A stretch of 64,000 nt of DNA, from the NCBI RefSeq assembly GCF_046119375.1, contig NW_027362761.1:322028001-322092000 (forward strand), in the 5' to 3' direction. The position numbers were made by a program, and so were the translations under genes. Every line of letters starts with the position of its first letter. Position 1 is the stretch's first letter. The DNA is from Phyllobates terribilis (Eukaryota). Positions 1 through 64,000 of this stretch are shown here, one piece after another. Under the pieces are notes generated by a model, which saw only the letters and a list, made by a program, of their open reading frames with translations, was not told where the DNA came from and did not search any database.

Positions 1-96
1 TGATGTCAGCTTATAATGCCAGCTGACATCAAGCCCAGGTTAGTAATGGAGAGGCGTCTATAAGACACCCCCATTACTAACCCCATAGTCAAAGTT

Positions 97-1001
97 AAAA
101 GAAAACACAAACACCCAGAATAAAGTCCTTTAATTGAAATAAAGACACAATTCTTTATTGTTCTAAATTAAACCATACTTACCATCACGCCCATTCCAGC
201 TGAAGCCAACGATCTCCTGCAATAAAAGTAAAATAATAAGCAACCTCATCCTTACCTTTCCATGGTTCCCACGACAGCTTCAGCTCTGCTACATCGAGAT
301 GACAGGCTGGACCGCAGCAGAACGCTGCCATCCAGCCTGTCATCCCGCAGACACTGAGAAGCGCAGGCATGCTTGCGCTCCTCAGTGTCTCTCTGTGACG
401 TCATCCAGATGAGCCGAGTTCATGTCCAATGAACTCAGCTCACCTCATGCACGTCACTGACAGCGTGGGAAAATTCTCCTGCACTCAGCGCTTCAGCGTG
501 AGAATTCTCCCACGCTGTCAGTGACATACATGAGGTGAGGTCATGTCCAATGAACTCAGCTCACCTCATGCACGTCACTGACAGCGTGGGAAAATTCTCA
601 CGCTGAAGTGCTGAGTGCAGGAGAATTTTCCCACGCTGTCAGTGACGTACATGAGGTGAGCAGAGTTCATTGGACATGACCTCGGCTCATCTGGATGCCG
701 TCACAGCCAGACACTGAGGAGTGGAAGTATGCCTGCGCTTCTCAGTGTCTGCGGGATGACAGGATGGATGGCAGCGTTCTGCTGCGGTCCAGCCTGTCAT
801 CTCGATGTAGCAGAGCTGAAGCTGTCGTGGGAGCCATGGAAAGGTAAGGATGATGTTGCTTTATTATTTTACTTTTATTGCAGGAGATCGTTGGCTTCAG
901 CTGGAATGGGCGTGACTGTAAGTATGGTTTAATTTAGAACAATAAAGATTTGTGTCTTTATTTCAATTAAAGGACTTTTTTCTGGGTGTTTGTGTTTTTT
1001 T
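97..1001. repeat. About 900-bp hairpin whose central 120-bp hairpin unit is tandemly duplicated
   Basis: 97-430 is the reverse complement of about 670-1001, which explains the twin ORFs 185..370(-) and 729..932(+). CATGTCCAATGAACTCAGCTCACC... occurs at 421 and again at 542. Confidence 0.9.
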
Positions 1002-1169
1002 TAAATACTTTACTAGAAATTCATGGTGGTCATGTCTAATATTGGCGTGACCCCATGAATTTCGGGCTTAGGGCCAGCTGATAGTGCCAAGCTGGCCTTA
1101 ACCCCTTTATTACCCAGTGAGCCACCGCACCAGGGCCCTGGATGAGTTGGGTACAGCGCCAGAAGATGG

Positions 1170-1862
1170 CGCTTCTATGAACGCGCCATTTTCCGGGGCG
1201 GCTGCGGACTGCAATTTGCAGCGGGTGGGGCCCAGAAAGCTTGGGCCTCCCTGCGCTGCGGATTCCAGCCCCCAGCTGCCTTGTTGTACCTGGCTGGACA
1301 CAAAAATAGGGCGAAGCCCCACGTATTTTTTTTTTTAATTATTTCATGAAATTCATGGAATAATTAAGAAAAAAAGGGCTTCCCTATATTGTTGTGTCCA
1401 ACCAGGTACAAATAGGCAGCTGGTGGTTGGGGGCAGCCCGTTCCTGCCTGCTGTACCTGACTGGACACAAATATAGGGCGAAGCCCCACATAATTTTTTT
1501 TTAATTATTTCATGAATTTCCTGAAATAATTAAAAAAAAATTGACGTGGGGCTTTGCACTATATTTGGGTCCAGCCAGGTACAGCAGGCAGGAACGGGCT
1601 GCCCCCAACCACCAGCTGCCTATTTGTACCTGGCCGGACACAACAATATAGGGAAGCCCTTTTTTTCTTAATTATTCCATGAATTTCATGAAATAATTAA
1701 AAAAAAAAAACGTGGAGCTTCTCCCTATTTTTGTGTCCAGCCAGGTACAACTAGGCAGCTGGGGGATGGAATCTGCAGCGCAGGGAGGCCCAAGCTTTCT
1801 GCCCCCCCGCTGAAAATTGCAGTCCGCAGCCGCCCCGGAAAATGGCGCGTTCATAGAAGCTG
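1170..1862. repeat. About 700-bp near-perfect palindrome centred near 1515
   Basis: GCTTCTATGAACGCGCCATTTTCCGGGGCGG (about 1171) is mirrored by CCGCCCCGGAAAATGGCGCGTTCATAGAAGC (ending about 1860). The arms can be followed continuously to the centre. Confidence 0.9.
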
Positions 1863-4800
1863 GATGCTGTACCTGGCTGGCATACAAAAATATGGCGAAG
1901 CCCACGTCAAAAGTTTTGGGAAAAATTAATTAAAAAATAAATAATAATTTAGGGACTGCATCTTTATTAACTCCTCAAATGTCATTTAGTGTTAAAATAA
2001 TGGATTTATTTAAAAAAAAAATAGCGTTGGATCCCCCATAATTTTAGTCTCTAGCGGAGGTTAAGCAGACGGCTGGGGCAGATGTTTGAAGCCTGGGAAG
2101 GGGGTAAAACCCACGGAGCTTCCCAGGCTACTAATATCAGCCCCCAGCTGAATACCTAGCCTTTACTAGCTATTAAAATGGGGGATCCCCCAAAAAAAAT
2201 GACGTGGGGTCCCCCCTATTTTAATAGCTAGCAAAGGCTAGGCAGACAGCTGGGGGCTGATATTAATAGCCCAGGAAGGGTGCCATGAATATTAGCCCCC
2301 TCCCAGGCTAGAAACACCAGTCGTCAGCCGCCCCAGAAATGGCGCATCCATAGGATGCGCCAACTCTGGCACTTAGCCTCGCTCTTCCACGCTGCCCTGG
2401 TGCGGTGGCAGGGGGTAATAGTGGTGGGGTTCATGTCAGCGCCAGCTGCCATGATGCCCAGGTTAGTAATGATGGGCGTCTATAAGACACCCCCATTGCT
2501 AACCTACAAAGTGTTAAAAAGAAAAAACACACTACACCCAGAAAAAAATAATTTATTTGAAATAAAACACACAATTTTATTTAATTCTTAGTTTACTAAA
2601 AATAATAGTTACCTGTCCACGTTCCTGCGCTGATCTCCCATGCACAGCTGTCACATCTGGAGATGGTGACAGCTGTGCATGGCTGCTGTAAGCTCACGCT
2701 GCCGGGAACACATCCGCTCCCGGCAGCGGGAGCCCCTGACTGAGGTCACCGGAGTGCATTCAGTCAGCGCAGCTCCGGAGACCTCGTTTACGGCAGTGCT
2801 GTACCGTGGGAATTTCTCACGATACAGCAGGGCCGTAAAGCAGCTAACCGGAGCACCGCTGCCTTAACTCTGGTGAACCCTTACGGCCCCGTCATTCTAG
2901 CGGCGGCAGCGGTTCAGAGCGGTCACATTCTATGTGGCTGCTCTGAACTGGAGATCTTCGTGGGACACTCGTGGACTGCTACGGAGGGGTAAGGATAAGG
3001 TTGTGGTTTATTATTTTATATTTTATTACAGGAGATCGATGGCTTCGGGGAATTAGGTGTCTAGGTGAGTATAGGTGTAGTTTTTTATTTTTTACTTTAT
3101 TTTAGGTGGCGATCGGCGGGGACAGGTAATGTATAAACTAATTTCTTTTAGGTAACCACTGGCCACCAATGACATGTATTTAACATTTATTGGGGACACA
3201 GTAGGGCAATTTAAATAGCAGGATCAGTCTGATGAGAACTACTGCTCCCATCGAGCTGATCCTGCTGGCAGGAGTGGACGGGGGACAGACATAGGCCGAT
3301 GGGAGTAGTAGTGTCACATCGGCCTATGTCTGCCTGCACGCACAGACACCGCGCACACATCGCACAGACACCGCGCACACCCGCACAAACATCGCGCACA
3401 CACCCCGCACACACACTAATCATGACGGGTCTGGGAGGTGAGGCTGACCTGTGCGGCCGTGGGAAAGTTCATGTGAGTTCATGCAGTCAAGCATGAACTC
3501 ACATGAACCCTCTGAGGGCACCGCGGCGACTTCAAATGAACAGCTGATCGGCATCACCTGATACCTCAGCTGTTCATTTGAAATAACCGGCGGGAAAGCG
3601 CAGCACAGAACGGGAAAGCCGGCGGTGAAGTCTTTTCACTGCCGGCTTCCCCGCCCGGGTCCTTCACTCCCCGCTCCTTGGAGCTGCGCTCCCCGCCCGG
3701 TCCTAACTTACTATCGGGATGGGAGGTGGCGAGGGGAGCGGAGGATCGGGGTGGGAGGCTGCGGGGAAGCAGTATGGGGCTGTGTGATTGTTTAAAAGCC
3801 GGCGGCTTTATACCGCCCGCCGGCTTTTAAACAATCAGGAGAATTCTCCCCCGCTGGGATGGCATTCTGATGACAGGCTGGATCGCGCTACCATCCAACT
3901 TGTCATCCTTCACAGACACTGCAGAGCGCAGGCATTATGGGAACTTCCGATTCCGGTATCCGATATTGTAAAAGTATCGGAATTAAGTATCGGAATTCCG
4001 ATACCGCGAATATCGGCCGATACCCGATATTACAGTATCGGAATGCTCAACACTATTTACGAGTCATGTGAACACAGCCTTTTGAGTAATTTCTCAGATG
4101 TATTTTTCATTTGTTACATATACTCTGCAGCCATAAAAAGTGTTATTGTAGACTGCGGCCCATGAATGATATAGTAGGTCCATTTACATCACAATACATA
4201 CAGCATTCCTGAATACACACTAACAAACAGGAATCACATCAAATACTTTCCTATTGAACACTAACACAGTATGAGACTTTTCTTCGTATGCAGACAAAAC
4301 CCTTCTATGGCTACCTATGCAAATAAAAAAAACAAACACTCTGTGGCTGCAATGGTCACATTCTTATGAAGGCATCCACGCTACTGCCATCAAAACACCC
4401 ACGAGCAGATGAATGAAGCCGATCTTCAGTCACAGAAATTGCCACATATAAATGGATCCTAATCTTGCACCCTACCCTACAATAAATAGCAAGACCTTAC
4501 GATTTCTTTAGAAGGGCAGATCAGGTTGCAGCTATACAGTGAATGAAAAGTCTGACCCTCTCTTTATGTGGCAAGAACTCGGTTTTATATTAGTTAACAG
4601 CAGGTTAGCCACTCCAATCCTGCGCCTAGAAACAGACATTATCTTGATACTTTCTCCTGGTGTGGACAGATCTGTCCTCAGACACCTAGACGTCTCAGGT
4701 CGGCAGCTGAGAACTCGGAAATCATTTCTTAACAAAACAAAGGAGTCTGTTGAAAAAAATAACATTTTGACAGCTGCTCGCAGAGCTACTGATGGGTGAC

Positions 4801-5254
4801 GCTGTGGGCAGAGCTGCAATTTCTGGGCCGCTCACTATGCATAAGAAGGAAATCAGCTTTGACTCATTCACTGATACTTATGCCAAGTAGCTTCTTGATA
4901 AGCTCAACCCAGCTTACAAACACATAAAAAAAAACGTCTTGCGCAAATGTCTGTGACACACTGGATTGTGGAGAGAAACAGGAGGCTTGTCTGTAAGCTG
5001 GGTTATTTTCTGACACAAAGCATCAAACCAAACTGATTTTTAAGAGCATATTTTCACATACTGTTAAGGCGGGTTTCACACAGCCATGTTTTGCGATCCA
5101 TATTTGGACAATGTTGCATGAACTGGCTGAGGGTCTCCTGATCTGAAATAGGCAACCTCATGAATGCTTGTGAGGCTGCAATGTGCAGGTCACAGACCAC
5201 TGGCCAGCCCGTGCATTGGGGTCCGAGCACAGACCACAAAAAATAAATGTCTAA

Positions 5255-5436
5255 GGGGTAATTCACACATCAGTATTTTGAATAAGTGTTTGTATGCCAA
5301 AACCAGGAGTGCAACTTACAGATAAAAACTAGAACTGAAAGATTGATACCTGTTCTGTGTTTTGGAGACACTCCTGGTTTTGGCATACAAATAATGATGA
5401 AATACTGATCAAAAATACTGATGTGTGAATAAAGCC
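5255..5436. mobile_element. Short palindromic MITE (PIF/Harbinger-like)
   Basis: Arms ATTCACACATCAGTATTTT / AAAATACTGATGTGTGAAT with internal CCAAAACCAGGAGTG / CACTCCTGGTTTTGG. Related to 8614-8815. Confidence 0.7.
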
Positions 5437-8078
5437 TATGGCTAAAGTCAGACGATCATTGAGTGTGACTTGACTGACTGGGTGCAGCTCTAGATGGTGG
5501 ACGAGCGCAGCAGCAGCATGTTACATGCCGTGGTATCGTCCAGAAATCGGACCAGACTGGTGCTTGATGTGATTTTTCTTTCACATGGACCTGAAAAATA
5601 GCCCATGAGCATCAGCACAAAGGCTATCCTTGGGCTATCCCAGTGTACTGTCCCTTTTTCCACATGGAGAGGCCATGAAACTAAAAAAAATTGTGTGAAT
5701 GTACCTTAAAATACCTATAAAAGATTGCTTGAATAGTCCGCTTCTGACAAATTATTGATAATTTTTTTTCAGCCTTTCAAACACACACGAAAACTGTGAT
5801 GGCGGTCAAACTACATAAAGGTTTAACCTATAGGTTTTTTTTACTGGATCCTGCAGGGTCAAATAGCGCCATCTACTATTTTATTCCATACTTGTATAAT
5901 GATGTACTGAAGAACAAAGAACACTCATTGGCTTTCGTCAGACATTGGAGTCTATGGATACTTCTATTAGTCAGGCATACACGCTAAGTGTAAATTATAG
6001 AAATGTTATGTGGCATTCAATAGAGCAGTTATTACAGCTTCACAGATGAATAATGCCAGTATAGTTGGGATTTGCATTCTTTTGGAAAAAAAATTCTGTG
6101 AAATTCCCTAAAATACTTTTATGAGAAGAAAGTTTCTGCTGCAGTCAGGAGAGATCCGAACACTGACTTGGCTGCCATATTGAATTCCCAATCCTCACTG
6201 TACTCCTCGGGCCATCAACGCATACACTGCCATTTACTATAGTCCAACCTGAAATCTCAGCTTCGGTTAACAGACTATGAAACATGGAAGAAGGCTCTGC
6301 TCACTTTATGTTAAAGAAATCCTGCCAGCCATCTCATGCTGCCCGAACCACAAAAAAATAGCCAGGTGCCGTTTTTTTCTTTTAAATTTCATATATTCAT
6401 ATATAAAGATAGTGCCAGAGGAATGGATGGCTAAAAGTGACAAAAGACAAGCACATGCACAGTAAGTCATTTTTATACTGCTGTGCATATGTTTTTTTTG
6501 CGCTTTAGCAGTCAGGTTCTAGGCAAATTCCGCTTGGAAAAGAAAAAAAACAACAACTATGCGCACATATCCTTAAAGTAGTTGAATTTCAGGAGTTTTC
6601 TGGCTCAGGGTTGATCTCCTCTTCCCAATGAAAGCACAAGCACTTCTTCTACTGTCTAAAATGTATTTCTTATTGGGGCAAAACCCTGATAAGAGAGCTC
6701 AAAAATCTTTAAATAAAATATACCGCAATGTCCTTTTATTGAATTTCCGGTGTCACATGGCTGATGATGTCTGATCAGTCTTTTGATTCGGCCTCTGAGA
6801 ACAAGATAATCGTGCAGTTCTGTGTCGTATTTTTAAAATTTCTGATTAATTAGAAGCCAGGTTAAAGAAAACTGCATTGCATAGCATTCCCTTATATTTC
6901 AACTTAGGTTCTTACAAAAAAATACAAATATATCTGAATAAATTGTCTGTGTTCCTGACTTGTCTGACGGTGCGTGATTATTCTTAAATAAATGAGAAGT
7001 ATTATATACAACTTAAAATCGGATATCTTACTATTTGCATTTCATATTAATATCGCAGTTAAGAAACAAGTCTCGAGTCTCTAAAGGCTTAAAAAGACCC
7101 CTGTTTCCAATACTGATGAGTGTCTTATACATGTATGTGAGGGTGAAAAAGAAAAAGCTTTATACTTGGAGAGCATTTACCTTTCTCTATACACTTGATT
7201 AAACTCTAGAAAACTCCCCGTAGAGATTAACAGGAATCAGCTCGATAAAGATCTATGAGGGCATTAGAGAGTTGGCTACCACTGAATTACACATCTCCAA
7301 GAAGTTGATTTGTAACTAAAGGGAAGCGCCTGACATCATGGCAAAGCCCTCGCCTGAGGGATGAATTACATATAGCTGCTGCAGAAGTCAAGTTTGTTCC
7401 AACATCATCTGAGAAATGTCCTTGTATCTTTTTCCATGTCAACACTTGACAGTCCTCTATTTTAATATATTATACAGATGCTATGTTTGGGAATGGGACT
7501 TGTCAACCTGTTTACTCACTCCAGAACATGGATATTTTTTTTTTCTTAGTTCTTGCCATTTTTTAAGGTGTGGAAGAGGTGAAGCTTTGTCCACCCAGGC
7601 TAATCTGGCCCCAAGCATTGGTTACTGATGTGGTCTGAGGAGGAGTATTAAGACAATAGTTGGGAATTTGGCATACATGTGAATATATATGCAACAAAAA
7701 TTCTTAGGAAAAATCTGTAACATTCTGGTATACAGGACTTACTTTAGGCCATTCACTTAGCAGTATATAGAACAAGCAAATCTATAATGGAAAGATGCGC
7801 CCATCTCTCAGGTTTTTGATCCATTCTACTTTTAAGGTTTACAAATACTGGCTTGGGACATTGTTAATAATGTGTGCTCTGTTTTCATAATTCGAGCAAA
7901 GTAAAAAACTGGAAAGACAAATAGCACAATAGGGTCTTATCCAAGTAGAAAATAGGGAGATAAACTGCGATTTTATGCTCACCTGGGGGGGTTGTAACCC
8001 ATATGTAAAACTTAGAAATAAGCTGCTGCTGCAGCTGCAGATCCACAATGTAGAGAAACTGAGGAAGCTGGAGATAAG

Positions 8079-8329
8079 TGGGTAAAATCCGGCTGCCAGT
8101 GGTCCAGAGATGAGCAGGAGACAGGAATAATGGAAATGTGGTTTATTAGCCACCACGTTTTGAAGTGAACAAACTTCTTCATCAGAACAAACCGCAATGA
8201 GCAATGATGATTGTGGTTTCTTCTGATGAAGAAGTTTGTTCACTTCGAAAAGTGGTGGCTAATAAACCACATTCCCACTATTCCTGTCTCCTGCTCATCT
8301 CTGGACCATTGGCAGCCGGATTTTACCCA
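8079..8329. mobile_element. Inverted pair of Penelope-like pseudo-LTR ends, each arm carrying a degenerate hammerhead core followed by AATAAA
   Basis: Arms about 8079-8190 and 8219-8329. The + arm reads CTGATGA-A-GAAGT-ttgttc-ACTTC-GAAA-AGT (8223-8253). The - arm reads CTGATGA-A-GAAGT-ttgttc-ACTTC-AAAA-CGT (8185-8155). Confidence 0.65.
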
Positions 8330-8613
8330 ATTATTGCCAGCCTCCTGTTTTCATAATTATAAAGTAAGCATTTTGATGTCAGCATAGATGAAGAAAAACG
8401 TAAAAACTTGTAAAAATAACTGTTCTGGCAGTCTCCAGAAGGAGAAAGCCAATCGCCATGAAAAGCCTCTCACCCACTGAAGCCAGATGAGACTGGTTTT
8501 GGCAAATCAAGTGGCATTAGGGGCAGACATTAACTTCAGCTACCCTATATTGGTGACACTCGAAAGCCAGCTTTCATCCTCCTACAGCTAGCAGTCTCCT
8601 ACTGTGCCGATAA

Positions 8614-8815
8614 GTCCACGGCCCCACTATCAGTATTCGGTCAGTATTTTTTCTCAGGAGTAGGAGCCAAAACCAGGAGTGGGTGATAAGAGAAAAGGTA
8701 TAATAGAAACAAGTCACCAATTCTGCATTTATCACCCACTCCTGGTTTTGGCTCCCACTTCTGAGAAAAAATACTGACCGAATACTGACCAAATACTGAT
8801 AGTGGGGCTGTGGCC
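8614..8815. mobile_element. PIF/Harbinger-like palindromic MITE
   Basis: TAA flanks at 8611-13 and 8816-18. TIR GTCCACGGCCCCACTATCAG / CTGATAGTGGGGCTGTGGCC. Confidence 0.8.
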
Positions 8816-9706
8816 TAACTTCAACTAACAACTGACATTAAGAGTCAATCAACTATAGTCTCAAGAGGGAAAAAAAAGTCTGGCACATTCAAAAGTAATT
8901 AAAAGAAAATCATCTTTATTGATTAATCCATTAAATAGTTACTAATGTTGTGTGAATGTGAATATCAGAGTGTGTTTAACGTCAGAAATGCATCAGATGT
9001 TTACATTCGGACATGAGTAACATTTTAATGGAGCAATAAAGAAGAAGATTTGGTTTTAATTACCTGTGGATATGCCAGCCTTTTTTTTCTCTTTAGCCTA
9101 CAATATACTGCAATCCAGCAGTGACGCAGCACCCACAATAACCAGCAACGGAGGACTTTCATATACTGTACATGGGGAGACTAGCAATTGTTTATTTTTT
9201 ACCATCAACTGTGGTCTCCATGCCCATCACCACTTTAATTCCTAAGGGCCCATTTAGACAAGACAATAATTGGGAATGAGTGTTCCTAGGACTACATGTT
9301 ATCTAATCATCAGCCTTTCGGTGGCTATGTTCACACTGTGGAGGTCAAATACATTTTTTTTTTTTTTTTTTTTTTTGCTACAATAGTGACAAAATTGTAC
9401 ATTTTCCTACACTTTTCGAAAATTCATGGCAAAAATGAAGCAGTTTTACAGTGGGAATAGTTGCATCACAGCAGCAGTGTGAAATCAGAAATGATCCAAC
9501 AAGCTTGTACGCCAGGTTGAGAAGTTTTTAAGCAGCACATCATCCTGTGTAAACAAGGACTTATGATCAGAGAACACAATGGTCTAGGAGCACAGAACCA
9601 ATTAACGATTGTATTGTGGGCATACACGTGTGGTTGGCCATTGAATGATCACCAACTGGCCGTAGACAGCCTGTCTAACTGGGCCCTAATAAACTTGACA
9701 TTAAAG

Positions 9707-10072
9707 AGTGATGAAAGGGTAGTTATCCAGCAACTCGTGAAAGTGACTTATAAAATAGCCTTTATTTTGAAAAAATTAAAACCATGAGACCATAGTGCAA
9801 ATAAAAGCGTACAGTTTTCTGAGACTCTGGACTCATGTGTAATTGAGCATCTGAACAGGTGATGTCGGAGGGCGGCTACTTTCTCCATATGCCTTAAAAG
9901 TTTTTCCATTTCAACATTGTATTATGCTATGAATAAGGATCTACGTATCCGAAACGCGTAAGCCTCTGAACGCTTTTATTTGCACTATGGTCTCATGGTT
10001 TTAATTTTTTCAAAATAAAGGCTATTTTTTAAGTCACTTTCACAAGTTGCTGGTATCTACCCTTTCATCACT
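9707..10072 (+). mobile_element. Penelope-like end cassette: about 100-bp inverted arms enclosing a minimal hammerhead motif
   Basis: 9707-9810 is the reverse complement of 9970-10072, and the arm contains AATAAA. The hammerhead-like motif is at 9926-9963. Confidence 0.65.
9926..9963 (+). ncRNA. Variant minimal type I hammerhead ribozyme motif (A3-U8 pair, extra A after A9)
   Basis: GCT-ATGAATA-A-GGAT-ctacgt-ATCC-GAAA-CGCGT-A-AGC. Stem II is GGAT/ATCC, the palindromic ACGCGT forms stem III, the triplet is GUA and stem I is only 3 bp. Confidence 0.5.
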
Positions 10073-10189
10073 GCCTAATGTCTCCCAGACGGGGATCTTT
10101 ACAATCAGAGCACCGTGCCTCATGAGAAAGTGGACCGAGCAGGCTGACCCAGGTGAGCTGAAATATTTTTTCTACATTATTGACATTAA

Positions 10190-10559
10190 AGAGGTATTCC
10201 CATCTCCAAGATCATATCCCGATATATAGTAGGTGTAATATTAATAATGTTACCAAGTACCTCCAATTAGGAATGTAGTATAGTTCTTCAGATTTGCTAT
10301 GTTGCTTACCTCATGTATGGCATTGCAATAGCTTAGGTATCTGTATCTATGGTTACAACTGCTAAGAGCTGTCTAACTAAATGTCACTCTATGAATGGTT
10401 GTAACCATGGATACCTAAACTTCTGAAATGCCCTACATGAAGTAAGCGACAGCGAATCAGAAGAACTATACTACATTTCTAATTGGAGGTATTTGCTAAC
10501 ATTATTAATATTACACCTACTACATATTGGGATAGGATCTTGGAGATAGGAATACCCCT
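10190..10559. mobile_element. T2/Kolobok-like MITE
   Basis: TTAA TSD at 10186-89 and 10560-63. Long TIRs AGAGGTATTCCCATCTCCAAGATC / GATCTTGGAGATAGGAATACCCCT. Confidence 0.85.
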
Positions 10560-11454
10560 TTAATTTCTACCCCCATTATGTGTTGACTCGTGGCATGGAA
10601 CAGACAGAGCTAAATATAACCACATTCATACTAACATTTTTTTTTCTTTTATTACCATTAGGAATCTGACAGTAACAGGATATTCAAATGTAAAAAGTGA
10701 CTGTGCTCATTTAACAGCAAAGCTGACAAAATCCAGCAGGGACCCGAAATTCATCAGAGCCCCGTGTGTTTCTTGTCCTCTTTGTTGTGAAAGGACTGTG
10801 CTGAGGGGAGAATCTATACCTAGTGGAAGTGTGATCCATGTAATGCTTTATGTCAGCGTAAGGGATTTGCAGCAACCGCCGATAAATGATATGAAAATGA
10901 GCAGGGGAAAGGAAGCCTGGAGTGAAACATACACAAGGGAAGGGAGAAGGAATATGATTTACATCATAATGAGGAACACAAACTTGGAGCAGGGGACATG
11001 CAGTTTAACTATATAGTGATTAAGAATGACCTGAAACTGGAGGCCAGCAAAGACAATGAGAACAACCCATTTATTATTATGCAAGTGCTATTGTTGAAAC
11101 TATTACTTATATTCTTTAATATATCCTGTGTGCCATAGTACTAGTTCTATTCATATTGTCAGATATTCACCATCAATAGAACTGCTGCAAATGAAGAATA
11201 AGAGCTTCACACTGGCCAATAATTGGGAACGAAAGTATCCTATGTGCACAGAACAATTGTATTAATAATCGTTCTGGAAGTATGAGTGTGGTCAGACTGT
11301 CAAACGGGTTACGAAATGGCCGCTGATTGACTTACTGTACATGTAGGTTTCATTTAACGGCCACAGTCAGCCAGTGTATCATTGCTCTCACCAGAATATA
11401 CAGTTTGCACAGGACGGTGTGCAGCTGACAATTATTCGTTTTAAGTAAGCTTAA

Positions 11455-12674
11455 CCCCTTAATGAACCATTTTCAGCTTTTGTCTTTTTTCTTCCCAGAG
11501 CCATAACTTTTTATTTTTATGTCAATATTGCCATGTGAGGGCTTATTTTTTGTGGGACAAGTTGGACTTTCGAACGACATCACTGGTTTTACCATATCAT
11601 GTACTGGAAAACAGGAAAAAATTCCAACGGCGGTGAAATTGCAAAAAAAAGCGCAATTCCACAGGTTGTTGTTTTTTTTTTTTACCATGTTCACTGAATG
11701 CTAAAACTGACCTGCCATTATTATTCTCCAGGTCATTACGAGTTTGTAGACACCAAACATGTATAGGTTCTTTTTTTTATTTAAGTGGTGAAAAAAAAAT
11801 CCAATGTTTGCTATAATGGCGCCATTTTCTAAGATCTGTAGCGTCTCCATTTTTGAGATCTGGGGCCGGGTGAGGGCTTATTTTTTGCAGGCTGAACTGA
11901 TGTTTTTATTGATACCATTTTGAGGTACATCCGATGTTTTGATCCGCCGTTATTGCATTTTATTCCAATGTTGCAGTGACCATAAAAACGTAATTCTGGC
12001 ATTTAGAATTTTTTTCTCGTTACGCCGTTTACCGATCGGATTCATTCTTTTTTTACATTGATAGATCGGACGATCCTGAACGCGGTGATACCAAATATGT
12101 GTGCTTTTTTTTTATAGTTTTAATTCTGAATGGGGCTACAGAGGGGGTGATTTAAACTTAGTTTTTTATACATTTTTATTATTTATTTATTTTTTTACTT
12201 TTGCATGCTTCAATAGTCTTCATGGGAGACTAGAAGCTGCACTTATCTGATCGCCTCTGTTACACACAATGGATAATCAGATCGCCTGAGTGTAGCAGAT
12301 TTGCTCACTTGCTATGAGCGCCAACCGCTGGGCGGCGCTCAGCAATCTGGCAGTGACAACCACAGGGGTCTCCTACAGACCGTGGGTTGTCGTGCCAACC
12401 CATCGGTGACCCGCGATCATGTGACGGTGGGTGGGGCCAATGACGCGCTTCCCAGAAGAGCGGGTTAAATGCTGCTGTCAGAGATTGACAGCGGCATTTA
12501 ACTAGTTAACAGCCGAGGGTGGATCGCGATTCCACCTGCAGCTGTTGCGGGCACATGTCAGCTGTATAGATCAGCTGTCATGTGCCCAGAAAGGTGCAGG
12601 CTCAGCGTCAGAGACCGCACAACACAGGGGGTTATGACGTATGTCGTACTATTACGGCACACGTCATAAAGGGG
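11455..12674 (+). mobile_element. Non-autonomous piggyBac-like element (1.2 kb)
   Basis: TTAA-CCCCTT...AAGGGG-TTAA. Internal segments are shared with the elements at 39848 and 56293. No transposase. Confidence 0.85.
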
Positions 12675-15600
12675 TTAAAAATATATTTTCACCAAACCAG
12701 CATTTTGCTTGTTCATTGGGTGATTGGTGGCTTGTTTAGTCAGACTGATAATCGGGAAACGAGTGTTCCTAAGAATGCTCATTACTGTTCGGCAGCCAGT
12801 GTAAATGCATCCTTACTCATATGGCATGGTATCCCCCACATCACCACACTGTACAGACAAGTGTCTGGCGTGCAGAAATGAGCCCTTTGTATACTTTACT
12901 CTTCATCTGATACAGATTGTAAGCTCCTATATGTGCTGTATATTTTTCAGTATTATTGTTACTAATGTCCATGTACAGCCCTTACTGTACTGTGTGATAG
13001 AGCATGTTCCTTCTGTACTTTTTATGCACTGAATCAATGAGGGGGAATTTTAGTAATGGCTACATGCCAGTTTTCCAGCAAAGAAAATTGGCTATTTATG
13101 GCACATGCCCTATTTGCAAATAATTAGGAATTGTAGACCGTTTGTACTGCTCACACAAATTTGGTGAAAATGGGTTGGACTGCGGGCCTTTCAATTTACT
13201 ATAATTAATGCTAAAAATGTGTAAATTTTAGTAGAGATCTATTCCACCTCCTACTAAAAAATCAGGCCCATCTTATTCCAGCTAACCTCATGTGAACTGA
13301 AAAAAAGTCTCAAATTCCTCCCCATTGGGAGAAATCTGAGACTGGCTTGATTGGGGTTGATTTATGATCACTCCACAGGAGCGCACAGCTTCCCTGCATC
13401 CCAAATTCTTGCTTGCCAGGGGCAATGCGCTCTTGAAAACTGACATTTTGGACTGGTGGTATGGTTGTGTTGCCTGGCCAGAACAGTCGCTCTCCCATGC
13501 TGCAAGCAAAAGCAGGTTTTCCTCTTCAGCATCAGACTAGAGCTGGAGCACTGAAATTGGATGGATCTGGGGATAAAGCCAGCCTCGGGTGTTGAGCTTC
13601 TTACCTAAGAGATCAGCCACCTCTAATAGACTGCAGAAATGATCAGTTACCTAGACAATGAGCAGTAAACTGTAGAATTAAAACTCCCGTCTTGAGAATG
13701 GAGAGTGGTATTCATAAGTGGCAGGTTGGACGGTTACTCATATTTTTTAAGAACTTTGCAATTTTACCCATTTAAACAAGATGAGAATAAGCCTTTAAAG
13801 GATTAGTTCACACCGAGGCAATAGAGATATGTACCACTGGCACACTCTAAACATGGAGCTGTTGCTATGACCTAGGAGGCATTTAATGAAGCATGACAGT
13901 GTTTTCTGTTGGATATCCACTTCTGTATGGAATAAGAGCCATACGAAGGCAGAGAAGAGGCCTCATGCACATGTGCCCTATTATGGCCATATACAAAATG
14001 AAGCTGTAATACAGTTGTGATAAAAAGCCTTGAACATCTCTGTTACTTGATACAGCAGAAAGTGGATATCAAGCCACAATTACAAAAAAAGAAAACAAAA
14101 TATCAGTAGTTCTTTTTTTTTTCTTCCTTATGTTCACGCTACAAAAAGATACTGAAAATAAATCTTACCGAGGACATTAGGAAATGAAAAAGTATGCGCT
14201 CGACTGTACCGGTTTCAGTTATCAATGGTCAGGAAATGTCAGTGTGAATCAAAGCCAATTTAGTTTCTGACACCTCCTTTATCACAACAATCAAGCTGAC
14301 AGGTCAGGTTTCTGCTAACTGGGTAGGATATAATGATGTAAGTGAGGCTTCTACACCTCTACACTGCACTCTGGATACTCTAGATCTGGTCTATGCAGCT
14401 ACTTCCTGGCTACGTTACTTCCCTAAGGTGGTGTTCACACTAGAGGTCAGTGTGACATTCTCCTGCTTCACATTTTCAAATGTAAAAGAAAAAAAAAACC
14501 TTTGCAGTGACCAGATGTTACATGTACTGCAGACAGAACGATAAACCAGCTTGTAGTGGCCGCACGTGCAGAGCCGATGTGATGCCAGGTGAGAATTTAC
14601 AGCATGATATCAGTGGGGTTTTTTCTGCTCCAGTTTTGCTTGCAGATGTTGCTTCGCATGTGCCAAATGAGAGCCATTGCAATGTAATTTTAATCACAAA
14701 CAGAGCATGTCCTGTACGCAAGTGCAATGGAAAACATTATTGTTTTCCAGGAGGCAGAAAGGCAAGAACGTTCCGAGTGTAATGGGACAGAGAGAAGAGT
14801 AATGGAATCCAGGTGAGGAGGCGCGCGCCTCTGATTCCATCCATGATAACAGAGTAGTGGAAAACCACACTGCGCTCACAGGGCTGTGAAAATGATCCTT
14901 GTTAGGCAAGTGAAATACTTAAGAAGCCAGGAGCTCCTGCATTCCTCAGTGTTATTAATTGTTCACTTTCTCAGGCAGCCTGGAAGGCTCCTCAGTGGGA
15001 CTTCTAATGTTATAGTCACAGGATACTCTAGTGGGGGCTGTGGAGAGCAGCAATGCACAAGTCCAGGGCTTGTAACCACCACTCTGATTAATGTATCAGC
15101 GTTAGCAAATGGAGGAATTGTGGATGGAATAAATGGCTCTGGCTGTAATAGGAGGTATGTGGTGGAAAGGCCAAGGGTTTGGGCTGTAAACTTTGAAGAG
15201 GCCTTAATGTGAGCTGAAAAAGACTAGAAAAATGTACAATCCAAAGATACATCAACTTGGAGTTAATAGGGGGACGCCAAGAAATGGCCGCCTACTAGCT
15301 TAGTTTCCATACTCACCCCACCTCCCCAGCACGTCACAGGGCCCTTTGATGTGCAGTTCCCAGCCGGATCCCGAGCCTGCGCTGTTTCCTTTGTACGGAC
15401 GGTGCTCTTCTTCCTAATATTTAATGGCTACCTTAAATATTACAATTCTGGCTGATTTGTCTGAGATGAGACAACTTTGACTGACAGCCTGCTCTGCATA
15501 AGGGCCGAGGAGTAATTACAGCGTGCTCACGGTGTTGAGAGCGGTGACTAACAGCTCCCTGCACCACCCCCCTTTAAAGTGATTACTTATGAGGGCAATG

Positions 15601-15886
15601 ACAAATTATATATTTTCCGATGGCGGGGTAATCCAATTGTTAGTAAATTGTTTTGCTGTTTTATGCATATAACTATAAAAGATTTGTCAAATTTATATAA
15701 AATATCCCTAAATGTGATTAAAAGAACAAGTCATACAATCAAGTAATGGAATTCATTTATGCAATGTGCAGCCGCCAGGGTCCCGAGGGGGCCACTTCCA
15801 GTTTGTGCCCTTCTCTTTCTATGCATTGGATGTGATAACTTAGCAGCCCAGGAAACTCTTCTATGTCAAGCACAGGCCAGAAGTTC

Positions 15887-16137
15887 ATTTATTTATATTT
15901 ACTCCCTTATACAGCGCCATTAATTCCACAGCGCTTTACAAACATCAGCATCTCTGTCCCCAATGGGACTCCCTATCAGTATGGTTTTGGAGTGTGGAAG
16001 AAAACCGGAGAACCCAGAGGAAACCACGCAAACACGAGGAGAACATACAAACTCCTTGTAAACGTTGTCCTTGGTGGGATTTTAACCTAGGACCCTAGCA
16101 CTGCAAAGTGCTAATCAATGAGCCACCATGCTGCCCC
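15887..16137 (-). mobile_element. tRNA-derived SINE (V-SINE/SINE2-like) with an L2-type 3' tail
   Basis: The minus strand begins GGGCAGCATGGTGGCTCATTGATTAGC (box A-like) and has GGTTAAAATCC (box B-like), core GGAGTTTGTATGTTCTCC...GGTTTCCTCTGGGTTCTCCGGTTT and tail TGTAAAGCGCTGTGGAATTAATGGCGCTGTATAA...AAATAAAT. Confidence 0.85.
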
Positions 16138-16480
16138 GTGGTGCATGTCCTATGAATATGCCATGAGTGTATGAGATGGATATAGCCCTTTAAGGAAAAA
16201 ATGTTGGCATGGTTGAAACTGCACACTTTTACCACAATTTGCTGTGGTTTCCTTTGTGTTTTTTACAGTCATGACATGTAAAATAAATATAACTGCATCG
16301 AAAATCACATGCATTCCTTACTGGCAATGCAATCTTTTAATGCATACCAAGTCTCTTCAGAGAAAGTGAGGATACTAACTCTATTGCCACCAATTGGAAG
16401 TAGCAATCTAAAAGTCAATATTTAACCTTTTAAAGGGTTTACCACATGACTTATGATAAGAAACCAAGCCAGGAACTCAA

Positions 16481-16526
16481 TTTGCAGACACGCGTTTCGG
16501 GGTGTTTGCCGCTCATCAATGCAAAG
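16481..16526 (-). ncRNA. Minimal type I hammerhead ribozyme motif (Penelope-associated type)
   Basis: Minus strand CTTTGCA-TTGATGA-GCGG-caaaca-CCCC-GAAA-C-gcgt-G-TC-TGCAAA. It has a 6-bp stem I, a GUC triplet, a C3U change and one stem II mismatch. Confidence 0.7.
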
Positions 16527-16879
16527 CAGGAGAGAACTGGTTTGGTTGGGTGGGAGACCTAAGCATACACTTCTTGGCGCCTCTCTCACAGGAAAACATG
16601 TTTATTATATCTACAGTCACAACCCTGTGATCATAACCTTAAATGAGACAGCTATTAAAATTTGGTAAAAAGGAAAAGAAAAAAAAAGAGCCTATCCTAA
16701 ATATAGGCGTTCAATACTTTGATTTCAGTCGTAGGGGTGTGATCCTCGCATTCATTCAGGGCTGGCGCCGCCCATGCATTTGGATTCTGCTCCTGGCTTG
16801 CGCTCTAAGTATGGGGCGCTTGTGCAGTATGTCATGGCCAGCCAGAAGCTTGCAGCACAGGGAGCCGCGCATGCGCTGT

Positions 16880-18403
16880 GACGAGCGGCACGCAGGAATG
16901 CTTGCGCTCTTCAGTGTCTCTGAAGGATGGCATGCTGGATGGCAGCGTTCTGCTACCATCCAGCCTGCCATCTCAATGCCGTTCCAGCGTGGGAGAATTC
17001 TCCTGCTCAAGCAGTGACTTCATTTGCCGGCACCGCATGCGCAGGAGAATTCTCCCACGCTGTCAGTGACGTGCATGAGGTGAGCTGAATTCATTGGACA
17101 TGAACGCGGCTCATCTGGATGCCGTCACAGCCAGACACTGAGGAGCTTCTCAGTGTCTGCGGCATGGCAAGCTGGATGGCAGCGTTCTGCTGCGATCCAG
17201 CCTGTCATGTGAATGTAGCAGAGCTGGAGAATTCGTCGGAACCATGGAAAGGTAAGGATGATGTTGCTTTATTATTTTACTTTTATTGCAGGAGATCGTT
17301 GGCTTCAGCTGGAATGGGCGTGACGGTAAGTAGAGTTTAATTTAGAAAATTAAAGAATTGTGTCTATTTCAATTAAAGGACTTTATTCTGGGTGTCTTTT
17401 TTTAAACTTTCACTATGGGGTTAGTAATGGGGGGTGTCGTATAGACGCCTCTCCATTACTAACCTGGGCTTGATGTCAGCTGGCATTATAAGCTGACATC
17501 AACCCCAACCCTATTACCCCACTGCCACCGCTACAGGGCAGTGGGAAGAGCGAGGCTAAGTGCCAGAATTGGCGCATCCTATGGATGCTCCATTTCTGGG
17601 GCGGCTGACGGCTGGTGTTTCTAGCCTGGGAGGGGCCAATATTCATGGCACCCTTCCTGGGCTATTAATATCAGCCCCCAGCTGTCTGCCTAGCCTTTGC
17701 TAGCTATTAAAATAGGAGGGATCCCAAGTCATTTTTTTTGGAGTCCCCCATTTTAATAGCTAGTAAAGGCTAGGTATTCAGCTGGGGGCTGATATTAGTA
17801 GCATGGGAAGCTCCGTGGGTATTACCCCCTTCCCAGGCTACAAACATCTGCCCCAGCCGTCTTCTTAACCTCCGCTAGAGACTAAAATTACGTGGAACCC
17901 CACGCCAATTTTTTTTTTTAATAAATCCTTTATTTTAACACTAAATGACAAGTACAGTAACCAACACTGTCACTGTACTTATTATATATGTGGCTGACAT
18001 GTTTATATCTATCTAATCTATGTGTGATGCTCTATTCTTTCTGTTCTAAATTGTCGGGTACCAGTGTATGCCGCTGATGAATTGCCGGCCAGCTTTTTTA
18101 AAGAGATGGGTGCATGAAAATCGGAGGGCACTAGTGTGTTCCAAGTGCCCTGCTATGTTTTTCATGCACCCTCCTATATACCCTGCCTGCCTGTCTGCCT
18201 ATATATTCTGCCTGCTTGACGTTTAATTGAGCACTGTTCCCATCGATTTGAGCAATTTTTGACCTTCTGCAGACCGCCAGAAAAATGCTCGAGTTTCCCA
18301 TAGACTTACATTGGGCTCGTTGCTCGGGACGAGCACCCGAGTATTCCAATGTGCTCGACCCGAGCTTCGAGCACCCGAGCATTTTAGTGCTCGCTCATAA
18401 CTA
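16880..18403 (-). mobile_element. Second, inverted and partial copy of the composite repeat at the window start
   Basis: 17110-17500 matches the reverse complement of 1-420, and 17500-17950 matches the reverse complement of about 1980-2400. It ends in a GTGCTCGCTCATAAC-TA terminus with GCTCGAGC/GAGCACCCGAG units. Confidence 0.7.
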
Positions 18404-19570
18404 CTTATTATACAATGAGGACGGCTGTAATCACTAACCGATACTTTGTCGGACAGCCTGCTCTGCACACACAAGGGCTGAGGAGTAATTACAGCGTGCT
18501 CACGGTGTTGAGAGCCGTGACTGTAACAGCTCCCTGCACCGCCCCGATGGCATTTTCTCTGTACTTCCTAACTCTGCCAGACACGATTTGCATGCTATTT
18601 ACCTGCAGATTAACCCTGGTGGTGAATGGCTAAATAAAGGTCTTAGGTTATGCTATATGTTTTCTGGCTCCCATTATAATACAAGTAAAGGGATGTGAAG
18701 CTCTTTATTTAACTAGCAGCTACAGAACAATCTCCAGACAATTCATAAAAGAAGAGCGATTGTGTGTTCAGCCAGACTTGAAAGCTTACAGCTTTTGCTG
18801 TTTAGTTAGCTGCTATTAAATGTATTACTTTTAAATCACTTGTATTCCTTTTCTCATTAAAAGAGCTTCTTATAGGCAATACCCAGTATGTGATGGGCAA
18901 ATGACAGTGAGAATTACGGCTCTATTTACCCCAGCTTGTCATGTGTGCTGTACCTTCCACTTTGATTAATAACGCGATAAGTATCACTTTATACCATATT
19001 GCACACTTGCTTCTAGATGTAACAAGCTATAATGATGACAAAGAAGAGGAAAACTGCTGCTTTCATCTATTATTTTTATTCACAAAGTGAGCTTTTGTGT
19101 TTGACTTCTCTAGTTTGAGGTGCTAAGCCACTGATCTCTGTGCTAGGATTACAGTTTGGAGAGGAGCCATGAGAATGGCCTCAAGTGAACTGCGCCCGGG
19201 GTCCTGTTGTGATCACCGCCTTTCCCTTGAGTTAGTAGATATAATTGAAACGTCTGGGGTTTTTATTGGCAGGACAGACACATACGAATGTCCTCCTGTA
19301 ATTGTGCAAAACATCACTACTTTTATTCCAAAGCAGCAGAAAAGTGGTGAAAAAGACACAAGCAAACAGACTTTCTATTAAAGGCCGTGGACCCGATTCA
19401 TGAAGGTGTTTGCCAGTTGTCTGGCATAAGACATTCAAACCCCACAAAATTTTTGCCATTTTTACAACAGTCCCAGCCAGTTTAGCCAAAATAGGTGGAG
19501 CATGGGCAGGACGGGGCGCGGCTAAGTCTGGCCTTTTAATTCATTACTTTACGCACTACATCTTTCCAGA

Positions 19571-19730
19571 AATAATAATAATAATATTTATACAGCGCCA
19601 ACATGTTCTGCAGCACTTTACAATTAAGCGGGAACATGTACAGACAATAAAAACTATACAAAGTAAAACATAGCTCAATAGTTAAAGGAGGAGCCGAGGG
19701 CCCTGCTCACAAGCAAACAGTCTATAAGGA
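19571..19730 (-). mobile_element. L2-type LINE/SINE 3' end with (TAT)n tail
   Basis: (ATA)n followed by TTTATACAGCGCCAACATGTTCTGCAGCACTTTACAAT, the reverse complement of the typical L2 tail. Confidence 0.65.
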
Positions 19731-19885
19731 AAATACTCCTGACTGGGGTAATTTTTCTGGGTGAGGCGCATGCAAATTGTAAGATGTGTTTAATTCATTA
19801 TGTGAGTGCATCTCTTAGTGAATTAGGCACACCTTACTCAAATGATCCTGTTTCTTTAGAATGGCATGTACAATGCTAGTCTTAA

Positions 19886-20281
19886 AGGGAATCTGTCTGC
19901 AGGTTTTCACTATTTAATCTGAGAACTGCATGATATAGGGGCAGAGACCCCGATTCCAGAAATGTGTCACTTACTGGGCTGTGTGTTGCAGTTTCAATAA
20001 AATCAGTGTTTTATCAGCAGCAGATTATTACTACAGGACTAGGTGTCTTGTGCTTCTTAGTCAACTGCTCTGTCTAACTCCAACCAGACCACTGATTAGC
20101 AGCTTTCTGGCAATGTACAAGGTACACCCAAAGCTGCCAATCAGTAGTGTGGGCAGGTTATACAGGGCTCAGCATTGTGAGCACTGCTACATCTGCAGCA
20201 GAGAAAATAGCGATATTATCAAAATGACAGCACGCAGACCAGTAAGCGACACGTTGCTGAAGACTTGGTGACAGATTCCCT
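19886..20281. mobile_element. T2/Kolobok-like MITE
   Basis: TTAA-AGGGAATCTGTC...GACAGATTCCCT-TTAA. A relative lies at 60594-60976. Confidence 0.85.
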
Positions 20282-22012
20282 TTAATTATTTGGGCCCCAA
20301 GTGTGTACACCAGGAAAGTGCTATTTTTTTTTTATTTTAGAAGAAGTAAAACAAAAGCCTTTTAATTGATCTGTGCAACCTACTCTAGTTAATCTATACC
20401 AAATCTTGCTTTCATGGACCTTGATATCAGCACAGGTGCTGTCATACTGAAAAGAGAAAATGCCTTCCCCCATGTATTAATACAAAGTTGTATAGTTGTC
20501 TACAATATCTTTGCATGAAAAATAGCGCCATAACATTAATTCAATCCTATTTTACAGTAGGCAACATGCATTCTGGCAGGTAGCGTGGTCTGGGAATCCG
20601 CGAATCCCTATAGATGACATGCTCCACCTTCCTGAGCCTAGTGGTAGGCAGCTTTGCACCACTTTAATGGAGGCCTGGCATTGCACATTGTGATCTTAGG
20701 ATTTGTCTGCAATAGCTCGACCACGGAAATTTTATGAAGTACTGTTTTCAATTTCAGGAAAAAAAAAAATCTATTCATAGTTGACCGAGGCAGATCAGAA
20801 ATTTCCCAACCTGACTTGAGGCTAAGGTTGAATCCTATTGAAGTGCCATGTTAAAGTCACTAAGTTTTGCAGTACGTCTCTGTAGATCTATGTAGATTAC
20901 ATGGCTGTGTGCTGGATTTTATGTACTTGTTTGCAATGTGAATGAAACTCCTGAATCTCAAAAAATAGGAGAGATGTTCACATACTTTAAGCCATACAGT
21001 GTATGGAAAGGGGTAACCTTAGGTCTTTTTATTATGCATGGTTTAACAACAAAATCAATATTCACATTAATACACAAAAGGGCATAGACATATTATGCGG
21101 TACAAGTCATAATTAGAAAGCAGGACATGTGTGCGTACAGAGTCTATGAAAGCTCAGTAGGGTCACCCAGAGATGCCGGGGTTAAGTTTTTGATTCCACA
21201 CCTGTTCAGAGAAGCACAAAGCCTTTTATGGATGATTAAAGAGAAACATATGGCCGACTGGAAAGTGAACGCTGTGCCAATTTGTCGGTTTAATCAATCA
21301 AAATAGTAACAATGAGTGCTTTGTCTGTAACCTTGTCCTTTCCGGTGTACATGCAAATCCCTGTCACTCTGTATAGTCTTTGCCTAATTCTCAAGCTAAG
21401 CTAATTACATAAGAACACGATGACAAGGAAACTTATTTTGAGTGACAAAACCATTAGATGACGGTGGCTATTTTCTTATCAAGTAACAAACTCCTGTCAA
21501 AGTGATGATTTAAAAGCCTTCAATATGTTTCAGTATTGAAACTAAAGTAAGTCTCCAGCGAGCTGCTCCATCTGTAGGCAAATTACTAGTGGTAGGTTCA
21601 GTATCTAAGTACCACATACAGGACGGGGAAGCCACAGGTGAACGTCCGTCACAGGTTTGGCTTATTAGCATGTCAGTACTTCAGCCTGATCTTACATGTT
21701 TCCTTTTTGGACATAACCAAAGGGAAAAAAAAAAAAAAGACGACCTGTGGCCTAGACTACAGTGTGGCACATGATCGCATACAAACACTACCACCACCAC
21801 CATCATCATCAGCAGCAGCTACTATGGTCTTCTACAGAGAGGAGGAAACTAGTGTTATTTTCAAACAGCAAGGAAAATGATATCTGCATGAGTTCTGTGC
21901 CTTCGTTAATAGCAAGAGTTATGTACTGCATCCACTTGGCCACTACATCTGAATTTACCATGAATGGTATAGTTTTCTTACACTACGTAAACGACACATG
22001 CATGGGGTTCTC

Positions 22013-22307
22013 CAGGGTTATGGATTTGGTAAGCCAAACCACCGACTCCACAGCACGACCTCACTACTGAGCGTGTACATAAAGTGCAGCACAGATTCAT
22101 CTCAACTAAAAGCCAAGACCCTTAGATCAGGAACAGAACAGACATTTATAGGACATTTCATAACTTTCCCAAATTCTTATGAAAAAATATTCCTCACAAA
22201 CTGCATTGAACTACTGTACCCAATTTATTAGATATTTTGGGAGTCGGTCCATTAACACAGTCTCCAAATCCACCAAAATGGACACAGACTCAGACTCCAA
22301 AGCCCTG
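22013..22307. mobile_element. hAT-like MITE (CAGGGCTGTGGAGTC family), diverged
   Basis: Internal sequence shared with the copies at 24772, 32923, 44431 and 63458. The TSD is not clean. Confidence 0.7.
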
Positions 22308-24266
22308 GTTCTTTCTGGGCTCCTCTTTAAAGAATGATCGCAGAACGTATCAGTTGAACATATGATTTTATTCTTCACAATAAATGCACGCAAATTTGAT
22401 GGTTGCAAAAACACACAGGCACAAATCGCTGCGGAGTACATTTTATGGTAGCGAAAACTGAAAAACTTATTACTATACACACTCTTTGCCCAACTAGAAC
22501 ATTGTGAGTTACTCCACAAGTCCTCTGATGGTCAAGTTGTACCTGAGGTGACAGATGGCAAATGTTGCCCCTTCAAATAGTGCAGCTGTGGGTCTCAGCG
22601 CTAACGCCCTGCCACAACTATACTCTTATTGTAGTGTTGAACAAGATACCTTGCTTAATTTTTCCTAGCACTTCTGTGGGTCCTTGTGACTCCAATATCA
22701 CAAGGTTTAACAGAATATGCTTCCATCCAGTCACAAGAGTGAAAAAGAACACTTCAACTAATGCTTTTCACAACAGTAATATGGCGACACATGCTCAGTC
22801 CAAGTCTTTGCCACACAAGGGTATATTCTCTTTCGAGATCACTCATCACTATCCTACAACAGAAGCAATATAGTAGATTTGTCACGTCGCTGTGATAGGA
22901 CCACTATGTTATGGCACTCTTGCTGCGGTATATGTTGATGCTATATGAATAATTATTAAATTAAGATGAATTTCTTGGCAGCACTCGACTAAGCCCCCTG
23001 CCCATTTTTCTTAAAAGTTGGCAAAACTATTGGAAAAACTTCAAAAGCCACAAAACTTTTGCACAACTAAAAGTTTTGCAAAAACGTTGTTACATTTCAA
23101 AACGGTTTTACATCAGAATTCCGGTGCAAACTGATGAATGGGGGCCCAGGACTGCAAGGCAAATATACTAACAAATATACTAAACATTTTGAAAGAATGT
23201 TCAATATTTCAGGCTAATTAATTTTTTTTCTAGATAAAATATTACAGACTTACCTGCACGTGTCACTTTAGTCAGTGCAAAAGCAACAAGACTATGAATG
23301 ATGATGAAAGTATATGATCACACGGTATATATTTACAACTGAAACAAGGAGACCCCACCTCTGGTGTAATGCATCAAGCACACATCGGGAAGAGGTTGTC
23401 ACACTCCGCACCGCACTCAATATTGGCTCTGCATGACACATTTATTGTTTCATCATTAAATACATGTTGCCTGGCTCCTCATCCCCTAAGGAGGCCAGAC
23501 TAGTAATAAATTTACACTATGTATTATTAGGAGTTAGAACAGCTTTCAGAGGCATATTTTGACTGCTATTATTCGATTGTCTGCCTCTCGAGCTGCCTGA
23601 GCATTCGACTCAACTCCCCTGCGGATGAAAACTGTTCCCCTTCTCCATAAACGACATCAATATGGTTAGAAATTTCTGCTATTTGGAAGGGATTAGTACA
23701 AAAGCGGTTTAATCCTGTTACTTACATCAATGTGTAAACACCTACAGGCATGTTCAACAGTAGCAATAAAAGGCAAGTTTTAGGGGAGGGAAGTGTGACA
23801 GAGTAAACCCCTTCATCACGAGATGTGCCTGTTGGTCTGTGCTGCTATTGTGTTGATGTATTAGCTGGGTTGTGTCTTTTCAGCTGAAATCATTCTCCCA
23901 AGAGATGCTGAAAAGCAATATGTCAGCCAATGTACCTCTGAGAAAAAAAGCTGAAGCCAAAGAAAACACACTCCATTATCACATCTTCAGCTAACCAAAA
24001 TAGAAATCCATTTCATGAACATCCTCACTTTTCTTGTGGCGTTCAGACACACCAGTTGACCATTCAGAAGAGTGGGGGAGCCCTATTTTTCTATTTAAAG
24101 GCTACCTATCATTTTATTTATCTAAATAAATCTCGCTCCTTCCTAACAGGTGTAGGATATTGGTGGGGATCTGGGTCCCGAGGGCCCCACCAACTGCTTA
24201 GTTCTGCAAAGCGCTGCTCAGCAGGCAGAAATGCTGAACTCCTCGTCCTTAACCATTCTAGTTTTA

Positions 24267-24618
24267 GGATGTGTGCCCACGATGCGTTTTTGGTGCGTAT
24301 TTGCAGCGCGTAAACGCTCCAGAAACGCATTGCATACCTTATCCCATGATTTCCTATGACATTCTGCAAGTTCTGTGCATATGGTCCATATTTTTTCTGC
24401 GCAGATTGTACTCGCAGAAAAAATACGGACATGACCAATTCTTGTGCATTTCTGCATGCGTATTTGCCTATACAATGCATTGGAAAAACGCATGGCAAAT
24501 ACGCATGCAAATACGCATAAAAAAACGCATGTAAAAACCGCATGCGTTTTTCTGCCAAGGAGATGCAGAAATGCTCAGGAAAATTTCTGCTTCATTTCTG
24601 CATCGTGGGCACTAAGCC
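24267..24618. mobile_element. PIF/Harbinger-like MITE
   Basis: TTA TSD. TIR GGATGTGTGCCCACGATGC / GCATCGTGGGCACTAAGCC. Internal AAACGCATGC units. Confidence 0.85.
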
Positions 24619-24771
24619 TTAATGCTACAGAAATCAGCGCTCCATGCACGGACCTCCTGGTGAGCCTGTGATCTACTTGTCTGAGGACACTGCAGCCAAG
24701 CCGAGGAGGCAGAACTGTAGGGAAAGGAGTGTGGCAGTCTGGACCAATGATGAAACAAGAGGCGTGTCTCA

Positions 24772-25103
24772 CAGGGCTGTGGAGTAGGTTAAGCCAAGCC
24801 TGACTCCTCAATTTCCATGACACCGACTCCACGACTCCCACTCCCTCATACATGGCTCATGTTTAAGTGATAAATTAACTGTAGCACAGATTCATCTCAA
24901 CTAAAAATCTAGACCCTTAGATCAGGAATAGGACAGACTTTTATAGGACATTTCAGAACTTTCACAAATTCTTATGAAAAAATATTCCCCACAAACTGCA
25001 TTGAACTACTGTACGCAATTTATTATATATTTTAGGAGTCTGGAGTCGGTCCATTTTATACCGACTCCACCAAAATGGGCTCCGACTCGATTCCACAGCC
25101 CTG
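24772..25103. mobile_element. hAT-like MITE with a perfect 8-bp TSD
   Basis: GTGTCTCA-CAGGGCTGTGGAGT...TTCCACAGCCCTG-GTGTCTCA. Confidence 0.92.
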
Positions 25104-25652
25104 GTGTCTCAGACTACCGCAGACTCCCTGTTGGCATTGTAGCCAAGTTGCAGTCCGAGTGCACAGCTCAGGCTTATTGGAGCTGAAAAGCCGCCAAGGA
25201 GCATGTAGGAAAACAATAAATAAGTGGAGACTTCAAAATAGTTTTCCGCTCTTGTTTGGACTGTTGCACAAAATATACAGACTCTGACTCCAGCTTTACA
25301 CAAATTATTAGGTTATTAATATTGTGCAATTCATTTATTGATTTTCATAGGGATTAAGAAGTTTAGAAACATGAATATAAAAATAATTTTTCATTTTTCA
25401 ATCTAAGAGCCCTATAAAAAATACACAGGGATAACAAGTTAATTTACACAGTAAATTTGTTATTGCTTATTATTGCCAATTTATAAAGGGAACGGGGGTC
25501 TAAATTTTGGCTCACCAACTACGCAACCCTACAATTTTTAAAGGAATCAAAAATGTACTTAAAATTTAGAAATAAATTGAACACCAGGCTTTACCATTAT
25601 CCTTGTCAGATGGGTGTATTCCTACACTGTCGGCACTGATTGTACAGTATTA

Positions 25653-26089
25653 GGGCAGGTGCAGACAGCCGAAGAAGATTCTCTCATCCGAGAGAATAGG
25701 GCCAATTATGCAAATCACACTGATCAAATGTTGATCTGAATCTGATCAGAGTGTGAGCATAGTGTGCCATGATTCTCTCAGGTGAGGAGAAGATGGAGAT
25801 AAAAATTCTCCATCTTCTTTATTCCGTCAGTGCACGGAAATCGGACAGCACTCAGATGTCATTCAAGTATAGTCAGATGTTTTCAACACACTCAATGACT
25901 TGCATGGTCAACTTGAATGACAATACGAATATCCAATTAAACTCAAGCCTGAAGCAATTTTTCCTCAGACGCTGTCCAACGAAAAAAATTGAACATGTGC
26001 ATGACCCCATACACTAATATTGGTCTGAACACAATCTGATGTTTTGTCGGATCACACTCGGACCGAAAATACGGTCGCTTGCACAAGCC
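25653..26089. mobile_element. PIF/Harbinger-like MITE
   Basis: TTA TSD. TIR GGGCAGGTGCAGACAGCCG / CGGTCGCTTGCACAAGCC. Confidence 0.75.
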
Positions 26090-28065
26090 TTAAGAGTGTA
26101 TCGAGACAACCCCAACTGGCAACATCCAGTAAATTTCTAGTAAGGATAACAGAGGAATAGCAAAGCTGAGTTCTCAGAAATGATTATCCAGAATTGTCAT
26201 ATTAATGGGAATGAAAGTATTTACTAAAACAGACATGACAGAGGTGGTGACAGATTCTTTGTAATGCACTTTTAAATGAGCAAAAATCAGGCATGTCAGA
26301 GCACTAATGACCAAGGATACAGACTAATAGCTTTATGTAAATAGGTGAAGTGACTGATTAGCTGGAGACCAAACCATGAATTTAGAAGGGTTATTTAAAC
26401 TATAAAGTATAAGGTCTATAATAATCCCATGAAGTCACGTACAGCGGTCATATCAACAATCACCAGATACAACTTTATGCTCGTGTAAATGGGCATTTAG
26501 ACAAAGGAGAATGTGTCTGAACTGCTGCTCGGCATGACATTTCCACATTGGCTTTATCATCACAATATGATAAAACATTACTTCTACTAATAATGATACA
26601 TATTGGATAGAGTAATAGAGCTTTAAATTTAATAAGGTCACTAATTACAGTAAAAAAAAAATTAAGGGGATTATCCATCTGATCAAAATTATTCTAGAAA
26701 GCTTTCATTGTTCTACAAGAATAAAATAAACCGTACTGAACTACTGCTGCCCAGCCATCTCTACCCCCACTAGTATTACCGACACATGACCACTGCAGCC
26801 AATCAATAGGAATACTACTAGCATCACCACAAGGAAATTGTGATGCCTGTCTGCATGTAAACAAAAATAATCAGTGCTGCAGATATTAGAGACAGAACAG
26901 TATGCAAGTTATTTTACACTTATTATTTTAAGCCAGATAATATGGTACAACAGCTAAAAGCTACAGTATTACACATAGAAATACAGATTGAAAATACTGC
27001 TAAGCCAAAGCAAGCAGCAGGTCCAAAGCATGGAAGAAGTGCAAATCTTTCCACTATACTTTCTCTGCGTATGTTTCATTGCTGGTTTTGACTTACAAAT
27101 AGTGATGCAAAATATTGATAAAACTGCTACTGTGAGAAAGTGGCCTCGGTCTACTGACACGCAACCATTCACATAATAGATAAACCGCCAAAACAAAACG
27201 GCTATGCTTCTACTATGCGTGCCCTGCAGGTTACGCAGAGCCCATCTCACCTTCTCAAATATGCAGAGGTCTGCCTTTCTTTCAGGATTTCTTTCAGAGC
27301 CAAGGAAAAATAAGGCAAAGCAATTTCCTGATTGGAAATAGGAAATTAGCTTTGGAACAAATTCAGGAGCTGCGCTGCACATAGCTCAACATAAAATTAG
27401 AAACAGAAGTTTAATTGAAAGATCGTGAATATTTTGAGAGTCTGATAGGTTGCACTTGGTATGAGGAAAGAATGTGAATTCCTCCGGGACTAAGAGAATT
27501 ATAGAGCTTAGCCACACTAAATCCAGCAGGGTTAAATCTATCAGATGGCTGCACTAACTTGGCTTGTCAGATAACTAAAGAAACAAAAAAGCCCAATACG
27601 ACAATTGTTTCCTCATTAATTTCTTTTTAGAACAATAGTAATATGATAATATAAGTATGGAAATTACCCAATAATAGCACCAATTGCATATAATAAGCCA
27701 TGAGCATATCAACATCACATGTGCACCAGTGATCAAGTCCAAGAGTTTAGGGAGCAATCTGAAGATCAGAAGTGTAAGCATATAAAGGATTGCTGAGATT
27801 AGAAAACCCCAGTTGCTTCCTATGTACTGTATCTGGTACTGCTGCTCAGCCCCATTCACATACAAGCAGTTGCGGTTTCCTAATGTTACATAAACCCTTT
27901 TAATTGAGTTAAAGTAGCCAATACTAAATTAATGCACAATCCTAGACATTAACGTTTGGGTCAGAAAAAAACTCATTAAAAAAAGCAACACTGATGACAT
28001 GTTCTCAAATTCTGTTAAGAAGGATCCGATATTAGATTTCTTAATATCAACTGTATACATTTTTA

Positions 28066-28972
28066 GGCTATGTGCCCACGTTGCGGAAATGCTGCATATT
28101 TTTTACGCTTCTCCCTGGCAGGAAAAACGCATGCGGTTTTTACATGCGTTTTTCCCGCCAGGTAGAAGCGTTTGTCAAGCGTTTTTGCATGTATTTCCGC
28201 ATGCGGGTTATCAAGCGCTTTTCCGAGCGATTTTAGCATCACTTGGAAAAGTGCTTGACAACTTGTTCACACTATATAAATCCATGCAAGCCGCATGGAT
28301 TTATAGTAGTGTGACCAAGTTACTTAAAAAAAAAGAATAAGAATGGTAAAAATTAATAAAAATAAAGTTTATACTCACCTTCCGATGTCTTCCCGGTGTT
28401 TTGTCTGCTCCATTCGGTGTCTTGCACTGCTTGCGATGGTGTGAAGGACCTGCGGTGACGTCATTGAGCCATGTGATGGGTCACATGACTCGGTGACGTC
28501 ATGGCAGGTCCTTCACATCAACGCGAACATTGCAAGACACTGGACGGAGCAGACAAAACACCGGGAAGACATCGGAAGGTGAGTGTAAACTTTATTTTTT
28601 ATTATAAATTATTTTTTTTACAGTTTCTATGGTACCCAGGTCTGGATGAGAGTCTCCCCTCCTCCAGACTTGGGTACCATCCGCACATAGAAACGCATAA
28701 TATCCGTGTGTACAAATGTACTGACACGGATATTATGCGTTTCAATGCAAGTCAACGGCAGCGATTACGCTGCGTGTCCGCAAAATTAATGGACATGCTG
28801 CGGATTTTTGAGCGCAGCATAAACGCTGCGGAAAAATCCGCAACATGGGCATTGACATTGCGGCTTGTCATTGGGGACCATGGGGGGCGGATTACCAAGC
28901 GTTTCCCAAGCGTTTATGCTGCGGAAATTAAGCAGCATAAACGTTTGTAAAACGCTACGTGGGCACTCAGCC
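28066..28972. mobile_element. PIF/Harbinger-like MITE (about 900 bp) with an internal hairpin core
   Basis: TTA TSD at 28063-65 and 28973-75. TIR GGCTATGTGCCCACG / CGTGGGCACTCAGCC. TGACGTCA at 28456 and 28494. Confidence 0.88.
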
Positions 28973-29753
28973 TTAAATAGATCTCTAAACCTGATGAAGC
29001 TGGTGAATTTACTTAAAAATCCATGGCAGAATGGTTGTGTAATCCTAATATTAAAATTAGCATTTTATGTTTCGGCCTGATGAGCTCTTGATATCAAGTG
29101 TATTCTATCTCCACCAAGCAAACCTGACTGACAGCTGCATCTTGTACTGAGCAGTGCGACATTTCATCAACAGCAGGAGGATGAAGGGACGCTGAGCGGC
29201 TGTCACTCAGGCCAGGTGGGTGCAGACTGAGCTACACTTTCATGAAAAATTATACAGTAAATCTGACATTGATATTTCAACTAATTCATAAGAGGATGTG
29301 AATCTGGTGAGTGACTACTTTTACTGGTGGGGAAGAAAATAAAGAAGTCTTTAGACCATTGCTCCTACATGTCAGTCCTGGAGTCACCCTTCCCCAAAGG
29401 TCACATTGTCAGGATTTCCTTACTACTACACAGGTGATGTAATAATGGTCAGTGAATCAGAAATTGCCATGGGTTATCTGCAGGAAGGTCTATTGTAGGA
29501 CATGATCGATGGGTCTCTGTCCGTCATAGCAGAGCTACTGGGTCATAGACTCCGGTGTGCTATGCCAAGTGACTTCTGTCACTACAAGTAGCGGTTTTCC
29601 CCTGTAACTGGGGCTCCTATGGATGTCCCAATTACAGTGGAAAAAATGAGAGATAAATACAAGTAAATTATATTCCTTCATATCTTTTATGATCTCTTGG
29701 GGATATATTGTATTGTGCAAAAGTTTTAGGCAAGTGTGAAAAAAATGCTGTAA

Positions 29754-32607
29754 GGGTATGTGCACACGATGCAGAAATGAAGCAGAAAATTTCTGCATCA
29801 TTTCTGCATCTCCCTGGCAGAAAAAACGCATGCAGATTGTGCATGCGTTTTTCCTGCAGAATACATGCGGATCCACATGCAGATTCACATGCGTTTCCGC
29901 ATGCAGATTGACAAGCGCTTTCCAGGCGATTTTAGCATCACCTGGAAAGTGCTTGACAACTAGGTCACACTGTATAAATCCATGCAAACGGCATGGATTT
30001 ATATAGTGTGACCCGAGAGAGTGTATATACTTACCTCCGATGGCCCGCGCTGTCCTGCATTACAAAGTTCCCGGCTGCCGGCAACTTTGAATTGAAAGAC
30101 CTGCCGACGTCAGCGTCACGTGACCCGTCACATGACTCTGACGTCAGCGCAGGTCCTACAACTCACTGCAAGTGCCGGGAACCAAGCGGGAGCGCTGCGC
30201 GGGCCGACAGAAGGTAAGTATACATTTATTTTTTATTTTATTCTTTTTTTACAACTTTTTTAATGGTACCTGGGTGTGGATGAGACTCTCCTCCACACTC
30301 GGGTACCATCCGCATATTAGAACGCGCCAATAGCGCAAGTACAGATGCTGTCTTGCGGAATTGGCGCGTTCTAACGCAAGTCAATGGCGGCGAAATCGCC
30401 GCGTTTCTGCAAAATTAATTGACATGCTGCGGATTTTTGACCGCAGCGTTCACGCTGCGGAAAAATCCGCATCATGGGCACAGCACATGCGGATTTCCAT
30501 TGGGTAACATTGCTGCCCTTCTACCATGCGTTTTTCATGCGTTTCCGCGGCGTTTACGCAACTGCAAAAACGCCGCGGAAACGCATGAAATACGCATCGT
30601 GTGAACTCAGCCTAAGGCTGTGTGCCCACGTAGCATTTTTCAAGCGTATATGCTGCGGAATTTCCGCAGCGTAAACGCTTGAAAAACGCATGTATATCCG
30701 CACCCCATGGTCCCCAATGGGATTCCGCAAGTTCTATGCACATGCTGCGGATTTTTCCGCAGCGTTTAGGCCGCGTTCAAAAATCCGCAGCATGTCATTT
30801 AATTTTGCGTTTCCGCAAGCGGAATTGCCTTTGTCCAATGCATAAAAAACGCAAGGCAATTCTGCATGTGGAAAACGCGTGATAAACGCGCGAAAAATGC
30901 GCGATAAACGCGTGCGGAATTCCGCATGCGTTTTTCCGGGAGAGGACTTGCATTTATGCAGCAGAAATTTTCTGCTTCATAAATGCAACGTGGGCACATA
31001 GCCTAAAAGTAAGAATTCTTTCCAAAATAGAAGTGTAAGGCTATGTGCCCACGTTGCGGACCTGAAGCATATTTTTTACGCTTCTCCCTGGCGGGAAAAT
31101 CGCATGCGGATATTACATGCGGTTTTCCCGCCAGGTAGAAGCGTTTGTGAGGCGTCTTTGCATGCATTTCCGCATGCGGGTTATCAAGCACTTCTCCAAG
31201 CATCACTTGGAAAAGTGCTTGACAACTTGTTCAGAATGGTAAAAAATAAAAAAATAAACTTTATACTCACCTTCTGATGCATTCTCTGCCCCGTCCGGAG
31301 GCTTGAGCGGCTCACGCTGTTGTGTGCAGGACCTGCGGTGACGTCATTGAGTCATGTGGTGGGTCACATGACTCAATGACGTGGCAGGTCCTTCAGACAA
31401 CAGCGCGACGGAGGGAAAACATCAGAAGATAAGTATAAACTTTATTTTATTCTTTTTTTTACAGGTTCTTTGGTACCCAGGTCTGGATGAGAGTCTCCTC
31501 TCATCCAGACTTGGGTACCATCCGCACATTGATTCCGCTGCGTTTCCGCAAAATTAATGAACATGCTGCGGATTTTTGACCGCAGCATATACGCTGCGGA
31601 AAAATCCGCAGCATGGGCATTGACATTGCGGAATGCCATTGGGCACCATGGGGTGCGGATATACATGCATTTTTCAAGCGTTTACGCTGCGGAAATTCCG
31701 CAGCATATACGCTTGAAAAACGCTACGTGGGCACACAGCCTTAGGCTGAGTTCACACGATGCGTATTTCATGCGATTCCGCGGCGTTTTTGCAGTTGCGT
31801 AAACGCCGCGGAAACGCATGAAAAACGCATGGTAGAAGGGCAGCAATGTTACCCAATGGAAATCCGCATGTGCTGTGCCCATGATGCGGATTTTTCCGCA
31901 GCGTGAACGCTGCGGTCAAAAATCCGCAGCATGTCAATTAATTTTGCGGAAACGCGGCGATTTCGCCGCCATTGACTTGCATTAGAACGCGCCAATTCCG
32001 CAAGACAGCATCTGTACTTGCGCTATTGGCGCGTTCTAATATGCGGATGGTACCCGGGTGTGGAGGAGAGGAGAGTCTCCTCCACACCCAGGTACCATTA
32101 AAAAAGCTGTAAAAAAAGAATAAAATAAAAAATAAATGTATTCTTACCATCTGTCGGCCCGCGCAGCGCTCCCGCTTGGTTCCCGGCACTTGCAGTGAGT
32201 TGTAGGACCTGCGCTGACGTCAGAGTCATGTGACGGGTCACGTGACGCTGACGTCGGCAGGTCTTTCAATTCAAAGTTGCCGGCAGCCGGGAACTTTGTA
32301 AAGCAGGACAGCGCGGGCCATCGGAGGTAAGTATATACACTCTCTCGGGTCACACTATATAAATCCATGCTATTTGCATGGATTTATATAGTGTGACCTA
32401 GTTGTCAAGCACTTTCCAGGTGATGCTAAAATCGCCTGGAAAGCGCTTGTCAATCTGCATGCGGAAACGCATGTGAATCTGCATGTGGATCCGCATGTAT
32501 TCTGCAGGAAAAACGCATGCACAATCTGCATGCGTTTTTTCTGCCAGGGAGATGCAGAAATGATGCAGAAATTTTCTGCTTCATTTCTGCATCGTGTGCA
32601 CATACCC
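29754..32607. mobile_element. Palindromic cluster of four Harbinger-like MITEs: X1 29754-30612, X2 30616-31003, X3 31039-31740, X4 31744-32607
   Basis: Each unit is bounded by TAA/TTA. X4 is a near-identical inverted copy of X1. The X1/X2 junction is mirrored by the X3/X4 junction. Confidence 0.9.
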
Positions 32608-32922
32608 TTAATAGGCTATGAATTAATAGAATGCAAAGTGAATGAAAAACAAAGAAATTAAATCAAATCAATATTTGCATGAACTCAGAACAGCCAGCAA
32701 CCAGTGGCACCCAGATACACCCATCCACTGTTTGGAGAAGTTTGGACAGAAGTGGTCTTCATGGAAGAAGCCAGAAAGCCAGACCTTTAATATAGAAACA
32801 AGGCCATGTGACTCCTCTATACACAAAAACTTAGGAACTGGGGTGCAGAAAATGGAAACAGGTGCACTGGATTAATGAGTCTAAATATCAAATATTTGCC
32901 TGTAACAGAAGGAATTTTATTC

Positions 32923-33234
32923 CAGGGCTGTGGAGTTGGAGTCGGTGTCCATTTTGGTAGAATAGGTATAAAATGGACCGACTCCGAAATTATATAATAA
33001 ATAGGGTACAGTAGTTCAAAGCAGTATGTGCGGTAAATTTTTTCATAAGAATTTGGGAAAGTTAAGAAATGTCCTATAAATTTCCGTTCTGTTCCTGATC
33101 CAAGGATCTCACCTTTTAGTTGAGATTAATCTGTGCTGCACTTTATTTACATGCTCAGTAGTGAGGGAGTGCTGTGGAGTCGTGGTCGGAGTCAGGGAAA
33201 TTAAGGAGTCGGAGGTTTTGACTCCACAGCCCTG
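32923..33234. mobile_element. hAT-like MITE
   Basis: CAGGGCTGTGGAGT...ACTCCACAGCCCTG. TSD TTTTATTC/ATTTATTC (7 of 8). Confidence 0.88.
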
Positions 33235-33488
33235 ATTTATTCTCCGAATAGCTGGAGTGTGGTCTAATGATGAGTGTTTGTAGATAACAGTGAAACAGGG
33301 TGGATAATCCCTGCAAGTGTATGGCAGCATTTCAAAAACCTGAGTTGGGGATTTCAGAAGGATTAATGGTGTCTTCAATACTGAGAAATACAAGTAGATA
33401 CTTAGCCATCATGAAATACAAATCAGAGGCATCTGATTTATTCCAAATGTATTCTGCAGCAGGATAATGACCTCAAACTTACAGCCAA

Positions 33489-33960
33489 TTTTTTTTTTTT
33501 TTTTAAACAGCCTCTGGCTTGATCTCGAGCCATGACAACTTTATGGATGAATAATCTGTAGGAAGATCAATCTTGTGCAGCCTAGATAGGTCCACGAGGG
33601 TCTTCTTCACCATTATCTTGATTGTTTAATACTATCGAGTTGCTGGTCTTCCTCTTCGCCATGTTCCTTCTATTCTGCCGGCCATGATGTCCTTCTCCAG
33701 TGATTGCCCTAATCGTATGTGTCCAAATTAGCTTTGTGACCCTTGCTTTGAGGGACATGTCTGGCTTCATTTGTTCCAAAATTGATTTGTTTGTTCTTCT
33801 TATCATCCATGATATTGATAACATCCTTCTCCAGCACCACATTTCAAAAGGCGTTGATTATTCTTCTGTCTTGTTTCTTCATCGTCCAGGTTTAGAATCC
33901 ATAGGTTACCACAGAAAAGACCAAACTATGTATGAGCAGTGTCTTAGGTGCCAGTGAAAT
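33489..33960 (-). mobile_element. RTE-clade LINE 3' fragment (BovB-related clade) with poly(A) tail
   Basis: Minus-strand translation FEMWCWRRMLSISW..RRTNKSILEQMKPDMSL and, after a frameshift, LEKDIMAGRIEGTWRRGRPATR, which is the typical RTE ORF C-terminus. The T-run at 33489-33504 is the tail. Confidence 0.85.
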
Positions 33961-33974
33961 ATTCCTCGATTAAG

Positions 33975-34198
33975 ACCCATCTTCAGTGTAAAGAAGAACA
34001 AAGATTCCTGGAACTGATAATATGGTCCCCACAGATCCCTGATCTCAACATTATCGAGTCTGTCTGAGATTACATGAAGAGACAGAATGATTTGCGCAAG
34101 CCTAGCTCCACAGAAGATTTGTGTTTAGCTATCCAAAATATTTGGAAAATATTTGGAACAACCTCGCGGGAGAGTTCCTTCAAAAACTGTTTTCAATG
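33975..34198 (+). pseudogene. Tc1-like transposase C-terminal remnant
   Basis: WSPQIPDLNIIESV*DYMKRQ...EDLCLAIQNIW resembles the WPxQSPDLNxIE motif. Confidence 0.75.
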
Positions 34199-34199
34199 A

Positions 34200-34597
34200 C
34201 GAGCAGAGACCTTAATCTGCGCATGCGCCACCTCCGGCACCATTTTCCTGAAGCCCACTGCCAGGAGATCAATGTGCGTAGTGGGGACTCCTGCCTCGCA
34301 CCACCAACATTTTCCTGAAGCCCACCACTGGAAGATCAATGGATCCTACCTTGCACCAACGGGACACCCCCCTCCTCCCAGTCTAGGGCCCGCAGCCGCT
34401 GGCTTCCTGTAGCGATGACCCTGCTCCTGCCTCCCGTGACCCCGCTCCACCACAGCGGTCCCCCTAAGTAAGCTAAATTTAGACTATAATATAGACCCCC
34501 ATTTTCACATTAAAAATTATTCTTTATTCCCTACTTTCCTCCTCTAAATTTGGGGTGCGTCTTATTATCCGGTGCGTCTTCTAGTCCGAAAAACACG
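34200..34597. mobile_element. Non-autonomous DNA-element fragment with a TcMar-like terminus
   Basis: Ends GGTGCGTCTTCTAGTCCGAAAAACACG. Internal short direct repeats CACCATTTTCCTGAAGCCCAC. The other end was not found. Confidence 0.45.
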
Positions 34598-36993
34598 ATA
34601 ACACAAAACGCATCCACATAACCATTGAAACCTTGAGAATTCATTCAACAGTATATAAAAACTGCACAGTAATTTTTTCGTAACCCAAAACATCATCTCT
34701 AAAAATCAATACAATTTGTCCCACATAAAACATAGCCACATTAATGAAAAAGAGGAGAGGTAAAAAACTAAAATAAACATGGCTTGTCATTCAAGCCCAT
34801 TCAGTTCTGGTCACTATGGGGTTAAATACAAATTTATATTATATACAAATTGGATCAAATTAAACATATCTTTATAAATAATTGCATACTAAATTATAGA
34901 ATCAGGCCAGTAATTCAGCATGATCAAAATGGTTGACATTTCACCATATTGATTGCAAATATGTCCCAACATGAGAACCACAGAACGGCACAGAGATAGG
35001 TTAGAGAAGCATAATTCATGACCGAGAATAGAGATGAATTATAATTTTTCAATGATAGGAGCGTACAATGGTTATTACTAAAGAAACGGCAGATCGTAAG
35101 TGCTACAGGTCAAATATAGAATTAAACCCTTGCTTTTTTTTGGAGGGGGGGTGGGAATTTTAGTCCATGCAGGCTAGTTAGTACTTTTGAGTGAAACACA
35201 CATGCTAGCTGTATCTAATTCCGATCCATACAATCTATGTAATACTGTACAGAATCACCACCGGAGATGGCCACAGCTATATCAACCTGCGAACACGAAG
35301 GCATCCTGCAGGAAGTGAAGTGTGTGCGCTTCTACTGTTTTCAATGGAGTCTGCACTATTGAACAATGAATAACACGGGAAATCACTTCATAAACCGCTA
35401 TAGTGATCAGAAATGGAGGAAACTGTTGTAGACAGAAACAGTAGATTATAGATGAGGGGATGATGATCGGCAAAATAATCTGTTTGTTTATCCATCATCT
35501 GGACAAGTAGGTGTGAGAGTCAATCAAAACGACAGTATAAAATGCACTATTCAAAAAAGGCACAATGGAGAATGACAATACATAACATGTAGATACAATA
35601 CATAACATGTTCACAAGCAAAGTGCATTCGCCTGTAACATACTCAGCCCCTCCTCACATGTGTGCCCCTTATTTTGCCTCAGCAGCGGTGCTTATATTAG
35701 CAGCAGTGAAAGAAGTCTACAGTTGTCAGCCTGAGCCTGGGACTGGGACCTACTCCAGACAAGAACTGAAAAATGAGCTTCTGGGCCTGAAGTCAGAAAC
35801 TCAGAAAAGTCCTTCTGTCCTGGAAATGCCTAAAATTTTGTTTATTTTCCTTTACAGGTCACAAATCAAATCCTTTTTTTTATCTGTCTGGCAGCAAGTT
35901 AGTGGCTAGCACCATTAAAGGATTTCAAAGTGAATGAGTCTATAGGCACAGGCTAATTAAATCCTAATTGTAAATTAACACTAAAAACATTACTTCAATA
36001 AGTGCCCTTGAAATATATCATATCATGAAAGAACTAAAACTCAAGCTCAGGGACAAACTTATTAAATCAAATAGAAAAGCTATAATCTAATTTATCTTTA
36101 AGATTTTATCGATCTACATAAAGAACTAATCATTACACATCCAATTATGTATGTGAGATTGGGATATTGTGTGACTGGCTGTATCATATACAGACAGGAT
36201 TCAGAAACTTATCTGATGGGAAATAAAACAGAGCTATGGAAGTGAAGGGGTGAGGTGATATTCCTAAACAGAATAAACTTTCCATTGAGTAATCTGGCGG
36301 AAGCCCCAACCTCATCCATATAACATCATTCAGCTAATGTAAATAGTATGGGGAATATTTCAAGTTCTTTCAAGTGCATCTGTAAATATTATCATTCACT
36401 TCTTTACGTCAGACCGCTTTCATTTTAGTATAACTGGCACGTTATGAAAGATACAACTATTTATGTTCCTAGTACAAATAAAGCAGGCATTAAAGTGCCT
36501 GAGGTGATCTTTTAAGGGATACAGTTGGTCATAGATATTAGATTTACTATCTGGTCCCTCCAGATTTAGAATATCCTTGGCATCTGACAAATTACTAACC
36601 AGGAGAATTAAAGGGTAACTAAACGTTCAAGTACATTTTCAGAATATGTGGTCATATAGGAATAACAGCATTCCTTGCCATTATCTGACTTGTATCCTGC
36701 ACGGTTACCATTTTTCATATCTGCTGCCTCGGTCTGTTAATTTGCAATTGACTCTAAGCTGGTGGGAGCAACTAGCTGCTGTGCCCTCTCACATTTACAT
36801 AGAAATGGATTCCTGCTCTTCATTCATATTTTAGCACACAGAGAGAAGAAGCAGCATGGACGACAATATATAGCAGTACTGAACAGTGTAGCTGAGAAAC
36901 CATCTCTGTAATAAAATATTTATTACAAAGCTCATCACAAACGGTTTCTCCCTCTACTTTTTTTTTTTTTCCACTTTGCTCCTTGCTCCTTAA

Positions 36994-37368
36994 GAGTGCT
37001 TTCACATTGCGCTTAGTGACACGTTCGTGGGTCCCATTGAGGCTCGCGTCCAACCCCCCCCCCACAAAACGGGATTCTGACTTATGCGCCGAAGGACCCA
37101 TAGACTATAATGGTGCCGGCAGAGCAAACACGCCCTTTGCCATGCATCATTTTTGGGCGTAAATGCATACTAGAGGCAGACACATTCTACTACGCCCGAG
37201 TGTCCGTCTCCAGAAAGTGTACACGCCCAAAAATGATGCACGGCAGAGCGCACGCTCACTCTGCCGGCACCACTATAGTCTATGTCCCCATCGGCATACA
37301 AGTCAGAATCCTGTTTTGCAGGATGGGGGTTTGTACGTATGGCCCCACGGGGCCACCAAGAGCATAGC
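36994..37368. mobile_element. Palindromic MITE (Harbinger-like), decayed
   Basis: Inverted arms CCATAGACTATAATGGTGCCGGCAGAG / CTCTGCCGGCACCACTATAGTCTATG, with TAA flanks. Confidence 0.6.
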
Positions 37369-37380
37369 TAAAAGCAATGT

Positions 37381-37620
37381 GCAAGAATAGAAGGAAAGGC
37401 AGCACACACCCAGTCTTCGTTAAAACGTTCCTTTATTTTTGTGTGCAGGACAAGTTGAAGCGCCGGAAGGCAGCGAAACGGCCATTGTCCCTTTTTACCT
37501 CTCCCCCGCATACCCTTCGGGGTCTCAGTCCAATGCTGCACGCTGAAATGCTCCGCACACAAAAATAAAGGAACGTTTTAACGAAGACTGGGTGAGTGCT
37601 GCCTTTCCTTCTATTCTTGC
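37381..37620 (+). mobile_element. Penelope-like end cassette: 66-bp inverted arms enclosing a degenerate hammerhead motif
   Basis: 37381-37446 is the reverse complement of 37555-37620, and the arm contains AATAAA. Motif GGAC-AAGTTGAA-GCGCC-ggaa-GGCAGC-GAAAC-GGCC-AT-T-GTCC at 37448-37490. Confidence 0.5.
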
Positions 37621-38131
37621 TTGTGATTGAAATATTTCTTGGATGTGCACCACCGTTTAAGTCTTGAAGCACACAGTCTGAATTATGCCCTGGTGATTGA
37701 TCTTCTGAAAAAACAGCATGGTGCCAGAATGTTTCTCTTGCATTTAAAAGCAATGTGCAACCACCCTTATCTCCTCCCCTTGCAATAGAGTATAATAGGA
37801 AGTGTAGCATGATACCTCACTGTGGTTGACTATATTATCTTGAACATGATGAAGTTGAGCTGTTATTAGAGTGGATGGTGAGCTCAGGGAGCAATGGAAA
37901 ATAATGTAAGTAGCTAATAAGCAGAGTTTAAAAAGAGACAAAAAGAGAAAAAGCAGATTTCTCTGAAAAGATGCATTACAACTTTCGCATTTACCAATAG
38001 AGGTCTTATTACAGAAATATTCTTCTCTAGTAGTATTGTGTCCTGTAGAGAATATGTTTCTGCATGGAGGACCCTACAGGCATGGCTTTGTGCATGAGAT
38101 TTACGGCTTGGCAAACACTGGGAATAGCCAA

Positions 38132-38787
38132 CAGACCGGGTGCCAGAACCGCGGGGAAGTGCCGGGGCCCTGAGTAGGCGGGGGGGGCCCACTTGCCATC
38201 GGGCACCCCACCGTGCTATGGGACCCATAAGCGGAGGAGAGCGGTGTCAGCGCCTGCTCCCACCAGCTTGCTCAGGGCCCCGGCAGCCGGCACAATACTT
38301 ACCTCTCCCTGTGCCTCTGCAGCAGGTCCGGTCTCTTCTGCATCCTCCGACTGTGACGTCTTTCCAAAGCGCCCTCTGCTGAGCCGTCACAGCGGGGCAT
38401 TATGGGGGGGGGGGGGTGACATCCTGCATGGGGCATTATATGGGGGGGAAGTGACATCCTGCATGGGCATTAGAAGGGGGGGCATCATAAGGGAGGAACA
38501 GCTTGCATGGGGCATTATAAGGGGGGACAACAGCCTGCATGGGGCATTATGAAGAGGCCAGTATTCTGTATGGAGCGTTATATGGGGGGCCAGTATCCTG
38601 CATGGAGCATTTTATGGGGGCCAGTATTCTGTCTGGAGCGATTCGCCGGTGATGTAATGTAAGAAGTGAAATCTTTGGCCTTATATATTTCTCTGCTGTA
38701 TCTGTGCATCATTAATCGTGGTATGTGTTAACGGGGCCCACTGAGACTCTTTCGCCCTGGGCCCACAAAATCCTGGAGCCGGCCCTG
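38132..38787. mobile_element. hAT-like non-autonomous element with an internal minisatellite of about 30-bp units
   Basis: CAG...GGAGCCGGCCCTG termini. TSD ATAGCCAA/ATAGACAA (7 of 8). About 8 units of (C)CTGCATGGGGCATTATATGGGGGG at 38395-38640. Confidence 0.8.
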
Positions 38788-39847
38788 ATAGACAAGTCCA
38801 AGAATTACTCCCAGGCACATGTTTATTAGTAAATGTGGCACATGTGGGGATTTTTTACTAATTTGATCATCTTCTTTCTACCTTTTCTGACCAGTCATAT
38901 ATTTTGGGTCTTTTTTTAAAAAAAATAATAATTTTTGATACATAATACATGTCAGATGTATCTATTAGAAGAAACCGTACTAAAAAATATTAGTTAAAAA
39001 AAATAGTTCAAAATCATTATTGCTCTTGTTTGCAAAGTTTGTTAGTTTTATGTTTGTCAGATGGAAAAGATAACCCAAGGACTCATGAGGAAACTAGATA
39101 AAGATAATCAGAAATTGTACATAATTAATGTTTCTAAGATTATTCAGAGATTGTACCAAGAGCAAAGTATTTTCTGGCATCATAAAGACATTAAAACAGC
39201 ATTGCAATAGTTATGGTAAAGACCAGTCGTAGTTATAAAGTTAATGATAATGGGCGAAATCAGAGTTGGATAATCAGGTCCTGTGCCAAAAATAGGTTGT
39301 AAACCTATGACTGCTACTGCCCTTGTATAAATAATGGCCAGCCTGGAAAAGCATGAGTCATCCGCTGCTGTTTAAATGAAAAAAAAAAAAAGCTGCTAAA
39401 ACATTTAAAGGGTTTTTTTTAGTGATTTTGTTTAAAATGTGGCAATATCTATATTAAATAACAAAAAAAAAACATGACATTTTGTGGTTTTTACTCTGAT
39501 CACTGAGCTTTATAATAGACTGACACTTCGTTTTCTATAGAGATCACTTTTCAGATGTTGTTCTCTCGTATCAGTCACTGGGCATGTCCAGAAAATTCCT
39601 CCATAGCAGTCAATAAGCATCCCCATTTCACATGGTCCATAAAGTTGCTGAGACTAGGTCAATTTAGTGTTGAGTTTAGAAATGTACTAACATCAAAATA
39701 AAATGGTTACATATTAATTATTAGCCATGTATATATAATTCATATATTAAATGCATAGCTTGCTGTATATTTACTTTCACAGGAATTTTAAAAAGTTTGG
39801 AAATTTAATTATATACATAGCTTTGTTTTATCAATTTAATGCCTTAA

Positions 39848-42800
39848 CCACTTCGCGCCAGAGCCTGTTTTTGCCTTCGTGACCGGGCCAATTTTTTCAA
39901 TTCTGACCACTGTCACTTTATGAAGTAGTTACTCTGGAACGCTTCAACGGATCCCCCTGATCAGGAGAATGTTTTTTCGTGACATATTGTACTTCATGAT
40001 AGTGGTAAAATTTCTTCGATATCATTTGCGTTTATTTGTGAAAAAAAATCGGAAATTTGGCGAAAATTTTGCAATTTTCAAACTTTGAATTTTCATGCCC
40101 TTAAATCAGAGAGATATGTCACACAAAATAATTAATAAATAACATTTCCCACATGTCTACTTTACATCAGCACAATTTTGGAAACAAAATTTTTTTGTTA
40201 GGAAGCTATAAGGGTTAAAAGTTGACCAACGATTTCTCATTTTTCCAACAAAATTTACAAAAACATTTTTTTTAGGGACCACATCTTATTTGAAGTGACT
40301 TTGAGGGGCCTTTATGACAGAAAATACCCAAAAGTGACACCATTCTAAAAACTGCACCGCTCAAGGTGCTCAAAACCACATTCAAGAAGTTTATTAACCC
40401 TTCAGGTGTTTCAAGGGAATTTTTGGAATATGGAAAAATTAAATGAACATTTAACTTTTTTTCACAAAAATGTTACTTTAGACACAATTTTTTTTATTTT
40501 CACATAGGTAACAGGAAAAAATGGAATACACAATTTGTAGTGCAATTTCTCATGAGCGCGCTGATACCCCATATGTGAGGGAAAACCACTGTTTGGGCGC
40601 ACGGCACGGTTCAGAAGGGAAGGAGCGCCATTTGACTTTTTGAATGTAAAATTTGTTTGAATAATTAGCAGACGCCATGTTGCGTTTGGAGAGCTCCTGA
40701 TGTGCCTAAACAGTGGAAACCCCCCACAAGTGACACCATTTTGGAAACTAGACCCCTTAGGGAACTTATCTAGATGTGTGGTGAGCACCTTGCACCCCCA
40801 GGTGCTTCACAGAAGTTTATAATATTGAGCCGTAAAAATAAAATTTTCACATTTTTCCCACAAAAAAATTTTTTCATCCCTTAATTTTGCATTATCATAA
40901 GGGTAACAGGAGAAATTGCACCAAGAAATTTGTGGTGCAATTTCTCCTGAGTACGCCGATACCCCATATGTGGGGGAAAACCACTGCTTTGGTGTACGGC
41001 AGGGTTCGGAAGAGAAAGGAGCGCTATGTTGGCTGGGATAGGTTGCAGACACCATGTCACATTTGAAGAGTCGCTGACATGCCGAAACAGCAGAAACCCC
41101 CACATGTGACCCCATTTTGTAAACTACACCTCTCAAGGAATTCATCTAGGGAAGTAGTGAGTATTTTTTAATTTTTAAATTTATACCATTGGGCAGTGAA
41201 GAAAACAATTATATTTTTGCCACAAAAAAATGTTTTACCCTCAGATTTTACATTTTCACACAGGGCAATGGGTAAAAATGGTGCCGAAATGTGTCACACA
41301 ATTTCTTCTAAAAGTGGCAATACCCCATATGTGGCTGTATCGTACTGCTTAGCCATACGGCGAGATCGGGGAGGAACGGAGCGCTATTTGACAATTGGAG
41401 AACAAATTATTGCAGAATAGGCATTTGGATTTGGGAGCACAAAATTTTCTGAATTTCTTTTGGGGGGCAAGGGCCATTTCGCTTTTCCAGAGCCTTTCTG
41501 CTACCAGTAACTTGGAAGTCCCTTATATTTTTAACAGATGACGGACCTGAGTGGGGACTAGCTTTTTTTGAGGACTGAGTTGAAGCTTTTATTGGGAACA
41601 TTTTACGTAACTTTTATCCGGCGCTCTAGGCTGAGCACTTACATCGGGGTTTCCATCTAAATTTCCAAGTGATGTAATTCAGATGAAACCCCTGCGGGAT
41701 CCATTCACTGTAATGAGGCAGCAGAATTACTCTGGACTCCGTCTGGCCTCTGTTTAGCGGTGTCCTTTTTTTCCAGAAGTGCACAAAACTGTGGCCAACC
41801 GCACTTTTATGCACGCCTAAAAAAACTGACACCGTGGGATCACAGGCCAGATGGCATCCACAGTGGCCTATATCTGCCTCATTACAGGGAATCTTCCGCC
41901 ATGGGTTCCGTCTGAATCACGTATTTCAGAGATTTACACGGAAACTCTGGTGTAAGTGCTCAGCGCAGAGCGCAGGATAAATGTGAGCAGAGCCTTACTG
42001 CGATCTTTGGGAGACATAATAAATCAGTAGCAGGTGAAGAATTGGTTTTATTTATTTTTTACGCGGTTCCTCGTGCGGTAAAAGTGATGAGATTACTTTA
42101 TTCTTCGGGTCAGTACGTTTACAGCGATACTACACTTACTGTATATTTTTTTTATGTTTTGCCGCTTTTACACAATAAAACAATTTTATAGAAAAAATAT
42201 TTTTTGTATCGCTTTATTCTGAGAGCTATAACTTTTTTATTTTTCGGCTGATGGAGCTGTATGGCGGCTTTTTTTTTGCGGAACAAGATGACGTTTTCAG
42301 GGGTACCATTTTTATTTCCATTTTGCTTTTTGATCGCATTTTTTTCCACTTTTTGTTTGGCGATATGATGAAAAAGCATAGTTTTTTGCTCCGTTTTTTA
42401 TTACGGTGTGCACAGAAAGTTAATTAGTGTGACAGTTTTATAGATTGGGTTGTTTCGGACGCGGCGATACCAAATGTGTGTATTTTTTTTGTTTTTGCAT
42501 AAATATACGGATTTATTGGTTTAATATTTTAAATTTATTTATTTTGTGATTTTTTTTTTTGAACAGTTTGAAAAAAATTTTTTGACTTTTTTTTTTACAT
42601 TTTTACTTAGTCCCTGTATGGGACATTAATTTTCATTTTTCTTATCACTGTTCTCATGCAATGCAATAGACATGTATTGCATTGCATGAGAGCTTTGCTG
42701 ACTGTTTCACAGTCAGTGTCTCCTGCTAGAGTTCAGCTGGAGGCTGAGCCTAGCAGGACACCATATAGGGCAGATCCGGAGGTGGTCATGTGACCTCCGA

Positions 42801-43132
42801 CTGCCATAACAACAGCAGGTCCTGGAAGACATCAGGGGGCCGTCGGAGAGGTAAGTGGACGACCCCCTCTCCTCTCACTATCTTCTAAATGCCGCGATCA
42901 CTATAGATCGCAACATATAGAAGATAGCAAAGGGTTAACATCATTGGGACCTGATCCAATCAGGTTCCGATGATGTCCCCTGTCAGAGCTGTCGCTCTGC
43001 ACCTCACCCGCAGCACTTGCAGGATCCTGGGGGTCCTGAGGGCTGCGGGACCACCAACCGTTCATAAACGTCGGCGCTGCACAGAGCCCAGGCAGCGCCG
43101 ACGTTTATGTATAGTGGGCGGTCGGGAAGCGG
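39848..43132 (+). mobile_element. Non-autonomous piggyBac-like element (3.3 kb)
   Basis: TTAA-CCACTTC...GAAGCGG-TTAA. Internal repeats CCCCACAAGTGACCCCATTTTGGAAAC. The left 1.2 kb is homologous to the 56293 element, and the right end recurs inverted at 63867. Confidence 0.85.
41611..41994. mobile_element. Palindromic MITE nested in the piggyBac-like element
   Basis: Arms TTTATCCGGCGCTCTAGGCTGAGCACTTACA / TGTAAGTGCTCAGCGCAGAGCGCAGGATAAA. The left terminus is truncated. Confidence 0.7.
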
Positions 43133-43176
43133 TTAAATCAACATTTCACTCCACTAAATTTGCTAGAACTCATTAA

Positions 43177-43530
43177 ATTGGGGTTGTAAGGTCCAAACCA
43201 ATGAGTCTGCAGTCACTTTGTATAACTGCAGACTTATGAATTCCCCTATATTCCCGTATGAACTGTGCGCTGTGAGGATTCGCATGTACAAGTTATACAT
43301 ACTCCCAGCCAGTGGGCGTGGCCAACTAGAGGGTGTGGCCTCACTTAATATAAGTGTATGGAGCAAGGCTGCGCCCACTAGTTGGGCTCTGGCTATAACT
43401 CATACATACCCTCCAGTCCCAACTCAGAAACCGGCAAATCCCCGCAGGGCACATCGCGTGTGCTGGGGGGGATTCAGAAGTCTGCAGTCTGTGTGACTGC
43501 AGATTTATTGGTTTGGACCGGACAACAACT
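43177..43530. mobile_element. T2/Kolobok-like MITE
   Basis: TTAA flanks. Same family as 47753-48101. Confidence 0.75.
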
Positions 43531-44430
43531 TTAATAAAAATAAGAGAATTCTGAATGAGTTGGAATCAGAGGGTGAGAAAATATTGAAAATAAAAACAAT
43601 TTAAAAAGATACTGATCAGTAACTGGTCTTAAGGGGAATTATTAATTACAGAGCAGCATTTGTCATATAATGTGGATTTCTAGAACCCCAAATTGTTAAA
43701 CAAAGTTCCTAGCAGAACAGTGAAAACAACTTTTTACTATCATAGCACCACATAATATAATTAGCTAGACTACTTCAGAAAGGCATGTGCTAAGTGCGAA
43801 CAAGTCCCATCCAATATCAAGTTCATAGAGGCCTGATTGAAATGTCTGTTGTCCCCTCACAGCACCCTTAATCCTGCAAAAAAGCAGTTACACGCATGTC
43901 TTCGAGCGTGTAAAGTGAACTTCTGCCTTCATTACGAGCCACTACCTTGCCAGCTTAGCACTATAACAGCAGCGCAGCGGGCCTGGAAGCGCTCAGCTGG
44001 TTACACTTCTGGGGCATGAAGTTCACTGTGCATGCCCAAAGTCATGGCTGAAACTGTGGGTGTAAGGGATTTAGGGCGTAGGTGAGGAGGCAGAGAGGAC
44101 ACTGCAGACATGTCAATCACCCCTGAGTGTCATTGGCTGGTTGGACTGGTCCACATTTCATGCAGGCCTTTTGGACTAGTCCAGTTAATTATAATATGTG
44201 TCACCACAATATTAAAGAGCTGATGATTTTACTGAGAACTTTGCCTAAATATTTGGGTTTCTAGCAATCAATGATAAATGACAAATGTGGGACTGTAATT
44301 ACAATAGTTGAAGGGAGTAAATCCTGCTGTCAGGTTTAATTTAATTAGTGAAAAAAGCAACACATGAAACAAAATATGTTGGAACACCTCGACATTGCTA
44401 TATTACTTATGAAGATACAAGCAATGGAAT

Positions 44431-44778
44431 CAGTTCTGTGGAGTTGGAGTTGTGGAGTCATAGTCTGTGTCCATTTTGGTGGAGTCGGAGTCTGAGTCGG
44501 TATAAAATGGAGCGATCCAACTCCTAAATTATATAATAAATTGGGTACAGTAGTTCAATGCAGTATGTGCTGAATATTTTTTCATAAAAATGTGAAGTTG
44601 TATTCCAATAAATATATTTTATGTTCTATCTAAATAGCTTGATTATTGTATCATAATGGTGATGAAAAGCCTGATGCTACCATTTTACTACAGTAAATTT
44701 ACCACTTAAACATGAGCCATGTATGAGGGAGTCAGAGTCAGGGAAATTGAGGTTTGGCTTACCAGCTCCACAACTCTG
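44431..44778. mobile_element. hAT-like MITE, diverged
   Basis: CAGTTCTGTGGAG...CTCCACAACTCTG. Partial TSD AATGGAAT/AATGGCAC. Family-shared internal sequence. Confidence 0.7.
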
Positions 44779-45825
44779 AATGGCACAAACGGTTAATTCT
44801 GGTTGCAGGATGAAGGACAGGTCACTTAATAAGGTTAACGTTACACAAGTGTATATATTTAATCCAGAAAACAATCAGAAGATTTGTCTTATGTATGCTG
44901 TGTGTCCATATTTTTACATCCGTACGGCATTTGTCCAAATACAGTTTCCTACGTTAATAATTGAGGTGCATCTGCAAAAATCATATACTATATACATGGA
45001 TCCATATGACATCTGATTTTTTTTTTTAGCACCTATAGACTTAAATAGGCAACTCTCATCTGAAATGCGAGAGCTAACAGAATATACTGCAATTTTTTTC
45101 ACATGCACATTTGATCAATGTGAAAAATAAAGTAATCTGAACAGTCCTAATAAATAACATTGGTCTGAATGCTGTCCGTGTGAAATCAGTTATTTTCATG
45201 GATAGCACTCTGACCAAAAATACAGTGGGGTGAATGTACTCTAATTTGAAGAACTTGGACCGAGAGTTCTCACCTTTAAATTTAGTAGGCAATACACACA
45301 ACATTTATTAATAAAGAGGTTTGGTCATCTGTGAGTTCTCCATTTTCTACTTGTGTGGGCACCTAGATTCTCACAGTAATTGCATCTTTTCTGCAATTTT
45401 CTATGCTATAGCTGTTGCTTTTAGAGGTTTCTTGATGTTCACCTCCTTTGAGCCTGCTCTGTTCCAGCGTGTTTGCAAGAAGAATTTCTTTGCTCTCTGA
45501 TTCAGATGGCTTTGAAGAGGGTTTGAAAAAAGAAAGGTTTCGCTTTTGCTTTACAAACACTTAGGCAGCCCTCGAGACCTTGTGGCACTTCATGTTCAAC
45601 GTCAAGACTTATATCAATGCCTATACTTACTCAGGAGACTCCTGCTATATTACTCAACAACTTTTTCCAGGGATTCTTAAGACATAAATGGGTTAAATGC
45701 AGCTAAATAGTGTTATTATACAACCCAATGTACTGGCAGAGACAAAATAGTAGAATATAAACATTCAGCAGGCTTCAGAAATGCTTAGCTGCAAAGATTA
45801 TATAGGTATAGCCAAAAGGTATTAA

Positions 45826-46531
45826 AGGGAATCTGTCACCCCCTGGTACTTTTCAGACCACTAATATGGGCATACAGATGACAGAAATGTGAATCTATAC
45901 CTACCTGTATCGGCCATAATAGCGGTCTGGCTGGTTGCTGTGTAATAGCAGAAATTAATAAAAAAAACTAAGCTTCGCATCCCCCGGACGCCAAGAAATC
46001 CCCGCCTACTAGCCCTATTTCCATACTCACCCCACCTCCCCTGCACATCACAGGGCCCTGTGATGTGCAGTTCCCGCGCCTGCGCAGTTTCCTCTGTTCG
46101 GACGGCACTCTTCTCCCTGCCGTCAGTGTAGTGTTTTGCAGCAGGGAACTTGTGCGCAGGCGCTGGGAAGGCAGAGTGACTCACCGGCGCCTGCACACAA
46201 GTTCCCTGCTGCACGACACTACACTGATGGAAGGAAGAAGAGCGCCGTCCGTACAGATGAAACAGCGCAGGCGAGGGATCTTCCCAGGAACTGCACGTCA
46301 CAGGGTCCTGTGATGTGCAGGGGAGGTGGGGTGAGTATGGAAATAGGGCTAGTAGGCGGGCATTTCTTGGCATCCGGGGGACGCGAAGCTTAGCAGAAAT
46401 AATTTAATAAAAAAGCTATTACACAGCAACCAGACTGCTAATATGGGCCATACAGGTATGTATAGATTCACATTTCTATCACCTGTATGCCCATATTAGA
46501 GGTCTGAGAAGTCCCAGGAGGTGACAGATTC
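45826..46531. mobile_element. T2/Kolobok-like element forming a hairpin of about 700 bp
   Basis: TTAA-AGGGAATCTGTCACC...GGTGACAGATTC, with the right tip lost. The arms match throughout. A fragment of the same family lies at about 15270-15415. Confidence 0.85.
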
Positions 46532-47199
46532 ATGCAGCAGTGGCTGCAATCACGTAGGAATAAGTGACATGAACATATAACTGCTTAGAGAGGTTATAAT
46601 TTACATTTTCTTGTAGGAAGAGAACGCTAGGGCACTTAATATGCCTTTCATCTTCCTGGTGTATTAGAGATGTGCTATTATGACATGTTTGACTTTACAG
46701 CAATCCTTCCATACCCAACAGGCCATAGAGTAATGGTATACCAAGTGCATTAGTGGGCGAAGCTGAGTTATATTATAACAAAGTAGCTGGCAAAAGCTTC
46801 AAGACATGTGAGCTGCACAAACAAAACCCTGTAATTTACTTGGGTTTCACAATCTCCGCTAATGTGGGTTTTTGGTGCAGACTGCGCAATGCAATTGTAT
46901 TTTCTCCTGGATATCTTCTTGCATTACACACTCTGAATTTGTGGCACGTCATCAATGTTCTAGTGTACAGGAGGCCGAGTAAGCTATTGCCTCACCTGAC
47001 TATGATAGATACAAAAAACACTTTAAGGTTAAGTGCACATGATGCCTTTGAGACGCTGATGTACGCTTCAAGTTTTTCCAAGGTATAGCAGCTTTAGGAA
47101 AGAGCCACCTGTCTTTTTCTCCTGAAGCGGCTTCACTGGTGGTTCTGCCAAAGTTTTTGCAGATGCACAGCAGTCATCCTCTTATATCTATGATTTTAA

Positions 47200-47673
47200 A
47201 GGGAAATCATAAGCCATCTACATGGGCATGCAGGTTATAGAAAGTTTAACAAAATGATATCTTGGTATCTGCAATCCAATGTTTTATTCCAGAGAAGTCC
47301 ATGATTTTCAGGATAAGTAAATGAGCTGTTAAGATCTATGGGCCGGACACAGATCTCCCTGAGAATCTGCCTCCAGAGATTATTTTAAATTAAAGGAACA
47401 TAACCAGTGTGAGACATGTAGATCAGGAAAAAACTGACAGCCATAATGTCTCACAGTAGTAACACCCCCTTTCATGTAAAACAAGCTCTGGAGGCAGGAG
47501 AGCTGTGTCCGGCCCATCGATCTTAACAGCTCATTTATGTATTTAGAAAAATATGATTTCTCTGGAATAAGACATTGGATCGCAGATTTCAAAGTGTTAT
47601 TTTATTCAGCTTTCTATGACCTACATGCCCATATACATGGCTTAGGAGGATCGATCCAACTGACAGATTCCCT
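47200..47673. mobile_element. T2/Kolobok-like MITE
   Basis: TTAA-AGGGAA...GACAGATTCCCT-TTAA with internal inverted arms. Confidence 0.8.
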
Positions 47674-47752
47674 TTAACTATAACTAGCAGAAGCCACTCA
47701 AAGGATGAATATGTTACTTCTTTTAACCGTGTCACAGTTTCTGAAGCCTTAA

Positions 47753-48101
47753 AGGGGTTGTCCAGTCCAAACCGACAAGTCTGAAGTCACTCTGTGGGAC
47801 CGCAAACTTATGAATCCCCCCAGAAGCACGCACTGTGCGCTGCAGGTATTCACTGGTTTCAGACCGGAGAACAGAGGGTTTGTATGAGTTCTACATACCC
47901 CCCGGCCAGTGGGCGCAGCCTCGCTCCATACCCTTGTATTATATATAGAGAGCGAGACTGCACCCACGGGCCGGGAGTATGTATAACTCATACATACCCT
48001 CCGTTCCCAGGTCTGAAACCGGCGAATCCTCGCAGTGCACAGGGCGTGCGTGGGGGGATTCATAAGACTGCAGTCTCACCGGTTTGGACCGAACAACCCC
48101 T
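47753..48101. mobile_element. T2/Kolobok-like MITE
   Basis: TTAA-AGGGGTTGTCCAGTCCAAACCG...CGGTTTGGACCGAACAACCCCT-TTAA. Confidence 0.88.
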
Positions 48102-48303
48102 TTAAGTGTTTGAAAGAAGTGAAAGAGCATGCAGGTTAGTAAGCTTCATACATTTAAAACGATTCACTTTTTTTTATATATTATTCCACAGATTACCGCT
48201 TTAGCTTATAATAACCAAAAGGGAGAAGAAACCCTGGGTGCATTAAGCAATTTGTGACAGTTTTTGGGCAAAAAAAGGTCAGAAATTTTGCCAAACATGC
48301 AAA

Positions 48304-48809
48304 TGTAAAGGACATATTGATATTCATGCTATAGCAACTCCATTTTGTCTGCTTGTTTCAAAATCATGTTATTATCACTCCTTGCATAACATACTTCTTG
48401 CCTTCTTTTCTCATGCTTTACATGGAACTTTCTCACACTAACTTTTTCTCACAAGAAGATTTTGTCAGACACCCTGCTCCTGTTATCTGACTAGTCTAGG
48501 CCAGGATTGACCTTGCAAAATTTCCATCGTGCATCGAGCTAAAGATGATAATATGGCCATATATGTGTTTCCGTAATAATTGCACTAACGTTGGCTCAAG
48601 CCTGTAGTACTGTAGTATGGCTGTAAGTGATTGGACATTAATAAACTCAAAACAATATAAAATGGTAAGTAGAAATAAACAGGGTTAGAGATTCTTTGAA
48701 TCCTCCCATACAGAGCACTGCCTCCGTTTGGTTTTCTGTGGATTGCAATCAACATAATAATTTGACACTCACTTGGTCAACCGTGAAGGGTTATTGCCCT
48801 CCCTCAACA
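48304..48809 (+). repeat. 5' LTR (506 bp)
   Basis: TGTAAAGG...CCCTCAACA. Matches 54393-54699 + 56266-56292 + 59787-59951. ATTGG at about 48630, TATAAAA at 48656-62, AATAAA at 48674-79. Confidence 0.95.
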
Positions 48810-48812
48810 GCT

Positions 48813-48830
48813 TGGAGCCGTGACTCGGAT
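48813..48830 (+). promoter_or_regulatory. Primer-binding site complementary to tRNA-His
   Basis: TGGAGCCGTGACTCGGAT matches 17 of 18 positions of the complement of the vertebrate tRNA-His 3' end (ATCCGAGTCACGGCACCA). It lies 3 nt after the LTR. Confidence 0.9.
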
Positions 48831-48932
48831 CCCTAACCAGGGACGTCCTACCACCTCTGGACGTCCACAAAGAGAGACTTTCTTTCAGCCTCCCCCACTG
48901 GAATTGGGACTGATCATCCCCCACAAAAAGCC

Positions 48933-48941
48933 ACGGTAAGT
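48933..48941 (+). promoter_or_regulatory. Putative major splice donor of the ERV leader
   Basis: ACG|GTAAGT about 105 nt downstream of the PBS. Confidence 0.6.
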
Positions 48942-49425
48942 GCACGAGTTCTTTACTAGTGATACTGACCGTTTGGCGTGGTTTCCACGTGGTGCGTGGT
49001 TGTTTTCAGTATCTCCGGATGTCTTGGTTGGATATAGTCAAAGGTGAGACTATAAGGGGTGTAGTCCCATTAGGGGTCTGATATTGATAACTTTCAAAGC
49101 AGTATCACCTCGGATTGACAAGTGCATATTATGTGAATCTTCCTTAACTTCTGACAAAGATCCTTAGGAGACTGAACACTGTTAGGTTCAGTCACGGCAG
49201 GTGATCGAAGATTGGGTAGGACACGCACACAGATATACACATATATCTATTGTCCGGAGAGCTGCGGACGAGAGTTCTCCTCCTTTCATCTGGGCGTTCG
49301 AGACTCCCCCCAACTGGAGGGGGTGAAATAAAGTCAGTGGAACAGCTGGGAGGTCCTGCCGAACTCGTGCTGTGCACAAAATTAAGGATCTTTGTTGGTT
49401 GAGAGGTGGCAGTAGTGATTAATCA

Positions 49426-49740
49426 ATGTTTCCGTGGAGCAGAAAGAAATTGTCTCCCCTACACGAGGGAGAGGATGTGATGAATATCATGATCGGTCGA
49501 GAAGGGAAAAGATCATTTAAGAATGCACCAAAAGTGTTTAAGGTGTTAAATTTTCCTGTGGGAGGGAGACTTCAGCCTGTGTTGTGGGACGAAGGTATCC
49601 GGCAGAAAAGGGGTAGATTAGTTGACTGTGGATTGCTGGAAGACGCTGAAAAGTTTAGGAAAGTTGCACATGAGATTTGTGATGAAGGGTATGTTGAAAT
49701 AGAAGGAAGGAAATATGTAGCGAAAACTAAAAAAGAGTAA
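49426..49740 (+). CDS. 104-aa ORF upstream of gag; accessory or matrix-like protein
   Basis: Intact ATG-to-stop ORF inside the provirus. Basic, with an FPxGGRL motif. No function recognised. Confidence 0.4.
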   Translation: MFPWSRKKLSPLHEGEDVMNIMIGREGKRSFKNAPKVFKVLNFPVGGRLQPVLWDEGIRQKRGRLVDCGLLEDAEKFRKVAHEICDEGYVEIEGRKYVAKTKKE

Positions 49741-49793
49741 TGTCATTGTGTGGGTCGTACCCGGGTGGGTAGATTACAGTACGAGATAGATAA

Positions 49794-50415
49794 ATGGCTT
49801 GTTGGAAAGTGCATACATGTGAAAAAAAGGCTGCGCTGAGTTTGTTGAAAGAAGGGAAAAAGTATGTGCAGAAACTTAAACAGTTAACTAAAATACGCGA
49901 GCTACCAGATAAGGGCCGGTTAATTATGAAGAAAAAGGGCAAGTTAGAGGATAAAGGATTGTTACAAATAGCTTTGGCTTGGTATAGAAGAGCAGAGAAT
50001 TTGTCAAAGAAGGGTGGATGGAGGAAGAAAATACAGCCAATAAGGGAAAGATGCCATGTTATGTGTATTACAAAGATACTGCTCTCCAGCCACCGCCCGA
50101 TAATGGCAGATGGGGGGGGGGGGAATGGACCTGTACTAATTGCAGTCAGCAGAATATTGTGTTGCATGTCACGTGCCCCGTCCAGGAGGCGCACCCCTTG
50201 CTACTACCCAAGCCACTCCTAGTGCCCCATCCTCATCTGTTATACCTATGTCCGCCCAATGTTCCAACCCTTCCTGCAGCCATGTTGCTACACCCATTGC
50301 ATCACCTCCAGCCTCTGACCACGTGTCTCTTTGGTGGCGGCTATGTTGGCGCACCCTTCCTGTAGTGTGTTTCCTTCTGGTGGAAGCCAACTTGGCACAC
50401 CCGGAATGTGTATGA
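49794..50415 (+). pseudogene. gag: gag N-terminal remnant: basic matrix-like region, RanBP2-type zinc finger and PSAP late-domain motif; capsid and nucleocapsid deleted
   Basis: Frameshifted reading ...LPDKGRL...IALAWYRRAE...GEWTCTNCSQQN//CVACHVPRP...TPSAP (PSAP at 50218-29). No capsid MHR or CCHC knuckle was seen before pol resumes. Confidence 0.55.
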
Positions 50416-50499
50416 TGAAGATCATCATGTCAGTATGTTATACAAACGGTGGGACCAAAATATGATCCCCTGGATGTACCCAGGTCACAACACCTGCTT

Positions 50500-53187
50500 A
50501 CAAAAACAATTCAAAACACCATAGCATACTCATCACAGCTTCATGCGGTCCCAACCCTAGCCCTGCCATTTATTTCCATCTGTATCTTTGCCTAATCAGT
50601 TTGCAAAGAACATGTCTAGCTGTCTGCTGCCGTGGCAGCTGGACAACTCTGAGGTAGTACTCTTACAATACGTGGATGATCTTCTTTTGTGCCCCCACGG
50701 AGCAAGTGTCCATCAGGGCCAGTGTTAGCCTCCTCAAGCATCTAGCAAAACTGAATTGTCGAGTCTCAGCCTCGAAACTTCAGTTTTGCCTCGGTCAAGT
50801 GGTTTTCTTAGGCCCACTGCCCTACTCAGGGTGCCAGACATCTCACAGAAGAAAGAAAGACGGTCATCTACCAGCTACCATTCCCAAAAGATCCCATAGA
50901 GCTGCAACGGTTCCTTGGACTATGTACATATTGCAGACAATGGATCCCAGACGCCTCACGTCTGATGCAGCCCCTATATGATGCATTAAAAGAAGACACT
51001 CTGGCTGATGTAAACAACAAGGACCACCAAGAACTGCTGCAACAAGCCTTTTGAGCAACTAAAGTCAAGGATAATGACAGCCCCTGCCCTTGGAAACCCA
51101 GACTAAGCTCAACCTTTCCATTTGTACGTCTCTGAGACGGGAGGGCATGCAGCCGGAGTACTCACGCAGAGACACTGTACAAAGCAGCGCCCAGTCGGTT
51201 ATTACTCAGCGCATCTGGACCCAGTAGCCAGGGCCTCCCCCCCCTGTCACGCCACACAGCAGTTACTTGAGAAGACGACGGACATCATCCTTGGACATGA
51301 GACTCACATTTACGCTCCACACGATATAGCGGCTGTTCTGGCTTTACAGCAACCTAAACATCTGTCCACACAGAGACATCTGCGGCTGCAGTGTTCGTTG
51401 ATTTTGCCAGAAAATGTGAAATTACACCGGTGCACCACCATCAACCCAGCCACCCTGCTACCAGCACCTGAAGGAGAGGGGAAAGAGTCTCCACCACATG
51501 ATTGTCTGGAACAAATTACTGCGGAGTCAACTCCACTTGTTTTAGTGGGGGAAATACCCTTGGATGACCCAGAACTTACGTTATATACGGATGGATCAAG
51601 ATATGCTGACAGCTCTGGCAGGTTTCATACTGGATATGCTGTCACAACTGAAGATACATTGGTAGAGGCTGCAGCCTTACCCCCCCAGTATGTCAGCACA
51701 GGAAGCCAAGCTCAAAGCTCTGATTGCTGCTTGTCAACAGGCCGAAGGAAAACATGTGAATATATTTACTGACTCGAGATAAGCCTTCGGGATTGCACAT
51801 GATTTTAAAGGAAATCTGGGCATGCAGAGGCTTTGTCACAACTGCAGGTTCTCCTGTGAAAAATGCTGAAAGCGTCAGACAATTGATGGAAGCGGTGCAA
51901 CTACCAAGACAGTTGGCTGTCGTAAAGGTAAAAGCTCATACCCGGCCAGATGCCCCTGAAGCAAGAGGTAATGCACTTGCTGATCTCCAGGCTAAGCGAG
52001 CAGCTCTTCTTCCGACATCCATGTCCATGGCTGTTACGCGGCAACAGGCCAAACAACTAAATTCCGTGCCAACCCAGGATCAATCTGCAGAAGAGCATCA
52101 ACTGGTCCCTCCAATCACAAAGCTACGCTTCACACAGCAAAAAGTCTCTAAAGAAGAACGCCAGTCATGGAAGGAGGCAGGTGCTAAATTGATAGATGGC
52201 CTATGGAAAAAGGAACAACTGTATTGTTTACCTCGACTCCTATATCCAGCCGTTGGAGCCTGGGCCCATACACCGGTACATCGAGGGAAGAATCAAGCTT
52301 TGCTACTGGTACAGAAACTCTATTGGGCTCCAGGAATTTCCACCGTGTTGAGTGCACTGAACAAAGGTTGCACAATATGCCAAACCTGCAACCCAGGTAG
52401 ATTACAGAATGTACCGACAAAACACCTTGCCAAACCAGAGTATCCGTTCCAACGATTGCAAGTTGATCACATCACTCTCCCTAAAGCAGGACGATATGAA
52501 TACTGCTTAGTGGTAGTGGATATGTTTTCCAGTTGGCCAGAAGCATTCGCCGTTCCAAACATGACTGCTAAGACTACCGCCAAGAAGCTGGTCTCTGAAG
52601 TTGTTTGCCGGTATGGAGTCCCAGAAGTCGTCGAAAGTGATCAAGGACCAGCCTTTTCCTCATGCGTATATCAAGAAATACTTACCATGATCGGATCAAC
52701 AGTAGCGTTACATACTCCTTACCATCCACAGTCAAGTGGCAAGGTGGAGAGATTGAATGGCATACTGAAAAGGCAATTAACCAAAATGATGCAGGAGACT
52801 ACGGCCCAGTGGCCTGAGCTCCTTCCCATTGCACTATATCACATACGCACCACCCCCAAAGGGAAACACAAACTGTCACCCTATGAGATACTATTTGGGT
52901 CACAACCAGCTATAGCTCGATTTACCCCACAACAATTATCAGAAGAAACAGATCATGTTGTGCAATATGTGACTCACCTTGCCAAAGCCTTAACTAACAC
53001 CCATGCGTTAGTATCATCTTCTATTCCAGATCCAGCTGATGCAGAAGGTTGTCATACCCTCAAACCTGGAGATTATGTGTATGTAAAGAAGCATTTTCGG
53101 AAACACGGACTAGAACCACTGTATGACGGACCATACCAAGTGTTCCTGACAACCCCAACAGCAGTAAAACATGAATTTTCTGAATAA
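50500..53187 (+). pseudogene. pol: pol remnant: partial RT, RNase H and integrase, with several frameshifts, stops and deletions; protease absent
   Basis: LLQYVDDLLL (YVDD at 50669-80), KLQFCLGQVVFLG, LQRFLGLCTYCRQWIP, LYTDGSRY, VKVKAH. Integrase HHCC (H-PVH...CTIC), LQVDH, ESDQGPAF, SSGKVERLNG, and GPY. Confidence 0.95.
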
Positions 53188-53189
53188 AA

Positions 53190-54237
53190 GTCTAGGGATC
53201 CAACATGTGGCAATAAGGATGTTGGATATTGTAGCCCCTGGGACAAATGTCTTCATGGTGTATGTTATCAAATAACACCGTTTTTATCGATTTGGTACAT
53301 AAATTAGTATTACAGCACTCTGCTTTATGGGACCTGCCATCAGCCACATATTGGGTCTGTGGGAATAATGCATATAAATGGCTGCTCCCAGTCGGAGTAG
53401 GGGGGACTTGTACGCTGGCCCAGCTAACTCCAGCCACTTATCTTATTCCGCATAGTAAAGTAGATATGAGAGCCATCCCTCTCCATACCCTCTATAAACG
53501 TGCTAAGGACAACCACCCCACACCCATCAGGAAGACCTCATTTAGTACAAATGAGTATACCCAATAAGATAGCCAGTACGGTCTTCCTCTACCCCTATGG
53601 TTACACAAATGTGGGACAAATTAGTGGAAGTCACTGATTACTTAGATGACCAGATTTGGAGTGTATTGGAATTAATACTACTGTTGCAGTGCAGAATCAA
53701 CTTATTATAGTGGCCAATCAACATACTTTAGTGCTGGACTATTTGACAGCAGCTCAAGGAGGGATGTGTCAGGTTATAGGCCCAGCCTGTTGTCACTATA
53801 TGGACCCCGACTCTACCATACGGTTAAAGACTAAAATGGAAGACATTAGGAAAATCAGGGAAAAGTATAACAAACATAATAAATTGACCAAAGACAGTTG
53901 GTGGTCTGATACATTTTCCTTTTTAAATCCTGCTAATTGGTTTAAAGGGATTGGTGGATGGATTGCTGGAATATTACAAGGAGTGTTGCATATTGTTGCT
54001 TGCATCTTGTTAATATATGTCTTACTAAAACTAGTCTTTTATTGTATCCCATTTTGCATGAGGAAAACGTGCCAGTCATCAGAGAGGAGCAAGGAGGACA
54101 CTGTTAATCGACATCCAGTGCTACTATACACGGACCTCCCAGATGTAACCAGCATTGAGGACCTGGATGACAAAGAAATGATGATCTTTACCCGCACGCC
54201 CCGATCAACCTCACGTCTGAAGATCAGAGCTTTATGA
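53190..54237 (+). pseudogene. env: env remnant: SU C-terminus plus a gamma-type TM
   Basis: YWVCGNNAYKWLL..GGTCTL (SU). ISD-like QNQLIIVANQHTLVLDYLTAAQGGMC, CX6CC motif CQVIGPACC, and a hydrophobic membrane span. The 5' part is deleted and frameshifted. Confidence 0.9.
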
Positions 54238-54382
54238 TTATATCAACTAACAAGGGGGGATGGACATGCCGCGACAGCCTCAATTGGTAACAAGGGCACT
54301 AATTGAGTGAAGACCAATGTCCCTCAGGCTCAAAGCATGACCCTGGGATAGCACCTCTATTGTTGATAATAACATAATTTTT

Positions 54383-54392
54383 AGGGGGGAAA
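54383..54392 (+). other. Polypurine tract
   Basis: AGGGGGGAAA immediately before the TG of the 3' LTR. Confidence 0.85.
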
Positions 54393-54699
54393 TGTAAAGG
54401 ACATATTGATATTCATGCTATAGCAACTCCATTTTGTCTGCTTGTTTCAAAATCATGTTATCACTCCTTGCATAACATACTTCTTTCCTTCTTTTCTCAT
54501 GCTTTACATGGAACTTTCTCACACTAACTTTTTCTCACAAGAAGATTTTGTCAGACACCCTGCTCCTGTTATCTGACTAGTCTAGGCCAGGATTGACCTT
54601 GTAAATTTCCATCGTGCTTCGAACTAACGATGATAATATGACCATATATGCGTTTCCGTAATAATTGCACTAACATTGGCTCAAACCTGTAGTACTGTA
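54393..54699 (+). repeat. 3' LTR, part 1 (continues at 56266-56292 and 59787-59951)
   Basis: Colinear with 48304-48614 and breaks at a TA. Confidence 0.95.
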
Positions 54700-56263
54700 C
54701 AGTCATGGCCAAAAGTTTTGAGAATGACACCAAAATTATATTTTCATATGATCTGCTGGCCTCTGGTTTTTATTAGTGTTTGTCTGATGTTTATATCACA
54801 TACAGAAATATAATTGCAATCATATTATGAGTACCAATAGGTTATATTTACAGTTAGAATGAGTTAATGCAGCAAGTCAATATTTGCAGTGTTGCCCCTT
54901 CTTCTTCAAGACCTTTGTAATTCTCCCTGGCATGCTCTCAATCAACTTTTGGACCAAATCCTGACTGATAGCAGTCCATTCTTGCATAATCAATGCTTGC
55001 ATTTTGCCAGAATTTGTTGGTTTTTGTTTGTCCACCCGTCTCTTGATGATTGACCACAAGTTCTCAATGGGATTAAGATCTGGCGAGTTTCCAGGCCATG
55101 GACCCAAAATCTCTATGTTTTGCTCCATGAGCCATTTAGTTATCACCTTTGCTTTATGGCAAGGTGCTCCATCCTGGAAAAGGCATTGTTGGGCGCCAAA
55201 CTGCTCTTGGACGGTTGGGAGAAGTTGCTCATGGAGGACATTCTGGTACCATTCTTTATTCATGGCTGTGTTTTTAGGCAAGACTGTGAGTGAGCCGATT
55301 CCCTTGGCTGAGAAGCAACCCCACACATGAATGGTTTCAGGATGCTTTACAGTTGGCATGAGACAAGACTGGTGGTAGCGCTCACCTCTTCTTCTCCGAA
55401 TAAGCTGTTTCCAGATGTCCCAAACAATCGAAAAGGGGATTCATCAGAGAAAATGACTTTGCCCCAGTCCTCAGCAGTCCACTCCCTGTACGTTTTGCAG
55501 AATATCAGTTGGTCCCTGATGTTTTTTCTGGAGAGAAGTGGCTTCTTTGCTGCCCTCCTTGAAACCAGCCCTTGCTCAAAGAGTCTCCGCCTCACAGTGC
55601 GTGCAGAAGCACTCACACCAGCCTGCTGCCATTCCTGAGCAAGCTCGGCACTGCTGGTAGTCCGATCCCGCAGCTGAAACAGTTTTAAGATACGGTCCTG
55701 GCGCTTGCTGGTCTTTCTTGGGTGCCCTGGAGCTTTTTTGACAACAATGGAAGCTCTCTCCTTGAAGTTCTTGATGATGCGATAGATTGTTGACTGAGGT
55801 GCAATCTTTGTAGCTGAGATACTCTTCCCTGTTAGGCCATTTTTGTGCAGTGCAGAGATGGCTGCACGTGTTTCTTTAGCGATAACCATGGTTAACTGAA
55901 GAGAAACAATGATACCAAGAACCAGCCTCCTTTTAAAGTGTCCAGTGATGTCATTCTTACTTAATCATGACTGATTGATCGCCAGCCCTGTCCTCATCAA
56001 CACCCACACCTGTGTTAATGGATCAATCACTAAAACGATGTTAGCTGCTCCTTTTAAGGCAGGACTGCAATGATGTTGAAATGTGTTTTGGGGGTTAAAG
56101 TTCATTTTCTGGGCAAATATTGACTTTGCAAGTACAGTAATTGCTGTTAAGCTGATCACTCTTTGACATTCAGGAGTATATGCAAATTGCCATTACAAAA
56201 AATGAAGCAGTAAACTGGAAAAATTACTATTTGTCTCATTCTCAATACTTTTGGCCATGACTG
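54700..56263 (-). mobile_element. Tc1/mariner transposon, DD35E (Traveler-like), 1564 bp
   Basis: TA TSD (54698-99 and 56264-65). TIR of about 29 bp, CAGTCATGGCCAAAAGT(T/A)TTGAGAATGA. Transposase on the minus strand. Confidence 0.93.
54877..55889 (-). pseudogene. DD35E transposase with one frameshift near 55420 and one codon lost beside the second Asp
   Basis: N-terminal HTH region, VIFSDES, FQ-DGAPCH, LGPWPGNSPDLNPIE. There are 35 residues between the second D and the E. Confidence 0.9.
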
Positions 56264-57932
56264 TAGTATGGCGGTAAGTGATTGGCCATTAACCCCTTTA
56301 CCCCCGAGGGTGGTTTGCACGTTAATGACCAGGCCAATTTTTACAATTCTGACCACTGTCACTTTATGAGGTAATTACTCTGGAACGCTTCAATGGATCC
56401 CCCTGATTCTGAGATTGTTTTCTCGTGACATATTGTACTTCACGATAGTGGTAAAATTTCTTCGATATCACTTGCGTTTATTTGTGAAAAAAATGGAAAT
56501 TTGGCGAAAATTTTGCAATTTTCAAAATTTGAATTTTTATGCCCTTAAATCAGAGAGATATGTCACACAAAAAAGTTAATAAATAACATTTCCCACATGT
56601 TTACTTTACATCAGCACAATTTTGGAACCCAAATTTTTTTTTTTGCTAGGAAGCTATAAGGGTTAAAAGTTGATCAGCGATTTCTAATTTTTCCAACAAA
56701 ATTTACAAAACCATTTTTTTTTAGTGACCACATCACATTTGAAGTAACTTTGAGGGGTCTTTATGACTGAAAATACCCAAAAGTGACACCATTCTAAAAA
56801 CTGCACCCCTCAAGGTGCTCAAAACCACATTCAAGAACTTTATTAACCCTTCAGGTGCTTTACAGGAATTTTTGGAATGTGGAAGAAAAAAATGAACATT
56901 TAACTTTTTTCACAAAAATGTTACTTTAGACCCAATTTTTTTTATTTTCGCAGGGGTAACAGGAAAAAATGGACCCTAAAATTTGTTGTGCGATTTCCCC
57001 TGGGCACGCAGATACACCATATGTGGGGAAAAACCACTGTTTGGGCGCACAGCAGGGCTCGGAAGGGAAGGAGCACCATTTGACTTTTTGATTGTAAAAT
57101 TTGCTTGAATAATTAGCAGACGCCATGTTGTGTTTGGAGAGCCCCTGATACGCCTAAACATTGGAAACCCCCCACAAGTGACCCCATTTTGGAAACTAGA
57201 CCCCCCTGGGAACTTATCTAGATGCGTGGTGAGCATTTTGAACCCCCAGGTGCTTCACAAATTAATCCGTAAAAATGAAAAAGTATTTTTTTTTCACTTT
57301 TACGAATCAATTTGTGGTGCACCTGGGGGTTCCAAGTGCTCACTATGCATCTAGATATGAGCCTTGGGGGAAAATCCGCTCAAATTGTTAGCGGACACCA
57401 TGTTGCGTTTGGAGAGCCCCTGTGTGCCTAAACATTGGAGCTCCCCCACAAGTTACCCTATTTTGGAAACTAGACCCCCCAAGGCACCTATCTAGATGCA
57501 TAGTGAGCACTTGGAATCCCCAGGTGCTTCACAAATTGATTCGTAAAAAAGGAAAAAGTGGGAAAAAAAATAATTTTTCAATTTTACGAATCAATTTGTG
57601 AAGCACCTGGGGGTTCCAAGTGCTCACTATGCAACTAGATAGGTGCCTTGGGGGGTCTAGTTTCCAAAATGGGGTCACTTGTGGGGGAGCTCCAATGTTT
57701 AGGCACACAGGGGCTCTCCAAACTCGACATGGTTCCAATTTGTTAGCGGACACCATGTCGAGTTTGGAGAGCCCCTGTGTGCCTAAACATTGGAGCTCCC
57801 CCACAAGTGACCCCATTTTGGAAACTAGACCCCTCAATGATTTTATCAAGGGGTATAGTGAACATTTTAAACCCAGAGGTACGACACAGAATTTGATAAC
57901 ATTAGGTCATCATATTGAATAAGTTGTCATTA

Positions 57933-58229
57933 GTCTTGAGCGCAAGTACTCGCTACTTGAGTTTGCATCGGGTACTTGGGTATGCACCATGTACTGCGTG
58001 TGCTCGAGTGACATGCTCGAGTCCCTGCCCCGCATGTTTCACGGTTATTAGACACCCAAAAAAAAACATGCGGGGATCGCTCGTGCTTGGCAGGCAATAC
58101 CCGCAAAGTTTTTTTGGCCGCGAAGCATATGGGGCGGAGACTCGAGCATGTCACTCAAATACCCACGATCCTCAAAGCATACCAGAGCACCCGATGCAAA
58201 CTCAAGTAGCGAGAGCTTGCGCTCAACAC
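57933..58229. mobile_element. MITE nested in the piggyBac-like element
   Basis: TA-GTCTTGAGCGCAAGTACTCGCTAC...GTAGCGAGAGCTTGCGCTCAACAC-TA. Confidence 0.8.
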
Positions 58230-58273
58230 TAGTCGCCATATTGCCATCTTTTTTTCTTACTTTTGAAAAAAAT

Positions 58274-58345
58274 CCCAACCCCATGACAACCCTAACCCCA
58301 ACCCCAGCCCAACACTAACACTAGCCCTAGGCCTAACCCTAACCC
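58274..58345 (+). repeat. Degenerate (CCCTAA)n-like hexamer tract
   Basis: CCCAAC CCCATG ACAAC CCTAAC CCCAAC CCCAGC ... GCCCTAG GCCTAA CCCTAA CCC. Confidence 0.6.
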
Positions 58346-59041
58346 GAGAGTTTATTTTTTACGCCGTTCCTCGTGCGGTATAAGTGATTAGACGACTTTA
58401 TTCTTCGGGTCGGTGCGATTACAACGATACCAGAATCATATGGGGTTTTTATAATTGACAGCTGTCACACACTAAAAGACGCATTTTTTTTTGTAAAATC
58501 TAGTTTTTGCATCGCCATATTTTGAGAGCTATAATTTTTCCAGATTTTGGCAGACAGTCATGTGATGGCTTGCTTTTTGCGGGATGAGTTGATGTTTTTA
58601 TTGGTGCCATTTTCAGGCACGTGACATTTTTTGATTGCTTTTTATTCCGATTTTTGGGAGGCAGAATAAACAAAAACCAACAATTCAGGAACTGTTTTTT
58701 TTTATTTTTTTATTCTGTTCCACGTGTGGTAAAATTGATAAGGGAGCTTTATTCTTCGGGTCAGTACGTTTACAGCGGTACCACATTTATATAGTTTTTC
58801 TATGTTTTGGCGCTTTTACACAATAAAAGCTATTTTATAGAAAAAATTATTTTTCAGCATCGTTTTATTCTGAGAGCTATAACTTTATTTTTCGGCTGAT
58901 GGAGCTGTATGGCGGCTTGTTTTTTGCGGGACGAGATGACGTTTTCAGCAGTAGTATTTTTATTTATATTCGTCTTTTTGATCGCGTGTTATTCCATTTT
59001 TTGTTTGGCGGTATGGTGATAAAGCATTGTTTTTTGCTTCG

Positions 59042-59073
<32 letters not shown>

Positions 59074-59786
59074 GTGTTCACTGAAGGGGTTAACTAGTGG
59101 GACAGTTTTATAGGTCAGGTCGTTTCGGACGCGGCGATACCAAATATGTGTACTTTTATTGTTTTTTTTTCATAATATTTATTGATGGGTACATTATATT
59201 TTTATTTTTGGTGGATTATTTTTTTTATTTTTAATAGTTTTACAATTTTATTTTTATTTTCACTTTCTGACAGTTTTTTAACTTGTTTACTTTGTCCCAC
59301 TCTGGGACTTTAACTTTTTTTTCTCTGATCGCCTGCATGGCACAGGAATGAAGCACCATCCCTGTGCAGTGCAGGCTGTCAGCGCTGGACAGGGAGAAGA
59401 TAATTTGGAAATGCACTGCGCATGTCCAAAAAATCTTCCTGCTGTCTGGTGACCCGGATGTTGTCATGACGACATCGGGTCGTCATGGCAACATCCTGGA
59501 AGCCGCGGCAGACAGCGCTGGAGGCCGGAAGAGGAGGTGATTATACCGATCACCTCCCCTTAGCCACCGCAATCATTGCAGGGGTTAATGTGCTGGGAGC
59601 GGTGCGGGACCGCTCCCTGCACATAGCACCGGGTGTCAGCTGTGACAATCAGCTGACACCCGGCGGCGATCGCGCCCGCACAGCCTGTGTGCGGGCGCGA
59701 TCGCAATGACGTACTAATATGGCACAGGCTTTTAACGCCCAGTGCACAAACGCATATTAGTACGTCATAGGTTGTAAAGGGGTTAA

Positions 59787-59951
59787 TAAACTCAAAACTA
59801 TATAAAATGCTAAGTAGAAATAAACGGGGTTAGAGATTCTTTGAATCCTCCCATACAGAGAACTGCCTCCGTTTGGTTTTCTGTGGATTGCAATCAACAT
59901 AATTTGACACTCACTTGGTCAACCGTGAAGGGTTATTGCCCTCTCTCAACA
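59787..59951 (+). repeat. 3' LTR, final part
   Basis: Colinear with 48642-48809 and ends CTCTCAACA. Confidence 0.95.
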
Positions 59952-60593
59952 CAAGTATTTACAACTTTTTCATCCTGATCATCACTTTTCTAAAAGCTGT
60001 GTAGGGGGCATGCTACCAACAGCTTAGCAGACATTATATAAACAGGAACGTAATTTTTTACGGCAAAAACTGGCATAAAATTTAGAACAAATTCTATGTC
60101 TGCTCATTGCAAATGTAAAATGTCTTTTTTTTTTTTTTACAGGAAAAAGATCTGACTAATATATTAGAAGGCCTTTGCTTTACTCCAGTGTACTCTGAAC
60201 TAAGGTTGACGTTTCAATTCCCTTCACTGTGAAGTGTTTCTTCTGCCAAGGGCCATATAAAATCGCTCTCATGCTGTGCATGTAGGCTATAAACATGAGT
60301 CCACTGAACCCAGGGCAATCCATTTTATTTGCATTATGCCTTTTGAAAACTTTTGAATGGTGTCTAATAAAAAACAGACAATGGGAAGGGGAGAAACTTA
60401 CAATTAATGTGTTCATAACGAGATAAACAGTTACATCACAGGAAATCTCTGCTGTAGACATGAAAGATTATGGCATTACTGCCCACTCAGTGAAAGGCTT
60501 ACAGTGTAATGATAATAGGGAAGAGGAAAAATCAGCAGCACAGATCAGGGAGGGATAAAACCAGAGTCACAGCTTAATAACCGTTTTGATGGC

Positions 60594-60976
60594 AGGGAAT
60601 CTGTCAGCAGGTTTTGCTATGTAATCTGAAGACAGCATGCTGTAGGGGTTAAAACACAAATTTCAGTGGTTTTAAAAGCTTGCAATGATTGTTTTAGTAC
60701 CAGTTACTTATCATTGCTCGGACACAGCAGCCCTGCCTCCTGGTCCAGCAATGTCCCCTCCTGTGATGGGCAGCTCACTGTCTATGGATATTGTATATAG
60801 AGAGCCTGGTGTGGGCGAGGCCTGCTGTCTCAGCTCGGCTGCATTGCTAAATTTGAAAACGTATTCAGAATGACTGCACCCAGTAATCTAAGTGATATAT
60901 AGTTGGATTCAGCTTCTCTTTGCCTACATTACGCTGCTTTCATATGAGGTAGTAGAAACCTGGTGACAGATTCCCT
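60594..60976. mobile_element. T2/Kolobok-like MITE
   Basis: AGGGAATCTGTCAGCAGG...GGTGACAGATTCCCT-TTAA. Relative of 19886-20281. Confidence 0.8.
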
Positions 60977-61994
60977 TTAAGCAGAGAGAAGAGAAAAGGT
61001 GGGGGCAGCACAGGAAAAAGAAAACATTAACAAATGGCACCATTAGAAACCACTCTACCTAAAGAGATTGTTGGATTAAATTGAAAAGTTCATGTCATGT
61101 CTTGACAAATGACACCATTTCATCAAGCTGGCAATAAGTTATCAGTTTGTGTTACACAGTACAGGCAGTGCAAAGTACATGAATTCACACTTCCTTCTGT
61201 AAGACAGCAGGAGGGAGAAATCACCCAAGTATTCTGTATCAAGAGAGGCGATAAAAGGGCTCCCTATACATAGCAAGCATCACTGGACAACCCCATCTTT
61301 ATAGCACCGCAGTTCAAGAAAAAAAAAAAAAAACCCGTAATACTTGCCACCTGGACCAGCCCCGTTTCTCCAAGGTTTGTCTAAACAATGTCAAGTGACT
61401 AGTGCTGCCAATCTGCAGCCCACACCCATTTTATGATGTAATTGTGATACATGAAGTGTGAAGGGGTGAAATTAAGTATTTAGTGTCTCCAGCTCTGGCT
61501 GGACTCAAAATGTTCATTTTAATTTGAGGATTATATGGCTATTCTAACAGATTTTTAAAAATAACTACACCAGCTTCATCTTTTCTAAGAGATCTTTTTT
61601 TTTTTTACAATTTATGCAATTTATAAAAACTGGTGACAGACAGGCCGTACAAGGTAAATGCCATTTTGTAAAAGTTTTACATTATAGGCTTCATGCAGTT
61701 TCCAATTGGTGGCAGTCCTGGTCCAGAGTCCCCCACGATTGGTCAAAACACTATTGCGAAGTCCTCATGCGGGCACAGAGCAATATAAGGGCGCAATAGT
61801 AAGTCTACGGGTCTGCACGCTCACTCTCACAGAGCAGTGTACAGACCCATAGAATTACTATTGAACCCATATACCACTCTGTGCGTGAAGCTCATGTAGG
61901 TGGTGGTCTCCGGCTGCAGACCCCCATTGATCAGAAACACTATGCAGAGCCTATGGTATATGATAACTTTTAAAAAATGACCATTACACTTTAA

Positions 61995-63390
61995 AGGGAA
62001 CCTGTCATGTAAAATAATGCTATTAACATGCAGGTTAATAGTGTTCTGACACTGTGCGGCCACCGCGCTGAGAACCCCGCTGCCAGGATGAAATTTATTT
62101 TATTTTACCCCGGCAGCCTTGCTCTTTCAGTAATAAGGGTGACACCGGCACGATTTGGCTAAGTGCTCACGATGCAGAAATGCTGCATATTTTTTCCGCA
62201 TCTCCCTGGCAGGAAAAACGCATGCGGATTTTACATGCGTTTTTCCTGCCAGGTAGAAGCGTTTGTCAAGCATTTTTGCATGCATTTTTTAATGAGGGTT
62301 ATCAAGCGCTTTCCCAAGCGATCTGAGAATCACTTGGAAAAGTGCTTGACAACTTGGTCACACTATATAAATCCATGCAAACGGCATGGATTTATATAGT
62401 GTGACCAAGTAATAGTTAAAAAAAAGAATAAAAATGGTAAAAAATAAAAAAATAAACATTATACTCACCTTCTGATGGCCCGCGGTCTTCTCTCCGATGC
62501 GTCCGGTTGCTCGTACGACTCACGGTGATGTAAAAGGACCTTCCAGGACGTCATTTAGTCATGTGACAGGTACGTGACCGCCGACGTCAGCGGTCGCGTG
62601 ACCTGTCACATGACTAAGTGACGTCATAGAAGGTCCTTTTACGCCATCGCGAGCCACCGGGGAGCCAGGACGCACCACAGAGGAGACCGGGGGACATCGG
62701 AAGGTGAGTATAATGTATATTTTTTATTTATTTTAAATTCTTTTTTTTAACAGGTACTATGGTACCCGGGTCTGGAGGAGAGTCTCCTATTCTCCAGACC
62801 CGGGTACAATCCGCACATTGAATCGCTTAATATCCGTATGTGCACATGTACTCATGCGGATATTAAGCTATTCAATGCAAGTCAATGGCAGCAATTACGC
62901 TGCATGTCCACAAAATCAATGGATATGCTGTGGATTTTTCCGCAATGATAATCCGCAGCGGAAATTTCCGCAGCATGTGCACAGCACATGCAGATTATCA
63001 TTGGGGACCATGGGGCACATATTACCAAGCGTTTTTAAAGCATTTTCGCTGTGGAAATTCCGCGGCAAAAACGCTTGAAAAGCGCATAGTGGGAATGCAG
63101 CCTTTCAGTCACAGCCCAATGAATAGAGATAGGCAAGCTCATTATTAGGACCACTGTCAGAAGTGTCAGGTGTGATTACAGCGGCCACTCACTATGCACT
63201 GAGCAATGATTTAAACTGTGAAGGCGCCACCCCTATGAATGAAAAGAGTGAAGTTGCCAGAGGGAGTAAAGTTTATTTCCTCCCAGCAGCGAGGCTCTCA
63301 GTGCGGTCACACAGTGTCAGAAAACTATTAACCTGCAGATTAACCCCATATCTGTAGGATAATAGTGTTCTTTTACATGACAAGTTCCCT
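61995..63390. mobile_element. T2/Kolobok-like MITE interrupted by a Harbinger-like MITE
   Basis: TTAA-AGGGAACCTGTCATGTAAAA...TTTTACATGACAAGTTCCCT-TTAA. Confidence 0.85.
62157..63102. mobile_element. Harbinger-like MITE (family of the 28066 element), nested
   Basis: GGCTAAGTGCTCACG...GTGGGAATGCAGCC flanked by TTT/TTT. Internal hairpin core at about 62460-62710. Confidence 0.8.
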
Positions 63391-63457
63391 TTAAAACTGC
63401 TGACTCCTGGGTGTCTCACAAAAGCATTTCGATATAATACATAGCCCCCAATACCAC

Positions 63458-63762
63458 CATGGGATGTGGAGTTTGTAAGCCAAACCTCTGACTCCAGACT
63501 CTTCAATTTCCATGACACAGACTCCAACTCCCTCATACATGGCTCATGTGATAAATTTACTGTAGCACAGATTCATCTCAGCTAAAAGTCTAGACCCTTA
63601 GATCATGAATAGGACATCTCATAACTTTCCCAAATTCTTATGAAAAAAATATTCCCCATAAACTGCATTGAACTACTGTACCCAATTTATTATATATTTT
63701 AGGAATTGAAGTCGGTCCATTTCATTCCGACTCCACCAAAATGGACAGACTCCACAGCCCTG
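63458..63762. mobile_element. hAT-like MITE with a perfect 8-bp TSD
   Basis: AATACCAC-CATGGGATGTGGAG...ACTCCACAGCCCTG-AATACCAC. Confidence 0.9.
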
Positions 63763-63866
63763 AATACCACTCTATATAAATCTATGAATGAAGAGTAAGG
63801 ATAAATACAGTTCCTTAGTAGAAATACAAGAAATCAAGCCCATTTAAAGCTTTTTTGCCCCATTAA

Positions 63867-64000
63867 CCGCTTTCCGACCGCCCACTGTACATAAACGTCA
63901 GCGATTGCTGGGCTCTGTTCAGCGCCGCCGTTTATAAACAGTCAGTGGTCCCTCAGCCCTCAGGACCCCCAGGGTCCTGCAAGCGCTGCGGGTGCGGTGC
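63867..64000 (-). mobile_element. End of another piggyBac-like copy running out of the window
   Basis: TTAA-CCGCTTTCCGACCGCCCAC... is the reverse complement of about 43000-43132. Confidence 0.8.

Follow-up and report, generated by a model that had tools for sequence, protein, structure and literature searches.

Short hammerhead cassettes with inverted arms in a Phyllobates terribilis locus: probable ends of Penelope-like elements (PLEs), two of them Neptune-type, likely inserted by priming on both target strands

The window analyzed here is a 64,000-nt stretch of Phyllobates terribilis DNA (GCF_046119375.1, NW_027362761.1:322,028,001-322,092,000, forward strand; position 1 is its first letter). 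It harbors three cassettes, each built of two inverted arms about 90-98% complementary (8062-8198/8210-8346 in cassette 1, 9697-9814/9966-10082 in cassette 2 and 37381-37446/37555-37620 in cassette 3), and AATAAA or TTTATT is present in every arm (8142, 8261, 9761, 9800, 9975, 10014, 37432 and 37564). The longest match among the three cassettes and a further hammerhead unit around 16481 is no more than 14 nt. An earlier note on this DNA had described the cassettes as unrelated, non-coding units of 240-370 bp. The inverted arms, the AATAAA motifs and the unrelated sequences hold, but the real units are longer, with a tail on one side and a target-site duplication (TSD) that encloses the whole unit (Table 1). 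Similarly, no PLE coding sequence was found in the window by tblastn, whereas two of the three families to which the cassettes belong (2 and 3) do have coding copies.

Table 1. Positions of the cassette components and of the isolated hammerhead unit in the window
Feature	Position	Strand	Remarks
Cassette 1 TSD, left copy	7879..7892		14 bp
Cassette 1 tailed arm	7893..8200	-	Begins 15 nt ahead of hammerhead core 8185; AATAAA, arm, ~165-nt tail (7893-8061)
Cassette 1 junction filler	8201..8209		9 nt
Cassette 1 short (tail-less) arm	8210..8346	+	Begins 13 nt ahead of decayed hammerhead core 8223; AATAAA 8261
Cassette 1 TSD, right copy	8345..8358		14 bp
Cassette 2 TSD, left copy	9695..9708		14 bp
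Cassette 2 (locus L061) short inverted arm	9707..9814	-	Family coordinates -117 to -10; 2-nt overlap at joint
Cassette 2 tailed arm, Neptune-type PLE	9813..10179	+	From -270, upstream of promoter-like motifs (TATA-like TTAAAAG at 9894, likely transcription start 9924); AATAAA; tail 10083-10179
Cassette 2 minimal type I hammerhead	9926..9963	+	A3-U8 core pair; predicted cut between 9960 and 9961
Cassette 2 TSD, right copy	10180..10193		14 bp
Hammerhead unit (motif 16481)	16354..16560	-	Solo, decayed piece of a tandem hammerhead repeat (~315 nt), non-LTR retrozyme-like; core 16519
Cassette 3 TSD, left copy	37369..37384		16 bp; last 4 nt common with arm end
Cassette 3 (locus L001) short inverted arm	37381..37446	-	Family coordinates -65 to 0
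Cassette 3 junction filler	37447..37453		7 nt
Cassette 3 tailed arm, second Neptune-type PLE	37454..37744	+	From -166, within hammerhead core; predicted cut before 37487; AATAAA 37564; tail 37621-37744
Cassette 3 TSD, right copy	37745..37760		16 bp

Hammerhead-like motifs are present at 8185 (-), 8223 (+), 9929 (+), about 37454 (+) and 16519 (-), as had been noted earlier for the cassettes, but the strict minimal type I descriptor is passed solely by the motif at 9929 (one match; none in 30 shuffled sequences with 0-1 deviations allowed). This motif, in cassette 2, has 0 deviations in core, helix II, palindromic helix III and helix I, with an A3-U8 pair, while the others are decayed or variant. 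For example, the tailed arm of cassette 1 has lost G12 of the core, and the 5' strand of helix I in cassette 3 is provided by the junction filler, not by family sequence. The A3-U8 pair was found in 47/47 copies of family 2 tallied, and 18/18 family 3 copies share the non-canonical core CCGUUGAA; the MFE fold of the family 3 motif differs from a hammerhead. Rfam reported no hammerhead family in the window and, for cassette 1, sub-threshold matches to miRNA hairpins only. A first relaxed motif scan of the window was uninformative.

Long copies of families 2 and 3 encode, upstream of the pLTR, an RT (YVDD/FIDD), a CxxC-type linker and a GIY-YIG end, and their translations display the motifs DKG, YVDD/FIDD and VVY..C.C..YIG, that is, an RT followed by a C-terminal GIY-YIG with the CCHH cysteines. 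The family 3 parent (locus L264) is a pLTR-body-pLTR element of ~3.8 kb with a 646-aa frame, where the tail runs straight into the body; for family 2 the downstream pLTR alone was recovered. In both families the hammerhead sits within the pLTR. The whole 646-aa frame has no Pfam match at E 0.01 and no PDB match at E 1, and a sub-region gives a weak RVT_1 match (E 0.012) that falls short of the cut-off. The linker reads CGHCSFC in family 3 and CGQRQCGLC in family 2, and the two proteins are 27% identical. A CX2-5CxxC linker between RT and EN is given as a trait of the Neptune clade in the part of PMC8557442 that was available; judged by linker and motifs, families 2 and 3 are Neptune-type EN+ PLEs, the linker being also present in Nematis. 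Sequence identity to the ends of coding copies is 96-98% in families 2 and 3. Cassettes 2 and 3 are the ends of two Neptune-type PLEs, so that a separate short class is unsupported for both.

Cassettes 2 and 3 therefore support one of the two readings offered in the earlier note, severely truncated Penelope insertions, and cassette 1 likely conforms to it. The partner elements that it proposed to seek exist for families 2 and 3, but a search based on locus L040 retrieved four places for family 1, none of them coding, and an exact-motif search gave 8 matches only, a number insufficient for a census. In four family 1 loci, the sequence continues upstream for 350-500 nt into a common T-rich stretch devoid of any ORF. 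Cassette 1 has the same build and likely represents an older PLE family formed in the same way as cassettes 2 and 3. One family 1 locus (L136) shows the end of a Neptune-like ORF after the tail, a candidate link only.

The other reading, a short non-autonomous retrozyme-like class, is unsupported for cassettes 2 and 3 and retains a small probability for cassette 1; the 16481 hammerhead alone belongs to a retrozyme family. This fourth motif is present, although decayed, and is not of cassette build, as it harbors neither inverted arms nor AATAAA. Its family has a 315-nt period in locus L099, more than one unit in 10/29 distinct loci, an intact type I core in 12/17 and no ORF, and gave no tblastn match to PLE proteins. 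The ~315-nt head-to-tail unit is like that of animal non-LTR retrozymes, which consist of head-to-tail monomers unlike cassettes 1-3, as described in the available parts of PMC7229834 and bioRxiv 10.64898/2026.07.22.740005; inspection of 30 family 2 loci, 30 family 3 loci and the family 1 loci revealed no monomer arrays. The 16481 hammerhead is thus a member of a tandem retrozyme family whose copies carry the insertion marks seen in the cassettes and which is likely moved by PLE enzymes. The inverted copies and two fixed 3' ends of these retrozymes give structural, and not merely phylogenetic, support for mobilization by PLEs.

The 5' ends of copies chosen solely by an exact motif 3' of the predicted cut are not those of the random-length 3' fragments envisaged earlier, as copy lengths cluster at two RNA landmarks. 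Among 94 family 2 arms, 31 exceed 250 nt, 10 begin at -250 to -162, 34 at -161 to -148 (13 of them at -159) and 19 further down, of which 8 start exactly at the predicted cut (-122). The 76 family 3 arms comprise 23 long ones, one at -250 to -180, 32 at -179 to -166 and 20 further down, including 4 exactly at the predicted cut (-133), so that the cut-site peak of this family rests on four copies. A second family 2 set gave 8/18 at -122 (3/7 among solo copies), with 4 of the 18 arms, 2 of them at the cut, already in the earlier data and 6/14 at the cut in the remainder; pooled, 16/37 lie at -122 and none at -123 or -124. Five family 2 ends scored at -113 are really at about -116/-117, owing to a variant in the reference. 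In family 1, a biased sample, 1/49 arms begins at the cut and 2 within 3 nt, while 36/49 begin within 22 nt ahead of the core. All families have more short than long copies.

In families 2 and 3, a TATA-like box (TTAAAAG/TTTAAAAG) sits 30 nt ahead of the upstream edge, and the pile-up there likely marks a transcription start; the start-site windows were set after the data had been seen, the promoter motifs are consensus matches only, and p values presume a uniform background. Copies that begin at this start site, devoid of the TATA-like box, are likely dead by-products and not a self-propagating class. The sister copies starting exactly at the predicted cut suggest that the ribozyme likely works in living cells. 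Splicing was rejected as the source of the upstream edge, as no AG precedes it in families 1-3 and no 3' ends fall at donor-like sites; one such GT site lies at 7985 in the tail of cassette 1. Four of eight contigs from sequencing runs revealed neither usable ends nor splice joints, contigs being unable to display RNA ends. An extra G, as if cap-templated, is seen in 4/7 family 3 copies at -177; family 2 lacks it, and the C that precedes its copies is consistent with a micro-inversion.

Two fixed sites account for the 3' ends of the arms, and inverted pairs nearly always use one of each: a tailed arm faces a short one in 39/40 pairs of family 2 and 27/28 of family 3 (66/68 together), with no pair of two tailed arms, and 22/23 family 1 pairs, read by eye, have an inverted 5'-truncated arm and a one-sided tail. 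These pair sets take in loci from queries that favor longer arms. Duplications of at least 9 bp flank 32/40 and 27/28 pairs of families 2 and 3 against 2/40 and 1/28 controls, while most solo short copies lack one (at least 10 bp in only 9/36 and 5/25). The longer arm of the family 2 pairs ends in the start window (19), at the cut or the next base (10) or beyond -216 (11), and nowhere else. Moreover, where one family 2 arm starts at the cut, its partner stays short of passing it in 10/11 pairs (permutation mean 3.8, p 3e-5); the rank correlation between the 5' ends of the two arms was not significant. None of the 28 family 3 pairs ends at the cut.

We regard it as probable that cassettes 1-3 are single insertions of the PLE end that bears the hammerhead (pLTR), arranged head to head with a tailed and a short arm inside a 14-16-bp duplication, and likely primed once per nicked strand. 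The PLE endonuclease would make a staggered cut, about 15 bp apart, and reverse transcription would begin at two internal sites, one on each target strand (twin priming). Each cDNA would run off toward the RNA 5' end, which would be either capped, at the transcription start that precedes the hammerhead by a few bases, or self-cleaved, at the hammerhead cut. The two cDNAs would be joined via a 0-5 nt overlap or short filler. Each hairpin is then likely the same RNA end copied into both strands of one DNA cut. On the evidence of the copy ends, we lean toward a broader reading in which the short cassettes record transposition: the hammerhead, including its A3-U8 form, would cut germ-line RNA, the cut RNA would be insertable, and one complex would prime both strands, with two RT sites and a shared RNA 5' end (from one molecule or a hammerhead dimer). 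Dimer-cleaving variants of PLE hammerheads were reportedly described in a 2017 paper. In L1 twin priming, both target strands prime cDNA and an inversion arises inside one TSD, as in the cassettes; however, the two L1 cDNAs span different parts of the RNA, whereas both arms of a cassette span the same end, from two fixed start sites.

It is unlikely that 5' truncation was random and that the peaks reflect RT stalling at the hammerhead structure, or microhomology at the joint, instead of RNA ends. Both peaks do lie at edges of the folded motif, an AG overlap is common to several inverted joints at -122, a T precedes 7/8 solo copies there, and a stall before helix III would be one base off the cut. 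Against this, the main edge falls beyond the structure, on its 5' side, solo copies likewise show a peak at the cut (5/10, 3/7 and 3/11), and both the empty positions at -123/-124 and the limit kept by partner arms speak for true ends. That short non-autonomous ribozyme retroelements form a class apart, with master copies of their own, appears quite improbable: the excess of short copies and the clustered, ORF-less arms of family 1 would suit this idea, but not the identity of families 2 and 3 to coding-copy ends, the TATA-like box missing from short copies, the upstream extension of the four family 1 loci, or the failure to find tandem arrays of monomers in families 1-3.

PMC3846280, in the part available, proposes self-priming on an antisense template, and an inverted arm might arise in such a way if the first strand snapped back and was copied; joints are often palindromic, with an overlap of 0-5 nt, and many of the 'solo' copies are preceded by micro-inversions a few bases long. 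Nevertheless, this origin is very improbable, as it does not predict the strict pairing of a tailed with a short arm, and in 13/40 family 2 and 13/28 family 3 pairs the tail-less arm outreaches the tailed one on the 5' side by 5 nt or more, so that neither arm was copied from the other and snap-back is largely refuted for these pairs. It could still supply the short filler. That the cassettes are MITEs bounded by terminal inverted repeats of a DNA transposon, as their fixed outer arm ends might evoke, has virtually no probability left: arm length varies, one side carries a tail external to the arm, the duplications range from 9 to 20 bp, and the parents encode RT. Symmetric repeats with a constant short TSD are not what is found, and this identity is refuted.

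Insertion by twin priming agrees with what has been reported in vitro for Poseidon of Anolis (PAc), a lizard PLE of another clade than the present families: according to the available part of PMC11167929, the protein cuts and extends both strands, starts at two internal RT sites that define the tail, and is predicted to be a dimer. The same part leaves inverted insertions unexplained and, counting against the mechanism, reports that cleavage was dispensable in vitro and that RNA-seq showed no ends at this position. The cassette layout itself is already published, and no new element class is implied. As far as the available parts of PMC8557442 and PMC3846280 (Pen2a_Av) describe it, the EN+ PLE insertion unit likewise comprises a 5'-truncated copy, an inverted 5'-truncated copy, a one-sided tail and a whole-unit TSD, with TATA- and Inr-like motifs in the pLTR and solo pLTRs. 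The present cassettes differ in consisting of the pLTR alone and in having tails of 100-165 nt versus 30-40; moreover, the clustering of 5' ends at two sites and the coupling of arms are unreported in those parts. PMC8557442 names the formation of inverted insertions as a next task.

Cassette 1 corresponds to the pairs of minimal hammerheads on opposite strands, spaced by 100-700 bp, that the available part of PMC4209133 attributes to truncated PLEs; the motifs described there are, as here, minimal type I with an extra base before helix II and a palindromic helix III. That part reports U3-A8, in contrast to the cores of families 2 and 3, and states that evidence of cleavage in vivo is absent. 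Subscription papers and supplements aside (Fig. S2 of PMC11167929 may be relevant here), the literature searched yielded neither a mapping of PLE copy ends onto the hammerhead cut nor a description of twin priming in PLEs. Mapping the ends of short copies yields, from the genome alone, base-exact and testable predictions on cutting in vivo and on the origin of inverted insertions, and is applicable to any other assembly rich in PLEs. For annotation, hairpins of the cassette type are to be treated as PLE stubs, not as MITEs or miRNA precursors.

The three cassettes in the window each consist of a pair of inverted arms containing AATAAA, and the units are unrelated in sequence, in agreement with the earlier note. 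Their extent, however, had been set too short, as each unit has a tail at just one of its sides, outside the arms, and a target-site duplication (TSD) encloses arms and tail together. Since the tail is one-sided and the duplication surrounds the whole unit, each cassette is a single insertion whose arms are not terminal repeats. The hammerheads reported there hold up in part: the motif at 9929 matches a strict minimal descriptor, whereas all other motifs in the window fail it. Both arms of cassette 1 begin at the start edge, the tailed arm of cassette 3 begins within the start window, and cassette 2 has a longer, truncated arm. None of the three starts at the predicted cut, so the cut-site evidence derives from sister copies elsewhere in the 10.6-Gb genome.

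Locations of the features (window positions unless a locus is named)
Feature	Location	Strand	Remarks
Cassette 1	near 7879-8358		tail ~165 nt; TSD 14 bp
Cassette 2	near 9695-10193		tail ~100 nt; TSD 14 bp
Family 2 core	9929-9935		pair A3-U8 in 47/47 tallied copies
Retrozyme copy	16354-16560		hammerhead at 16519, without inverted arms
Cassette 3	near 37369-37760		tail ~125 nt; TSD 16 bp
RNase H and integrase-like frames	51107-53187	+	pol of LTR-retroelement/endogenous-retrovirus type, split into two frames
Transposase fragment	55347-55964	-	presumably Tc1/mariner-like, by motif
Nested palindromic repeat families, MITE-like	28063-32610, 62154-63105, 95-1005, 57107-57888		arms up to 543 nt at 99%
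Family 3 core (example)	L020:1497-1545	-	CCGUUGAA
Family 1 unit	L136:1376-1773	-	see text
Family 3 motif array	G000:C3:50931935-52975047		see text

Searches of the same genome initially gave 30 loci for each family. In families 2 and 3, the relatives of cassettes 2 and 3, longer copies continue upstream into a T-rich 3' UTR, then RT, a CxxC-type linker and a GIY-YIG end. The linker fits the Neptune definition in PMC8557442, suggesting by sequence a Neptune-type Penelope-like element (PLE); the Pfam match to the PLE protein is weak. One family 3 locus (L264, ~3.8 kb) is a complete partial tandem, in which an upstream hammerhead-bearing end (pLTR, from -219) leads via its tail into the body; a frame of 646 aa and a second, downstream pLTR complete the element. 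The inverted layout of the cassettes recurs with kilobase coding arms at L265, L267, L337 and L355. This layout (PMC8557442; PMC3846280) and hammerhead pairs on opposite strands (PMC4209133) appear in earlier reports, and a 2026 preprint proposes that retrozymes originate from PLEs. The cassettes belong to a known kind; what is added is a mechanistic footprint in the copy ends, which merits testing. Literature searches covering articles without their supplements returned no report of PLE copies ending at a hammerhead cut, and none of PLEs inserting by twin priming.

To sample arms, exact matches to a motif of 26-27 nt on the 3' side of the predicted cut (-122 in family 2, -133 in family 3, counted from the arm end of the earlier note) were sought genome-wide, giving 132 and 222, respectively. 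Ends were counted from the first 100 of each, after alignment to real long copies and merging of duplicates by flank (94 unique among 107 arms; 76 among 83). Among the matches listed, family 2 has 31 arms longer than 250 nt, 10 starting at -250 to -162, 34 at -161 to -148 (13 at -159) and 19 downstream, 8 of these at precisely -122, the base directly following GUA (solo copies, 5/10); family 3 has 23 long arms, 1 at -250 to -180, 32 at -179 to -166 (7 at -178/-177) and 20 downstream, 4 exactly at -133 (solo, 3/11). A second family 2 set from beyond the first 100 matches, 4 arms of which (2 at the cut) had already been seen, gave -122 in 8/18 and, pooled, in 16/37. The 5' ends are non-random, with start windows set after the data were seen and a background taken as uniform. 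TTAAAAG or TTTAAAAG lies 30 nt before the upstream edge in both families, and the family 3 edge falls on an Inr-like TTACTTT; from such motifs, the edge is probably the transcription start. The base preceding family 2 starts at -159 is mostly C, versus T in long copies, which fits micro-inversions overlapping at AT.

An RT stall before helix III would leave ends just one base off the cut; in the pooled family 2 sets, 0/37 ends fall at -123 or -124. The family 3 core (U4C, A6U) is non-canonical in 18/18 copies, helix II being bulged and the loop GGAA, and cut-site evidence there is limited to 4 copies. When arms no more than 700 nt apart were paired (40 pairs in family 2, 28 in family 3), 66 of 68 pairs combined a tailed with a short arm, no pair was doubly tailed, and +20/+21 is where the two exceptions stop. 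TSDs of 9-20 bp, mostly 14-16, flank 32/40 and 27/28 pairs (controls, 2 and 1); most solo copies have no detectable duplication. Snap-back, or the self-priming put forward in PMC3846280, is contradicted in the 13/40 and 13/28 pairs in which the arm without a tail extends 5 nt or more beyond the 5' end of the tailed one, because there neither arm can have been copied from the other. The two arms are coupled. Among family 2 pairs, the end of the longer arm falls in the start window in 19, at the cut or the next base in 10 and beyond -216 in 11, and of 11 pairs with an arm at the cut, 10 have a partner that does not extend past it (permutation mean 3.8, p 3e-5). Family 3 has 0/28 pairs at the cut and 24/28 in the start window, the latter figure being inflated by the initial-search query.

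Parent elements, two fixed 3' ends, tailed-short pairing, TSDs and two 5' clusters are observed directly. In PMC11167929, a PLE protein from a lizard is reported to cleave both DNA strands and to extend them, with starts at two positions inside the RNA by which the tail is defined. In the probable twin-priming scheme, the target would be cut with a stagger, one cDNA would be made per strand, each from a different RT start site, both would run off at an RNA end, capped or self-cleaved, and they would be joined through filler or a short overlap. Either full-length RNA, by its 5' pLTR, or a short RNA from any promoter-retaining copy may serve as template, as one RNA or as a hammerhead dimer.

Family 1 is older, with ~80% identity. 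Its arms start no more than 22 nt before the hammerhead core in 36/49 cases and at the predicted cut in 1/49, in a biased sample. Four loci reach 350-500 nt upstream into a common T-rich stretch in which TATTTATA lies ~30 nt ahead of the edge; the search for an ORF in this family was negative. At L136, partial repeats precede a family 1 unit and a Neptune-like ORF follows directly with its last 30 codons; this locus is possibly an internally deleted parent.

The fourth hammerhead belongs to a head-to-tail repeat with a ~315-nt unit, the core being intact in 12/17 tallied. Its family is a non-LTR retrozyme bearing PLE-type insertion marks, namely two favoured 3' ends, at about +175-185 and +232-239 relative to the core, together with an adjoining inverted copy in 10/29 distinct loci (L091-L120). 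The unit contains the octamer ATTTGCAT, also a feature of newt satellite 2 in its snRNA-type promoter. The MITE-like palindromes of the window are unrelated to the cassettes. Elsewhere in the genome, at least 26 same-strand family 3 motif matches spaced 50-190 kb apart form a large segmental tandem array with one insertion.

Follow-up and report, generated by a model that had tools for sequence, protein, structure and literature searches.

The window analysed here, a stretch of 64,000 nt from the genome of the frog Phyllobates terribilis, contains a defective provirus whose gag remnant encodes, in two different reading frames, the two halves of a zinc finger of the RanBP2 type. This locus raises the question of how a finger of host type came to be in a retroviral Gag, what broke it in this copy, and what it may do in the Gags that keep it complete.

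The provirus and its split finger

The provirus shows the features of class I epsilon-like anuran ERVs: an LTR-gag-pol-env layout, an integrase with the MLVIN_C tail, a gamma-type TM and a Pol whose nearest relatives are those of frog ERVs. Its parts are the following:

48300-48303 and 59952-59955: 4-nt target-site duplication with one mismatch, flanking the provirus
48304..48809, + strand: 5' LTR (TG...CA), from LTR comparison
48813..48830, + strand: primer-binding site, from the letters
49423..49740, + strand: matrix-like stretch that belongs to the provirus backbone itself, with 38-44% identity to the RMERV and Ascaphus Gags at their N-termini
49698..50445, + strand: gag block taken from a second ERV family (family A), with the matrix end, the finger, the PSAP region and a short macrodomain remnant
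50409..50445, + strand: remnant (about 37 nt) of the stretch that leads, in family A copies, into the C-terminal half of the macrodomain
50592..53187, + strand: broken pol, with the remainder of the reverse transcriptase (RT), RNase H and the integrase with MLVIN_C; the nearest named relatives are frog ERV Pols (integrase, 47-54% identity for the top seven of 33 matches)
53235..54237, + strand: broken and shortened env (TLV_coat), gamma-type
54393..54699, + strand: 3' LTR, part one; its alignment with the 5' LTR covers 306 nt and shows 9 mismatches and 2 gaps
59783..59951, + strand: 3' LTR, part two, which later insertions have moved out of place (95.3% over 172 nt)

The primer-binding site presumably corresponds to tRNA-His, and the window holds no tRNA genes. 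The provirus lacks capsid, nucleocapsid, protease and the start of RT. Since its LTRs have diverged by 3-5%, and frog ERVs with an LTR divergence of 2-3% have been dated at 2.0-2.5 million years (PMC12690878), the provirus is probably a few million years old. A Tc1-like transposon, recognised from its translations, splits the 3' LTR at window positions 54700-56300; dispersed repeat families with internal palindromes and duplicates spaced about 16.4 kb apart are present at 28000-32500, 39800-42400, 56300-59050 and 62150-63100.

Within the gag block, the finger region is composed as follows:

50126..50155, + strand: front half of finger 1 (W-x-C-x2-C-x3-N), from the letters
50147..50157, + strand: frame-shifting deletion junction, located on a direct repeat of 9 nt; two-finger copies are longer by about 163 nt
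50158..50184, + strand: back half of finger 2 (C-x2-C..PRP), from sequence comparison
50218..50229, + strand: PSAP motif of the late-domain type, from the letters

The front half starts at the Trp codon and is followed, after 2 nt, by the back half, which shares its frame with PSAP, the front half being in the other frame. A sequence-only reading of the window had placed the Trp at 50126 and the back half at 50158, and had held that the finger is hidden from the track of open reading frames by spanning two of them; all the letters were found in place, and neither open frame gives a Pfam match to PF00641. The one-frame signature W-x-C-x(2,4)-C-x3-N-x6-C-x2-C is absent from the window copy, with its halves in different frames. 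A motif arisen by chance was rejected, since none of 200 simulated windows contains the strict split pattern, which the window has once (a loose version of it appears in 24 of the 200). The window finger is a real but broken remnant of a host-type zinc finger.

The match of the window to family A, whose copies may carry two fingers, is confined to positions 49698-50445; in addition, the window integrase and one from family A share about 72% identity over 222 nt. None of 50 two-finger loci matched the window LTR, leader or RT, while most of the loci that have the window type of finger or a single finger do match one of these. From this distribution it follows that the gag block was taken from family A into another ERV backbone; the provirus joins parts of two ERV families, and its lineage spread in a defective state. 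A finger native to the provirus's own gag was also considered and was rejected, since the motif lies within the block from family A. No two-finger copy on the window backbone, which would be the direct parent, was present among the 50 two-finger loci.

Hybrid origin of the window finger

The P. terribilis genome (10.6 Gb) yielded, at a first look, about 1200 candidates for the finger region, 40 of them being scored per search; spacing was counted at 39 distinct places from 56 loci, with three loci giving no match. Thirty places have the spacing of the window, eight carry one in-frame finger that is 16 nt longer, and one has two fingers. When this lone two-finger copy was used as the query, 30 two-finger loci were recovered, in most of which the Trp codons are separated by 147 nt. 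Compared with them, the window copy has a gap of 163 nt in 21 of 30 cases and of 152-166 nt in all 30, and a direct repeat of 9-10 nt spans the gap in 21 of the two-finger copies. At four diagnostic letters, 29 of the 30 window-type places are of the finger 1 type. Given the gap of about 163 nt and the finger 1 letters, we conclude from this comparison that the window finger is a hybrid, with the front of finger 1 and the back of finger 2, about 163 nt having been lost between 9-nt direct repeats. Template switching between the short repeats was probably the route of this collapse.

The sequence-only reading had assumed a 16-nt deletion, a size that the two-finger copies contradict. A loss of 16 nt from a single-finger ancestor would fit the in-frame single-finger copies, which are exactly 16 nt longer on the same backbone (8 of 39 places, with at least 34 exact pattern matches) and have a short repeat 16 nt apart; however, these copies are of the finger 2 type at the diagnostic letters in 8/8 places, whereas the window type follows finger 1, and the longer 9-nt repeat stands 163 nt apart in two-finger copies. 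Moreover, an exact-pattern search of the genome for an intermediate made of the finger 1 front, a spacer of 8-36 nt and the back half gave zero matches. An origin from a single finger is in consequence largely refuted, and we consider it very improbable. Exact 23-mers were counted at no fewer than 148 places for finger 1, at least 42 for the window type and at least 34 for the in-frame hybrid.

Within the hybrid, the Asn codon of the window is found in 1 of the 30 window-type places, which is the window itself; it would be either a private change or the mark of a slightly shifted crossover. At least three different finger collapses were observed on the window-type backbone, namely the window type, the in-frame hybrid and a finger-2-only form in loci L103 and L112. 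In this lineage the tandem fingers collapsed several times, probably by the same switching between short repeats, and the finger was without function in an element that spread as a defective chimera.

Complete fingers and macrodomains in the Gags of frog ERVs

In less-deleted copies, the full fingers keep six residues between N and C together with the four cysteines, in agreement with the RanBP2 signature in PMC12383448, and single natural fingers score 27.4-32.8 bits against a PF00641 cut-off of 27. The sequence-only reading had named the six codons and the Pfam zf-RanBP model as checks, and both bear it out: a RanBP2-type C4 finger of host type, which it had proposed for the matrix-capsid interval of Gag near late motifs, is seen there in the complete copies. 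Two full signatures are present in 19 of 50 family A loci, one in 28 and none in 3. With respect to the two-hairpin zinc-ribbon fold of this class, a model of a family B finger has a pLDDT of 84, and its top Foldseek rows are nearly all RanBP2-type, most of them below 1 A and none at E <= 0.001; a model of the finger with zinc and ubiquitin had a low score (0.01), from which no reading was drawn. Fifteen finger-bearing Gags were compared in pairs, with a median identity of 0.48 for the finger, 0.33 for the knuckle, 0.25 for the capsid and 0.24 for the matrix; the value for the finger is inflated, as the set was chosen by having the finger pattern, and the fair contrast is that between 0.32, the identity left when the six signature residues are removed, and the 0.25 of the capsid. 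Identical finger residues are often encoded by different codons, as in 12 of 16 cases between families B and C. The alignments indicate that the finger is conserved above the level of the capsid.

A PF00641 profile search of the P. terribilis genome gave 35 matches, of which the 30 examined were host genes and Gags of families A, B and C; a search with an Ascaphus Gag led to family E, in which 29 of 30 loci keep the full signature, so that finger-bearing Gags occur in four ERV families of this genome. Beyond it, phmmer with the family B Gag gave 68 matches, and the survey of amphibian Gags that had been advised for this locus found finger-bearing ones in eight frog genera (Anomaloglossus, Lithobates, Phyllobates, Ranitomeya, Engystomops, Rhinoderma, Bufo and Ascaphus) and in the cane-toad virus RMERV. 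Of the 68 phmmer matches, the 30 that were looked up include none named as a fish or salamander protein, a scope too narrow to speak for absence. A further profile search of proteins returned three Ascaphus proteins only, and a word-index protein search with the family B Gag returned nothing, although HMMER finds relatives with 43% identity. A search of sequencing runs gave five small shares and no RNA run among its matches.

A quick capsid tree was built from 33 rows. Of these, 29 form a clade (support 100) with four subgroups, each of which includes finger-bearing Gags, whereas the other four rows have no finger; family A groups with RMERV and Ascaphus (98). The simplest reading would be one early gain of the finger followed by losses; it is based on this tree and is weakened by its long branches. 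Because full-length Gags without a finger exist (P0011, P0019, P0031 and P0115), the finger is dispensable; several other finger-less rows are N-terminally cut. Two other finger-bearing families (loci L108-L111 and L115, and loci L121-L150) have many near-identical copies with open gag frames, and for this reason they appear to be young; one of them clusters at G000:C3:639.4-642.5 Mb, where a stretch of 3 Mb holds about a dozen copies.

RanBP2 fingers in a frog Gag have already been reported once, for AnERV9 of Gastrophryne carolinensis, with two fingers (bioRxiv 10.1101/2024.07.05.601823, 2024 preprint). By its description AnERV9 resembles family A, with an epsilon-class Pol, a gamma-type Env, one CCHC knuckle and two RanBP2-type Gag fingers; the main text of the preprint gives the fingers one sentence, for one of ten families, and no position, distribution or function. 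To this we add the clade-wide spread and the residue pattern of the fingers; the host-type finger, seen before in a single frog virus, becomes a recurring, conserved Gag part across frog ERVs. Our literature search, which for AnERV9 covered main text, found no clade-wide or functional treatment of these fingers, and PMC12690878 mentions neither zinc nor RanBP. In UniRef, one Engystomops relative is named as a RanBP2-type domain protein. The RMERV Gag (AWS20966.1, P0014) shares the capsid subgroup of family A and has the same order of parts, i.e. matrix, PPPY, finger pattern, macrodomain, capsid and CCHC, with a single finger that Pfam misses at E 0.001. The class of RMERV is our assumption, in line with the context of PMC12690878.

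The macrodomain lies inside Gag, between the finger and the capsid, in family A, family E, RMERV and Ascaphus:

L051:3114-3713, L107:1252-2496 and L118:6241-6711: macrodomain loci of family A
L121-L150: macrodomain Gags of family E
P0014, P0025 and P0074: other macrodomain Gags

The closest solved structures to the RMERV macrodomain are PARP9 (104 bits) and PARP14, the next best reaching 58 bits; the structure rows of an atlas feature search were weak macrodomain matches. Fish epsilon-like ERVs have likewise captured cellular modules, with a macro domain or CNPase as additional reading frames (Basta 2009 via PMC4977317), but in the frog Gags the macrodomain is part of Gag itself, alongside the finger. 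This mention of fish ERVs was all that the literature search on macrodomains in retroviral Gag returned.

Residue pattern and possible partners of the finger

The residues that define the binding modes of RanBP2-type fingers were surveyed in 20 fingers from 19 Gags. Ubiquitin-binding NZF domains are defined by a TF motif (PMC11372445). The NZF fingers of Npl4, TAB2, TRABID and HOIP have the fold predicted for the viral ones, but Thr-Phe/Tyr after the second Cys is found in none of the 20, and Gly follows that Cys in 13. We therefore regard as quite unlikely a binding to ubiquitin, or to a ubiquitinated protein, through which the finger would help PPxY/PSAP to recruit ESCRT during budding, even with a PPxY at most 40 aa upstream in 13 of 20 fingers, PSAP or PTAP close by in several, and a Tyr or Phe at the second TF position in two fingers of a separate subgroup. 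The Gags P0028, P0038 and P0072 form this subgroup, which has Tyr/Phe at that position and a degenerate second cysteine cluster; if any of the fingers bind ubiquitin, theirs would be the best candidates.

Among solved single fingers, the closest is finger 1 of RBM10, with 41.8 bits for the profile (33.9 for the next single finger) and an E of 1e-5 for a single copy; the fingers of RBM10, RBM5 and ZRANB2 and the viral ones have the frame W-x-C-x2-C-x3-N-x6-C-x2-C in common. This match, and an Arg at N+4, the position of R82 in ZRANB2, in 7/20, would fit a finger that binds single-stranded RNA with an altered specificity and, next to the single CCHC knuckle, assists in packaging the genome or in handling RNA. 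Recognition of GG requires an aromatic residue at N+1 and two arginines (PMC5499739, PMC11789483), and the RNA-binding subfamily (ZRANB2, RBM5/10, FET) combines that residue with Arg at N+3/N+4. In contrast, the viral fingers have Pro at N+1 in 17 of 20, an aromatic residue there in one, and no case of an aromatic N+1 together with Arg at N+4; the arginine pair is mostly lost, the net charge is 0 in 5/5 fingers of the own genome, and acidic residues are frequent at N+2 (11/20) and N+5 (13/20). RNA binding is accordingly an unlikely role, and the likeness to RBM10 suggests the source of the finger rather than its present function.

In nucleoporin fingers, the Leu after the second Cys contacts Ran. 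That the viral finger binds Ran in the same way and routes Gag or cores through nuclear pores is hardly credible: the Ran-binding nucleoporin fingers combine this Leu with a hydrophobic residue, and those in our alignments mostly have it, against 0/20 of the viral ones, for all that searches by sequence and by structure place the Nup153 and RanBP2 fingers high and that Ala is present at C3+2 in 6/20. As the TF motif, the RNA-stacking aromatic residue and the nucleoporin Leu are absent or nearly so, the three canonical RanBP2 binding modes appear unsupported in the viral fingers. From the proposal of the sequence-only reading, a captured host module for ubiquitin/ESCRT recruitment, RNA sensing or nuclear trafficking, the host-type finger stands and the canonical roles find no support in the residues.

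The viral fingers have a pattern of their own, with Gln at N-1 in 17/20 and Trp at N+3 in 10/20, that fits none of the three known modes. We favour, with a probability of roughly 0.55, the reading that the finger is an accessory module for docking a host protein, set in a p12-like matrix-capsid spacer of the frog epsilon-like Gag. Against it, the exposed positions of the finger vary, Trp at N+3 being in only half of the fingers, and the best sequence match is an RNA-binding finger.

The p12 of MLV is located between matrix and capsid. It is not known to carry a zinc finger or a macrodomain. Its PPPY serves budding, and separate parts of it bind capsid and tether chromatin (PMC6021111); with the frog spacer it has this late motif in common and would also share a second, early-acting part, the analogy being one of position alone. 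Starting from the probable fold class, the position, the spread over frog ERV lineages and the conservation of the finger, we infer the following course for the docking module. A host finger, with RBM10 as the closest solved match, would have been captured once and early, and later duplicated and lost. The spacer would be excised to give a p12-like peptide. Its PPxY would have a role in budding, and the finger, just behind PPxY and at the place of the chromatin-tethering part of p12, may use a non-canonical Q-N-P-x-W face to bind a host protein. In this way it would most likely help the incoming core to reach the nucleus or to stay in it. Alternatively, the spacer may simply be a place in Gag that tolerates insertions. 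Since the domain has 30 residues and many natural variants, its partner is directly testable, and it offers a handle on the little-studied matrix-capsid spacer of epsilon-like retroviruses.

More tentatively, the frog clade could use this spacer as a cargo bay, in which a finger of new specificity and, in one subgroup, a macrodomain of the PARP9/PARP14 type would together blunt an antiviral defence based on ADP-ribosylation or steer the core to the nucleus. If so, the modules would be packed at the copy number of Gag and released on entry, an accessory strategy within Gag, and through the PARP9-like macrodomain a retroviral structural protein would join the known viral means of countering ADP-ribosylation.

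Two minor observations concern other sequences. Locus L116 (G000:C4463), a small contig that is possibly contamination, encodes repeated RanBP2 fingers in a Gly/Ser-rich protein, which we take to be plant-like. Four NCBI frog proteins from four genera (P0003, P0009, P0055 and P0116, the last represented by its first residues and its cluster) have a TRIM N-terminus, with a RING and in some a B-box and coiled coil, fused to C-terminal parts of an ERV Gag; these could be real chimeras of TRIM and capsid, or artefacts of the gene models.
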